A stretch of 64,000 nt of DNA from Protoeuglena noctilucae. Its lineage: Eukaryota. Below, piece after piece: positions 1 to 64,000 of the stretch; position 1 is the stretch's first letter; every line of letters starts with the position of its first letter. The position numbers were made by a program, and so were the translations under genes. The stretch spans positions 186,001 through 250,000 of the forward strand of contig OY253685.1 of assembly GCA_958009085.1 (NCBI GenBank). The letters run 5' to 3'. The notes under the pieces are model-generated. The model did no database searches. It saw only the letters and a program-made list of their open reading frames with translations, and was not told where the DNA came from.

Positions 1-85
1 GCCACAAGACCACGATGTTGTACTCCGACACTGGCGGTGCTGACACTGTCATGTGCAAGTGTAGGAGACCTCAACCCAACCTTCA

Positions 86-1290
86 TCAAACACCTCCCCT
101 GGCCTGCCGCATCGCCTGCCTCGCGTAGATGGCACCGGACCAGGCCGTGGTGCCCACCGCTGCCCATGACAGGCCTTGCACGGTCACTTCGAGTGTAGCG
201 ACGCACGACTGGGGGTCGCCCCACGCCACAGCCCACCACTGCAGTGCGGGAGAGGGGGCTGCGGTGCAACATTAGGCTCGGCCTTGCAGTTGCCCACGCC
301 CACGCTCTGTGCAGCAGCCTCACCTCCCCCGCTTGTGCAGCACACTGGCCCAGGGCCGCCGCTCCCAGCGCCAGCTGCAGGCACGTGTTGACCTTGCTGA
401 CCAGGTGGGGCTCGACGCGACGGGCGGCAGTACCACTCGCCTGGTCCCTCCCACCACTGCCACCACTGCTGCCACCACTGCCACCCTCACCCCTCTCACC
501 GCCGCCCTTACCGCCCCCGACCCTCCCAGCCCCCTGCGCCCCCCGCAGCGCAGCGTCCACTTCAAAGAACGCTCGCCACCCGCGCCACCTGCCCCCCAGC
601 TCCGCGTGCCGCAGGGCCAGGGCCCCGAGGACCAGCCCCGTGTCCCTCGCCAGAAACGCCCCCACCGCCCACCCCGGGAGCAGCCCGTGGTGCAGCAGGC
701 CCATCGCCGTGCCCGCCACCAGCGCCTTGTCCGCGAGGGGATCCAGATACGTGCCCAGCGTCGACTCGAGACGATACCTGCGGGAGGATAGGATACAGCG
801 CCATGCAGCACGTGGCGTAATCACCCAAATGGCTGGCATGCGTCACCATCGACACCACAGGGCCGATATGCAGGTCCTCGTTTTGCTTATTGCAAAACCG
901 TCTCGCCTGCGAGCCAAGTAGCCGTCCAGCCAATCGGAAGCACCCGAGATGACCAGGCAGGCGGCAGCAGGGGTCCAGTGCTCCGTGGCGATGAGCCAGA
1001 AGATCCCCGGCGAGGACGCCAAGCGCGCCTGCGAGTTGCAAACAAGGCTCAGGCGCTGCAGACACGCGGAAGCAATCGCTGCAGACAGAGTGCTGCAACA
1101 GCTGCCCGCCGTATGCCTCACCAGCGACACGAGGTTGGGTGCCTGCAACAGCTCGTCCAGCGCAGTCAACCTCCGCGATGTGCAGAATCCTCTGCGCGCG
1201 ACAGTCCATCGATCGCGGCCGCGACAGTGCGCGGAAACGGAGCGGTCGCCGCTCCATATGCTGCATCGTCTGAATCCAGCCGACTGCGAG
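86..1290 (-). CDS. CLS: Cardiolipin synthase / CDP-alcohol phosphatidyltransferase (spliced, >=4 exons; 5' end uncertain)
   Basis: The spliced translation gives PNLVSL|ARLASSPGIFWLI...SDWLDGYLAR|RYRLESTLGTYLDPLADK, the CDP-alcohol phosphotransferase motif DxxDGxxAR...GxxxDxxxD. It continues VEPHLVSKVNTCLQL and ends TTAWSGAIYARQAMRQARGGV* (TGA 86-88). Confidence 0.85.
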
Positions 1291-1925
1291 CACTAGAGGA
1301 CTGATGCCGGGAGCTGAAGAAGCTACATGCTCTTAACGTTCCCCTGAAAGCGAAGTGAAACGACAAATCCATTCCAAATGCATAACTTCATGCCTCATGA
1401 CGACGGCCCAGACTGCACGCGCTGCTGGCCGCTTCGCACCCTTCCCCCGGCCTCCGCGAGGCCATATTGTGACGCACTGCTTATGCAGCAGTGCTGTTGG
1501 ATCCGCACATCATGGCGCGCGGCTCCCTCGACTACCGACGAAGCGTCTTCGCGCGGTCCCCTTAATCCGTCTGATGCGGAGGCGAGCCCACGAGACAGGC
1601 CAGGGTAGCACGAGGGGAGGGTGTCGCAAACAGAACGGGTCTCGAAGATCAGCAGGGAGCCTCGGGGGAGGCGGCGCAGGGGCATGCTAGGGTTGCGGTG
1701 GCTGCCACCAGCTACCAAAAGGTCAGCGCTGCTCACACGTCGTGGCGAGCATGCATGTGTGCACGTAGGAATCACTAGCTCGTTTCAATTCGCTGGGGCC
1801 GACTGGCACCACGCGGCGCCAGAGGTCAGCGTGACAGAAACTCCGTGCTCTCACGCAGCCTCAGTACACGAGTGCAAAGCAAGAGCAATCCACTGCTGCT
1901 TGCGCCCCTAGCAGCTCTCGTCATG

Positions 1926-3478
1926 TCATCGCCCGAGGGAGCCCTGAAACAGCCCGCTGAAGAGCTGTGGGTGCGGGCTCGCGTCCGCCAGGGGCACGGG
2001 TGCCATGAAGTTCACGAGCTTCTCCAGCACCTTGTATCTCAACTGCGATCACGAACGACAGGCTAGCAGAGTGACGCGGCGTTCTCCGCTCCCCATCATG
2101 ACACACAAATAAATAAGAACGCATGTTCTGTGACACGCCTCTGCGTGATGTGCCGCCCACCTTCCGCCCCTTGCTGGCCCTCCGGTCCCGGGCCTTGCGC
2201 CTTTTCTGCGCCTCCATGACTGCCTTCGCGGACCCCGTCTTGGCCAGCCCGCTCTCCAGGAACTCCTTCAGGAGCGTGCGGTAGAACTCCGCATCATCGA
2301 ACGTCTCTGGGTCGCCCTCGGTGCCCGGCGCGTGGTCTGCAACGTCTGCAAGCGATTAATAGCGGCATGTGAACACAGAAAGGAAGACAGATGGGACCGA
2401 GTGTCTGTAAGCGCATAGCAACTGAGGCCCGCTCGCCTGCGCCGCTCTCCGCGCCGTCCGCATCAGGCCTGCCCGGTCCGCACAGGGCGACTGTGTCCCG
2501 CGCCGGCAGGCGTGTCCGAAGCACGGCCTCTTCGCCCTCCGCCATGTGATGCCGGACCTGCTGCGCCACGCTCTGGTGGATGGCGCGCAACGTGCCGGGG
2601 GCCATGCTCTGGTGCGAGCGCTTGTACCAGCGATCCACCGACTCGTCCCGGAAACGACGCAGCGACTCTTGCCGACGCTCTGCGGCCAGACGACGCGGGA
2701 ATCGCGAAAACAAAGCGCCGCCGCAGCTGTGCGCGGACGTGCTGACCAGGCGTGCTCTGGCCCTCACCGAGGCGCTGCCACAAATCCGGCGCAGCGAGAT
2801 CGTGCGCCGCCTGCTCGTCGAGCGCAGCGGGGTGCTTGAGGCTCCGCGTGCCCGGGTGCCGCTCCGCGAGGGCGCAGAGGAGGCCGTCCATCGACGCGAG
2901 CGTCGACTTCGCCTCCGACGCGAGCTCGCCCAGCAGCTGGGACGCGGGCTGGTCTTCGCGAGACATCCAGCGCACCGCCTCGTGTTTGGGGAGACGGTTC
3001 GCCCCAGCGACGCATGTTTGCAGCAGGATGCGGACTCCCAGGAAATTCTCGTACAGGTGCCGCTGAGAGGCGACGGCGGAACCCTGCAAGAAGACAGGGG
3101 TGTTTGTTGCATCCTTGTCACAGCGCGAAGTGTACGGCAGGCGTCGCAATGCGACCAGCGAGACGCGCAGCACTGCCGGCTGCCACGCCCTTCAGGACAC
3201 GTGTACGCACAGACACTGGCTCGCCGCGCGCGCCTATCCATGGCATCGGCATGCTTGTTTGCAAAGGTATGCGGTGTCCAACGGCACGTTCGCGCAGAGA
3301 CTCTCGCCTTTTCCTGCTCACGGCGCCGCCGCTCCCTCATGTCGCTTGCCAGCGCGCCCGCGTCCTCATCGTCCCCCTCCATCGCATGGTCCTCCTCCTC
3401 ATCGACTTCGCTACTCGACGGCGCCCCATCCGTCCCCGTATCTGTGTCGGTGTCGTCATGCTCGGGGCTGTGGCTCAT
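1926..3478 (-). CDS. AATF: AATF/Bfr2 (TRAUB) SSU-processome protein, 5 exons
   Basis: Acidic N-terminus, then EK|GSAVASQRHLYENFLGVRILLQ...ANRLP, DPETFDDAEFYRTLLKEFLE and DRRASKGRK|LRYKVLEKLVNFMAP, the signature C-terminal TRAUB motif. Confidence 0.9.
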
Positions 3479-3710
3479 GGCTGCAGGGATTGCCGCCGAA
3501 GGAAACTGGTGGATTGAAAGTGCAGGCGACAGGGTAGTGGTGCCGGGAAGAGAATGCATTCCACAGATGGCGTGGGGCCATCTGTGTCCTGCTCAGGCTG
3601 TTTTCCTGCACACTTCCTCGCGTTTCACAACCCCTCTGAGCGGACACCTGATTTGCGCCGCTTGTGCGCGGCTTCTGTGCGTCAGATGGCAGCTATCCGC
3701 TAGCTGCACC

Positions 3711-4614
3711 ATGCCTTCCGCCTACAGCCTCTCTGCGGAGGCCTACCTCAAGGCGCTCCTTCACGGGATCAAGTACCCCCACGGCGCAGCGAACGGGCTG
3801 CTGGTGGGCCGCGTGACGGGAGACACGGCCAACAAGGAGGTCGAGATCGTGGACGCGGTGCCTCTCCAGGTGCCCGCGCGACGCAAGAGGGCGGGGACAG
3901 AACCACGCCATGCTCTCTCTTCGCACGGCCTTCCGCCCCGATCCCGCGCAGCACCATGATGTGGGATGCTCGATGGCGGTGGATGTGGGTTTGAATCTCC
4001 TGACCGCGCACCTGAGCGCGAGCAAGCCTGAAATGTCCGTGGTGGGTCTGTACCAGTGGGGCGTACGGAGCGCCAACCGCGACGTCGCTGGGCCGTCGAG
4101 GAGAATAGGTGACTCCCGCTTACGCATGGCGTCGCTTTCCCCGGTTCGCGCTCGGTCCGCGTCAGGATTTGACGCACAGGGTTCCCGTGCCTTGCAGCCG
4201 CCAAGCTGGGGTCGGAGGCGTGCATCCTCGTGTTCCAGGCGTCTCAGCTCCCCGAGTTCTACTCCGGCCAGAGCGCCAAGGTGCTGGAGTGCTTCACGCA
4301 AGCCGGGGGTTCGTGGGAAAAGGGAGCGAAGCTGCAGGTCCCTCCAGGCGAGGCGGGGGGCGCTGGGGATCGCCTTTGGCCGCGAGACAATCACGTACAA
4401 CATTGTACAGCAACATCGGGAAGATCGCGGCCCGTGATACTTCGCACGCGCGGCGTGGCGCTTGCAGACGCGTGCTCCCCGCTTTCTCCTCTCAGATTCC
4501 CTCGCGATGCTGAAGGAGGAGGTCCGGAAGGGCTCTCATGGGTCGATCGTTGACTTGGACGACTGGATGGACGGGGTCGCGCCCGCCTGGCTCGAGCAGC
4601 GAGTCGCAGAGTGA
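3711..4614 (+). CDS. EMC8/9: ER membrane protein complex subunit 8/9 (UPF0172), 4 exons
   Basis: MPSAYSLSAEAYLKALLHGIKYPHGAANGLLVG...IVDAVPLQ|HH, VVGLYQ and C-terminal IVDLDDWMD match the EMC8/9 pattern (AYxKxxLHxxKYP...DxVPLxH...VDFDxH). Confidence 0.88.
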
Positions 4615-5207
4615 ACTTTGCACGCTGGCGTTGATTGATGCTCTCTTTGCGCCATGTCCAGCCACGTGCTCTTTGCACAGTGGCACGTTCAGCGTGTTTG
4701 CATACCTCAAGCGCACGGCGAGGCACAGTGTGTGTTCAACTGCGCCGGCTGTAAGCTGCCCAGCCACCCGCCCGACGCCAAGCCAGCTGCACTTTTCGCA
4801 CTTCGCCCGCGTGCTCTTTGTCAAACGCGTCTCGCGCTCGCTCTTGCCCGACTGCACGATCGCGATGTGCGCAGCGCCGGCCCCGAGCCCCGCGGTCGGA
4901 GCGTGGACAAGCGCGGGTGATGCCCCGTGCCGGTTGCGCGCCAGGCCAGCGGGCGCCTGCGCAGGCGCCTGCGTCGATGCCGGTGCGGTGTGGCGAGGCA
5001 CAGTGTGTTTTCAAAGCTACCAAGGCCTTAAAACGGTACTTAACCAGCTACCGTAAGAAATGCTTTTGTCACATTAAGATAACCATCGTAAGGCTGAATG
5101 GTCCACGCCCCGGCTCAAAACAACAAGATTTCCCTGTCCCCACAACCGCCCCGCGCATCACGCAGCCCCCCACGTCGCCTCTTTGGCAAAGCAGTAGTGG
5201 CCCATCC

Positions 5208-8200
5208 TCAGCTCCCGCTGTGCCCCACCGGCGCCGGGCCCTGCGCCACCCCGGGAGGGGAGGGCGCGACATGCGGCACCGACACCACCCCTGCAACCCC
5301 ATCCGCACCGCTGCTGAGGACCTCAGATCCCTCGACTGCGCCAGCGCCCTGCCCCGGCCCCTTGCTGAGAGACACTCCCACACCCCCATGCCCATCTACC
5401 ACCCCTCCTGGCCCCTTGTTGACCGGCAACCCCCCCTGCCCGTCCACCACCCCTCCCTGTGCTGCGGGGTGTGGCGGACTGAGCCCCACAGTAGCACCGC
5501 CGTTCCCCAGGTGCGCCTCGACTGCAGCTGCGCTTGGGCCTGCCGCAGCTGCATCGCTGTGCGGGGCAGGGCTGGGCCCCGTCGGTGCGTGCGGCACAGA
5601 TGGGCTCGCACCGGTGGGCGCGAATGGCGGCTGGGGGCTGGCCCCGCTCGAGGCCACGGGCAAGGCGGGGCTTGACCCAGCTGCTGGCATCGTGCCCGTG
5701 GCATACGCCTGAGCCTGTGACAGAGGCTGCGCATACTCCAGCGCATGAGCCTGTGCCTGCCCAGTCCCCCACGCCCCGACTGGCACCAGCCCCGCCCGGA
5801 CCTGTGCCTGCGACTGCGACTGAGAGTCGATGCTCTGCGACGACGCAGGGCGGTTGGGCGGGCCACCGAATGCGGGATGGGCGCCCCAGGGAAGCCGCGC
5901 AGGCGACATGGGGATTCCCGCAGCTTGGTGCAGGGGCGATGCACTGGGAGGGCGGGCATTGGAGATCTCCCCCGGCCGTTGCTGCGCCGCTCCGTTCACG
6001 TCGGAGCGCTGCCCGGCGTGCGCTCCATCGACGCTCGCGGGCACAGCCCCGGCCCCTGCCTTGGGGCTCGCATGGTTGCCCATTGCGCCTTGGCCCTGCC
6101 CCATCGGCGCGCCCATCCCAGCACCAGCATTGGCAGCACCCGCACTTGCAGCCCATGCAGAGGCGTTGGCGAGTCCCTGCGGTCCTGGGGCAGCCGCTTC
6201 GCCCAGAGGCGCACCCCCGCCCTGCCCAGAATGGTGGGCAGCGGGGCTGCCGGCACTGACGCCGACCCCAGAAGCAGTGTTCACGGCACCGCTTCCCGAG
6301 ACCCCAGCTGCGCCCTGCCCCGCACCCGCATGCCCCACTGGCCCAGCGAACCCCATGGACCCCATCTGCCCCCACGGTCCCGCTTGTGCCTGGCGTCTAG
6401 GCGTCATCGAGACCCCCGTCGCCATCGCACCCATCCCCGCACTCTGTGCGGCCCCCGAACCCATCCCTGCACTCTGTGCACCCCCCATTCCCATTCCCGC
6501 ACTCGCCGCACCCCCGACACCCATCGCCGCGCTCTGTGCACCTCCAATACCAATCCCCACACTCGCCGCACCCCCAACACCCATCCCCGCGCTCTGCCCA
6601 ACCCACGCACCGGTCTGCGACGCCCCTGCCCCCATGCCCTGCATACCCCCTCCCATCCCCGCACTCTGCGCACCCCACGCCGCATTGGGCATGCTCCCGG
6701 GCATGGCCTGCCCCACCCCGCCCGGCTTGCGGGCGAAGAGCGGCGTGGCGGTCTGCCTTGCCTGCGCCACCAGGTTCCCGCCCAGTCCCTGCCCCGGGGG
6801 CAGCCGCGCAGGGAGGGCCCCTCGCCCCGTGAACAGCGCGGGCGCCGAAGGGGTGGTGGGCGCGCCCACACTCGGCGAGAAGAGGGGCTGCAGTCCCATG
6901 TTGTCTTTGGAGGTGGGCAGCGGGGGCAGCTGGAACATGCCCGGCAGCAGCGGGAGGGCCGCGTTGAGGCTCCCGCTCAACCCGGCGTTCAGCCCAGCGC
7001 TGAAAGGGGCGGCAGGCAGGCGCGGGAGGGAGCTGAGGTCCCAGGACGCGGGGCCACCCTGGAGGGGCGGCAGGGGCGGGAGGAGCGGGAGCGTGCCGGC
7101 CGGCAGCGCCATGCTGCGGGATGCGGGGGCCGCGTAGGAGCTAAGGGGAGGACGTCCTCGGCCCCGCCCGCGCCCTCGCCCGCGCCCGCGACCCCGCCCA
7201 CGCCCCCGTGCCCCGCCCCTCCCTCGGCCCCTCGCTGCTGCGGGGGCGCCCCACAGCGGCGCCACCATGACTGGCTCGTCGTCGTCAGTGACGGCCTCGG
7301 GTGGTGGGACGGGTGCCTCTGCGGGTTCGCTCTCGGACTCTTCGCCAGGTGGTGGCGGCTCTGTGATTTCGCAGGGCTCCATGCCGACGCTCTCGCAGGT
7401 GCCGTGGACATGCACGCCGAAGCTGGGGGGGGGAGGAAAGGGGGGCGTGGGTTGAGTGGGAAGGTGTGGGAGATGACGGGTGACAGGCAGCCATCTCATC
7501 TGCCGTCATCTTTGCACCTGCACCTGTGCTTTACTATCACTCCCCACCAACACGACTCGTCAACCCCACCCCTCACCTGACCCACTCCATGGATCGCACC
7601 CTCACACCTACCCTCACACCCCATCACCCCACCACCCCTCACCTGACCCACTCCATCGGCCGCACCCTCACGTACCCCTCCGGCGCCGTCCTCTCCCCGT
7701 CCACCTCCTCCGGCGCCCGGATGAGGTGCACGCTCGCAGCGTATGCCTCGGGCACCAGCGTCGTCTCCAGCCCCACGTTGGCGGCCATCCGCCACTCGAA
7801 CCAGGTCTTGCCGGTGGGGCGGAAGGTGGGGACGTCGTCCACCAGGTCCTTGTACATGACGTGGGTGCCGGGGAAGATGAGCATGCTGTGGAGGAGAGAG
7901 AGGGAAGAGGTGGGGTGAGATGTGGGGTGTGGGTGCCGGGGAAGATGAGCAATGCAAAGATGGGGCGTGGGTTGTATGTGCAGCCACATAGTATCTCCTC
8001 CACCAGTTCTCACCGGAACTCGCTCTTGTACCTCTCCAGCAGGTCGTCCTCCATCATGCGGAACCCGAACCCGTCCCGCCACGTCTCGACCGTCTCGGTG
8101 GCGGCCGGCAGCGACAGACGCACCACCCCGCACTGACGCAGCAGCTGCTCGAACGCCCGCACCAGCACCCGCGCGTGGCCCTGCCTCCGCGCCGCCAGCG

Positions 8201-11200
8201 CCGTGGCGATCAGCGGCAGCTCCGCCAGCTCAGAGCCAAACACCCGCGCCACGGCCGCCACCACCGGCGCCTGCCCGTGGCTGAGCACGAGGGTGTAGGT
8301 GTTGGCGTAGTCGTAGTCCCCCGCAGCGTCCGACATGACCATCAGGGGCAGGAGGTCCGTGTCGGTCGCTAGGTCCATGATCGGGTCGAAACTCTCCTGC
8401 AGTATCTGCAGGGCCGCCGCCAGGGCGTGGCGCGTCGCGGTGCGGCCGTCGCTGCCCTGCAACACCCGCCAGGCGTGCCCCGGGCTGCCCTGCAGCGCCG
8501 TGGGGCCCCTGGTGACCGCGGCGGACATGGTGGCGTGCACCCGGCCGCACGCGGGCGAGCAGAACCACTTGCCACTGGGCAGGCGGTGCAGGCACGCCCG
8601 CCGCCACTTCCGCAGACACCCCACGTGGAACTCCCGGTCGCATAAGTCGCACATAATAATCGTCGTGTCGGTGAAGGTGCCCGCCTGGAACTCCCCCGTG
8701 CGGCACAGCAGGCAGCCACCCGACACGCCCCCCGCCTCCCCGGGAGCAACCTCGTAGGTTAAGTCCCTGGGGCCGTCGGGCTCCTCCTCGCCCCTGGGAG
8801 TGGGAGAGAAGGGTAATATGGTGAGGCGACCAAGGCAAGTCAGCAGGACCAGCTACTCAGATACTGTTACTAGTACTACTAAGTAAGATCAACGGGACAC
8901 GCCCAGTCGCATTTCCCTCACCTCCTGGCCCGCAGCGTCATCCCCGTCCCCCCCGCCCCGTCCCGCTCGGGCAGGCTGGCCGCCAGCTGCCGCAGCGACA
9001 CCCCCGCCTCTGTGAAGATGTTGTCGTACGGCGCGCGCCGCGCCCCGCGCCCCGCGTGCGCCTCGAACGCAGAGCACGACACCACCTTGTCGCAGCACGC
9101 GCACAGGATGCCCGACTGCCCCTCCGGGTCGATCCTCACCACCCCCGCCAGCAGCACCACCCCCTTGGCCGTCTTGTAAGTGACGCGATCGCCGTCCTTC
9201 AGGCTCCCCTCCTCCCCCAGGAACAGCCGCTTGTGCTTGTTGGAGTTGCGCTCACGGCGCACCCCATGTGGCGCGCGGGGGGCAGCAAAGTGCATCCGCC
9301 CGGACGCACCAGGCGCCGCCCCCGCCAACGCAGCCGCACCGTACCCGCCCATCCGCCCACGCCCCCGTCCCCGGCCCCGCCCGCGGCCCCTGCCACGCGT
9401 CGGCAGCAGCGCCGCCGGCAGCGTGGCGCCCAGCGGCACCCCCACCCCGCCCAGCACCCCCAACCCCCGCCCGCGCCCTCTCCCTCGCCCCCTCCCCCGC
9501 CCCCTCCCACGCCCCCTGCCCCGGCCCCTGCCCCTGCCCCGCCCGCGCCCCGCAATTGCTTCCCTCTCACCCTCCTCCTCACCCCCCGAATCTTCGCCCC
9601 TCCCCCGCCCCCTCAGCCCCGGCTCCGCGAGCGACCCCCGCGGCCGCCCCGCCCGGTCCATATGGGGCATGATGCCAGGGGGAGTGCCCGGCGCCTCGTC
9701 CTCCTCATCGTCTCCGTTGGTGGCCGTGGGGAAGAGCGCCGCAGTGAGCATGAGGCAGAGGTTCTTGAGCGACACGCCCCACTCGACCACAAAGATGGAG
9801 TCGCTGGGGCGTCGCTCCCGGCTGCCCCCGTGTTCCTCGAACTCTGAGGTGCTCACGGGGTTGCCCTTGCAGGACGAGCACGCGCACGTCATGCGGCCGT
9901 CGGCCTGGAACACCCCCGAGTTGATCACGCCCATCGTCTTGCTCCGGTACTCCGCCCCGAGGCCCTCCAGCATCCCGGACTTGAGCAGCGCCCGCACCGG
10001 CACCCCCCGCGCCGCGTTGGTTGGAGTGTCGGCACGCACGCGCTCCAGGGACTCGGCCGTGATGCCGAAGCGCTCGCGAAGGGAGTCGGGGGTCGCCGTG
10101 AACATGTCCGCCGTGGCGGACGACGAGGGAGGGAGGTGTATCACGCGGGGGCGGGGGGCGGGGCGGGGGCGCGCGTCGGGGTCAGCCGGGGGAGCGGCTG
10201 CAGGGTCCTCTCTCGTACCCGCACCCTCGTTTGCACCCGCATCCGGACCCGCACCCGCACTCGCATCCGCACCGGTATCCGCCACCCCGACCGCGGCACT
10301 CGCACCCGTGCCCTCCACTGCCCCGCCCGCATCGTCGGCTTTGGTCCCGTCGCTCGTCCCGACTGCCGCACCTGCCCCGTCAACCCCCGTCCCATCCTTC
10401 CCAGTCCCACCGGCCTTGGCAGCCGCGGCAGGGCCCGCCACTCCAACTGTCGCAGCCGTCGCCGCCTTATCGCTGACAGCATCGTCCCTGGCTGCGCCCT
10501 CAGTCGGCCCTCCCTGGGCAGCCAGGGCTGCACTGCGGGAGGGCGCAACACCGCCACCGCCACTGCCATGGCCAGCCGCAGATGCCTGCGGGGTAAGGAA
10601 CAAGCGACGCTACGTTGGCTCGCGCACATGAGCAGCGAAGCTGGGAGCAATACGCGGGTGCAGCTATCGTGACAGATGCTGGGCAAGATAGAAGCAGCAT
10701 CGCCACCTCCATTTACAACCACCGACCCTGCACCAACTCTGCATAAATGCTTACCTCAACAACTTCCGGCGCCGGCGCCTCCTCCCTCGCCGCCACCTCG
10801 GCGGGCGCGCTCTCCGTCGCCGCCACTGCGTCTGGCGTCGCATCCACTGCACCCACCCCCGCATCTGCCACCCCCCCTCCCGCCACCTCGCCCGCAAATC
10901 CGCGATCCTCCCCAGCTCTTTCCACTGCGTCCACTGGCACCACTTCATCCCCACCCCCACCCTGCTTCCCATCACCACCCTCACCCTCACCCTCCCCAGC
11001 CACCACCCGTGCTGCTTGTGTCGCCCCAGCATCGCCACCCTCCCCAGCCTCTCCCGCCATCTCCTGTCCTTTCACCTGCCCCCCTCTCTCCGCCACCCCA
11101 CCCCTTTCCACCCCGTCCCCACCCTCACTCTTCCCTGCGCCCTGCCCACCCTCCTCGCCACCCCCCGCCTTGCCACCCTCAACCTCAACCTCAACCTCAG

Positions 11201-12356
11201 CATCAGCCTCGCTTTTCTCCTCTCGCTTCCGACGCCGCGCCGCCCGCTCTTCGCGCGCATCTAACACCGCAGGCCCCTTCTCCTGACCACCACCCCCACC
11301 CACGCTAGCAGCTGTCATCCCCCGCCCCCCGTCCGCAGACTCCGCAGCTCGCGAAGCAGCCCCCCGCTTCGGGTTCCGCCCCCGCGGCTGCCCTGCCGCC
11401 GCTGCGCCAGCCCCACGCACCCCCGCACCCTGCCCGCACCCCGCACCCCCCTCTGCCCCATCGCCATCCCCGCCCCTGCCCGCCTGAGCCCCAGCACTCG
11501 CAGCAGGGCCTCCCCGCTTCCTTAAATTCCTTGCCGGGCCACTCGCCTCCACCTCGCCACCCTCACCCGCACCCTCAGCCTTGCCATTAGGCTTGCTCCC
11601 GTCCGCTTGCCCCGCCCCCTCCTCGCCTCCCTGCCCCTTCGCCGCGGCCCGTCGAGGCCGCTTCCTCCCCGCAGCGTTCTCCTCTTCTGTCGGCCCATCC
11701 TGTGCTCCCCCCGGCATGCCCTGTGCCCCCTGCCCTCGCCTTCCCGCTCTCGCCCCCGCCCCCGCCGCTATCGGCCCCACCGCCGCCTCCGCCGTCGCAC
11801 CCCCCACCCCCGCTCGCCCCGGCGTCGTGGTCCGGGCCCGAGTCTTGCGGGTGCTGGCTGGCGCAGGGCTAGCCTCGGAAACAGCCTTCACAGGAGACCG
11901 GGAGCGTAGTGCGGGTGCACGTCCCCGCTGCCCCTCGCCCCTCGCGCGGCCGCGTGCACCGGCAGGCGCCTCCGGCGCTGCGTCTGCGGGCTCCGTCGGC
12001 GGTGGCGGTGTCCGGGGGGCGTTCCGCCTCGGGCGGGCCGTCGGAGGGCTGGCGGACATAGTGGCCTCCCGGGACGGGCGCTGCCACTGCACGGCGCCCG
12101 CATCCTGGGGCGCGTCTGCGAAGCAGAAGCGAAGACAACGGAATGTTACATGCGTTCGCTGCGCCATCGGGGCCAGCGCGAGACCAGCGGCGGCGGCCTG
12201 CGTGCGGGAATGAAGCGTGCCGCGCTCGCCTGGAATACTCGCGAGCAGGTCCCGCAGCTCCCTCTCCATCCGGTTCTTCTTTGCCGGAGTATTTTCTGGC
12301 TTCGGTTGCTCGGCCTCCGGGCCGGCCTGCCGCTTGCGCTGCGACGCCGCGCCCAT
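5208..12356 (-). CDS. Tify/Jas-like x2 + PHD finger + GNAT histone acetyltransferase (IDM1/ROS4-family-like) with long low-complexity termini
   Basis: Two Tify-binding-type domains (CACSSCK..VSTSEFEEHGG..RRPSDSIF; ILCACCDKVVSCSAFEAHAG..RAPYDNIF). PHD finger CLLC..MCDLCDREFHVGC..WFCSPAC. GNAT region LQESFDPI..VFGSELAELPLIAT..RRQGH..LSLPA..TWRDGFGF. Confidence 0.85.
6421..6680 (-). repeat. Coding ~30-bp tandem repeat (10-aa units G[A/G]A[Q/A]SAGMGxG) in the PHD-GNAT C-terminal tail
   Basis: Units such as cccatccccgcactctgtgc recur at about 30-nt period. The translation is GAQSAGMG/GAASAGMG repeated ~8 times. Confidence 0.8.
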
Positions 12357-13525
12357 CTCCGCCCCTCTGCGCCTGCACGGGAGGCAAACGTGCGCCGGTG
12401 TGCCGCGCGCGGGAGACCCGCGCAGCAATTGCAGCTTGTCGCAATCGAGATGGGTCGCCGGGTAAATGCGCGGGTCCCAGTCGGAGCCCAGACACGCGCG
12501 GGAGCGGGACGGCGGCGCTGCGTGTGCTCACCTTGGCCCGTTCGCAGGCTTTGGGCCCCTCCTCCGATGTCAAGCCGCTGGCTTTGTAGCAACACACATG
12601 CGGGCGAAAGGAGGGCCGCGCGAGACGCGGCGGGAGGACGGCCAGCGGCAAAAGCCTGGGGGGAGGGAGAAGGGGGTGCGAGTGCGTTCACCGCGGCTCC
12701 CTGCGTGTCGCATGACTTCGCGATTGCATAATTCAGTTGCGAGCTTGCAAGATGACAGAGGGGGAGCGCGAAAACGCTGTGTGCGCGACGCACGGCGCGC
12801 TTCGGTACTCAAGGGCCCCGCGATCGCGAAAACGGGCCCATACGGCCCCGCCGCTGATGGCGATCCACCGATGATTTACAAGGATCCCCGAAAGCGCCTC
12901 GCGATCTCTCGGGGATTCCTCGGTCGGCGGGGAGGGACGCCTCGAGGAAGGCAAGGCCCAGCGAGGGCTTGCACGGCGACGCGCTGAGCCACCGAGGCGC
13001 GCATCGTGCACAAGATACTCCCACGTACCTCCTAATTCACTGGGAGACGACAGAGGGCGGCCCTCGAGACCCTGGGTCGATGAAGCAGAAGCAGCGGTCG
13101 ACAGGATGGGCTATCAGGGCACGCGAGTAGCTCAAGGGCTACGTAATTGCAAACACTGACGACGCGGTGAGGAATTGGGCGGTGGAGCGGCCAGCGCGGC
13201 CCCTCTGACGTTCCGGAGAGGCCTGACCGCCGGAGTCTGGCGCGTCCAGAGGCCCGACAGGGGCAACTACGAAGCCACACTGCAGAGAAGGGCAAAGACG
13301 TCAACAGGGGTGGCCTTTCAGCGCCCCTCGCGATCCATCTCGCGCGAGCACAAGTGTGCGCACGGAAGCGTGCCCAACGCCGATCCTCCCGTGGGCGGGA
13401 ACGGGAGTTTGCGCGACCTCCGGGTGCCTTGGCCTAGCGCTTGTCTGATACAGCGCCGGAGGACCGGCGAATCTGCGCATGTCCGCTCGCAGGGCCGTGG
13501 GCCAGCGCAGGGACCGGGCCCTGCC

Positions 13526-14746
13526 ATGACGGCCCCCGAGCTGTCCTCCCTACTGCAGAACGGAGTCCGCGGCCAGCACAGCGGCGTGGTACGTGCTCGC
13601 GGCTGTGTGCCTGACCGAGTACCTGCGCGCCCGGCCTCTCTGCGCGCCCGCGGGGGCCAGCGGGGCCTGGTCCTGCGTAATGGGGGGTGAAGCCGCCGCT
13701 GCGTGGCCCGCGCAGGTCCTGCTGGCATGCGGCAGCTTCAATCCCCCGACGAGGCTTCACATGGAGATGTTCACCCGATCCCGGGATGTCCTGGCCCGGC
13801 GGGGCATGCATGTAGTGGCGGGCGTCATGTCGCCTGTGAACGACGGTTACGGCAAGCCGGCCCTCGCTCCCGGCGCACGCCGTGTCGAGATGTGTCGTCT
13901 GGCGGCGCGAGCGATACCCTGGGTGGTGGTGGACCCGTGGGAGGCCGAGCAGAGCGAACACGTCCGCACCGTGTTTGCGCTGCGGCGGCTCAGGTGAGCG
14001 CGGGCCGCCAGCCGCTGCGACTGACGATGGCACCGAGGGACAGCGCTGTCGCTACCTCGCGATGGCCGCGACGACGACGCGACGGTGCTGCTGACGCTGG
14101 GGGTACCATGCACGTGAACACGGGCCGTGCCGTGGGGTGTCCGTGGGCGGCATCCGACTGACGCGCCGCCTGCTCCCGTGTTTGCACAAGGGACGTGGTG
14201 GAGGCCGCGGTGGGGCTGCGGGCGCCGCGTGAGGGTGCGGACAAGGGGAGCCACAGCACAGGGCCGATAACGGGGGCGGATGCCACCCCGTCAGCGGGGC
14301 CCGGAGCGCCGCGGGTGATGCTATTGTGCGGGACGGACCTCCTCGCTTCGTTTGCGATACCGGGAGTGTGGCGCGAGGACCACAAGGCCGAAATCCTGCG
14401 CGACTTCGGCGTCGTATGCTGCAGCCGGGCAGGCCAGAGCGTCGAGGACGTGTCGGCGACGCTCCCGGGGCAGGTGAGGTCACGGCCCATGTCGTGATGT
14501 ATAAAAGAAACGCAGCGACGCATTCCGGCCGCGCACGCGCGCCGAGGCGTCGTGCAATTCCTCTTGCACGCAGGTCAGGGAACTGGCCCTTTCCGGCGCA
14601 ATCGACGCGCCGATGCACCCGAACTCGGTGAGCTCTACGGCAGTGCGCGCGAGCATCGCGTGCGGGGACTGGCCGGCTGTCCATTCGATGGTCGACGAGG
14701 CGGTGGTCGACTACGTGCGCCGGCACGGGCTCTACGGCGCCCCTAG
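13526..14746 (+). CDS. NMNAT: Nicotinamide/nicotinate mononucleotide adenylyltransferase, 4 exons
   Basis: GV|VLLACGSFNPPTRLH (GSFNPxTxxH motif), SPVNDGYGK, VDPWEA, LLCGTDLLASF..PGVW, and NSVSSTAVR..VVDYVRRHGLY. Confidence 0.93.
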
Positions 14747-14883
14747 CGACGCTCCGTGACGCTCTGAGACACCGTGAACGGTTCATTCAGAGTAGCTAAT
14801 CAAAGCGTACAAGTGTTACAGTCTGTCTATCGCTGCCTCGAACGGGACCATCGCGTTGTGCAACTTGGCATACTAGTGAGACG

Positions 14884-17800
14884 CTACCCCTTCTGGCTGC
14901 GGCCCAAGTGCAGGTCCAGCAGCTGCTCCGTCGTCCGACCGAGGTCTGGCGGCAGGTCCTCGGTGGGCCCCTCTCCGCGGCACTCGGGATCGAAACACCG
15001 CTGCCGCATCGTGTTGTGCGTTGTCCCCAGTCGCACCAGCCACCACACCTTGTTGCTGCGGTGCATGCGCCCCGCCTGCATGCACCAGCGCGCGCCGTCA
15101 CCCACCATACTGATCGCCACGTCGCCCACTGCGGGGGGAAGGCCACGGCAAACACTCATGCCGCCCTCTCAGCACCCTCGTTCGCAGGCCATGAAACACA
15201 ACACTCTCCCACACTTGCGCATGCCAAATGCCCCGCTCGTCGCCCACCCCTGCAACCTCACCTGTGGTCATCGGCTTGATGGTCCGCGCCACCGCATCCG
15301 CCACCCCGCTCAGCTCCCGCTGCCGCACCTCCACGTGCCGACACAGCGCCCCCGCATGGCTCAGAGGCACCCAACGCGGCCAGCTGCGGCCCTCCACGCC
15401 AACAAACGCCTGCCCCTGCCCCTGCCCCTGCCCCTGCCCCTGCCCCTGCCCCTGCCCGCTCCCCGTCACAGCCTTCGCCTCCCCGATGCCCCCGCCACCC
15501 TCTGGCTTTTCCTCTTCCAGCCCTGGGACCTCCACCATCGCCCCAGCGACCTGGCTGTTCGTCTCCAGGACAAAGGCGCTGCCACGACCAGTGCGGGTGA
15601 GGCACGGGCCCCAGGCTGTCGCGCCGGGACGCATCGGGCCCTGCGCTGCGTTCCTGGGCCCACCGGGGCCGCTGCCGGGACCCGGGCGCAGGAGGGCCGC
15701 CATGGTCGGGGGCAAGTCGATGAGGCGGGTGCCTGCCGGGACTGCGGGGATGAGAGAGATGAAAGAGATAAGTGATGGGAGAGGTGAGAGAGACGAGACA
15801 GATGAGGGGGATGGGGCATGAGAGACGCCTCTCGACCCTCGCCTCACACGCCATCTCATCTCCACAACCACCACCCTCCCCGCCCTCTCTCCCTCACCGT
15901 TCGACACCATCGATGCCAGAAACATGTCGCGCGCCGTCATGGGCCCGCCGGGGGGTGGCGCCCCGGGCAGCGGCGACCCCGCGTCCCCGTCCATGCCCAC
16001 CCCGTCATCGCTCAACAGCTGCTGCTCCAGGACCTGGGGGGAAACATGAGAAGGGAGGGTCTGTACTTGTGAGTCATGAGTCATGATCCCAAGTGTTGAA
16101 TCTCACTCAGCCTGCTTGGCACAATTAGTCAGCCACCCTGTCACCCCCCCACATCCTGTGTCCCCTCATACCTCACCCGCTCCCACAAACATCTCCCAAC
16201 CCCCCTTCCACTTCTCTCACCTCCGCACGTGCCCCCTCCTGGCCCTTGGCCCCCGCACCCATGAACCGGGTGGTGGGCACCAATGACACGGCCCCTCGCT
16301 TGCCGGCCTTGCAGGACATCATGCACCGGAAGTGGCGGTTGCGGGTATAGACCGCCATGTCCACCGCGGTCGTGGGGGAGCCGTCGGGGCGAGACACCGT
16401 GAAGGCCCGGGCCTCGGGCTGGGAGGGTGGGAGGGGGAGGAGGGGTGATGAGGGTGGTGAGGTGAGACACCGTGAATGCATGGGCCTCGGGCTGTGAAGG
16501 GGGGAGCAACAGGAGGGGTGATGAGGGTGGTGAGGCGACACAGGGGTGGCGAGGTGTGGCAGGCGGAGTGCTGATGAGGAGAGCGGTAGAGGAGGTGTGA
16601 CAGTCGGTTGTCGAGGCATGCAGACAAACTGAGAGCCTCAAAGCCCTTCCCCATGCATCGTCTCACCATGGTCATGACGTGCCGCACGAACGCCCCCACA
16701 TGCACCGGCCCGCGGAAGGCGTGGCCCGGGGTTCGCACCACGAGGTGCCGCGAGAACTTGGCCGGCGTGGTCGAGTCCAGCTCCAGCACGTCCGTCTCCG
16801 CGGCCTGAACACCAATCACCTCCCGCAGCGCACGCAGGGTAAGCCGCACCAACGCAGTCACCATCGCGTCACCATCCACGCCCTGATTGGGGCCAGGTAT
16901 GAACTCGATGTCGTAGAATAGGAAACAGGGGTGGTTGTCGCGGATGACCTCGTAGAAGTGGCGGCGGTTGTGAGGACGCTGGCGGTACTGCGGGTGGGCG
17001 GACGGATGATGGGTGGCGCGTGATGGGAGTCAGACAGCGGAGACATCGGAGCGGTCACGGGGTGCGGGTTGGAAAAAGGGTCTGCGCCCTCTCACTGCAT
17101 AGTGCAGCTTGACGCCGCAATTATGAGCCGAACGTGCCCGCACCGTACTGCAGCGCAGGTGCGTTTGCTACGCCCCTCACCTCGCTCCACAGTGCGCTGT
17201 AGGTACACCCCACGAACCGACGGAACGTGCCGCCGTCCGCGTGCTCCACCTCCTCGCAGAAAACACGCACGGGCGGGCGGAGAGACACGACACCTGCTGT
17301 AGCCTGGGCTGTGATCTGCGTCGCCAGCCATTCCGAGCCACGGGGCGGAGCAGCAGGGGCGGCATTTTGGGCAGCAACAGGTGCGGCATTGGGGGCAGCG
17401 GAGGGTGCGTGTGGCGGCGCCTTTGTTGCAGGTGTCCCTCCAACCACGGTAGTGTTTGGTGAGACGGGGCGCGCCTTGAGGACTGGGGTGTCGATGAAGA
17501 AGGGTGCAGGCTCTGGGGGTGCGGGTAATGGGCTCTGAGGTTAAATGACACATGGTCGGTCGTCTCAGTGGCTGGACTGTCGCTCTGGCTGTGTACCAGT
17601 CGCGGTCACCTGACATTCCATTCCCTCATCACCCGTACCACTCACCGCTCAACTGGCACCGCCCTCATCACTGGCCACGCTCACCTGGTTCCTGGCACCC
17701 CCTCATCAGCTCCGTCATCTGCGCGGCCTCGATGCGCTGTTTGGACTCCTCGTCCGACCACTCAAACGCCTCACGCTGGCGAGAGAAGCGACGCAAGACC

Positions 17801-20800
17801 TGGGGAGGACAAGTGTGATGGGGTGAGTGAGTATAAGCAAACGTAAAGATGGATCACAAGCGTGCCTGCACAGACACGACTTGCCGTGCATTCCCCAGCC
17901 CCAGCCACGCATTAACTCCCCTCACCAGACAGTTGCTCGGGGTCAGGAAGGGCGTGTGCGGGGAGGGCGCCGGCGCAGCAGGACGCGCGACCAGGCCCAG
18001 CGGAGTGGGGAGCCAGCCCGCCTCGGTCCACGCCTCCTTCTCAGGTGGAGCGGGGGTGGGAGCGGGGGTGGCGGCGAAATCCCCCTCATCCCCTGCGACC
18101 CTTGCCGCATCGGTGGGGAACGAAAAGTCCGTGGCGGGGGACTCGAGGCCACTCGTGCCGCCACCCTCAGCCTTGACTCGAACCCGTGACCCCTCACATG
18201 GGGTGGGCGGTGTCAGGGCAACGGGGCCTGCCCGTGCAGGGGAGGGGTCATCGCAAGCAAAACCGGGACTCCCAGTTACAATCCCGGCAGCACCAGCGCC
18301 ACAGCTGGTCCCTTGCGATCCACCCAGCGCCGGAGGTCCCCCCTGGGTGGTCAGCTGTGACGCTGGGCCCTGCGTCGGTCCCCGCCACGCCCCAGCCGCC
18401 CCCCGGCCCAGGTATCCCGACTGATGGATGTTTGCATCGCTCCAGGCACCCGAGGGACACACGCCGGGAGTGTCCAGGCAAATCCCGCTGCCCTGCGTCG
18501 CCCCACGCATCGCAGGCAGCCTCTCCCCAAGCCCCGACTGCCCCACCGGTGTCGCTTGCATGTCGCTCACGCCTGCGCTGTCCTTCGCTGCCCCGACCTG
18601 CCCCCCGCCGCCATGCGCCGCATTGCTGATCCCAAGCAACCTCACGCCCCCTCCCCCATCACCAACCCCACACTCAGGCGTCCCTGGCACCGCCTCCACT
18701 GCCCCAGGCGCCTGGTGCTGCACACGCACCCCGTGCCCCGCATCTCCCCACGTGACTCCGTCCCCGCACCCCGGCTGGCACGGCGTCAGCGGCAACGCTG
18801 CACCGTCCCCGGCCATGAGCGTGACTTGGCTCTGCTGTTCCTGCGATGTTAATGGTTCCCTCGCAGCCGACTGTAATGGAGAGCCAGGCTCCCCAGCAGC
18901 ACAGGGCGTGGCAGGGACCGCAGTCAACGTCGCTCCCGCATGTGCGCCCAACGACAGCGGAGTGGCTGTTGCCGCGGCCCCATCCCCTGGCCTCGTGTGA
19001 TGGTTCGCGTCACCCAGTCGCGCCTGCACCAAGGCTGGCTCCGTGGGCCGGTTGACCTCGGTGAGACTCGTGGGGTTCGGCTCATCTGTAGTGCCATTCG
19101 GGTCATCCGCCGTGCCCTGGCTCGACCCCGGCAGAACCCCAGACAGAGCGGGGCACATGGCGCGGCGGCAGGCACGGCCCTGCCACTCGGTCACCGCCGG
19201 TGACGCCAGGGACCGTCGCTTGCCCGCGCGACGCATCGTGGCCAGAGCCATGGACCGCACCGGGCTGGGGATGTCCGGCTCGGGGCTACCAGGGGCAAAG
19301 GGACCCTCGGTAACCACACCGTCTGCGACTGTCTCTCTCCCTTTCTCCGCAACCCCACGCACGCTCGCCTCCTTTGCACCCCTCGCATCGGCAGCACCCG
19401 ACCCCGCCAGTCCCGGCCTGTCCACTCCCACCCCCTCCGGCCCATCCTCTCGCTTCCGCTTGCCCGCTTCCGCCCCTCGCCGCGCCACCCACCCCGACCC
19501 GCGCGTCAAGAATGCCCCGATGGACCCAACCTTCCTCGAATGCTCTGTCGTTTCACTGGGATCCCTGCCAGACGTCGCTGGCTCCTCCGTCCCCTCGCTC
19601 TTGACAGCGCCAGCCTTCGTTGCCTGGCTGCATGGGCCCGGCTGGCCATTCACGGGCGCTACGTGCGCTTGTTTGTCCCCTGCTGCCGCCACTGCATCTG
19701 CGAGTGTGTCAGGGGCTGCGAATCGCGACATGGATCCGCGTGCCAGATCTCAGCAAGGCTAGCACCAATGGGGCAGCCACAGCAGCTCACCAGCATCTCT
19801 GGAGTTGCTCAGGACGAGGGGCAATGGTAGCTGGGACGCCCTCGGTTCAGCGGCCTTGGGCGCTCCACGGCCTTTGCCCCGGCGGGCAGGCCGGGCGACG
19901 GGAGATGGGGAAGAGGTGCGGGGCGACGGGGGGGATGGGACACTGCAGGTGTCGAGAATGGAGCCGTGGGGCGGGTCAGCAAGTAAGCGATCGTGACACA
20001 GTGCGACTTGCGGGCGGCTGCAGCTGCAGTGACTGACCTGAGGGACGACCCGCGTGTGTCGATGGCTGCTGGGGGCGCCAGGGTCGCGGCAGGGGTCGAT
20101 GCCTCCATCCCATGCCCTCGCCCTCCCATCGACAGAGACAGGGGCGTGGGATAAGGCGACACCTCGGGCTCAGGGATGGGCACCTCGCCTAACCCACTCG
20201 CACCATCTCCCGGCCCTCGGGATGGTGTGGGCGTCGCCACAGGGTCTCCACTGCTCAGGTCACGATCAGGCGCTGGCATTGCAATAGGACTAGCTATCGC
20301 CAGTACCTCTGGCGGGGTTACGACCGGCTTGCTCGGCATTCTTGTGGTGACACTCTCCCTGCCGTCGCTGCCCCCGACACCGCACCCTCTCCCATGCTCA
20401 GGGCCGTCCCCACCCACACCCCCTGCGCCCTCGCTTGCCCCCACCGGTGCACCCTTGCCGGCAGAACCCACGCTCGTCGTCTCCCGTCCCACTCCCCCCA
20501 TCTCTTCCAACTTCATCGCCCCGTCTTGCACCACGTCACACCCCTCCTCTCCACGACAGGACCCCCAAGTCCGCCCCAGCAACCCTCCACCAGCCTCGCA
20601 CCGACCCACACCAACCAAAGCAGCTCCAGATGCGGGTGCTTGGCCGCAGCTCGCGTCCTGCTGGCGTGATTGGCGAGCACCCCTGCAACGGAGCAGAGGG
20701 TTGCCCAGGGCCATCGGCATGGGTTCCGATGCATGGTCCGCGGTTACCGTGCGGGACCTCGAAGGAGATGACGGGAGTGGTCCAGCCGGGGTTTGAAGGG

Positions 20801-21492
20801 CCGTGCCGCTGGGATGGGCGTCGGGAAGGCACGCCACGTGCTGATTCCGGACCCCAGCGATGGACTGCAGCGCGGCGGCGCCCTGTTTGCGTGTCGTTTC
20901 CGCATGAAGTGATGACGTCTCGGGGTGAACCGGCTTTGCCACGGCCGGGGTGCGCCGTACAAGGAGCACTGTGTCAGGACCGGCGGAGGACGCAGCGGGG
21001 CCCGCGAGACCTGCGGACGAGCAAGTAAGAATATCAGATATATCTCAGGGCATCGCACGGCCACATCGCCGCGGGGAGAGAGCCAGCGGGCACGCCGCAT
21101 CAACGGGTACGCTGTGCACGACCACCTCCGCACGCACCTCGTGGCTCCAATCCGGGCCTGTGGTCGCGGGGACGGTCGTCATGCGACGTCACGGATCGCA
21201 TCTCTTCAGCGGCTTTAGGAGCGCGACGGGACCGCTTGGCGAGGCGCTCGGCATTCGACTTCACGACGTGGACGCTGTCCCATGCGGCGGGCAGCGCAGG
21301 ACGGCTCCAGTCTCTTGACCCCTGAGCCGTTTCATCAAAAGCGCGATCCTCAGCGACGGCTGCGGCGGGCGGATGCGCCAACCCCGTCGGCTCGGCGGAT
21401 GTTAGCTGCGCTCGGCGCGCCACGCCGTGCTCCCATTTGGCCAGACGGCTCAGCCGCCGCGCATGCACGCGATCGAGGTCCAGCTCACTCAT
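14884..21492 (-). CDS. PRIMPOL: DNA primase-polymerase PrimPol (AEP superfamily) with very long N-terminal extension
   Basis: HFYEVI..PCFLFYDIEF (motif A, DxE), STTPAKFSRH (motif B, SxH), VDMAVYTRNRHFR..SCK (motif C), and a UL52-type Zn finger WC..GRMHRSN..QRCFDPEC. The upstream exons splice in frame to the core. Confidence 0.88.
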
Positions 21493-21926
21493 GACGTTGG
21501 AGGCCTGCATAGCGAGCGAAGACAATGGATGTCGCCGGAAAGGCTAGGTTCCCAGGAAACGCAGCGATAGGCTCGTCCCGGTGACCAGATGGCGCACCTT
21601 CCCGGGCTTGTTGGGTGGCTTGTCAAGGTCTCCGCCTAACACGCTTCTTCATCACTCCCCCCAGCCCACGGAGAGGCTCTTTATGTTGACCGAGACATCA
21701 GCGCAGTGCCCTGGGCGCCTTTACAGCTGCTGGCCGACATCAATCCGCACAAGACACTCTCACAGAACATCTGCTGGACGCCAGTCAAAGCTTCAACTCA
21801 CATTTCGCCGCATGTCTGACATGAGAAGCGCAGGAAAACGCCCTTGTGACACCAAGCAAAGCCCTGAGCAATCCGCATTTCTGGCTTTGCGCCGCAGCAG
21901 CGAGAAGCGCATTACAGCAAATGCCC

Positions 21927-22693
21927 TCAACTTGCCTCAGCAGTTATGGGGATCGCCTCGGCGGCAGCGCAGAGGGCCGAGAGCGCTGCGGCCGTGTCCT
22001 CGTCCCAAAAAGGATCGATCTCCCACACCGACAGGTAGGTCCCGAACTGCTCCTGACTCAGGTCGGGCGCCACGGCCCCGCACACCGCCGCCACCACCTC
22101 TTGGCTCCTAGTGACCATTCGCGCGACGCTGCCCACGAGCAGCGCGGCCTCCGCCACGCCCACCTCCACCTCCCCACCGTCTCTCCCACGCACACTCAGC
22201 GTGCTTCTCACAACCGTGCTCTCTGCATCGCCAGAATCCCCTTTGTCTGATGCAGCGGCCGCGGAATGGGCGCCACAGCCATCTGCCCCTCTGGGTTCGG
22301 CATCCGCATCTCCCCCAAGCGACCCCTCCCTGGCACTGCTCTGCGCTTCGGGAGGCCCACCCTGTTGTGCAGACTCCAGGGCGAGCTGTCGAAGGGACGC
22401 GGCAGTCCGGGCCAAGCCACGGCACAGCGCCTCCGTCTCTTTGAAACGCTCCTGCACCTCCAACGCAGCCTGTGTGCGTCGAAGTACCGAGTGCGCAAGG
22501 CGATAGAAACAGCTGGTGTTCTGCCGAGAAAAGCGGCCGTTGCAGTGCACTCTTCCATCTCGCATCAGCGACGGCTCACCTTCGAGAGTTTGTCGGCGAT
22601 GGATGGGCCTCGAGGCTCTTGGAAAGCGCGCACACCGTCCATCAGCAGAGCGCGCAGCTCGGGTGTCGGAGCGGCAGCGAGGAGTGCAGCCAT
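21927..22693 (-). CDS. Hypothetical alpha-helical protein, possibly CINP-like (2 exons)
   Basis: Exon 1 MAALLAAAPTPELR..KLSK (GT donor) joins AALEVQERFKE. The C-terminus TYLSVWEIDPFWD resembles the YLSxWxxxP[YF] ending of CINP-family proteins; this is recalled similarity only. TGTAA lies just after the stop. Confidence 0.55.
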
Positions 22694-22882
22694 GAAGTCT
22701 CCTGGCTCTGCGGGGGGACGGAGGCGGCCGTGCGTCACAAGGGTGCGTGTGTTGCACTCACAATCAACGACTCTAACGCTCGCGCCATACCTCTCCTCTC
22801 CTTGTCCGCTTCGGCCTCGGCGCGAGCCGTCGCAAGCAACCCGACAAAGTCCTGCACGGCCGCCCGCGCGCCCCTCGCCGCG

Positions 22883-23445
22883 ATGCGCCAGGCCTGCGGA
22901 GGCTTCGAGATCGGGTGAACTATATCATGCAGGTCCAGCACTCTGTTGCGGGGCCCACAGGACGTCGGGCGAGGCAAGGACATTCGCACGCAGTCCTACG
23001 GCGATTTCGCGCCGCGCGCACCTCGACCCGCGCGCCCGCCTGCGTGACGAGTTTCGCAACAGCGGTTGGCTGAGGAGCGGGAGGCGGGGCAGCCACGGTG
23101 TCGCTGCAATCCCCACCAACGTGTACCGCCGCAGGGGTGTCCGAGCTCATGCCCTGGACTGGCGGGGATCCTCCGGCAGCAGTGGTGCTCGACGACTACC
23201 CGCACTGCGCCGCAGACAAGTCTGTGCTTGTTCTTGGCTGCGACTGCCTGCAGAAGGAGACTGACATGTCCCGACGTTTCGTGCTTCACATACTTGGCCA
23301 CGCCGGCGAGCTCTTCTGCTTGGCGCACACGCGATACCTAGCAGCGGCGACAACGGGCGCGTCAACTCTCATGCCCTATGCTCATGATGCATGTGCCAGT
23401 CATGGTGCCATGCAGTACCATGCGGCAGCATCCTGGGTCGTCTGA
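22883..23445 (+). CDS. Small hypothetical protein (3-exon model)
   Basis: A phase-consistent GT-AG model reads MRQACGGFEIG|TSGEAR..RNSG|VSELMPW..DYPHC..LGCDCLQKETDMSRRFVLHIL. No family was recognised. Confidence 0.4.
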
Positions 23446-23460
23446 TGGAAACCCGGTCAT

Positions 23461-26400
23461 CTACCGCCGCTTCCTCCCCGGGCGCTTCCGCGCCACCGTT
23501 TCGTCCGAGTCCGCCGGCCCAGGGCTGCCGGGCGGACTGGGCGACGCCTCGCGACCCCACGCCCCCACCGCACCGCCACGCGTCCGCGCCCGACGCCCCA
23601 CTCCCGCTCCGTCACCCTCCTCATCCACCTCGATGCGCTCCTCTCCCTCCTCGTCGCTGTCGGAAGGTCCCAAGTCCACCGCCGCCCCCGCCGCACGTCG
23701 CGGCATCCAACCCCCGTGCGCCCCTGCCGCCCCGCCCTCCCGCTCCACCTCGATCTCCTCCTCCTCATCGTCGTCATCGTCGTCGATGCTCGGTGACGCG
23801 GCGACCGGGCGCCTCACGGGCGTGCCGGGCCCGCGTGGGGCGCCCCGGGACCCCGCGGCCAGGGATGCGCTGCGTGGGGCCGACCCACTCCGTGCTTGGC
23901 TGTCCCTGTAAAGGTCCTCCGCAGTGCCGCCGAAGGTGCCCGGACGGTCCAGGACGTCCTCCTCCTCTGCACAGGGGAAGAGAGGGACAGCTGAGAGTCA
24001 AAGGTGCACTAGACCTGATTTTACACATGCGACATAGGTGCACAACCATTAAAGGACAGCCATCGCCCCCCTCACCGGACGCCTCGCTTTCCGCGGGTCT
24101 CGTTGCCCCGCGAGCAAAGCGCTTGCCGCGGTGGCCGGTGTGGCGGTCGGTCAGTGCCGTCATGAGGGCGAAGTAGGCGTCCCACCGAGGGTCCGTCTCA
24201 GAGGGCCTGCATGGCGCAGAGGGGGCATGACATGGGTCAGAGTGCATGCTGCTGGCAGTACTGTGCGCTTGCACTGTGAGGGCGTCCGCACCATCCAAGA
24301 CAACCCTCAGCATCAAGCACATTAACAGAGACTCATCTATCACTTCAGTCTCACCTGTACGGCGCTGCCCTCTTCTCCAGCAGGTCCGCTGCCGCGCCTG
24401 CGTCCCCCGCCGCCATCCGCGCCACAAACGGTGACACTCCAAGAGACAAAAACTCCTGGCCCGGGGGCGGCTGCGAGGGCGAGATGATAAAGCGGGTGTT
24501 GCGTGCAGGGAGCGTGAGATGGATTGCCACAGGAGACGACCAGCGCAAGTGAACTGCCAGCAATCACAAATTCCATGCACCCTTAGTACACCCCACCCCA
24601 CCCACCGCCCCACCCCACCCCACGCACCTCGTGCCTCCCCGCCGACCCCGGCAGCGTGCCCGTGGGGAAGACCCTGTTAATGCCCTCGAGGACCAGGACT
24701 CGCATGGCGGGGGCGCTGGCGTGGGGTCCGTGGAAGAGGCGGGCGACGTGGTCCGTCAGGGGAGGCATGCGGTCCGACGCCTGAGGGGATGAGGGAGGTG
24801 AGGGAGATGGGGAGATGGGGAGATGGGGGAGATGAGGGAGATGAGAACATGAGGGAGGTGGGCATAGAAGTGGGGCGTGGAAGCGGGGGAGTGCAGGCAT
24901 GTCTAGGACTGCGCATGTGAACATGGTGAGCCACCCCTCACACCTGCCGCCCCTCGCGCCGGCACGACTCGAACGCCACCGCGATCCCCGCCGCCACCAC
25001 GCGGGCGAAGTCCTCGGGGCCCTCGCAAGCGGCGCGCACGCGCTTGGCCGTGGCGCGGAGGAGCTCGTCGACGCGGTCGCCGTGGCAGGCGGCCTGGCCC
25101 AGCACGCGCCCCGCCAGCGCCCTGGCCACGTCGCTGCCGGGTGGCCCCGCGCCCATCCCGTGGCACGCCAGCTTGCAGAGGGGCACCAGCGCGCGGCACT
25201 TGGCGTCCTCCACCTCCTCCGCCGCGGCCTCGCGGAGCCGCGCGGCGTCGGGGTTTGCCTCGGCGTCGTCCGCGTCGTCAGCGCCCTGCAGAGGTGGCAA
25301 GGTAGCCAGGCGGGTCGTGCGTGGGTAGCAATGGGGGTTATGCGTGGGTAGCAATTAAGGGTTCATATTCCGCATGGAGAGTGCGAGAAACATTGCTAAG
25401 CACACTGACACAGCGGCACTTGCTTAGAACGACAGCGGTGTCATGTAGTGGCAGCCCATGGGATGCCCCAACTCTTCCTGACAGCCGCACCTGGGCTTCG
25501 GGCGCCCGCTTCGCCAGCACGGGCTCCGCCGCGCCCCACAGGGCGTCCGCCAGGCTCATGGTGAGGGGGATGGCGAGGCCTCGGAAAGAGTCATGGGCGA
25601 GGACGGCGGAGTGGGGGGAGCCCAGGAGGACGAGGAGGTCCGAGAGCACTTGGGCAGCCTGGGGGACAGGGGAGAGGTTGGTGGGTGTTGGTGGTGGGGT
25701 GGTGGGTAGGGGCGACAGCGAGGGGCGTACATGTAAGACGAGGTGGATATCACGAATGTGGTGTTGCTGCCTCTTTCGTAACACACCCACAACCAGGGAT
25801 CTTGCCTGTGCCTTGCTCTCCACGCATGCCTCCCCCTCCACAATGGACGACAGGTGCGCCACGGCCGCCACGCACGCGTCCTCCACGTCTCTCACGGCCC
25901 TCCTCTCAACGGCCTGGGAGGAAAGCATAGGCGAAACAGATGGATAGCAGCATTGACAACACCTCTGCTGATCGTGATGACGCTAGTAGTGGAGGAAAGG
26001 GAGGGGCGAGGGCATTTGATGGATGGCGCCCAGCAAAGCGACCCTCGCCAAGTCCCATAGATGGCCATGATGCCTGCGCCACCCTGCGTGCCATCCCAAC
26101 CCCCTCCCACCACCCGCACGCACCTCTTGCCCCGCCAACTCTCCCAGCCGGTCCGCCAGCAGCGTGAACATCAAAGCAGCCAGGGCTCGCGTCACGCCTG
26201 GGCCGTAGTCCCTGCCCCCAGCCATCGCCTCCAAGGCCCGGCACACCGTCTCCTGCGCAGAAGAAAGCACGAAACATCGCACCGTGACGCCGCAGCCTCA
26301 CCTCTTACCAGCAGCGCCGCCGATGCCAAGACCGCCATGACAAGGACCGTCTCACGCCCTCCCTCACCAGCGCTCCTGCCTTGACCGGCAAGGCCCCCGC

Positions 26401-29400
26401 GTCCGGCGCCGCCGCGTGCGCCGCCAGGGTCCTCTCGGCGGCCGCCCTCATGGCGAACAGCGCCGGGTCCCTGTCCACAGCACCCGCACTTCCCTCTGCC
26501 TCGTACACCACCTCTGCCGCCACCGCCTCCCCCAGCTCCTCCTCCCCCAGCTCCCCCGCCCTCTCCTGCGCCTCCCGCAGCTGCGCCACGGCTTCCTCGG
26601 CCATCGATGCCCGCACCACCGCGGCCACCTCCCGCAGAGAGGCGGGGCCGGCCGTGGCGCCCTTGGCCACCGCTCGCGCGCACGCCGCCAGGCAGGAGGG
26701 GTCAGAGTGCTTGAAGAAGATGTCCTGGGGTCGAGTGAGATGCGTGTGGTGTTATGTGATAGGTGACCATGATACACCGGCATGGACAGGCGACGGGTGC
26801 TGGCGCTTTAAGCCATCTGCGCCCCTGCCCCGTCCATCGCCACAGTGACAGCCCCAGCCACCCTGGCACCCCTCTCCGCACCTTAACGACTCCCAGCAGC
26901 GCCTTGTACGCCCCCTCCTCCTTCTTCAGTGCGAACGTGTCCAGCTTCAAGTGGGGCAGGACAGACACCAAAGCCACGCACCGATCCGCGTTGCCCTGGG
27001 GACATGTAAGGGCAAGATAAGGTTAGAGACGTGCACAAAATTGGTACATGGTGTAGTGCTAGCTTATCTGCGTACATGTTCACCCAACAGCACCCACCCA
27101 CCCATCCAAAGCACCCATCCCACACACACACACCCCCACGCTCGCTTGCCTGGAATCGCCTGAGCAGCCGCGGCATGGGTCCCAGCAGCGCCGTCGTCGC
27201 CCCCTGCCGGTGACGAGACGCGGCGTCCTTTGAGGCTTTGCTGGGGGGGCCACGGCCCGGGCGAGCTCCCGGTGGAGAGGCGGCTTCCTCCACAGCAAAC
27301 CGCACCACACGGCAGAGGTTGGTGAGGGCCTTGGCGGAGCGCCAGGGCGCCTCCTCGTCCTCCAGGGCACCTAAGGGGATGAGAAGAGGAGAGTGGGAGA
27401 TGGTATGGTTAACGATTGAGCCAGATCATGGGACTTGCCTACAATAAAAACAGCGTCCAGTCCGTGACTGCCATTGCAACACATCGCACCCCAGCATATT
27501 ACTCACCCGCGAGCAGCGTCCAGTCCGTAAGCGCCGGGACGTGGGGCACGAGGGCCGTCACAGCCCCCCGCACCACGGCCGTGTCGGCAGCAGATGCGTC
27601 ATGGCCTGTGGTCGCAGCTGCGCGGGCGTCGTCCTGAATGCTCTCCAGCAAGGACAGAAGGCCGTCCAGCTGGAGCTCCGAGGTGCTGAAGGGCCTGGGT
27701 GGGGAGCAACGGAGGAGGGGTAATGCATCGCAGGTACAGAGAGGTGAGCGTGGGTGGCAACGCGGGCAGCTGAGGCTGCGGTCAGTGTGGCGGGTGGCGC
27801 GGGTAGCAGGAGCAACACTCGCACAGCATGCAAACAGTGTGCAGCATCAGCATCAGTGGGGTAACACCAAGTCACAATCGCGGCTGCCCGGCTCGCCTGG
27901 CAGGTGCGGGCGGCGCCCCGCGCCCCCCCTTGCGCCCCTTCGCCGCGCTCGCGGCCTTCTCTGCCCCCACCGCCATCGCCCGCCGACCCAGGTCCTCGAG
28001 ACTGCTTGACACGAGGGCCCCCGCGGCCGCTCGGACGTCCGCGTCGGGGTCTGCCAGGAGTTTGAAGGTGCCGTGGACCTCGGAGGCGGGGAGGCGCTGG
28101 ACCTCGACCATCCTGGGTGGTGAGGGGGGAGGGGTGGGTGAGGGTGGGTGGAAGGGTGAGGGTGGCGGTCGCGGGGTGGGTGGTGAGGGTGGAGGGGTGA
28201 GTGCGGGAGTCGAGAAAGTGACAAGGCTGACTGGCATTGCAAACACGACTTGCTGTGGCACACCAGTACATAACACCGCGCATCGCAGCTCTCCCACCTG
28301 GCGAGCAGCCGCAGGGTGGCGGCCACGACGCCGTCGTCGACGTCCCCAGTCATCTCCATGATGCGACCCCCGAAACGGCCCAAGAACTCCGCCATGGGAG
28401 GGACGCACGCGGGGTCGTCGAGGAGTGCGCGGACGGCGCCAACGGCGGCGCGGCGCACGGGGGCTGACCGGTCCGACAGGGCCCACGCCAGGTACTTGAG
28501 ATAGGCGTCGTTGAGGAAGCGGCCGGGGAGCATCCGCGCCCACTCGCCCACCGCCGACACCACCATCGCCCGGACGTCCTCGTTGGTGTCGCGGAAACGC
28601 TCGCCGGACTGGGGAGGGCGGGGCAGGAGGGGGGCAGGAGATGACCGCCACGCTGGTCACTGACACGCTAGTCAGACTAATGTACCCTGTGCATGCTGTG
28701 TTCTCGCCACAACCGTGCGCAGCATCTCCACCGCAATGCCACCCTTGTTAGCACTTTTGTTTGTGCGAGTGCTGCGATCTCACCACTGCTTTGTGTAGCA
28801 TCTCCATGACCTCCCCGACCCCCTCCCGCGTCTCCACGTGCTGGTCCACCTGGGCCTGGAGCGCCTCCACCCGCGCGGCACTCTGGTAAGAGATGGGCAT
28901 GTCGAATTGGGACGATTGCATGGGAACACACGCAGACCATTGAATCGGTGCATACCTGGCGGTGATCAACCCGACGCACGAAGCGCCCAAGTTATGGGAC
29001 GCAGTGGACAGGCAACTGCCAGCCAGCTGACCCAGCTACTCGTCCGCTACCCAGCCCACTGCACAGCTGCCCAGTTGTCCCCACCCACCTTGCCCTCCTT
29101 GCCCTCCTCAACTACCTATCATCACTGCCTAGCCCAACACCTCACCGCACACTCCATTACCCAGCCCCACCCACCTTGCCCTTCTTCGCCTCCTCGGCCG
29201 CCAGCTGCCTCTGCGCCGTCTCCATGGCCTCCTCCACGCTCCCCATCACCACGCACAGGCTGCGCATGACCTGGCATGCCGCCACCGTCGCGCACAGGCG
29301 GAACTGCGAAGAGTGTGATGGGAAGTGGAGAAGTCATGGGCAAAGCAGGCATGGAAGGTGTTGTCATGAAAAAGCGGCAGCGAGCGCAGTCTATTATGAC

Positions 29401-31043
29401 GCACCTGTGTGATGGATGCCTTGGACAGCACGCCCAGCGTGGCCACGACCTTGGGCACCATGACGTCATCCAGCAGAGAGCCCTGCGAGAGAGGATGAAA
29501 TGCATAGCATAAATACGATAGGTAGATGTCAACATATTGACTGTGACCATAGAAGGGACTCTGCAGCCTCTTGTCGTGGCTGGCCACGCCCGCCGCCCCT
29601 CCACCGCCCGCACCGACCCTTCCACCCACTTCACAGCAGCGCAGCCTGGCTCTCGCCTGTGCGAAGAGGCCGCTGACGAGCTCGTCCAGCAGGCCCTCGA
29701 ACGCGGTGCGGAACGTCGCGCCTTTGCGCCCCGCGAGTGGTGTGTGGCCGCCCTCCCGCACCGCCTCCTCCACCAGGGCGCCCACCGCATCCTCCAGAGG
29801 GCCGTCCACCTGAGAGAGCGAATGGTGAGTGGTGGATGCTGATCGAAGGCGTGATGGCCTGGCTGAGGACGTTGGGTGTTGGGAGCACACTTAGCCAGCC
29901 GCCTGGGCCGAGTGGACTAGTGCTGGCCCTCTAGTACATATCATCCATGCTCAGGCGAAACGGCCCAACCTCCCCGCCTCCAAGCAGCATCCGCACGTCG
30001 CACCTGCAGGTCGGCCTGTGCTTTTGCGAGGGCGCGGTCGGATCCAGCCGCCTGGACCAACAGCGACAGCACCCGCGAGACGGCGTCGAGGACCCCCGCC
30101 CTGTCCCGGTACAGCTGGCACACGGCCTGCGCCGCGGCGCGCACGGCGTTCGGGCGGGACTGACAGATCTGCAGGATACGGGGCAGTGGCCGCATGAATG
30201 TGAGGGCAGGCACAATGCACCGGCAGTGCTTGGCGTGTTGTGGGGCAGATGAGAACGGCATACCTCAAAAAGAGACAGGTCCGTCGGAAGAGGCTGGACG
30301 ACCGCGGCAGGAGACTCGGCGTTGGCCTTTGCAGCAACCTGAAAGGGGCGCAGCAGCACGGGTATCCAGCGCCGCCCTCACGTCTCAGCCCCCTGCCCTG
30401 CCGCAGCCCGGGAGCGAGCTGGCGGTGGGCAGCGGGCGTCACCTTGCGCTTCTTCGTCGCCGGGCGCGTCTTGGTTCTGGCCGGGCCCGCCTCTGCGTCC
30501 CAATCACGGTCCCTGGGCCCAGCCTCCTCATCTGAGACGTCCTCCGCGGGGTCCGAGGGCTCCCTGCGACGCGCTTACGGGTTTACGGTAATCTCAATCG
30601 ATCCCTTTGACAATAAACGAGGCATCTAGCGCGATGGCGTGCCCGGCGGAGGTGGTTGAGGGGTGTGGAGTCGCTTGGCAACAATGCACACCAGCCGCGG
30701 CCAAGTGGGTATCTGAGCCAACTGCATGGAGCAATTGGACGGCAGGAAACTGCAGAGGGTGCGTATGGAGGCCCTCGTGACGACCCGCGGCCCCGGCAGC
30801 CCCATCGGATTCGGTGCCTCTGGCGAGGCGGCCCAGGAGCGTCAGCAGCACATCTCGGATGGATCAGCGCGTTCAGGTCAGTACATGTGACCAAGAGACA
30901 ACGACGAGCGGCTCCAGCGCAGCGCTGCGACGTGCTCCGCGGCACGACACGCACAGCGTGGGGCCCCAACGGACTCGCCTGTAGTCGACCGGAGCCCTCA
31001 CACCCGCGCGGGCGCTCCTCCTCCCCCTCTTGTCGGTGCTCAT
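23461..31043 (-). CDS. SCC3: Cohesin subunit SCC3/SA (STAG + SCD domains), ~18 exons
   Basis: ERFRDTNEDVRAMVVSAVGEWARMLPGRFLNDAYLKYLAWALSDRSAPVR..FLGRFGGRIMEMTGDVD is the stromalin conserved domain. HEAT-like body, acidic/basic C-terminal tail. Confidence 0.92.
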
Positions 31044-32233
31044 GGCGGAGCGACGCCCGGCGCGCCCAGCGATTCAAAGTCTGGGCAGCTGCGCGCCGCG
31101 GGGAGGCAGCGGCTGGCACGACCCCAGGCGCGGCCCGCAGTCCACCTCAAAGCCTGGGTCGGACTCCTCTGGACAGCGGGCGGCTACTGGCCAACTCCGC
31201 AAATGATGGCGCCGGGTCTGGCAGCAATTTGCTCCTTCATGCGCCCCAAGCAAGAGCAGAGAGGGCGCTCAAGGACTGCCACTGAGCGGCCTCGGTCACC
31301 GCAATGATGCGGGCGTCGCGGCGCGCGTCCAGGCAACGCGGGCGGTGCTCTGGTCTCACCCGCCACCCTGACGTTTAGGTGTCAGGCCCCTCCCGCGCTC
31401 TTGGGGAGCGTTGCGCGGCCCAGAGGCGGCCACAACGGCTATGTTCGATTCGTCGTAGCTGCCCGTGATTGGATCTTCGCGGCAGATCAGCCTCAGGAAT
31501 CGAGCGCCGACAACCAGCGCCGGGCCCACCCAGCGCCGAGCTACGTCGCGCTCTCCACCAACTTGTTCTCCTTGCCTCACACGCGTGCCAGGCCTCCGAT
31601 CTCGTCGGCCCTTCCCTTCGGTCGGTGCCGGTCCTCTCGTCCTAGGTCCCCGCCCCGCCTCCGGACGTGCGTGGGAGCCCCGCGAGTCGTCCAGCCTCCG
31701 TGAGACCGTCGGCGATCGACGGCGTGGCCCCGCGAGCCCCGGCGACGATGCTGGGCAGGGTCGGTGATGGCGGTGGGAGCTCCACCTGCGTGGACAGGCG
31801 AGCGGCCGCTGCCGGGCGCAGAAACCCACGCCGGGTTTGCACTGGAGGTGGTCCGCCTCCGGGCGACGCGCCTGACGGCCGCGGGCGTGCGTTGCGGGCT
31901 CCCTCGTGCGTTGACGCTCCGAGGCGGGCGCCTTTCCTCCGCGCGTCCTCTCTCGTGCCCTGCGGACTCGATTTCGCGCGCGTGGAGTCCCCTTGGCGCA
32001 ACGCCGGGCCTCGAGGCCGGGCGGAGGCCCGCAACGGCCCCGCGAGGTCCGCCTCGCCGGCTCCCGGCCTCCGCCGCCCGATGCCGCCCGCCGTTGGCTC
32101 GATGGACTCGTAAAATCGATATGGTGTCGCTCCGCGCGCATGCCAGGCCCTCTGCGCGCGCTGCGGGGGCCAACTGGGCTCCCCTGCTCGGCCCGCGCGC
32201 GCTCTCCCGGGCGCGTGGCCGCCTCGATGTGCG

Positions 32234-35200
32234 ATGTCTATTGCGCCTGGGGTCCGTGTATGTCGGGACGGGAAGATTCCAGCTCTGCAGGACGCGGATC
32301 CGTTGCGCTGGCCGGCCATGTATGCTCGAGCACGCGTGAACGGGATCCGCGCTCCCCGCGACCGCCCGCGTGCCACCCCCCCGCAGGGTCCTCTCGGAGC
32401 TGTACCACATCGATGGGGACGACGGCAAGAGCGTCAGCGACTTGCTGCAGAATTTCGTGAGGCCGGGCGGCCGGTGCGGTCCATGGGACGGCTGTGGCCC
32501 GCGAGCCGGTCGGAATCACGCCCGCCCGCTCGCCTCGCCGCGCAGGTATTACATCAACCCCTCCGCCTCCCCGGCCTGACCAAGGCCGTGTCGTCCCTGG
32601 CCAAGTCGGGGCAGGCACGCAAGGCGGCCCTGGCCGTGCGCAACAGCCCCATCAACCCCGACATCAAGCTCATCAACGCAGCCATGCCGTGAGTGATGCG
32701 CTGCGCGGCGCTTTGAGCGACCCGGGCCGTCACACTCTCGCCGTGAGCGCGCGTTACCTGCACCCACGTCCCCCACCCGCCCGCAGCAATCAGACGGCCT
32801 GCGAGGCCATGGACCTGTACAACCTGGCCCTCAGCAAGGGCCTCATCCCCGATGTCTACACCTTCTCGTCGCTCATCACGGTGCTCTCCCGGGAGCAGCG
32901 CGTCTCTGAGGCCTGCCGCATGTTCATGGGCATGCTGCGGGTGAACGTCGTGCCCGACCAGCACGTCGTGTGCTCCATGATCACCGCCCTCCGCTCCTAT
33001 TGGAAGGTGCGGGCCTTGTCGGGACGCATGTGCTGCACTTGCTTGCGCCGCAGCCGTGCTTTGTCGATTGTGACCTGCCACGCCCACGCGTGCATTTGCA
33101 GGCGGCTGAGACGGTGTTCATCCGCTGCCTGGCCGTGGGGCTGGATCTGGTCCAGTGCCTCCAGGCCTGCGTCGAGTCGGAGGAGGAGGAGGCGGGGGCT
33201 CCCACGACCGAGACCACCCCGCATGCCCTCATGTCCCCCGCACGCTTCGGTGTCATTGGGTCCAAGGACGCCACGCCTCGCGCCGACGGCACCAACTGGA
33301 GCTTCCTTAGCTCCATGTGGGACAACGCGCAGGTGACGGGTGGCGCAGAGACATGGATCAGATGAGAGGATGGCGAGGGTGATGAGCAACTATGCCGCCG
33401 ACACCCCTGCTTCCGCCTCCTCTCTGCAGGATGCTTCTGGCATTTCGAGCACCCTGGACTTCAACCTGGGATCCCCCGAGCGCGTCCCTGGCCTTGCGGC
33501 TCACGCAGCGGGCACTGGCACCGGCACTGGCACGCCGCAGGACAAGGCATCCGAGGGCTCGCAGTCCCAGTCGCCCTCGCGCAACTCCGTCGAGCTGAGC
33601 CCCGCCGGCCTCGTCAACGGGCCTCACCTGCCCCAGACCCCCGTCAAGGTGAGGAGAGCTGCGGGATGACGCGCGATTGTCGTGGAATGGAGGGCTGGGC
33701 TTTACATCGGCACTGCGTGCGTGTGGGGGGAAGAGACTGGGCTCGTGGCCCATAGCAGCAAAGAGAGCGGAGTTGCCAAAGTGGATGAGCATGACGCGTG
33801 GGTGGTCTCCCTTGCAGGGCGCTGGGACCGTGCCGCTGCCGGGCATGGCCCCTGGCCCGGAGTCGCAGGAGGAGCAGACGGCGAACGTCCAGGAGTTTCT
33901 GAAGGTGTGAAGATCGTGCTGTGACCCATGGGGTGCGATGCGGGTGCTGCGAGGGTGCCATGCTGCAGCGTCTGTTCGGCATTTGCGTGCCTGGGTGAGG
34001 GACATGGGTATGTGAAGGCATCCCGAAGCCTGCATTCTCATTTGCCCTTTCCGCAGAATTTGGACGGGTTGATGGGGGAGCTGGCGGCCCACCAGCGCAC
34101 GCGCCGCCTTCGCGCCCCCAACGTCATGTGCTGCAATGCTCTGCTGGGCGCCTACTCCAAGTGCCAGCAGACGGACCACGCCATGGCCCTCCTCGATTGG
34201 ATGGAGTCGTCGTCCAAGATTGACACCCGCATCATCCCTGACGCCATCTCCTACAACACCGGTGAGGGCCACGGAGTCGTGGTACGGTGCGGGGATGCAG
34301 TGCTGCGTGCCATGGCTGCCGACGGCGACCTTGGCGCGTTTGTGGATGGTCCAGCTGTTCTGCGTTCCATGGCTACCCACGCCGCCGACCTGCCCATTTG
34401 TTGTATGCATGCCACAACCTGGGACACCTTCGCTGCCCACCCATCTCCCCGCAGTCATCGCCCTGCTGGCTCGCAAGGGCCACGCCGAGCAGGCCCTCCA
34501 CGTCTACCGCCGCATGGTGCAGCACGGTGTGTCGCCCAACCCCACCACCTCCACCCTCGTGGGCAACATCCTGCACCTGAGGGACCCCACCCGGCCCTCC
34601 ACAGACGCCCACCTCTCGCGCAGCCCCGCGCAGACCCCGGACATGGTGAGCGCGCACAGCGATGGCGGGAGATGTGAATGGATAGCAACGCGTGCATCAT
34701 GCACAACGGTGTGGGTGCACAGGTGCTGCTCAGGTGCTGTATGCTCTGTGATGAGGGGCGATGTTGAAGCATGGCTGAGCATGACGCATGGCACGCTGCT
34801 CGGCACCCACGCACGCACGCCTTGCCTGCCCACTCGTCGCAGGGTGTCTTCCGGCCTGGCGCTGCCCAGCAAGCCATGGCCCGCGGCGCCCGCTACAGCC
34901 ACGGGTCGCGTCCGACCGGGGCCTTCCCCAACGCTTCAGCCGCCGCGGCTGCTGCAGCCGCAGCCGCCGCCCCCGTCCCGCCCCCCGCCCGCGGCCTGCC
35001 GTTCCCCTCCCACGCGGACCAGTACCGTGGCTACGCGGGCGGCAGTGCCCACGTGATGGTCACTGCGGACGGCGTCCCTCTGCCGCCTGGCACGGGCGGG
35101 GCGGGGTTTGCAGGGTACCAGGCGTCTGGTTACATGGGCCCCGCAGGCGCCTACCCGTCCATGGTCCCCGAGGCTGGGACGGACCTGTATGGGGCATTCC

Positions 35201-36351
35201 CTGCTGACTCGCTCCTGGGGCCCTCGTCCCTCCTGGGGTTTCAGGCGAGCAAGCACGTGCTGCGCTGCGCTGTGTTGTGCTGTGCTGTGCTGTGCTGCAG
35301 ACATGGGACTTATCGCATGCCAGCACAACTGGCTCTTGCTTAGCACTACTGCCACACGACACGCACCCTCCCTCCCTCAGCAACAACTCGCAAATCTCAC
35401 TCGCATCCCTCCGCCCCTCGACTGCAGGACGCGGCGTCCGGGTGTGCATCGGGCCTCACGCCCCGCTCCCTGCCCCCCAACGCGGCCCCCTTCATCCCCC
35501 AGAGCCTCAGCCGCACCTCCGCCCCGGGCGCCCCGCCCCGCCATCCGATGAACCAGGCGCCGCTGGACGCCGCGCGTGGGTCGCCCTATGCGCCCATACA
35601 GCCGAGCCAGGGCCGGGGCCGAGGCACGGGCCTTCCGCGCCTGCCGCCCGGCCAGCACACCCAGGGTTTCTTTGAGCTGGACGGTGCGTCTCAGTACCCG
35701 CCCCACAACGGCAACCCCGACGTGTACGCGGGCGCGGGTGGGGGTAATGTGTCCCAAGGCAGGCACTCGACGGACTCGTACTACGGCCCGGCCTCTGTGC
35801 TGGGCGATGCCTACTGCACCCCTCAGCTCCTCCCGGGGCCCCTCGCCAGCGAGCTGCCCTTCTCAGACGCCCAGCTGGCTGCCCTGCACGCCTTAGCGGC
35901 GCAGCTGGCGGCGAGCAGTGACGCGGGGGCTGGGCATGGGCAGGAGGCCCAACAGGGGCAGCAGGGTGGCAGGTGAGGGGCGGTTGGGGTTCTAGGAGGT
36001 GCTAGGGTGTGGAGGCTATGGTAAGGAGTGGTGAATGGTCACGGTGAGCGGTCGTGGCGAGTTGGGACCTGGTGCCTGGGCGAGCTTGCATGGGTGTGGG
36101 TGGAGGTGTGCCGGGCGACCTGCGCTGCGACCAGCTCATGTACTCTGGCGCTTGATGCTTAGCATGGAATGCGAAACAATGGAAACGCTTTCCCCCGCAG
36201 TGGCGCCCTGTGGAGCCACAACCACGGCCCCCTGGCGGCGGCTGCTGCCTTACGCATGCTGTGGGCGAGTGCAGAGGAGAGCGGGGACGAGGGCTATGCC
36301 GGGGACAACCTGAGCTTGCTCATGCGACGCATGGGCATCGCCAGGGACTGA
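32234..36351 (+). CDS. Pentatricopeptide-repeat (PPR) protein with two PPR clusters and a low-complexity C-terminus (5' end uncertain)
   Basis: PPR-type repeats: PDIKLINAAM, GLIPDVYTFSSLITVLSREQRVSEACRMFMGM, VVPDQHVVCSMITAL, PNVMCCNALLGAYSKCQQTDHAMALLDWM, and PDAISYNT|VIALLARKGHAEQALHVYRRMVQHGVSPN. Confidence 0.85.
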
Positions 36352-37749
36352 GGGCGGAGGACCCTTGGCCCTGGATGGCATTGGAGACGGTGTGGTGGTC
36401 GCATCGTGATGCACGATGCACCGCACGCCTGGCGAGTCCCTGCTTGGGTCCCCGGGCCTCTCCTCTCACAACACAGCACATGGTACACGCCTTCTCGGCA
36501 TCGCCATCTTGCTTGCACGGGTGGCGGAGTGGTGGCATGCAATGCTGACGGCGACCCTCTGCAGCCCCACCCTTGCCGACCAATATGCCCGCCCTTGTGA
36601 CCTCGGCTGCCGCATCCCACGGCCGATGTCTCTGCGCCCCTTCACTATCTGCACACCGCCCTTGCGACACCTTAGCCCCCCCCCACAAATCCGAGGCGAC
36701 CCCGCAATCACAGCTTCGTGTCGTCGTGTTCGCCCCACCGATCGCTCGATGCCGCCCGTCGCTCGTTGACCCCCCCCCCCCCCACCGTCCCTTTTTTGGG
36801 GAAAAGACGATCCGCAGCGATCTCACGTCGATCCCACCGTTTCCCTGCCACGCCGAGACTGGCGCCCTGACCAGAGCTGACCACTCGTCGCCTTGCGATG
36901 GTGCCCTGCCCAGCTGTGCCACGCGCAGCCGTGCCGTGCGCAGCTGAGCCACCCCGGCCGGGGCTCGTTCCGGAGCAGCCGGGGCGCGGGGCGCCGTCGT
37001 GAGCAACAGTGAGTGTGATGGGATGTGAGCGGACTAAGAGCACACTCCGGGATAGGAGCCCCACTTCACGAGCACAAGCACAAGCACACTAGCGGTGCAG
37101 ACGCTGCCTTATGCCTTGGCGCCCACCTGTCCCACCCCTTTCGGTTCCAGTGCGGCCCTTCCCACCCCGCTGCGGCCAGCAAGGCCGCGCGCACCCCTGC
37201 AGCTGCCCCCTCCACCCCTCCCTCCACGGCGATGGCGCGATGCTGTGCCCCCCTCCCCTGTCTTGCCATGTAGCCACGAGGAGGAATGTCTCGTCATAAA
37301 ATGCGCATGCCTTTTCGCGCGCAGCAAGCAGCATGGCCAGCGTTGAAAGTAAGCGCTGTAAAACCTGCGCTGCAGCTCGCATGACGGCCCCCTCGATGCG
37401 TGAGCTTCGTTCATCGCCTCCGCCAATGCCAAAGCGTCAGGATAAAAACCCTGTTTCCTGTGTCGGGCGGACACGTGTGGTGAAAATCCATTTGCTCGTG
37501 CGCCCATGCATCGCCACCACCACAACCGTAATTGGCGTAATTGCTTGGATGTTGTGACAACCTTGTAATCGCGTGTGATTTTGCACCACAAGCCTGTGCC
37601 GCGGCCCCGCTGCGTGTCGACAGGGGACGCTGTGCAGCCTGTAAGATCCTTTCATCCTCGCTAGGTTGCTGAGCGTGCCGGGCGCTGTGCTGCCGGCCGG
37701 CGGGGGCTGCTCTCAGCGCGGGCATCTGGTTGCCCTCGGGACCTGGGCG

Positions 37750-40700
37750 ATGGCCACCCGCCTCCTGAGCGGGGCCGTGCTCGCCGCGACCCTATTCGCG
37801 CTTGGGAATGCCTCCTGCACGCGAAGCGATGTGGTCTTTACGGGTGCGGCGGGAGTCGTGTGCTGTGACGCATCCGTTGCTCAGCTCCGGGCCACGCTTT
37901 GCCCAATGCAATCCAATCGTCGAGCCTCCTCGTGCTGGCTCGCGCGCAGGAGGCTGCTCGCTGGTGGTGTCGACGAACCCGTACTTGGCGATCCATTGGC
38001 TGCCGTATGCCGCGTCGCAGCCCACCGTGCAGCTCGGCGTGGAGTCCTCGCCCGCCAGCTACTCCGCCGTATCCTTCGGTGGCAGCTCGGGCATGTCTGG
38101 CTCGTACGTCATCGCTGGCTCGAGCGGGGGCGTCGGTACGTACTACGCGGACGGGTACGTCACGCCCAGCGCCACCACCGACGTGACGATCAGCAACGCA
38201 TCCAGCAAGACCGTCAGCGGCCACATGGTCTGGAGCGCCACCGTGACGCGGAATATCCCCAACGTGAGAAGCAGGGACACTTAGCTAACTGCTGCTTGCC
38301 ACCTCGGCTATGACTCACTGCCCAGCGTGCTCTGCCACCCGCACTCGCAGGCCCCGTCCAAGAGCCTGGCAGAGAACCAAGGCAACAGTTTCTGGGTAGC
38401 CCTGGGCCCCTCCAGCTCCGTCACGGGCCTCGCTGCGGGACGGCACGTCTTTGCCACCTACGCGGGGTCAATCAACTTCAACGCAGGCAAGGCCCGTCAC
38501 CCTTCGCGCTTGCTGAGATAACACTTTATCCACCGACAGAGCCACTGATCGGAGAAGCCACCGGGACTCCACTCTCCTGCAGATGCCGCCTCCACCCCCA
38601 CACCCGCCCCGGACCCCGCTCCCACCCCTGCCGCCACGCCGTCCTCCACCGTGGCGCCGGGATCCTCACCCACCACACGGTCTACCCTGGCGTCCACCGC
38701 CGGACCCACCTCGACCTCCACCGCCACCCCCGGCCCCTCACCCCTCGCCTCGCCAACCTCGACCCCGACCGCCACCGCCACCGCTACCCCCCTCGCAACG
38801 CCGTCGGTACCCGCCCCGACGTCGCAAGGCATGGACGGCGGCAGGGACCACATGCCACCCTTCTTGACCCCAGCACCCTCCACGCCTGCCGCCAGCCCCA
38901 CGTCCTCAGCCGGGCCCTGTGGCTTCAGTGCTGTGTCTACTCTCTCTGGTTTCGCGTGCATGCGTAGCCTGGGCGGCGGCCTCACGGTCCATTGGTCCGA
39001 TGCGGCAAAGGCGCGGGCGGACCCACAGGGGACGATCAAGATGGCCGTGCAGGTGAGGGGCATGGGCTATCGACTACCCACCGTTGCTATACTCGACCGA
39101 CGCGTGTGTTGCTCGCGGTGGCTGCCTATGTGCCAGTTCGCTGGTGTGTTCTGGCACTCTCACAGGGATCCACTTGCCAGCCGTGGGCCATGGCTGACGC
39201 TGGCATCGTGTGCCTGTCGCAGGGTCCCGTGGCATCTTACCTCGCCTTCGGATGGTCTTCCTCGGGCAACATGGTCCCCGGCTACGCCGTCATCGGCACC
39301 TCCTCCGGGTCTGTCGCTGCGTACCAGATGACCGACTACAGCTCATCAGGGGTGACGCAGACGGGGCAATTCGCAGCCCAGGGCGGGGCGGTGACGACGA
39401 CGGGCGGCACCATGACGGTGGAGTTCACGCTAGCAACAGCCAACGTGCCCGTCCTCAACATCAGTGGCGCCAACGACGTGCTGTGGGCCGTGGGTCCGCC
39501 TGCGCGCCGCCGGCACCTCTCGCAGGGCCAGCTGCCCCAACACGTGAACATGGGGCGGGTGTCGATGCTGTTCGAGGGCAACGATCTGGCCGGGCACGGC
39601 GGCAAGCTGCCCATGTCGCGCAACGGGCGCATCATCCTCATCCACGCCTTCCTGGTCGGCCCCGCCTTCTCCGTCCTCATCACGGGGGGCTTCGTCATGC
39701 TCACCGCACGGGGACTGCGGCCGGGGCCCAGGTGAGAGAGGACGGTTGTTACAAGCATGCGGACTCTGGTACTGCGACGCACGCACCAGGGGCCCTGTTG
39801 CCAGTGCTGCCTGGCGCTATGAGCGCCACCACTCCTGACACCACTCCTGACTGTACCCTGCTGCCTCGCCCTCCTTGCACATCACATTGTCCCTGCACAT
39901 CACGCTCCTGCCCCAACCCTACTTCTGTCCCACCCCCGCAGCCGTGCGTTCTTTTTCAACGTCCACCGCGCCGTGCAAGCCCTCGCATCCTGCCTCGCCG
40001 TGGCTGGGGTCATTTACGTCGCCGTGCAGCCGCCCAAGTACAAGGGTCCGATGACCCAGGCGCACATCGCGCTCGGCATCGCCCTGGTCGCCGCTGCGGT
40101 CCTGCAGGCGAGGGTTGGTGGCACCAGCTGTGGTCAACCATGCACTGCCTGGCTGCCCCGTGATCACTTGCTCATGACAACGGACTTCAGGCTCACCAAT
40201 GCACATGTGCCGTCCACCTGCTTGCTCCCACCACATGCCCCTTTCTCATCTCTCGCCTCTGTCTCACAACGTAGGCACCTTCCCAGCCTCACCCACTGCG
40301 CCCCTCGCACCCCCTCCAGGTGGGCTCTGGCTTCCTGCGCCCCCCCATTCCTGCCGACTACGACAACAAGGGTCCCTGGCCCAAGCCCAGCCACCGCGCC
40401 AGGATTGCCTTTGAGATCGGCCACCGCTCCCTGGGGTGGCTCACCGTGGGTGGCGGCGTGGCCGAGTGTGCTCTGGGGATCATCATCGTGCAGCGGAACG
40501 GCAACGACGCCCTGCCCTACGTGCGCCCGGGGATCATCGCGTGCCTGGGTGAGTGTGGGTCACGGCTGGGGTCTGTTCATGCGTGTTGCGTGACAGCAGA
40601 AGGCAACATGTCCCAAGACGCAAGTTGCTCACACCTCCCCCCCCCTCGCAGCCTTTGCTTTCTTCCTCGGCGGCGTCGTCCTCTGTTTGAGGAAGGACCT

Positions 40701-41043
40701 CGTCATGTTCTTTGACGCGCCCCACGGCCAACCACCCATGCAACGCCCGGTGCAACACCGCAATACGCATCAGGATCGGGCTGCCTTAGACGCAGCCAGG
40801 CGGATGGCCGGCCCCCGCAGCCCTGGCCCCAGCGCCAATGCCGGCATGCGTGCCACCCCAGCTGCTGACTGGGACGCCCCAAGTCCTGTGGTGGTGGGCC
40901 AGCCTGTCGACCCACCTCCCTCCGCCCCTGTGCACCGCCACTCGCACCGTGAGGGACGCGGGGAGCAGTCACCACCACCCAGCAATACGCGGACCAGAAG
41001 GGACGTCCGGGACGGCGTGTGGCGCAACGTGGTGCATGTGTAA
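37750..41043 (+). CDS. Secretory-pathway cytochrome b561 with two DOMON domains (CYBDOM-like)
   Basis: Signal peptide MATRLLSGAVLAATLFALG. DOMON1 (AIHW..YSAVSF..GMSG..GRH), an S/T/P linker, and DOMON2 (TVHW..YLAFGW..GNMVP..VLWAVG..PQH). TM domain with four His residues (LIHAF, NVHR, QAHI, IGHR). Confidence 0.85.
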
Positions 41044-41698
41044 TCGACACAGCTTGCAGCACACAGCATGTCATATCTTAGATGGCCACCATGCCCTGCC
41101 ATTCTCGCGCGCCCGTCGCCGCGTCTTGGCGCATCCCACTTTTGCTTTTTGCCTGGAGAGGGCGGGGTTAGGGCCGCCACTTGTGCTAGCCTGGCTTAGG
41201 CGCAGTGCGCGTTATAGCACGCTGCATCGCTCCCGACCGGCCGCGCCTGTGCCTGCATCCCTGCATCTTGCGCCTTCCTGACTCAGTGCTTTGTCACTCC
41301 TGACGCTCTTGTTCAGTCTTGTTTGCGTCGGCATGTATGTCTGGATGGGTCCACACCCATGCCGCACCCATCCGGTCGCCTGTTCCTTCATTTTAAGCGG
41401 CATCCGCACATTTGAGCCTTAGATCACGCGCCATAGGTTCGATTCAATGCAGCGACTGCCAGTCATCGCCACGCAGCGACGCTTATTGCACAAGAGGCCC
41501 ACTGCTGACATGCACCGCCGCTCAGCAACCACAGCCCTACCCCAACCCCTTGCCGCTAAAACCAAAGCCCCCCCTGGTCACATCGCAGCCTCGCACCCTG
41601 TGCCATTCCATGTTCACATCTCAACTCTCACATCCGCTCTCACAACCGCCCGCAGTCCCCCCCAGTCTCCCCACATGCCACCACTCAGACCTGTGCCC

Positions 41699-44600
41699 CT
41701 ACCCCAGCGTTAGCGCCTGGTCACAGATCTCCCTCGTCTCTTTCAGGTGGATGCTGAGGCTAGCGGTGGCCGGGCTGGCAGAGGCGGGCCTCCCGCAGTA
41801 GTGCACCCGCCGTGGCTCCCGGCCCATGCGCGCGCACTGCTCCCTCATGGCAGCCGACAGCCTCGGCTTGACGTAGTTCCACGCCCCCATGTTCTTAGGC
41901 TCCTCCTGACACCACATCACCTCCGCTCCCTCGTACCGCCCCAAAATGCCCGTCAGCTTGTCGTGAGGGAAGGGCGCCACTTGCTCCAATCGCACCAACA
42001 CGATGTCCCGGATACGACGCTGCCGGCGCGCGTGCGACAGCTTGTAGTACACCTGACCGCAGCAGATGACCACGCGTCGCACCTGGTCGGCCGGGACCAG
42101 GTAGGGTTTACCCGTGCTGGGGTCCACGCCACTGTGGGGGATTTGAATAATAGTGGGGGTTTGAATAAATGAGCGAGGAGAGGGTTGAACGTTGTCAGTG
42201 CATTGTGACGGCAAAGGGTGAGGGATGAGGAAGACTCTCTCTGCTGTGAGGGGTTAGTGTGCATGGGCGTGGAATGGTCAGTGGTGTGAGTGCACGGCCT
42301 ACCAGCAAGCAAGTAACCGTCCCTCACTGATGCCTGGTGTTGTCCGATGGGTTGTTATCGTCGATGATCCGCTTGAAGAAGTGGCCCGGGGCGAAGTCGG
42401 CGAGGGCGGAGGTGCAGGGGCGGTGGTGGAGGAGGTACTTTGGGGAGAAGATGATGCAGGGCTTGGCGAAGGGGAGGTTGACCTGGCGACGCAGGGCGTG
42501 GAAATACTGGGCGGGCGTGGATGGCACCAGCACGTACATGTTGGCATTACGCTCGCTGTTGCGCCGGAGGTAGCTGGTCATCAGCTGCGTCCAGGACTCC
42601 CGCGTCAATGCTGCGTCCTCTGCCAGGCCCAGCTCCTGCCAGACCAGGTCGACCGCCTCGGTGGGGTTGAGGCCTTGGTCCTCCAGGAGACGCATCACAT
42701 CTGTGTGGGGGAAGAGAGGGTGGGGGTTGAGGTGAAGGTGGCAGTGGGGGTGGCAGTGAGGGAGGCAGTGGGGGTGGTGATATGGGTGGCAGTAAGGGTG
42801 GCAGTGGGGGTGGCAGGGAGGGTGACAGTGGGAGTGGCACTTAGGGTGGCAGTGGGGGTGACAGTGAACATACACAATGGACTGTCCTTACCCTTTGTTT
42901 AACAACAAACAAGGCACCAAGCCACAGCCACCCATGCCCATGCAACCTCCGCCACCACCACGCATCCTCACACCTGCTCGGTTGAGGTGGGGGTCCCCTC
43001 CCTTGCGTGTGATCTGCTCGAACGTGTCAGAGATGAGTTTCAGGTCCGCGGGGGAGTTGCCAGGCAGGAAGTCCGCATCGTCGTTCAGCAGCTGCAAGAA
43101 ACGCTCCATGCGAGCGCTCGAGTGGTCCGGCCCCTGCCCGTCATACCCGTGGGGCAGCAGCATGACCAGGTTCGTCTCCTGCCCCCACTTCTCCTCTCCC
43201 GATGATATGAACTCGTCCACCACCACCTGTGCCCCGTTGGCGAAATCCCCGAACTGCGCCTCCCATATCGTCAGCCCCCTCCGCCGCATGCCCAGGGAAT
43301 AGCCGTACTCGAAAGCCAGCGTCGCGCCCTCGTTCAGCACGCTGTTGTGAAGCATGACCGGCTCCTGCCGGGGACTGATGTTGCTGAGGGGCACGTATCG
43401 CTCGGCGGACGTCTGGTCAAACACCGCAAAGTGGCGCTGGTTGAAGGTGCCGCGCTCCACGTCCTGACCGGACAGCCGGACCTTGTAGTGGCCGCGGTTG
43501 AGGCCCAGGGCGGGGTCGAAGTATCGATCCTTTTCCTCCTGGGGGGTAAAAGGACGAGCGGGAAATGAGGTGTCGCATGGTGCGATCTTAAGATGGTGGG
43601 AATGGCTGTAGATGGCTGACTTTTGACAAAGCAGCAGAGGCATGACAGGGGTGCGGGGAGGGTTGTTAAAGGGCCACCATCCATCGCCACCCATCCACCC
43701 CAGTCATCCCCCTACTTTACTCGCCTGGCTCAGGTCCTCCCAGTCCGGCGGCTTCACCCCCTGCCGCAGCGCCAGCGTCCCGAACGCCAGCGCCTCCGCC
43801 ATGGCCCAGTCCACGCGAGACGAGGGGCCCTCCACCATCTTGCGCCGGCGGGCGTACAGGTCCGCCACCGTGTCGTGGAGCGTGATGGAGTCAGGGACTG
43901 CGAGAAGAGATGAGAGTGGTGTCATGAGAGTGTGATGGAGTCAGGGACTGCGAGGAGACCAGTGGAAGTGGGAGTGGTGTTTTGCAGAGTGACCAAACTG
44001 ACCAGCTGCATGTCACCCGTGCACGTAGCCATCTCACCCAACCCCTCGCCCCTCACCCGTGCACGTCCTCTCCCCCACCCATGCGAGCGTCGGGATGGGC
44101 AGCCCCGTGTTCTCCTGGTACCAGGTGTCGCTGTCACCCTCCTGGGCAATGGCAGCCAGGGCGCTCGCCTGCCACGTGTTCGTCACCCACTCTGCGGAGA
44201 ACGAGGAATGGGGAGTTACAAGTTGTAACTAGAAGAGCCGGCTGTGTTGCATCATTAACACTTTCGTTTGTCAACGACCCCTCATCTCCACATCCCACCC
44301 TCACACCCTGACACACTCACAGCAATCCAACACTCTCTCACCCACCTCACCCTGCCACCCTGACACCATCACAACACCCCCACACTCCCTCACCCGACTC
44401 CCCCTTCGTGAACTCCCCCGCCCGGTGCTGCTCGTACCCCTTCTCCAATTCCTGCACCAGGTGCCTCTGCCACATGTCCACCTCCTCCTGCGTCACCACC
44501 CCCTCCGCGATCAGACGCTGGCGGTAGCGGTGCAGCACGGGAGGGTGGGCGCGGACGCGGGCGTACGTTATGGGGAGGCAGGGGGAGGGGTCCTCTAATT

Positions 44601-47218
44601 CGTTGTGGCCGTGGCGACGGTAGCCGACGATGTCCACCACCGCGTCCGTCTGCAGAGACGGGGTGGGGTGCGTAGGAGAGAGGTGGGGGGCGTGAGTGCG
44701 TGCGTGTTGGGTGGGTGACGGCGGTGGGGTGACGTGCGTCGACGCGAGTGGTGGTGCTAATTGGGTCGGATTGGGTGGAAAGCAAAGCAGTAACGATCGC
44801 AGCGATGGCAATCGTACCTCTCTGCCACCTGTCAGTCGCCCCATTCACTCACTTGTACCGTGCACCCCACCTCGTTCGCCAACTAGTACTACTACCAACT
44901 GATAGTACCACTACCACTCTAAACTCACCAGGAACTTCTGCCGGAACTCCGCCGCGATCTCGCAGGCCTTCCACACGGCCTCGGGGTCGTCCGCATTGGC
45001 GTGCAGCACAGCGGCACCGATGACCTTGGCGATGTCGGTGCAGTGCACCCCGGACCGCCCCTCCCTGGGCACCGTCGTGAAGCCCACTTGATTGTTGATC
45101 ACCACGTGCACTGTGCCGCCGCTCGTGTACCCGGGGGTGCCAGATAGAGACAGTGCCTCATAGACGCCCCCCAAAGCCGCAAACGCAGCGTCGCCGTGGA
45201 TCAGCAGCCCCATGATGCGCGACTGCCGGTCGCGGTCGGTGCGGAGCGATCGCAGGCGGGCCTGCTGCGCCCGCACCATGCCCATGACCACCGGCCCCAC
45301 CGCCTCGAGATGGCTCGGGTTGGGAGCCAAACTGAGGTCTAACTGCAGGATGCCGTCCTCGTCATGGGGCTCGGCCGCGGCACGCGCGTCGTCCGCGCCG
45401 CCCTCCCGCCGCACCCACGAGGGGAAGAAGGAGTACTTGCCCTGGTTGCCCATGTGATACTTCACATCCCCCACGTGCACCTCGCTAAAGGCGCCCTCCA
45501 TCTCGGAGCATATCAGGCCCATGGGCTTGCGCAGCACGTTGTGGAGCACGTTCAGGCGGCCGCGGTGGGCCATGCCCATCTCGACGCGCGTCACGCCCAG
45601 CTCCGCGCACCGGCGGGCAATGGCCTCCAAACCTAAAGGGGCGGTGGAGTTGATGTTGAGTTGAGGGTGAACAGGATGCGGTATATGTGCTGATTGCATG
45701 GGCAGGAGTAGAAAGGGTGGAGGATAGGTACGGGCGGAGTGGGTTTTCAGCACGGTGCCCCGCTAATCTTTGCCAGAGTCTCACCTGGGATGACGGCCTC
45801 GCACCCCTCGATGCCGAATCGTTTGCTGGACGGGAAGTGCTTCCCCAATACGTGCTCGAAGGCGTGGACTCTCATGAGGGAGAACAGCAGGTCTCTCCTC
45901 ACGTGGCGCGGCAATGGACGCCGATGCTCCACCGCCCTCGCCAGCCACTCCTGCTGCTCGGCCGTGTGCAGGTGCGTCATCTCCGCCGTCAGCGTGCGGC
46001 TGCGTGACGGGGAGAGGCAGCGACCGAGGTGGGGTCACCAGGGCACCAGGCATGCAAGTGGCGTGGACGACGCGTGGGGACACGCACTGGCCAGCCGAGC
46101 CATGGCATCTATGAGTCGCATACCCCCAGCGCGACTACGACCTCCCCGCCCCTCACCAGTACGCGTTGCGCATGAACTCGAACAGCTCCGGCAGCTGCCA
46201 CCAGTCCTGGGGCTCCCTGGCCTTGGCACGGTCCCAGGGGTTCGGCTTCACGCCCTCCTCGGCCGGCCGCTGCACGGCCCCGTTCACGAACCACCGCCGT
46301 TCTGGGTCCACGGCACCCTCCAGGCCCAGGCGGTCCGCGAGGTACTCTGCGCGGGCCTGCAGCGTGGCGCCCTGGGGGTAGTCCTCAATCAGGGCCAGCA
46401 GTTGCGTGGCGTCCGGCCACACGTACTGGTTCTTTTCGTGGAAGTAAGGGCCGCGGCCGGTCAGGCCCGGGCGGCGGAGGGGGTCCAGGACGGCCACGAG
46501 GTGGCCCTTGGTGCGGAACTGCTGCACCATGCCCACCACCTGGGGCCAGGGTGCGGGGCGAGGATCGTCAGGTTGCCGCCGCGGCGATACGAGGCATGGT
46601 TGGGATGGAGATGGCCAGCTCGATAGAAATGCCAACGAGTGGTCCGACGATTAGGGCGGTGAGGGCTCCGGGGCCGCAAGCGCTCGCCTTGAGGGTGTTT
46701 GCCACGACGTCACGTTCAGCATCGGGCCCGGGCGCGGACGAGCTCGCGTAGAGCCCCGAGGCCGCGCGAGGGAGTACTTCCGCCTTTACTGCGCTCTCTG
46801 GACTCTCGGGCGAGGCCCCGTTCGCCGGAGACGCGACGCTTGGGGCCGTGGCAGGGGCACCGGACAGCAGGCGAGGAATCCCCGCGCTGCGACGGAGGGA
46901 CGAAGTTGAGCCCGTGAGGAGAAACGGGAGGCGCTACAGGCGCTGGGACGAGACCCGACGCGGACGCATGGGCATCGGAACTCGCTGCACCCATGCATCG
47001 ACGCTGGGCCCTCCAGAAGCCCCGGCAATCTTGGCCAAAAAGTTCGCGATTGCTGACGCTTGTCCTACAGAAGCCAGATCCGGCGCAAAGACGTCCACGG
47101 TGAATCTTCCGCGCACCACTGCGGCGCGGCAAGGCGCGCATTTGCTCACCTGGTCAGGGCGGTCCCCACGCGTCCCTGTCCCCTGGCTCCCCCACCGGCT
47201 CGCCAAATATGCAACCAT
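41699..47218 (-). CDS. 2-oxoglutarate/2-oxoadipate dehydrogenase E1-like protein (divergent), ~11 exons
   Basis: [91 protein letters not shown], and [12 protein letters not shown]. Confidence 0.92.
42717..42866. repeat. Intronic 12-bp minisatellite (GGGTGGCAGTRR-like units)
   Basis: About 12 imperfect tandem units such as gggtggcagtgg, gggtggcagtga and gggtggcagtaa lie inside an E1 intron. Confidence 0.85.
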
Positions 47219-47746
47219 ACGAGGCCCTTCGGCCCGCGAAGCCCCCAGTGGCCAGCCATCACGACGACGCTGGGCGCGGAAGGGCAACAACCTCCAGCGA
47301 CGCGAGCGCCCCACGTCCGGCCATGCCCTTGCTACAATCGCGATAAACGGAGGTGCAGGGCCGAGGTGTGGTCGCTGAGGGCGGCCCGAGTCCTCGTCTT
47401 GGGCCGCGGGTCAAAAAACGGTTGTGCTGACGCTCCGAGAGGGCGTTGGACAAGCACATGTGTCGAGCGTCCAAAACTTTGACGATTTCGGGCGCGTATG
47501 AGTTCCGCGACGGCTCACGGGTACCCAGGAGCTCAGACCAGCAAACAGCAGAAACGTCAGTAGAGCCTGCTGGTGCGCGCCCCCTCATCTGGCAGCCAGG
47601 CGTGGCGACCTGCTCGTCGCCACATCCAGTCCATTCGCCTTGAGGGCCAGCGGTGTTCGATGCCGGAAAAGAGGCTTCAACTTCACCACGCTTCCATTCA
47701 AATACTGATGAGCCCCCGATGAGCCCTTGCGACGTGCACCGGCGCC

Positions 47747-50461
47747 CTAGCGCACGGGGACGATGTCATCGATCTTCAGGATCATGCGCACGCACTCGGC
47801 CGCGAGCGACAGGGCCGACGACGACACGAGCAGCGGCTGGATGACGTTCTCCTCCCACATGTCCGACACGGTCCCCTTGCGGACGTTGAGGCCCGCGTTC
47901 TTGTTCCCCCGCGCGTGCTCCTGCCTGCGAACGCGAGACGGGACGCGACCTCGTCGCCCCCCCGGCTCCATGCCACGCAGCGCGGCCGGTGCACCGCGCC
48001 CCGTTCCCGCACCTGAGCGTGGTCACGATGTGGATGGGGTCCAACCCCGAGTTCTCCGCCAGGGTGTAGGGGACGATCTCGAGGGCCTCCGCGAACGCCC
48101 GCACGCACACGCTCTCCATGCCCTGCAGCGTCTGCGCCCACTCTGACAGCCGCAGCGACACCTCGACCTCGGGGGCCGCCCCGCCGGCGATGAGGTAGCG
48201 CTTGTGGACAATCGACCGCACCACGCACAGCGCGTCGTGCAGCGACCGGTCCGCCTCGTCCAGCATGAGCTTGTTGGAGCCCCGCAGCAGCACCGTGGCG
48301 GTGCGGCCCTGGAAACCCGGCTGCCCCTGCGAGCGAGAGAGTTGGGATGGGTCCGCGTTAGTACAGCGACTCGCTGGGTGTATATCAGCAGGCCTGTCGA
48401 GCACCATGCTCTGCCAAAAGAGCCAACGCGCACCGTCGATGCACAACACCACACCTGCTTCTGGATCCCCACGACCTTGACGACCTTGCCCGCGTCCAGC
48501 GACACCTCGTGGACCAGCGCGGCCGAGGCCAGGCGCTCGGGCTTGAGCGAGTCGACGTGGGCGACCGGGGCGACCCCCAGCGTCTTGGAGATGAAGGCCA
48601 CGTCCTCCCTCTCAATGTCCTTGATCACCATGATCTTGGCCTTGGCCATGTAGTGCAGCGCAAGGTCCGAGACGGCGTCGCGGAGGATCGACTTCTGGAT
48701 GAGCAGCACGTTGCACCCGGTGGCCTTGATCGCCTTCACCATCTTGAGGATGTAGTTGCGCTCCTCCTTCAGGATGCGGTCCATGTCCTTGTAGTCCGAC
48801 ACCACCACGTTCATGTCCAGGTCCGACTTGGGCGGGGAGATGTGGAACTGCACCAGCGCAATGCGGGCGTCCTCGACCCGCGTGGGGGCCCCACCCACCG
48901 CCGACGCCTTCTGCGTGAACACCAGCCCGTCCACCATCTCTGAGTCGTCCACTGCGGGAGGCGGGAGGTGGGGGGTTGGCACATGTCACGGGGGCGATAC
49001 ATGATGCGCAATGCACGCCGTGAAGGGTGCGGTGTGGGGCTGGGCCAGTCTCCGCCGCGCAACGCAGGCTCGCCTGTGCCCCCCTGCTTCTTGACGATCT
49101 TGACGTCCCTCAGGTCCACCGAGTCCGGCCGTGCGGGGTCCATGACGCGCAGGATGCAGTCGACGGCCATGGGGGCCAGGAGCGAGGCGTGTTGGCTGAC
49201 GACCTTGGAGTTGAGGGACGTGGAGGCGGCCTTGAGGAGGTTGGCCCTGCGGGTGTCGGAAACGCGGAGAGCTCGCAAACCAGGCGGGGCGGCCCCGCAA
49301 GGGTGGGCCTTGGTTGTTGTGGTGGCAGGCAGTGGGTGGGCGCCGCACCGGTCGCTCAGGTCGACGGGCTGGGACATGCTGAGGAGGATCTCGTCGGCCT
49401 TCTTGGCCGCGGAGTAGAAGGCGTCCGAGATGACGGTCGGGTGGATGCCCTTCTGGATGAGGTTCATGCAGCGCTTGAGGAGCGAGCCACAGATGACCGT
49501 CACGGTTGTGGTGCCGTCACCCGCCTGCGGATGGCGCGGGCAGGAGAGCGATGTCCCGTTGCGCTGCAAGCCCCGCAGCGACGATGGCTAGGCGCGCAGC
49601 GGCAGGGGCAAGCGAGATGACGCAGCAGCCTCGCCTGCACGTCCTGTGCCTTGGCCAGCTCCACCAGCATCTTGGCGGCGGGCTGCTGCACCATCATGCG
49701 ATCCAGGATCGTCGCCCCGTCGTTCGTAATGAGCACCTCCCCGCTGTCCTGCGCGATCATCTTGTCTGCGCATGGCGGGGACGTGCTAGTTGGTGAGCAA
49801 AGCCCAGCGGCACGTTCGCGCGTGGGCGCGGGACCGGCGCGAGATTCACCCATCCCCCTCGGCCCCAAAGACGTGCGGACGGCGTCCGCGACGGCCTTGG
49901 CGGCCTCGATGTTCGTCAATCGCACATCCTTCGCCTTCGACGCCTCCCTGCGGGTACGCGGCCGCGCGTGAGGGATCTCGGCATGCCTTTGTACGATGGT
50001 AGCTAATAACGATTGCGAAGGGTGCGGCGCGATCGCGAGGAGCGCGGAATCAGGAGAAGGAACGGAGCGACGTGCACAACGGTGCCCCTCGCGGACCCGG
50101 CGAAAGGAGGGAAGGCGCTTAGCACACCACATCATGCAAAGGTCCACGGCGCACTGGCCGGGGATCGCGAGATCTTGTGCCGCCCCTTCCTCGGGACGCA
50201 GCTAGAAATAGTCTGCGCGCTGTTCCCACAGGCCTCGCCCAGGGGACGCGCGGGGTCGCGCGAGCGATCCCCACCGGTATTCCGTCATCCAAACGTGAAC
50301 GCGGAATAGGAAATCTCGCAAGAGATGCGCTAGGGTCCGCGGTAGCGCCTGCCATGGGCAGGGCGGGGCAGATGACCCCGCCACGAACGGTAGAGTCGGA
50401 TGCATCGTATACAAGCTCGCGCTCACTTGAAGGCCCGCTCCTTGGGCTTGGCCTGCACCAT
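47747..50461 (-). CDS. CCT4: T-complex protein 1 subunit delta (chaperonin CCT4), 8 exons
   Basis: [78 protein letters not shown], and C-terminal [14 protein letters not shown]. Confidence 0.95.
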
Positions 50462-51164
50462 TTCCCGCCCGAACCCTCTCCGAACCTCCACCCGCTGCCG
50501 CTTTTCCCCTGCTCAGGCGCTGGTATGGCACGAAACTCAAACGGCGTGATCTTGTGGCCGTAATTGCCGCGGGAGATCGAAAGGACGGGCGGGTGGGCAG
50601 GTGCGACCCTACTGGCAGGAACCTGCCATCGCCTGGGCGGGTTTCCCGATTCGATCTTATGTCAGATAGCCAGTTTTCGGGGCGAGGAGGCGCGGCGACG
50701 TTCCCCCAGCTGTGTCTGCAGGTGGGGGTGCTGGCCACGCGCACGCGGCATGCTTGCGTGGGCTAGGGGCTGGGCAGCTCTGACAAACTGTCGCTGACTT
50801 CAAACTGGAGAATGAACCCACGGACGCTAGGCATTCATCTACGAGGCTCGGTGGATTGGCGCATACTCGTATGCGCGCCTTGGCGGACTAGGCAGGCCTC
50901 GGTGGGAACGCAAAGAGCAAACGGGATAGCAGCACTGGCAGCTGCCACTGTCACACCTACATGGCAGCACTGCACAGCCGCCACCATTGCACGAAACGGA
51001 TGGCGCGTGCTCGGTGCAAGGACAGCTAAGACACACGAGCGCGTGCTTACGCTTATGACACGCGCTCTACGCAGCCACGCATCACGCAACAAGAAGTCTG
51101 CATAATCACCCTTACGGTGCCGCATGAGCCACCTGAACAAGACACCACTGCGGTGGTAACGGCA

Positions 51165-51169
51165 TTACA
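51165..51169 (-). promoter_or_regulatory. Candidate chlorophyte-type poly(A) signal TGTAA
   Basis: TGTAA lies ~200 nt downstream of the PAS-protein stop. The same motif follows EMC8/9 (4750, +), PrimPol (14816-14820, -) and the CINP-like gene (21912-21916, -), and overlaps the CYBDOM stop (41039-41043). Confidence 0.5.
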
Positions 51170-51367
51170 GGACACGACTGGTGTCTACTTACTGTGTACA
51201 TCGCGATTAACAGCCATCCGCGATGGCTCTTGGTCCGGGGCCCGATCCGGCCCCTAGCGATACGGCCGCGCGCGGCCCGCGCCAGATCCTTAGTTCCCAT
51301 CCCTCAGGACCCCATCGGATCCTATCGACCCATCCCCTGCCGCTTGGGTAACGTCGGATCCCATCCC

Positions 51368-54300
51368 TCAGGACCCCATGAGGTCCTTCTCGATCGCCTG
51401 CCGCTTGGCCTTGTCGTTGGTGGCCTTCTGCACCAGGTGGGCCTTCTCGAGCTCCAGCAGGAGCTTGAAGCGCCGGCCCATGAGGCACCGCCCCACGAGC
51501 TCCGTCAGGCGCCGCCAGGCGCGCACGAGCAGCGACAGCTGCTGGCCCTCGGCGTCCTGGCTCCGGATGTCGAGCATCTCGGCCAGCATGGCCTCCACGT
51601 TCATCGACGGGGGCAGCTGCGACAGGAGCTTGGCCGCGCGACGCACCTCGTCCTGCGCCTGACGCACCATCGGCCTGCGAGACGAGCAGAGGCAGGGAGT
51701 TGCACGAAATCGCTAAGTTATGGTGCCGAAGAAGGGAGTGACACTGCTGGGGACCCAATACGTCTGCTCCAGCAACCGCCGCGCTAGCTGCCCGACATGC
51801 ACGCTTGTGAGCAGTTGCATACGTCGCAGCTCTGGCCAAACTGTCCCGCATCGTCGCACTGCGCTGCGCACCTGACGAGCCAGAGGTACAGGGCGGTGAT
51901 GATGACGGCGATGGCCAGGAGGGCGCTCTCGATGGCCACCACGCCCGCGAGCGTGTTGTAGATGCGCGTCGTCTGCAGCTCGTTCATCATCCTGCGGGTG
52001 CGGTGGGCGGCATGAAGTGAGTCACTCGCCTCTGCACCGCACGGTGGCTCCCCACAACCACCCAGCCATGCCCACCCATGCTCTCACACACCCGCGCACA
52101 TCCACACACCCCCACCCGCACCCGTGCACGCCCTCGTACGCCCGTGCACCCAGCCTCACCGCAGCCCGTCGGCGACCTCGGCGTTCCCCAGGTCGTAGAC
52201 GAACTTCATGTCCGGCGAGTTGTATGTCAGGTAGTTCACTGGGTCGTCCGGGGCGTTGTCGAAGTCGTTCCTCCACATAGACGCAGCCGTGAGGTACTTG
52301 CCCATGAGAATGGCCAGGCCGTTGCTGACCGAGTCGTAGTACGGGTCTGAGGGCTGCCGGCAGAGGGACTTGTCCAGACGCAAGCACTCCTTGCCCTGGA
52401 TCACCTGCACCTGCCGCTTGTCCGTCATCACTGGGGGGAGGGGGGTGGGGAGGGGCGTGAGCTGGCGGGGGCGGGGAGTGCAACCGCGACGGCGAGGGAG
52501 CGAGGGATGGTGCCACAAGACATCAACGTGGCTCGAGGGCGAGTGAGGACTGCCTCTGGAGCGAAGGACGCGCTCGGCACGAGTGTGTAAAGGAGAATAG
52601 ACGCAAAAGCGCACCCGGGCAGCCACGCGCGAGAGTGGTGCACATGACACAGTGCCCTTGCAGCCGTCACGCGCCGCGCCTCACCCGACCCCGTCAGCTG
52701 CATGGTGGTGTTGCCCTGGAGGATGGAGTTCCACCGCCACTGCGCCTCGTCGATGCGCGAGGCCATCCGCTGCTTGGCGTACATGGAATCGGTCTTCCAG
52801 CGGAGCGTGGTGATCTGGTTCGCCCAGTAGCGGATGCGCGTCGTCACGGTCAGCAGGTTCTGCAATCAAAGCGAGAGATGGGCAGGTCTTCTGAACTCGG
52901 AGCTGCGGCGTCGCGTGCGGCAGTGTGACGAGAGCAGCCCCCCATGGGGCCGGGCACAGGCACCCAGTGCGGCACACGTAACGCAGCACACGACACCCAA
53001 GCGACCCATTTCCCGCACCTCGGTGGCGACCATGTTGTTGAGGGGGTCGCGGGTGGACTGGACTCGGAAGTAGGACACCATGTGGAGGCCAAGGATGGCA
53101 CCAATTAAGATGACCATGGGCGCCACCAAGAGCGCCACGCGGCGCTTGGTGCGCACGTCGAGTTCGATGGACTTCTCCGGCTTGGACCAGGCCAGCTGGG
53201 CGTCCTGCTTGCGGCCCCCGCCGTCGTCGGCCTGCACGCCGCTGCCGTCCCCGTCGCCCGCCCCCTCCTCTCCCGTGGCGGCGAGGCGCAGCAGGAGGGG
53301 CCGCGGGACGGCGAGGAACACCGAGAACAGCGTGCGGCGGTGGTGGAGCAGCGGCATGATGTGGGAGGTGACAGCGACGACGAAGGCGGGGACCACGATG
53401 ACGCTCTAGAGGATGGCGATGACCAGGGCATCCGTCTGCAGCATGCGCATGTTGGACTGGGCCGAGCCGGCCGCGCCCTGCGTCATCTTGTCCAGCGCGG
53501 GGCTCAGCGCCGAGTTGGTGTTGCTGCGGGACGCGACGGGGCGAGGGCAGCGTGAGCATGGGCGGTGCAGACACGAGCAGCTCGTCGCCAGGTGCGCCAT
53601 CACCCCAAGCACCCAGCTAGCCGCCGCAACCGCGGCCGCGACCGCAATCGCGCCCACGCACCGCGTGACAAAGATGTACGACCGGTCGTTCGCCAGCACG
53701 GCCCTCTGGTCCGGCGAGTAGCGCATGATGAGCAGCACGTTCTGCACCCACAGCTCCGCGAGCCTCAGCAGGCCCAGGGGCTCGGTGTAGAAGACGGCCG
53801 GCACCGTGTCCTTGTACCTGCATGGCAGACATGCACAACAAGGGGCGTCACGTGGTGTCATGCGGCGATGCCATGGGGTGTCAGGGGGTGTCACGCGGCG
53901 CAGTGAATGTGTGCCAGCAACAGCCCGGCTGCAGGCGCGCAGTGCCACCCACGCGCCGCTCTCCGTGCCACGACCATAGACCCCCCCCTTCACCTCTGCA
54001 CTTGGATGTTGGGCGTCTCGTACAGCATGTCGCGCACGGCGGACTTGATGTGCTGCAGCTTGCTGGTGACGTACATGGCCCTCGACACCGACTCGAGCTG
54101 CAGGGCGGAGGTCTCCATCGTGGCCTTCAGGCCGTCCCATATCAAGTCGGCGCGGCCGTGGATGGGGTCCGAGTTGAAGATGGCCTCTTCCGACTCGACG
54201 TCCGTGCCCACGCTGCCTGCCAGGAGAGTGGTCTGCCCGGCGGTGAAGACCGACGACACGAGGTTGCTGGGGAGGGAGGGAGGGGTACGGGGAGGGTTGT

Positions 54301-57300
54301 GAATCGACAGCCGGGCTGTAACACACCAGTGGTGTGCGAGAGGCGGAGCCACGGACGCTTCACTACTCCCCCAACACGCCATCACTCATTGAGGCGTCTG
54401 AGCAGCACTGCGCATCGCGCAGACGCACCGGGACCCCAGGACGAGGCTGCAGTAGACGGCGAAGAGGATGACGTGGACGGCGATGGCGGCAAACACGATG
54501 ACGGTGATCCGGCGCGTGACGGTGCTGGCGAACAGCGCCGCCTCGCAGCCCTCGAGCAGGTTGCGGAGGCGCCTGCGGGGAGGGCCGAGTTGAAAGCAAG
54601 AAGTCGCCACCGGCGGGCATCGACGCATCGCTCGCAACTCCGCTCACAGCTCGACATGAGCCCGGGGGGCTAGGCCAGTCCCGCCTGATTTAGCATGCCA
54701 CGCCAACACATGCTGTTGTGCCGTATGCCCAGTCCGCCTCACCTGTACCGCTTGGCCTTGCGCAGCTGGCTGGAGAGCAGGCTGCCGCTGTTGGCGCCGT
54801 CGTCGCGGCTCATGGCCTCGCTGTCGTGGTCATCCTTGGCCTTGGCGTCCTTAGAGTCCTTGCCCTTGTCCTTGGCCGGTGTCTGTGTGAACGATGGGCG
54901 AAGAGCTGGGTGGGTGAGAGTGCGCGGGGCGATGCGAGACTCTCTGGGTATGTCGACCGCAGATGGGCTTGGCTGAGAGACGGTTGGGTTGGATAGCAGA
55001 GAGCAAGTCGGGACAGCTGCGGCATGCTGAGTGACAATCGGGCGCGAGAGGGCGACATGCGACGCGGGTCACTCCTCATACAGTCGCTGTGCATGTGTCT
55101 CCTCACCTTGTCGGCCTTCGCGGCCTCGCCCTTGCTCTCCCGGGCGCTGGCCTTCCTCTCGCGGATCGACGTCTGCAGCTCCTCGCTGAACTTCTGCAAG
55201 AGGGCGGGGGCAGCGGCACGAGTTAGAGGACAGTGGGGGCGGGGCCAACAGTGGGTGCGGGAGCGGCAGCGGGGGTGCTCGGGCTGAACAGAGGGCCACA
55301 GTCCCAGTACCACCACCACCATCCAACATGTCGCATCCACAAACCCCCGCCCGGCACAACGCACCACTTGGGGCGCGAAGGCGACGCCCTTCTTCTTGCC
55401 CAGGGTCACGACCGGGGGCGCCTTGTCACCCTCCCGCTTGGACACCTCGGCGTCCCTCGCCTCGCCCGCCCCACCGTCCTCCTGGCGCCCAATCTGCGGA
55501 GAGGCCGGCAGCCGTCGTTAGCTGCCGCGCCAGCCACGGGCCACAGCTGCTACGTGCTCCCACCCTCGCCGACCCATGCCCACCCATGCCGTCGCGCCCC
55601 AGCCCCCGCCACGCCATCCCGCTCACCATCATCTCCAGTCGCTTGAGGCTGTCGATCGAGTTGACGGGCTCCTCCAGCGACGCCTGCACCAGCAGCTCGA
55701 CCTCCTGCGCCCCGGCCACGGACCGAAGGCCGCCCGACACGCTGACTGCGGACGGAAAGGTGGCGGGGCTATGATGATCATGGCAATCATGGCAATGGCA
55801 TGATCACCATGTGGTGATGCACCGGTTCGCTGTCAACAGCCAAGCTTGCGGGACATCAACACTGCTGTCGCCCTTAGGTGCGACCCGCGCTTCGCAAGGG
55901 CTCATGCGATGGGAGGTGCGTGCGACGCTGCAGCCGGCCGTTGCGCACCTTTGAACTGCGACCCGTCGCTGTGGCGCGCGGGCGACTCGATCCGGATCTG
56001 CTTGGCCTCCGTCCGGGGTAGCACGTCCGCGTTGGTCAGCAGGGTGGTCAGGGCCGCGCCCATCACCTCGGAGCTACGGATACCGAAGAGGATCTGCGAG
56101 AGAAGGGCAAGGGAAGGGCAAAATGTGACGAGCGCATAAACAAACAAGTCACAAGCAAGCCTCAAACGGATTGTCGTATCTCCGAACATCTCGCATGCGG
56201 CGTCGTCGCACGTGCCGGTCACACGCGACCCGCCCCGCGATGCACCGCGGCGCCTGCCCCACCTCGCTGGCCCGGTCGAAGGTCCGTATGGTGCCATCCC
56301 GCGCCACGCCCACGTGCCCGTTGACCCAGTTGGCGCTCCAAACACGGATGAGGAAGCCCTCGGTCTTTCCGTCGGTCGACAGGCCCAGGAAGGCCGGGTC
56401 CACGTCGCCCTGCTTGGCCACCTCCCCCACGTTGATGGGGCTGTCGGCCAGCGGCTCGACGGCGAAGCGCACGGGGACGTAGTCAGGGACGGACCCCGTC
56501 TTTGATGCACAGATGAGCGAGCCGCGGAAGGTGGTGGCCACGCCCTCGGCCATGGTACGGGCCAGGCTCGTCAGCGTGCTCGCCAGCACCTCGCGGGGCT
56601 TCACCTTGCTGTAGAGCTGCGGGAGGGATGGAGGGTGTTTGTTGTGGGCTGGCAAAGCGGGTGCCTTACTGCCGCGCCTGTACCATCAGTTGTTGTGTCA
56701 CTACAGATGATGGACCACTGGTGCAACACAGTCAGCAGAGTCGATGACGGTCGCACCCCTGACAAGACACAGCCTCACCTGCCCGTTCTGCACCAGGGCC
56801 TGGAAGACGTCGATGTAGTCGCTGAGGAGGTGGCCACGGAGCGCGGCGGCATCGACCCCGAACACGTCGCCGGGCAAGGGGTTACGCGCGAACCCGAGGC
56901 CGCAGCCGGCGCCCGCGATGACCCCCTCGCGGCTGGCCACGAGCTGCATGCACACGCTGCTCTCCAGCAGGGCGTCGGGGCCGTGCACGCCCCACATGGC
57001 CAGGTCGGCGGGGACGGCCACGGGGTGCACCGACACAATGATGGTCATGGTGGTGTTGATGCGCTGGGGCCACCACTGCAGCCGCACCGGCACCTGCGCG
57101 GTGCAAAGGGGCGGGAGCGGTTAGCTTTTGCCGCAGCCAATCTAAGTGAGTGACCCCATGCGCAAGCGTTGCCCAAGCGCCAGCATCGCTCAGTGTGAAC
57201 ATCGCTCTGACACCAAGCGCCGCTCTGCCTGTATGCCTCGGCTCACCTGTGCGTGGTCCTTCCCCTCCAGCAGCACCGTGTGGCCGTGGAAGCACGGGAT

Positions 57301-60300
57301 GTGGCTGGCGGGCTGCTCGCCGGACATGACAGCGGCCTTGAGGAGCGGGACGTGGAACTGCGACGGGAGAGGAGAGGAATTGCATCGCCCCTTGCCCTGC
57401 TCGCGTACAGAGACCTAGTAAACGGCACCGCGAGTGTCCTCCGTGCCCCGACCATGCAAACACTCTGGTACCATCATTTACGGCACTGAGTGAGCGCATT
57501 GACTCTTACTGTACCATATCATCATAAGAGTAGCCACTGAGTGGCCACTCGGCCTCACCTGCGCGAGTGGGCTGGGCAGGATCTTGTCCAACGCCAGCTG
57601 CCGCTTGTCGACCGTGCCCTCCTCGTACCCGAGGATTCTCTGCGGCGATGGAAAGCGTGGCAAAGTTGATGGATAATGTTGCAAATTGACGAACTGTTGC
57701 AACACAGTGATCTTTTCTGAACGAAGTGCACGTGCGCTGTCTGCGCGCATCGCCGCTCACCGCCAGCGGGTGGTTGGAGTACTGCACTTTGCCCTGCAGG
57801 TCGTAGACCGCGATGCCGTCCACGGCGTGCGTCAGCTCCAGCTCCACCTCCGCCATGGTGCCGTCCCCCACGCCCACTAGCCGGACTGCGGGTGAGGGAC
57901 CGAGGGTTTGTCGGGTTCCACCGGCTCTCGTCACCGGGGAAGGCCGTGCGACACCCACACCACGCTGTTACAGTGACGCTGCAATGCAATGTCCACATCC
58001 ACGCTCTTCACTCTCTTCAGCAGCACTCGCACTGAGGAAAGGGCAAGACACGAGCAGTGACTCACTCTTGGCCCGGACGCGCATGACGTCGCGTCCGAAC
58101 TTGTGCCGGATGCGGCTCTGCAGCTCCACGGCCTGGTCCTCGCCCTGCGCCGCGTCCTCCAGGCCCCCGTCCATGCCCATGGCCTCCTCCTTTTCGCTCT
58201 CCTGCTGCTGCAGCGCCGCCACGCTCTCGGCCACGTGCTCGTCCCACTGCGTCCCCGCCGCACCCACCGCCTGGAAGGTCTGGCCCTGCAGGGCCGCCGT
58301 GTTGAAGCCTGCGAGAGGCGACGAGGGGCGGTAGGGGTTGTGGTTGATGCCTCCTCGCTGTGTGAGGTGTGGCGACAGACAAAGCATGCTTCTGCCATAT
58401 GGTTGCGCTCACGCGCGGTGGCAGCCACTGGTGTCGCTGTGGCGCGTTGCCTCACCCGTGACGGACGCGAAGGCGCGGTTGACGGCGATGAAGTTGCCGT
58501 CCGTCGTCAGCCACGCAATCATGCGGCTGGCGGGGCCCGCTGCGATCAAGGGACGATAGTAAGACACTGATCAGAGCTGTGTGCGGACTTAAAAGGCATC
58601 TGCCTGGCAGGCAGTGGCCAGACAGACACGCGTTACACAGACGTTTGTGTTGTCAAAACAACAAGACACCCACGTGTCCCACGCGATCGCCTCACTTCCG
58701 TCGTCGTCCTCGATGGCGTGCAGCACGCCCAGGTACAGGGTGGACTCGTTGCCCTGGCTCATGCGCGTGATCTTCAGGTCCATGGGCAGCACCGACTTGT
58801 CCTTGCGAACCGCGAGCACCTTGCGGGGGCGGTTGAGCGTCTGGGACCCCGCCTTGGCCGCCCGCAGGTAGCCGTTGTGGCGCTGGGCGAAGGGCGGGGG
58901 CATGATGACCGACACGTTAAGGCCGTCCAGCTCTCCGGCCTTGTAGCCCAGCGTCTGGTTGAGCACTGCGGCAGGGGAGACCCATCAATCGCGCTGCAAC
59001 CACGATCGCTGTGCGTAGCCTGCCACGCGATGCCATCAAGCAACCCCTGGGTCATCCCCAGCCCCGCTCACGTTTGTTGGTCATCTGCACGATGCCCGCG
59101 TCGTTGATGACGATAACGGCGTCCGTTTGGTCGTCCACCTTCTCACTCAGGTCGCCGGCCCCGTTGGCCACGGCGCTCGACAACAACTGGTCCCGCTTGC
59201 GCTCCTCCTGGAGGTCCTCGATCTTGTCCGCCTCGTTGTACAGCCGCATGGCGCGGTGAGGGTCGCCCGTCACCTCCTCCCTGCACACAAGTCAGGCAGA
59301 CAGGACGCATAGTACTATGTGAGCGTGCGCGTGAAGCATGCACATACCAAGCACCAAGCCGGGGCAGCAGGAGGCATAACTCACGTGTACTTGGCGTACG
59401 AGCGGAGGAGCTTCACGTTGTTGGGGTAGCGCTCCGAGAGAGTCTTGAACATCTTGGCCGTCGACGTCTCCACGGCAGCCATTTGCCTGCGGGACGAGGT
59501 CCGGGGAGGGTCGCGGTCGACAAGTGGGCAAGCGGCAGGTGAAGCGAAAGCAGCAGGGAAGCGTAGAGAGCAAGGTTGCCGTGATCGTCTCTCGCCTGCT
59601 GATGTCCGTCACGGCGCTGAACGTGATCTCCTTGCACAGGAGCAGGCGCCAGAACTTGCCGGTCGTCCGCAGCGCGATCTGGTGGCTCGTCTCGGCCGTC
59701 TTGAGCGCCTGGGAGAACTCCATGAAGCTCGCCGTATCCATGGCGCCATCTGCGGGCGAAGGGCGATCGATACCATGCCGGTCAGCAGCTGGGACCCGCT
59801 TAAGGTGACCGGCACGGGCGGGAGTGCAACCATCGGCCGCGCGCAGCATCCTTGGAGCTCGCTCGTCGCTTGGTGACACCAACTTCGGCAAGAGGATGAG
59901 AATGCACAGTATGGCAACAGGCCCGCGCGCTCGCCTGCACCCAGGCCGCGGTCCTGCACGTCGAGCTTGTGGTCGCGCTCGACCCAGTACTGCGCCAGCC
60001 GCACGTTCAGGCCCGCGGGGATTTTCTCGGCCTTGGAGATCATCGCCGTCGCGGCGTTCAGGTCCTTGCGCACCGTCCTGCGGGGTTGCGATGTGACGCG
60101 GGGGTCCAGCTGAGCTTGGGGAGTCCCTTCCACCGAGCCGATGTGCCACCAGGACACATGTGCACGGGCCCTCAGCAAGTCGGCGCGCACAGGCACGGAA
60201 GGGACACGCTCGCGCCGTTGCCCGATAATGACCGCGCTCCTGTCAGGTGTGCACACACCTGAGGAAGTTGGCGTACTGCAGGACGAGGAAGGCGCTGTCC

Positions 60301-62421
60301 GGGAAGGATTGGAGGCCGTACTTGAGCACCGCGTCCGCGAAGGCCTGCTTGTTCGGGTCGTAGTTGCCAAACTCGTCCTGGATGCGCACAACGCGCGCGC
60401 AGATCTGCGGAGGGAGGCGCGAGGGGGCGTGGAGGTGTGCCGTGGCGCACCGCGCTTGCACAAGTACAAAAACATGGCCTCACGCCGCCCACCTCCACGT
60501 CCGCGGGCCTCTGCAGGAGCTTGAAGGCGTCCTCCTGCGCGAAGCCGTTAAGATTGTGGCTGTCGAAGCCCCCGCACACTCGCTGCCACAGCCCGGAGGA
60601 CCTCTGGATGGCCCGCCGGCGCATGGCGAGGTGGCCAAGGACGTACGCCACGGGGGCGCCAGCCGCCATGGCGATGGTGACGCCGGGGACCGGGTGGCTG
60701 ACGAGGCCGAGCACGAGGACCGTCAGGCCCACCCAGGCCAGCGCCGACAGCAGGCCGACCGACCCCGCGTTGACGTGCACCCTGCGCGCGCTCGCGGGGA
60801 GGGTTTTTGGTGGGTCACGGTGTCTTTGGTGTGAGGGCTCCGGACCAACCAAACGCTCAGTGGAGGCAACGCGTTGCGTGCTCGCCTGTAGAAGCGCTTG
60901 TTCCTGACGAAGCCGAAGATGGCCGCGCAGGCGATGACGAGCGTGACCCCGCCGGCCATGTAGCCCTCCCTCCGCCAGATGATCATGCAGGTGACCATAG
61001 CAGCCGTGCCGATGGTCCAGGCGGTCGCGGGCTGGCTGCTGCGGGCGCGGCGGCGCGAGAGGGGCGGTCGGCAAGGGAGCCCATGCCACGCGGACCAGCA
61101 TCAGATCATGTGACCCAGCAAGTGCCACTCGCCTGGGGGCCGCCAGGAGGTGGGTGGAGAGCATGTTGGGGTCGAAGTCGCCGAGGCTGTTGCCGAGGGC
61201 GAGGAGCATCAGGATGGGGAGGGCGAAGTAGGCCACGATGGTGGTGATGACGCCCGACCCTGCTTGCAAGATGGGGTGGGCACCCTCCAGCGTCACACCA
61301 CGGGCGGGAGCGGTGCCCGAGAGTCGAGAGCGCGCTCAGCACAAAAGCACGCCTTACCCGCATAGCACGTGTGGTCCGTGAAGATCTTGTTGACTGCCGC
61401 GCGGCCCTGCGTGTGGGCGTGGATCACGTCGCACGCCAGCGGGCTCAGCAGCACGGCCAGGGCCGGCACGTAGAGGAGCTCGAGAAGCACCGCCCTGCGG
61501 ACGTGGCGGGGCGCGGACGCTGAGCGACGTCAGCGTGAGGTGCGTGCCGTGGCGGGGGAGGCGGGGCCGGTCTCGCTGTGGGTGAAGGGCGTGGCCCTTT
61601 ACCTGAGGAAGACGGTGACGTGGACGAGCGACTTCCATGGCTGCCGCTGGCGGGCGTGGATGGACGCGAGGAGGAGGACCGCGATGGCCAGGGCGAGGGT
61701 CACGCCGGCCGTGGCGAACACGATGGCCTGGAAGATGCTGTATCCCAGCCTGTGCTCGACGTAGGTCAGGTCGAGCCACGCCAGGGCGCCCATCCAGGAG
61801 CCCTCAAACGACCAGTGGAACTGCAGGCGGCGGCAGAAGTGCGTTGAGCACCTGCAGCCAATCGAGCGTCGCTGCACGCCGCCGACGCGCGGCGAGATGC
61901 TCGCCTGTGGGCCCAGGAGCAGTCCGATGAGAACGAGGTAGGGGAATACCAGGGCGACGATCGCATACTGTGGGGAGGGAGCGGGGAGGGGGCGGGGTGG
62001 TTGTAAACGCCGTGGTTCACGTGCCGGCCGCGGCTGGCGGCACACTGGCCGATACACGCGTCCAAGCAATGCTTCATACATAATGACTGCATCCGGCGCC
62101 GCGAACTTCCCCGTCGCGGGTCCCACGCACCTTCCAGCTGGCCGAGTAGCGCTGGGACCCCAGAGCGTACAGCGTCTTGAACAACGTCTCTCTCGCGCCG
62201 CCCTCCTTTGTGAGTATACTGCCCACCCCATCTCCTTTCCTCGTGAAGACGGCATCGTCCGCGGTGGTCTCGGTGATGCCGGACGTGCCTGCGAAAGCAT
62301 GCCAAAAAATCAGGCGCCGGCGACGCATTGGGCGGCCGCACCTATCCGAGCCGGTTCCCACTAGCAAGATGAGCGCGACATTACGCTTACCTGACACGCT
62401 GGGGGCCCTGGATTCGTCCAT
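51368..62421 (-). CDS. Giant multi-pass membrane protein with a TPR-like segment and 3-4 PAS domains (tiny macrocysts TmcB/C / FixL-like FXL family), ~30 exons
   Basis: N-terminal multi-TM region, then helical ERYPNNVKLLRSYAK. PAS domains DAVIVINDAGIVQMTN..LGYKAGELDGLNVSVIMPPPFAQRHNGYL and DGIAVYDLQGKVQYSN. C-terminal TM hairpins end with LLSQLPPSMNVE. Confidence 0.85.
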
Positions 62422-63073
62422 GGCGGCGCGGCCAGGCCTGCGAGTGTGGGGCACCCCTGTCTGCGCGCGGAAGCAAGCGCCGTGCCGTCAGTTAGCCCCT
62501 GCTACATCAAGACATAACATCATGGCGAAACAGACCCTCTTTTCGCGTGTCCATCGACGCGCGAGTTTTCCCAGCGCGCCGGCGTTAGGCAACAGCCCGG
62601 CGCGCCACGCGGACACTTCCGGGCCCCACGCTCGAGCAGGCGGGTCCATTACAACTACTACATCCGACGGTAGCGTCGAATCGGAAAGCGAGGGCCCGCA
62701 CGCGCGAAGTTGGCCGAGAAAAGGTACCAACATGCGATGCCGCGCAGCGATGCGGGAATGCTCCTTGCAACGCCTTCTTTGCAAAAGGTTGCTCACCTAG
62801 GGGGAGCTGTGCACTCCGCGGGCCCGCGGCGGGCGCCGACCGGGCTCTCCTTTTCCAACTGCTCAGTCAAAGCAATCTTATTTCTGGACTATAACGAGCT
62901 AATGAGAGGTCAGGCCGAACACAGGATGAACACAGGATGCGTCTCTGAGGCGCGCGGAGCTGCTGCGGTCGTCTTGCGAGGCATGCGGCGGCCCGCCAGC
63001 TGATGCGCCAGAGCATGTGCCTGGCGTCGATTTCCGGCTCGCCGCAGGTTCTTCAACAGGTCGACAACATCAT

Positions 63074-63871
63074 TCAGTTCTCGCCGGACACGTGGGCGGG
63101 GTACTTGGCCTTGGCCTCGTCCCAGGTCGACTGCGCGCTGCAGAGGGCCGACAGCAGGGGCACGAGCTCCTCCATCGGGACGCGGATCTGCGCCATCGAG
63201 TCCCGCTCGCGCACCGTCACGGTGCCGTCCTCGATCGTCTGGAAGTCCACGGTCACCGCGAAGGGCACGCCGATCTCGTCCGTCCGGGCGTACCGCTTGC
63301 CGATCGAGGTGCCCGTCGTGTCCACGATGCTCGACAGGCCGGCCTTGCGCAGCCGGTGGCACAGCTCCGTCGCCGGCTGGTTCAGCGCCTCCTTCTGGAC
63401 CAGCGGGAACACGGTGCACTTGACGGGCGCGATGATGGGCGAAAAGCGCAGGACCGTACGCACATCGCTGCCATCGCCCTCGCGGGTGTAGTACGCGTGC
63501 TCGAACAGCGAGTACAGGACGCGGCCCACGCCGAAGGACGGCTCCACCACTGCGCGGGGATCGAGCGGGGTGCCGGCGTGAGTGGGGTACCGGCGCTTGG
63601 CGGCAAGCCCGCGCCCACAAGCCACGCCGCTGCGCTCACCGGACGGGATGAAGGTCCGCCCCGACTTCTTGACGGTGACCCGCTCGATCTTGACGTGCTT
63701 GTCGGTGACCTGCAGGGCCCCCGCCTCGGTCTGCACCTCGGCCGCCCCGTCCCGCTCCATGCGTGCCTTCAGGTCCAGGGCCTGCTCCTCCGTCAGCGCC
63801 TCGAGGGCCGTCGTCAGCGCCTTGGCGTCCTTCTTGAACTCCGCGCCCACCGTGCGCTTGTCCGGCACCAC
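63074..63871 (-). CDS. GARS: Glycyl-tRNA synthetase (eukaryotic alpha2 type), last two exons; gene continues beyond the window
   Basis: VVEPSFGVGRVLYSLFEH (motif 3), then APVKCTVFPL and TSIGKRYARTDEIGVPFAVTVDF (anticodon-binding domain). Confidence 0.95.
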   Translation of the reverse strand: MVPDKRTVGAEFKKDAKALTTALEALTEEQALDLKARMERDGAAEVQTEAGALQVTDKHVKIERVTVKKSGRTFIPSGERSGVACGRGLAAKRRYPTHAGTPLDPRAVVEPSFGVGRVLYSLFEHAYYTREGDGSDVRTVLRFSPIIAPVKCTVFPLVQKEALNQPATELCHRLRKAGLSSIVDTTGTSIGKRYARTDEIGVPFAVTVDFQTIEDGTVTVRERDSMAQIRVPMEELVPLLSALCSAQSTWDEAKAKYPAHVSGEN

Positions 63872-64000
63872 CTGGTGAGGCAGGGGGCGAACGAGCGTGG
63901 AACCCGAGTGTGTCGAGACACCCGCACGCGACACGCAGGGTCGTGCGGTCCCAATGCCAGCGCGACCCGCGCCCGATCGCGCTACAGCCCACGTATTAAC

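Follow-up and report, generated by a model that had tools for sequence, protein, structure and literature searches.

Do introns beginning with GC instead of GT make up an ordinary, marginal share of the introns in this stretch of Protoeuglena noctilucae DNA, or an unusually large one? A first-pass annotation of the whole 64-kb stretch (hereafter the window), made by splicing the genes by hand, had listed 22 GC-AG introns among 110-120 in all, i.e., about 1 in 5-6, and had described their donor as an invariant AG/GCRAG, where the slash marks the exon-intron boundary. We find that the GC-AG share in the window is securely far above ~1%, and that the window probably holds ordinary U2-type GC-AG introns that are unusually common (roughly 10-20%) in a marine chlorophyte with very high G+C and densely spaced introns.

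Sequence of the GC donors

Direct reading of the window returned AG/GC(G/A)AG at each of the 22 sites on the strand given for it (Table 1), so that the sequence itself is as it had been described. By their first five intron bases they divide into 19 GCGAG and three GCAAG donors, position -3 is a C in 20 of the 22, and every one of these introns ends in an AG that follows a C/T-rich tract, the acceptors of 19 sites being gene-finder predictions. U12-type introns are likewise a non-GT-AG minority class, but their donor box /RTATCC (as given in PMC3033335) is absent from all 22 donors. No conserved branch box was found in the last 60 nt of the introns examined, and a branch-like CTRAY motif occurs in one of 15 RNA-confirmed introns. 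An all-versus-all blastn comparison of the 108 predicted introns of up to 600 nt gave two weak pairs only, one of which touches a GC intron through a 23-nt match; this is not the pattern of introner-like repeated introns, which share sequence beyond the splice signals.

Table 1. Introns with a GC donor, in window coordinates. Sites are named in the text by the first intron base, i.e., the higher coordinate on the minus strand and the lower one on the plus strand. The frame column gives the intron length modulo 3 or what is met on reading through.
Intron	Strand	Length (nt)	Donor	Gene or region	Frame	Status
778..906	-	129	AG/GCGAG	cardiolipin-synthase-like CDP-alcohol phosphatidyltransferase		homology-supported
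2346..2436	-	91	AG/GCGAG	AATF/TRAUB	1	candidate
3084..3307	-	224	AG/GCGAG	AATF	2	candidate
4348..4495	+	148	AG/GCGAG	UPF0172/EMC8-like	1	candidate
12116..12229	-	114	AG/GCGAG	precedes long low-complexity ORF		candidate, weakest case
25659..25805	-	147	AG/GCAAG	cohesin STAG/SCC3	in frame, no internal stop	candidate
26996..27149	-	154	AG/GCAAG	STAG/SCC3		homology-supported
27695..27896	-	202	AG/GCGAG	STAG	1	candidate
29483..29656	-	174	AG/GCGAG	STAG		homology-supported
30564..30978	-	415	AG/GCGAG	near STAG 5' end	1	candidate, weak
35245..35427	+	183	AG/GCGAG	downstream of PPR repeats		candidate
38487..38909	+	423	AG/GCAAG	DOMON/cytochrome b561		candidate
40108..40319	+	212	AG/GCGAG	DOMON/cytochrome b561	2	candidate
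43539..43724	-	186	AG/GCGAG	2-oxoglutarate dehydrogenase (OGDH) E1		RNA contig-letter arithmetic
46540..46687	-	148	AG/GCGAG	OGDH E1		homology-supported, acceptor RNA-supported
48952..49073	-	122		CCT4 (TCP-1 delta)		RNA-confirmed
49525..49634	-	110		CCT4		RNA-confirmed
59487..59595	-	109	AG/GCGAG	long membrane/PAS gene, TPR_TmcB region	1	profile-supported
59750..59934	-	185	AG/GCGAG	long membrane/PAS gene	2	candidate
60511..60885	-	375	AG/GCGAG	long membrane/PAS gene	stop after 160 nt	candidate, weak
61039..61132	-	94	AG/GCGAG	long membrane/PAS gene	1	candidate
61821..61904	-	84	AG/GCGAG	long membrane/PAS gene	not frame-required, stop-free	candidate

RNA evidence for GC-AG splicing

The RNA data are metatranscriptome contigs, assembled from four runs within a single study (two of these runs represent one sample), and assembled contigs of this kind cannot reveal minor isoforms spliced at a GT donor close by. 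Over positions 42801-62800 the contigs give 49 joints, and the 15 that are listed comprise 13 GT-AG and two GC-AG introns; two loose contig ends yield two more joints, both GT-AG. The readable RNA introns therefore number 17, of which two are GC-AG (12%) and 15 GT-AG, which against a rate of 1.3% gives a binomial p of 0.020.

Both GC-AG joints (48952-49073 and 49525-49634) lie in the CCT4 gene, exactly at the GC donors 49073 and 49634 that had been proposed there, and each was found in contigs of four runs. The first joins 48951 to 49074, and the ends of the skipped segment read CT..GC; for the second, the 110-nt skip acquires splice-like ends only with the GC..AG shift. On re-reading of the joint ends, a GT-AG placement proved impossible for either. 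The Pfam Cpn60_TCP1 profile runs across both junctions, from 172 to 176 at 49073 and from 57 to 59 at 49634. At the level of contigs, the joints listed thus confirmed two claimed sites out of the two open to test with them, and the seven other claimed donors in 42801-62800 are probably among the remaining 34 of the 49 joints.

RNA evidence of a different kind bears on the OGDH E1 gene. Contig 10 of X3 has 565 letters between genome positions 43537 and 44929, which equals the 1+173+135+256 of the exon models with a donor at 43724; a GT at 43715, tried as the donor instead, would give 574. Applied to two GT introns as a control, the arithmetic holds as well. Homologue spacing does not discriminate at this site (153.6 vs 153.9), and the OGDH sequence spliced with the 43724 junction is an open frame of 1078 residues that shares 70% identity with P0004 across 1043 columns. 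In the same gene, RNA contig pieces from four runs end at 46538 or 46541, where the exon downstream of donor 46687 is predicted to start, and in a junction test against seven homologues (chlorophyte and other) that donor came first of 60, ahead of the best GT alternative by 10.5.

Protein spacing across GC-AG junctions

Besides 46687, four sites are backed by profile or homologue spacing. At 906, the Pfam CDP-OH_P_transf profile reaches 50 in the upstream exon and resumes at 53 in the downstream one, and the spliced reading restores the D-G-x2-A-R-x8-G-x3-D-x3-D spacing of the CDP-alcohol phosphatidyltransferase family; if one of the in-phase GTs that follow 48-60 nt later were the donor, the x8 spacer would become longer. 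At 27149, the HEAT_SCC3-SA profile is continuous, since a match over 34-97 stops one residue short of the end of its exon and the following exon resumes at 100 from its residue 2; tested at the junction against P0002 and P0003, the site came first of 24, ahead of the best GT alternative by 12. At 29656, the site ranked first of 48 and stood 13.5 above the best GT alternative, and the tblastn segments of P0002 break at the intron. At 59595, in the long membrane/PAS gene, the TPR_TmcB profile is matched over 15-60, with three residues left in the upstream exon, and the following exon takes up the match from its residue 2 (66-97).

Independent support is thereby available for eight of the 22 sites: two RNA joints, one case of contig-letter arithmetic, and five of profile or homologue spacing. 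The claim that these GC donors are used splice sites is supported for the eight; the other 14 are candidates that fit the local intron pattern, and no test that was run contradicted any claimed site.

Candidate sites

At 11 of the 14 candidates the reading frame, given the exon models, needs an intron (2436, 3307, 4348, 27896, 30978, 35245, 38487, 40108, 59934, 60885, and 61132), and the remaining three (12229, 25805, and 61904) are in frame and stop-free and could be coding. In the AATF gene, the exon downstream of 2436 carries TRAUB and the exon downstream of 3307 begins at position 5 of the AATF-Che1 profile, which fits the acceptor and not the donor specifically. The exon downstream of 4348 has a weak UPF0172 match (profile 159-191, E = 0.03), and PDB searches with both exons returned spurious repeat matches only. 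The flanks of 12229 have a near-zero coding score and no Pfam match. Reading through 35245 meets a stop after 96 nt, and the interior is clearly non-coding (-0.277 per nt), with no family match over the flanking exons. In the DOMON/cytochrome b561 gene, for which the homologue search gave nothing, a stop lies 32 nt past the donor at 38487, where the sole in-phase GT is CCC/GTCACC, and the exon upstream of 40108 has a weak Cytochrom_B561 match (profile 36-86, E = 0.027).

Within the STAG/SCC3 gene, the homologue junction test was uninformative at 25805 (second of 15 candidates, 0.5 under the best) and at 27896 (tenth of 166, in a low-complexity stretch), and it ranked 30978 fifteenth of 74 in an unconserved region. 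A stop follows the donor at 27896 after 22 nt, the sole in-phase GT being a poor ATT/GTGACT, and the pyrimidine tract at 30978 is weak (0.50). In the long membrane/PAS gene, 59934 has an in-phase GT 6 nt upstream (TGG/GTGCAG); its region is covered by RNA contigs, and its joint is absent among the 15 joints listed of the 49. The interior at 60885 has a coding score of about 0 and a tract of 0.50, which leaves room for a hidden exon or a different acceptor there. The interior at 61132 is non-coding (-0.194), and at 61904 an unspliced ORF (P0124) on a public contig reads through the candidate intron.

The share of GC-AG introns

The gene finder placed 102 short introns in gene regions, including all 22 claimed ones, and its 46 introns over 42801-62800 compare with the 49 RNA joints, so the denominator of 110-120 introns was a reasonable one. 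With GA and GG donors allowed equally on the minus strand, it returned five GA, eight GG, and 26 GC donors; because GA and GG donors are also picked, the gene finder is not donor-specific. At least eight of ~120 introns are GC-AG with support (p = 0.0002 vs 1.3%), and the share would be 22/102 if every claim holds. The estimate of 1 in 5-6 is thus upheld as an excess far above ~1%, and a share of ~20% is plausible, although the share readable in RNA is lower (two of 17); these rates come from a single 64-kb window, and a genome-wide figure would be an extrapolation from it.

The strongest alternative is that the enrichment is real but over-called, with a good part of the 14 candidates being a nearby GT donor, another exon structure, or no intron at all, and with a true share closer to 5-12% than to 20%. 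Its advantages are that just eight of the 22 sites have independent support, that two of the 17 readable RNA introns are GC-AG, that in-phase GT dinucleotides lie close to several sites, as at 59934, and that the gene-finder control yields false non-GT donors. The motif is also frequent by itself: AGGCRAG occurs 47 times in the window against 22.5 expected by chance, eight unclaimed copies lie within sense exons, and the copy at 52029 sits unused inside an RNA-confirmed GT intron. A control motif, AGGARAG, is likewise enriched (25 vs 10.6 expected), and the AGGCRAG excess alone is therefore no proof. Against over-calling, the 22 sites equal the motif excess of 24.5 within error, the two claimed sites testable in the listed RNA joints were both confirmed, none was contradicted, and wherever protein spacing was informative (five sites), the claimed donor ranked first or the profile was continuous across it. 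Moreover, the 20 claimed introns that no RNA joint shows directly are similar to the RNA-confirmed introns in median length (164 vs 159 nt), interior coding score (-0.158 vs -0.179 per nt), and pyrimidine tract (0.71 vs 0.75). On balance, we consider large-scale over-calling unlikely, and continue with GC-AG introns at roughly 10-20%.

Donor pairing and base composition

A-2, G-1, R+3, A+4, and G+5 are all present in 22 of 22 GC donors and in two of 15 RNA-supported GT donors, a comparison in which the GC set had been picked by a reader looking for the AG/GCRAG motif. The proposal that GC donors have stricter flanks nevertheless holds for RNA-supported sites, where AG/G.RAG is found in three of three GC donors vs two of 15 GT donors (Fisher p = 0.012), the GT donors being looser only at -2, -1, and +4. 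The examples of loose GT donors that had been offered (GTGCC, GTACG, and GTCAG) match none of the 15 RNA-supported and none of the 79 predicted GT donors, among which the GTGCG class is frequent (7/15 and 17/79, respectively). The word invariant describes all 22 sites, but may partly reflect how they were picked: only GC donors of this form were recognizable to the first annotation, and the gene finder proposed two further candidate GC donors, 55569 and 60485, without the exonic AG.

The donors would pair with a standard U1 snRNA 5' end, where a C at +2 would cost one U1 pair, and only donors with A-2, G-1, G+1, R+3, A+4, and G+5 pairing (six pairs) would then reach the level of a typical GT donor. 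All 22 GC donors have six U1 pairs, and the 15 RNA-supported GT donors have five (four donors), six (nine), or seven (two). Because six U1-type pairs is the mode of GT donors, the strict flanks of GC donors amount to ordinary compensation, and they require no special machinery. Ordinary U2-type GC-AG introns with compensating flanks were reportedly described by Burset in 2000 and by Thanaraj and Clark in 2001.

In donors with such spare pairing, T and C at +2 may be nearly neutral alternatives, and GC-biased substitution would push +2 toward the C share of unconstrained sites. Fully consensus donors number 22 GC and 18 GT, i.e., C = 0.55, and C/(C+T) in intron interiors is 0.61-0.62, or 0.60-0.67 in a G_Y_R context; these pairing and neutrality counts lean on candidate sites and on motif-selected GC donors. 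The suggested link to GC-biased composition is plausible on these values. G+C per 4 kb is 62.8-71.8%, and the observed/expected ratio of CpG is 0.91, barely depleted, in line with the earlier remark on little CpG decay.

A lineage-specific change of the spliceosome (in the U1 5' end, the U6 ACAGAG box, U1C/LUC7, or PRP8) that makes C acceptable at +2 and allows mass GT-to-GC conversion would account for the high GC-AG share and for C being as common as T at +2 in fully consensus donors, and the authors of PMC3033335 suggest base modification or U1 snRNP proteins as a possible cause in other algae. The window itself, where no Rfam match and no snRNA gene lies, has no bearing on it. We regard such a change as very unlikely here: every other position still pairs in all 22 GC donors, as unmodified U1 predicts, the same flank pattern is known in animals (PMC2490688), and the first 11 nt of U1 match the universal consensus in Aureococcus and M. 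pusilla (PMC3033335). Also unlikely is a broader reading in which a chlorophyte lineage with dense introns, close to the pedinophytes and not related to Micromonas, independently came to ~20% GC-AG introns, with T and C at +2 nearly interchangeable given six other U1 pairs and with a change in U1 snRNP proteins or in U6/PRP8 proofreading, and not in the U1 RNA, as a possible cause; if true, nature would here offer a system where selection against the +2 mismatch is close to nil.

An artefact, with the C at +2 arising from misassembly or from polymorphism between strains, or with the RNA coming from a similar but different organism, is scarcely conceivable, even though the RNA consists of metatranscriptome contigs and not culture reads and spliced contigs, lacking introns, never show the +2 base: the contig pieces differ from the window by 0-1 letters over hundreds of bases, all words sampled from 43001-53000 (100%) occur in four further runs that carry the label of one organism (and may be the assembly's source), and 22 independent T-to-C errors at one donor position are not credible.

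Comparison with known systems

In animals and plants, U2-type GC-AG introns make up <1-1.3% of the total, with flanks nearer the U1-complementary consensus than those of GT donors, and the conversion of GT to GC donors is described there as a process of evolution (Churbanov et al. 2008, PMC2490688). The window shares the AG/GCRAG flanks of these introns, but at a frequency 10-20 times higher. Among algae, the study of Iwata and Gotoh (2011, PMC3033335) gives GC-AG shares of 22.2% for Micromonas pusilla CCMP1545, 39.6% for Aureococcus anophagefferens, and 7.7% for Chlorella sp., reports that the U1 5' end of Aureococcus and of M. pusilla is unchanged, and offers high G+C as the explanation; a later study puts GC-AG introns at ~14-17% in pelagophytes, A. 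anophagefferens included (bioRxiv 10.1101/2024.10.30.620910). Like these algae, the window is very GC-rich, has a GC-AG share an order of magnitude above ~1%, and keeps the canonical AG acceptor; its 62.8-71.8% G+C per 4 kb agrees with the ~64% or more expected of GC-AG-rich algae.

M. pusilla, too, is a marine green alga, but the window is not Micromonas. Among named organisms, its OGDH comes nearest to those of Pedinophyceae sp. YPF-701 and of trebouxiophytes (60-66% identity), and a sparse, quick OGDH tree grouped the window with the pedinophyte. Intron density differs as well, with ~100 introns per 64 kb in the window vs 0.86 per gene in M. pusilla (PMC6310983). Emiliania huxleyi, at 65% G+C, has RNA-verified GC donors (~60%) and likewise keeps the AG acceptor, and GT-preferring ab initio models mis-predict its junctions (Feldmesser et al. 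2014, PMC4028052). In contrast to the window, where GT is the majority donor (15 of the 17 readable RNA introns), E. huxleyi has a GC majority and GA donors too, and it is a haptophyte, of a different supergroup from the window's chlorophyte. Both abundant GC-AG introns in GC-rich algae and stricter flanks at GC donors have thus already been published, and the window is a further case of them.

GC donors read in RNA

The first-pass annotation had named 22 GC donors in the window, and the motif AG/GCRAG (the slash marking the splice site, R being G or A) is present at 22/22 of them on the strand claimed (19 GCGAG, 3 GCAAG), with C at position -3 in 20/22. RNA was taken from four runs of one study, two of them from one sample, labelled as marine metatranscriptomes; these contain 52-55% of sampled words of 43001-53000, as expected of spliced RNA. 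Contigs from these runs aligned to 42801-62800 gave 49 joints, and the sequence ends were read for 15 of the 49, i.e., 13 GT-AG introns and 2 GC-AG introns (48952-49073 and 49525-49634). Both GC-AG introns lie in CCT4 at donors that had been named from sequence, and the ambiguity of the joints permits no GT-AG placement. The two junction motifs proposed for CCT4 are both read in its spliced frame, which is open for 550 residues. When two loose contig ends were placed back in the window, two extra joints were obtained, both GT-AG, giving a GC-AG share of 2/17 readable RNA introns (p = 0.020 against the 1.3% average over 2.46 million introns; Iwata & Gotoh 2011, PMC3033335). Two other loose-end strings, at 58163 and 47873, had no match in the window.

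The donor at 43724 is a third RNA-supported site, based on contig letter counts. In contig 10 of run X3, 565 letters separate the piece that ends at 43537 from the piece that starts at 44929. The modelled exons sum to the same number (1+173+135+256 = 565), not to the 574 letters that would result if an alternative GT donor, located 9 nt further downstream, were used. As a control for this arithmetic, 217 letters were reproduced across two nearby GT introns. For the claimed intron at 46687, contig pieces in 4/4 runs end at 46538 or 46541, which is its predicted acceptor.

Contigs from several runs also depart from the window mid-exon in OGDH and CCT4 (at 43036, 48147, 48611, 48715, and 49227), with loose ends of up to 255 letters. 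These may be chimeric contigs, conserved genes of other organisms, or alternative forms.

Support from protein spacing

At 906, the CDP-OH_P_transf profile ends at position 50 in one exon and resumes at 53 in the next. Splicing there restores the fixed spacing of the CDP-alcohol phosphatidyltransferase family motif, into which in-phase GT alternatives would insert 16-20 residues. Around 27149, the HEAT_SCC3-SA profile spans three exons with no residue missing or repeated, and the TPR_TmcB profile around 59595 is continuous to within 1-2 residues. Homologues were also used for a junction test, in which all in-frame donors (GT or GC) and AG acceptors lying within 60 nt were scored. By this test, the claimed donor ranked first of 24 at 27149 (12 above the top GT donor), first of 48 at 29656 (13.5 above), and first of 60 at 46687 (10.5 above). 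The test was undecided at 43724, 27896, 25805, and 30978 because these stretches lack conservation.

The homologue search with the STAG exon retrieved 3 proteins, the TmcB-region exon had 4 matches in the representative library, none of them informative on junctions, and the DOMON/b561 exon had no matches. Among the homologue matches there were no spliced proteins of the host, only unspliced ORFs (public sequences P0001 and P0124). P0124 (160 aa, 100% identical, window 61602-62081 on the minus strand) reads through the claimed intron 61821-61904 and illustrates how prokaryote-style gene calling on this alga's contigs can yield intron-containing “proteins”. PDB matches of two EMC8-like exons were spurious repeat-protein matches only and were rejected.

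The remaining claimed sites

Fourteen claimed sites remain putative, and 11/14 are required by frame between the exon models, i.e., the intron length is not a multiple of 3 or a stop codon follows the donor. The other three (12229, 25805, and 61904) are in frame and stop-free and could be coding instead of intronic. Taken together, the 20 claimed introns without a direct RNA joint resemble the 15 RNA-confirmed introns: median length 164 vs 159 nt, interior coding score -0.158 vs -0.179 per nt, and pyrimidine share ahead of the acceptor 0.71 vs 0.75. Pyrimidine tracts are weak (0.50) at 30978 and 60885, and the interior score of the latter is approximately 0.

A gene finder based on dynamic programming, for which RNA-supported exons served as the first training set before self-training, recovers 22/22 claimed donors. 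It proposes another 18 GC donors, most of which would imply “introns” of 600-1500 nt, an implausible length. When GA and GG were permitted on equal terms, its choices on the minus strand were 5 GA, 8 GG, 26 GC, and 62 GT donors; because the GA and GG picks show poor specificity, it was used for exon maps and counts alone.

Donor motif, flanks, and U1 pairing

AGGCRAG occurs 47 times in the window against 22.5 +/- 3.8 in shuffles, an excess of 24.5 that is near the 22 claims. This excess was dropped as proof of donors because AGGARAG is over-represented as well (25 observed vs 10.6 expected) despite not being a donor motif, as is AGGTRAG (34 vs 10.5), while AGGGRAG is not (24 vs 19.2). The 25 unclaimed copies of AGGCRAG fall in sense exons (8), sense introns or UTRs (6, including one within an RNA-confirmed GT intron), antisense sequence (9), and intergenic sequence (2), and the motif by itself is therefore insufficient for a donor. 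Three unclaimed AGGCGAG copies lie inside a 453-codon open frame at 10755-12113 on the minus strand, which may be coding, is of low complexity (Ala/Gly/Glu/Arg-rich), and had no family match.

The motif had been described as invariant. This holds for all 22 claimed donors and would break if two GC-AG introns predicted by the gene finder, with donors at 55569 and 60485, are real; the former has an in-phase GT donor 6 nt downstream. The GT donors had in turn been described as loose (GTGCC, GTACG, GTCAG), and none of these three occurs among the 15 RNA-supported or the 79 predicted GT donors. Instead, the GT donors fall into GTGAG and GTGCG classes: the predicted donors comprise 46 GTGAG, 17 GTGCG, 5 GTGTG, and a few others, GTGCG accounts for 7/15 RNA-supported donors, and G is at +3 in 15/15 of the latter. 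No strict branch box accompanies these donor classes. What does stand is that flanks are stricter at GC donors: AG/G.RAG is found at 3/3 RNA-supported GC donors vs 2/15 RNA-supported GT donors (Fisher p = 0.012). With the five homology-supported sites added, which had themselves been proposed by motif, the GC count becomes 8/8 (p = 9e-5).

To quantify donor pairing, we counted matches of positions -2 to +5 to the standard U1 5' end, with the consensus as given in PMC3033335 and PMC2490688. The claimed GC donors have exactly six pairs in 22/22 cases, the 15 RNA-supported GT donors have six in 9 cases, five in 4, and seven in 2, and the 79 predicted GT donors range from four to seven with a mode of six. 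A GC donor needs all its other positions paired to reach the usual level, and this would explain the strict AG/GCRAG flanks without special splicing machinery. A lineage-specific spliceosomal adaptation behind the GC-AG abundance, one of the options raised in the first-pass annotation, is very improbable: standard U1 pairing alone would account for the strictness, and PMC3033335 reports the 5' 11 nt of U1 as unchanged in Aureococcus and both Micromonas.

Fully consensus donors comprise 22 GC and 18 GT sites, predicted ones included, or 0.55 C, which is close to the C/(C+T) of intron interiors (0.61-0.62; 0.60-0.67 in matching G_Y_R context). From this closeness, T and C at +2 look near-neutral given six other pairs, an inference that depends on putative sites. 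The pattern probably reflects the known compensation rule, in which flank pairing offsets C at +2, acting under GC pressure; stricter flanks at GC donors are already on record (Churbanov et al. 2008, PMC2490688).

Other intron classes and relatives

No introner-like repeat family was found among the predicted introns of the window, and no U12 boxes were found in the donors and branch regions of the claimed GC introns. The CTRAY branch motif occurs in 1/15 RNA-confirmed, 3/22 claimed GC, and 11/79 predicted GT introns, so these counts give no branch-box difference between GC and GT introns.

A metagenome scan with a CCT4 exon, made to polarise the change from GT to GC, retrieved 80 loci. The top relatives, L001:28-1536 and L002:222-1730 (81% identity, 67-73% G+C), are 99.9% co-linear and intron-free along a stretch of 1509 nt; either both are cDNA or CCT4 is intron-free in a close relative. 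At the first CCT4 junction, 8/80 loci break approximately 3 codons upstream, and 7+11 loci are unscorable there; the three inspected of those eight (L056, L067, and L072) have GT donors at the break. At the second junction, 0/80 loci break and 7 are unscorable. The direction of change was therefore not polarised, the nearest CCT4 relatives retrieved being intron-free contigs and the farther ones having a GT intron three codons off the first junction and no intron at the second.

Frequency of GC-AG introns

In 42801-62800, 46 introns were modelled vs 49 RNA joints, and 9 (approximately 18%) have claimed GC donors. The gene regions of the window hold 102 short predicted introns, of which 22 are the claimed GC introns. 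Counting supported sites alone, at least 8 of approximately 120 introns are GC-AG, far above 1.3% (p = 0.0002), and the enrichment over that average in the window is therefore secure. The rate of one intron in 5-6 that was first given is plausible. The phenomenon is genuine, and the number of sites has been verified in part.

Host lineage and genes

G+C is 63-72% across the 64-kb window, and the CpG observed/expected ratio of 0.91 agrees with the earlier guess of little CpG decay. One OGDH relative, of JGI origin, matches the query exon at 77%, and the best named relatives are green algae: Pedinophyceae sp. YPF-701 (66%), Trebouxia and Coccomyxa (64%), and Cymbomonas (62%). In a quick OGDH tree with sparse sampling, the OGDH of the window pairs with the JGI relative at a support of 100; the pedinophyte joins this pair at 95, and trebouxiophytes are placed alongside. 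By these OGDH relatives and this placement, the host is an intron-dense, GC-rich chlorophyte distinct from Micromonas.

Predicted features of the window
Feature	Position	Strand	Basis or detail
CDP-alcohol phosphatidyltransferase (cardiolipin-synthase-like)		-	Pfam on translated exon models
AATF/TRAUB gene		-	Pfam on translated exon models
IDM1-like PHD/GNAT protein gene	7645-10585	-	Pfam on translated exon models
Cohesin STAG/SCC3		-	Pfam on translated exon models
2-oxoglutarate dehydrogenase E1 (OGDH)		-	Pfam on translated exon models
CCT4		-	Pfam on translated exon models
Long PAS/TPR_TmcB gene		-	Pfam on translated exon models
Glycyl-tRNA synthetase, C-terminus		-	Pfam on translated exon models
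UPF0172/EMC8-like gene		+	Pfam on translated exon models
PPR protein gene		+	Pfam on translated exon models
DOMON/cytochrome b561 gene		+	Pfam on translated exon models
Predicted GC-AG intron without exonic AG	55494-55569	-	TCG/GCGAGG, 76 nt; gene finder
Predicted GC-AG intron without exonic AG	60405-60485	-	GCG/GCGTGA, 81 nt; gene finder
GT donor examples, GTGAG/GTGCG classes	48012, 49348, 51871, 53018, 53661, 54428		

The IDM1-like gene encodes Tify-domain-binding and PHD domains together with IDM1 C-terminal/GNAT domains; it is similar to the “increased DNA methylation” protein IDM1 of plants and is noteworthy beside the near-absent CpG depletion. An RNA contig terminates with a plus-strand T run at 50785, a poly(A) tail that belongs to the long minus-strand gene and puts its 3' end approximately 580 nt past the stop codon at approximately 51368. 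An Rfam search of the window returned 0 matches.

Comparison with known GC-AG-rich algae

We found no paper on GC-AG introns in this particular lineage, which is an addition to the GC-rich, GC-AG-rich algae already described. GC-AG introns are reported at 39.6% in Aureococcus, 22.2% in the green alga Micromonas pusilla, and 7.7% in Chlorella sp., with frequency tied to G+C (PMC3033335), and at approximately 14-17% in pelagophytes (2024 preprint 10.1101/2024.10.30.620910). In Emiliania huxleyi, approximately 60% GC donors were verified, and gene finders restricted to GT gave wrong models (Feldmesser et al. 2014, PMC4028052). The supplement of Pucker & Brockington 2018 (PMC6310983) gives lower annotated GC-AG rates for green algae, which depend on the annotation pipeline. 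For the present alga, gene finders that insist on GT would mis-model approximately one intron in five to ten, and GC donors flanked by the full consensus should therefore be permitted when this genome and those of related algae are annotated.

The case belongs to an already known class and opens no new question, since work published in 2011 had already described the phenomenon, linked it to G+C, and checked U1. With this alga, the few GC-rich species known for abundant GC-AG introns gain an intron-rich green member. In contrast to Micromonas, there are many introns per gene here, and thus more sites per genome at which GC-biased substitution can be set against U1 pairing.
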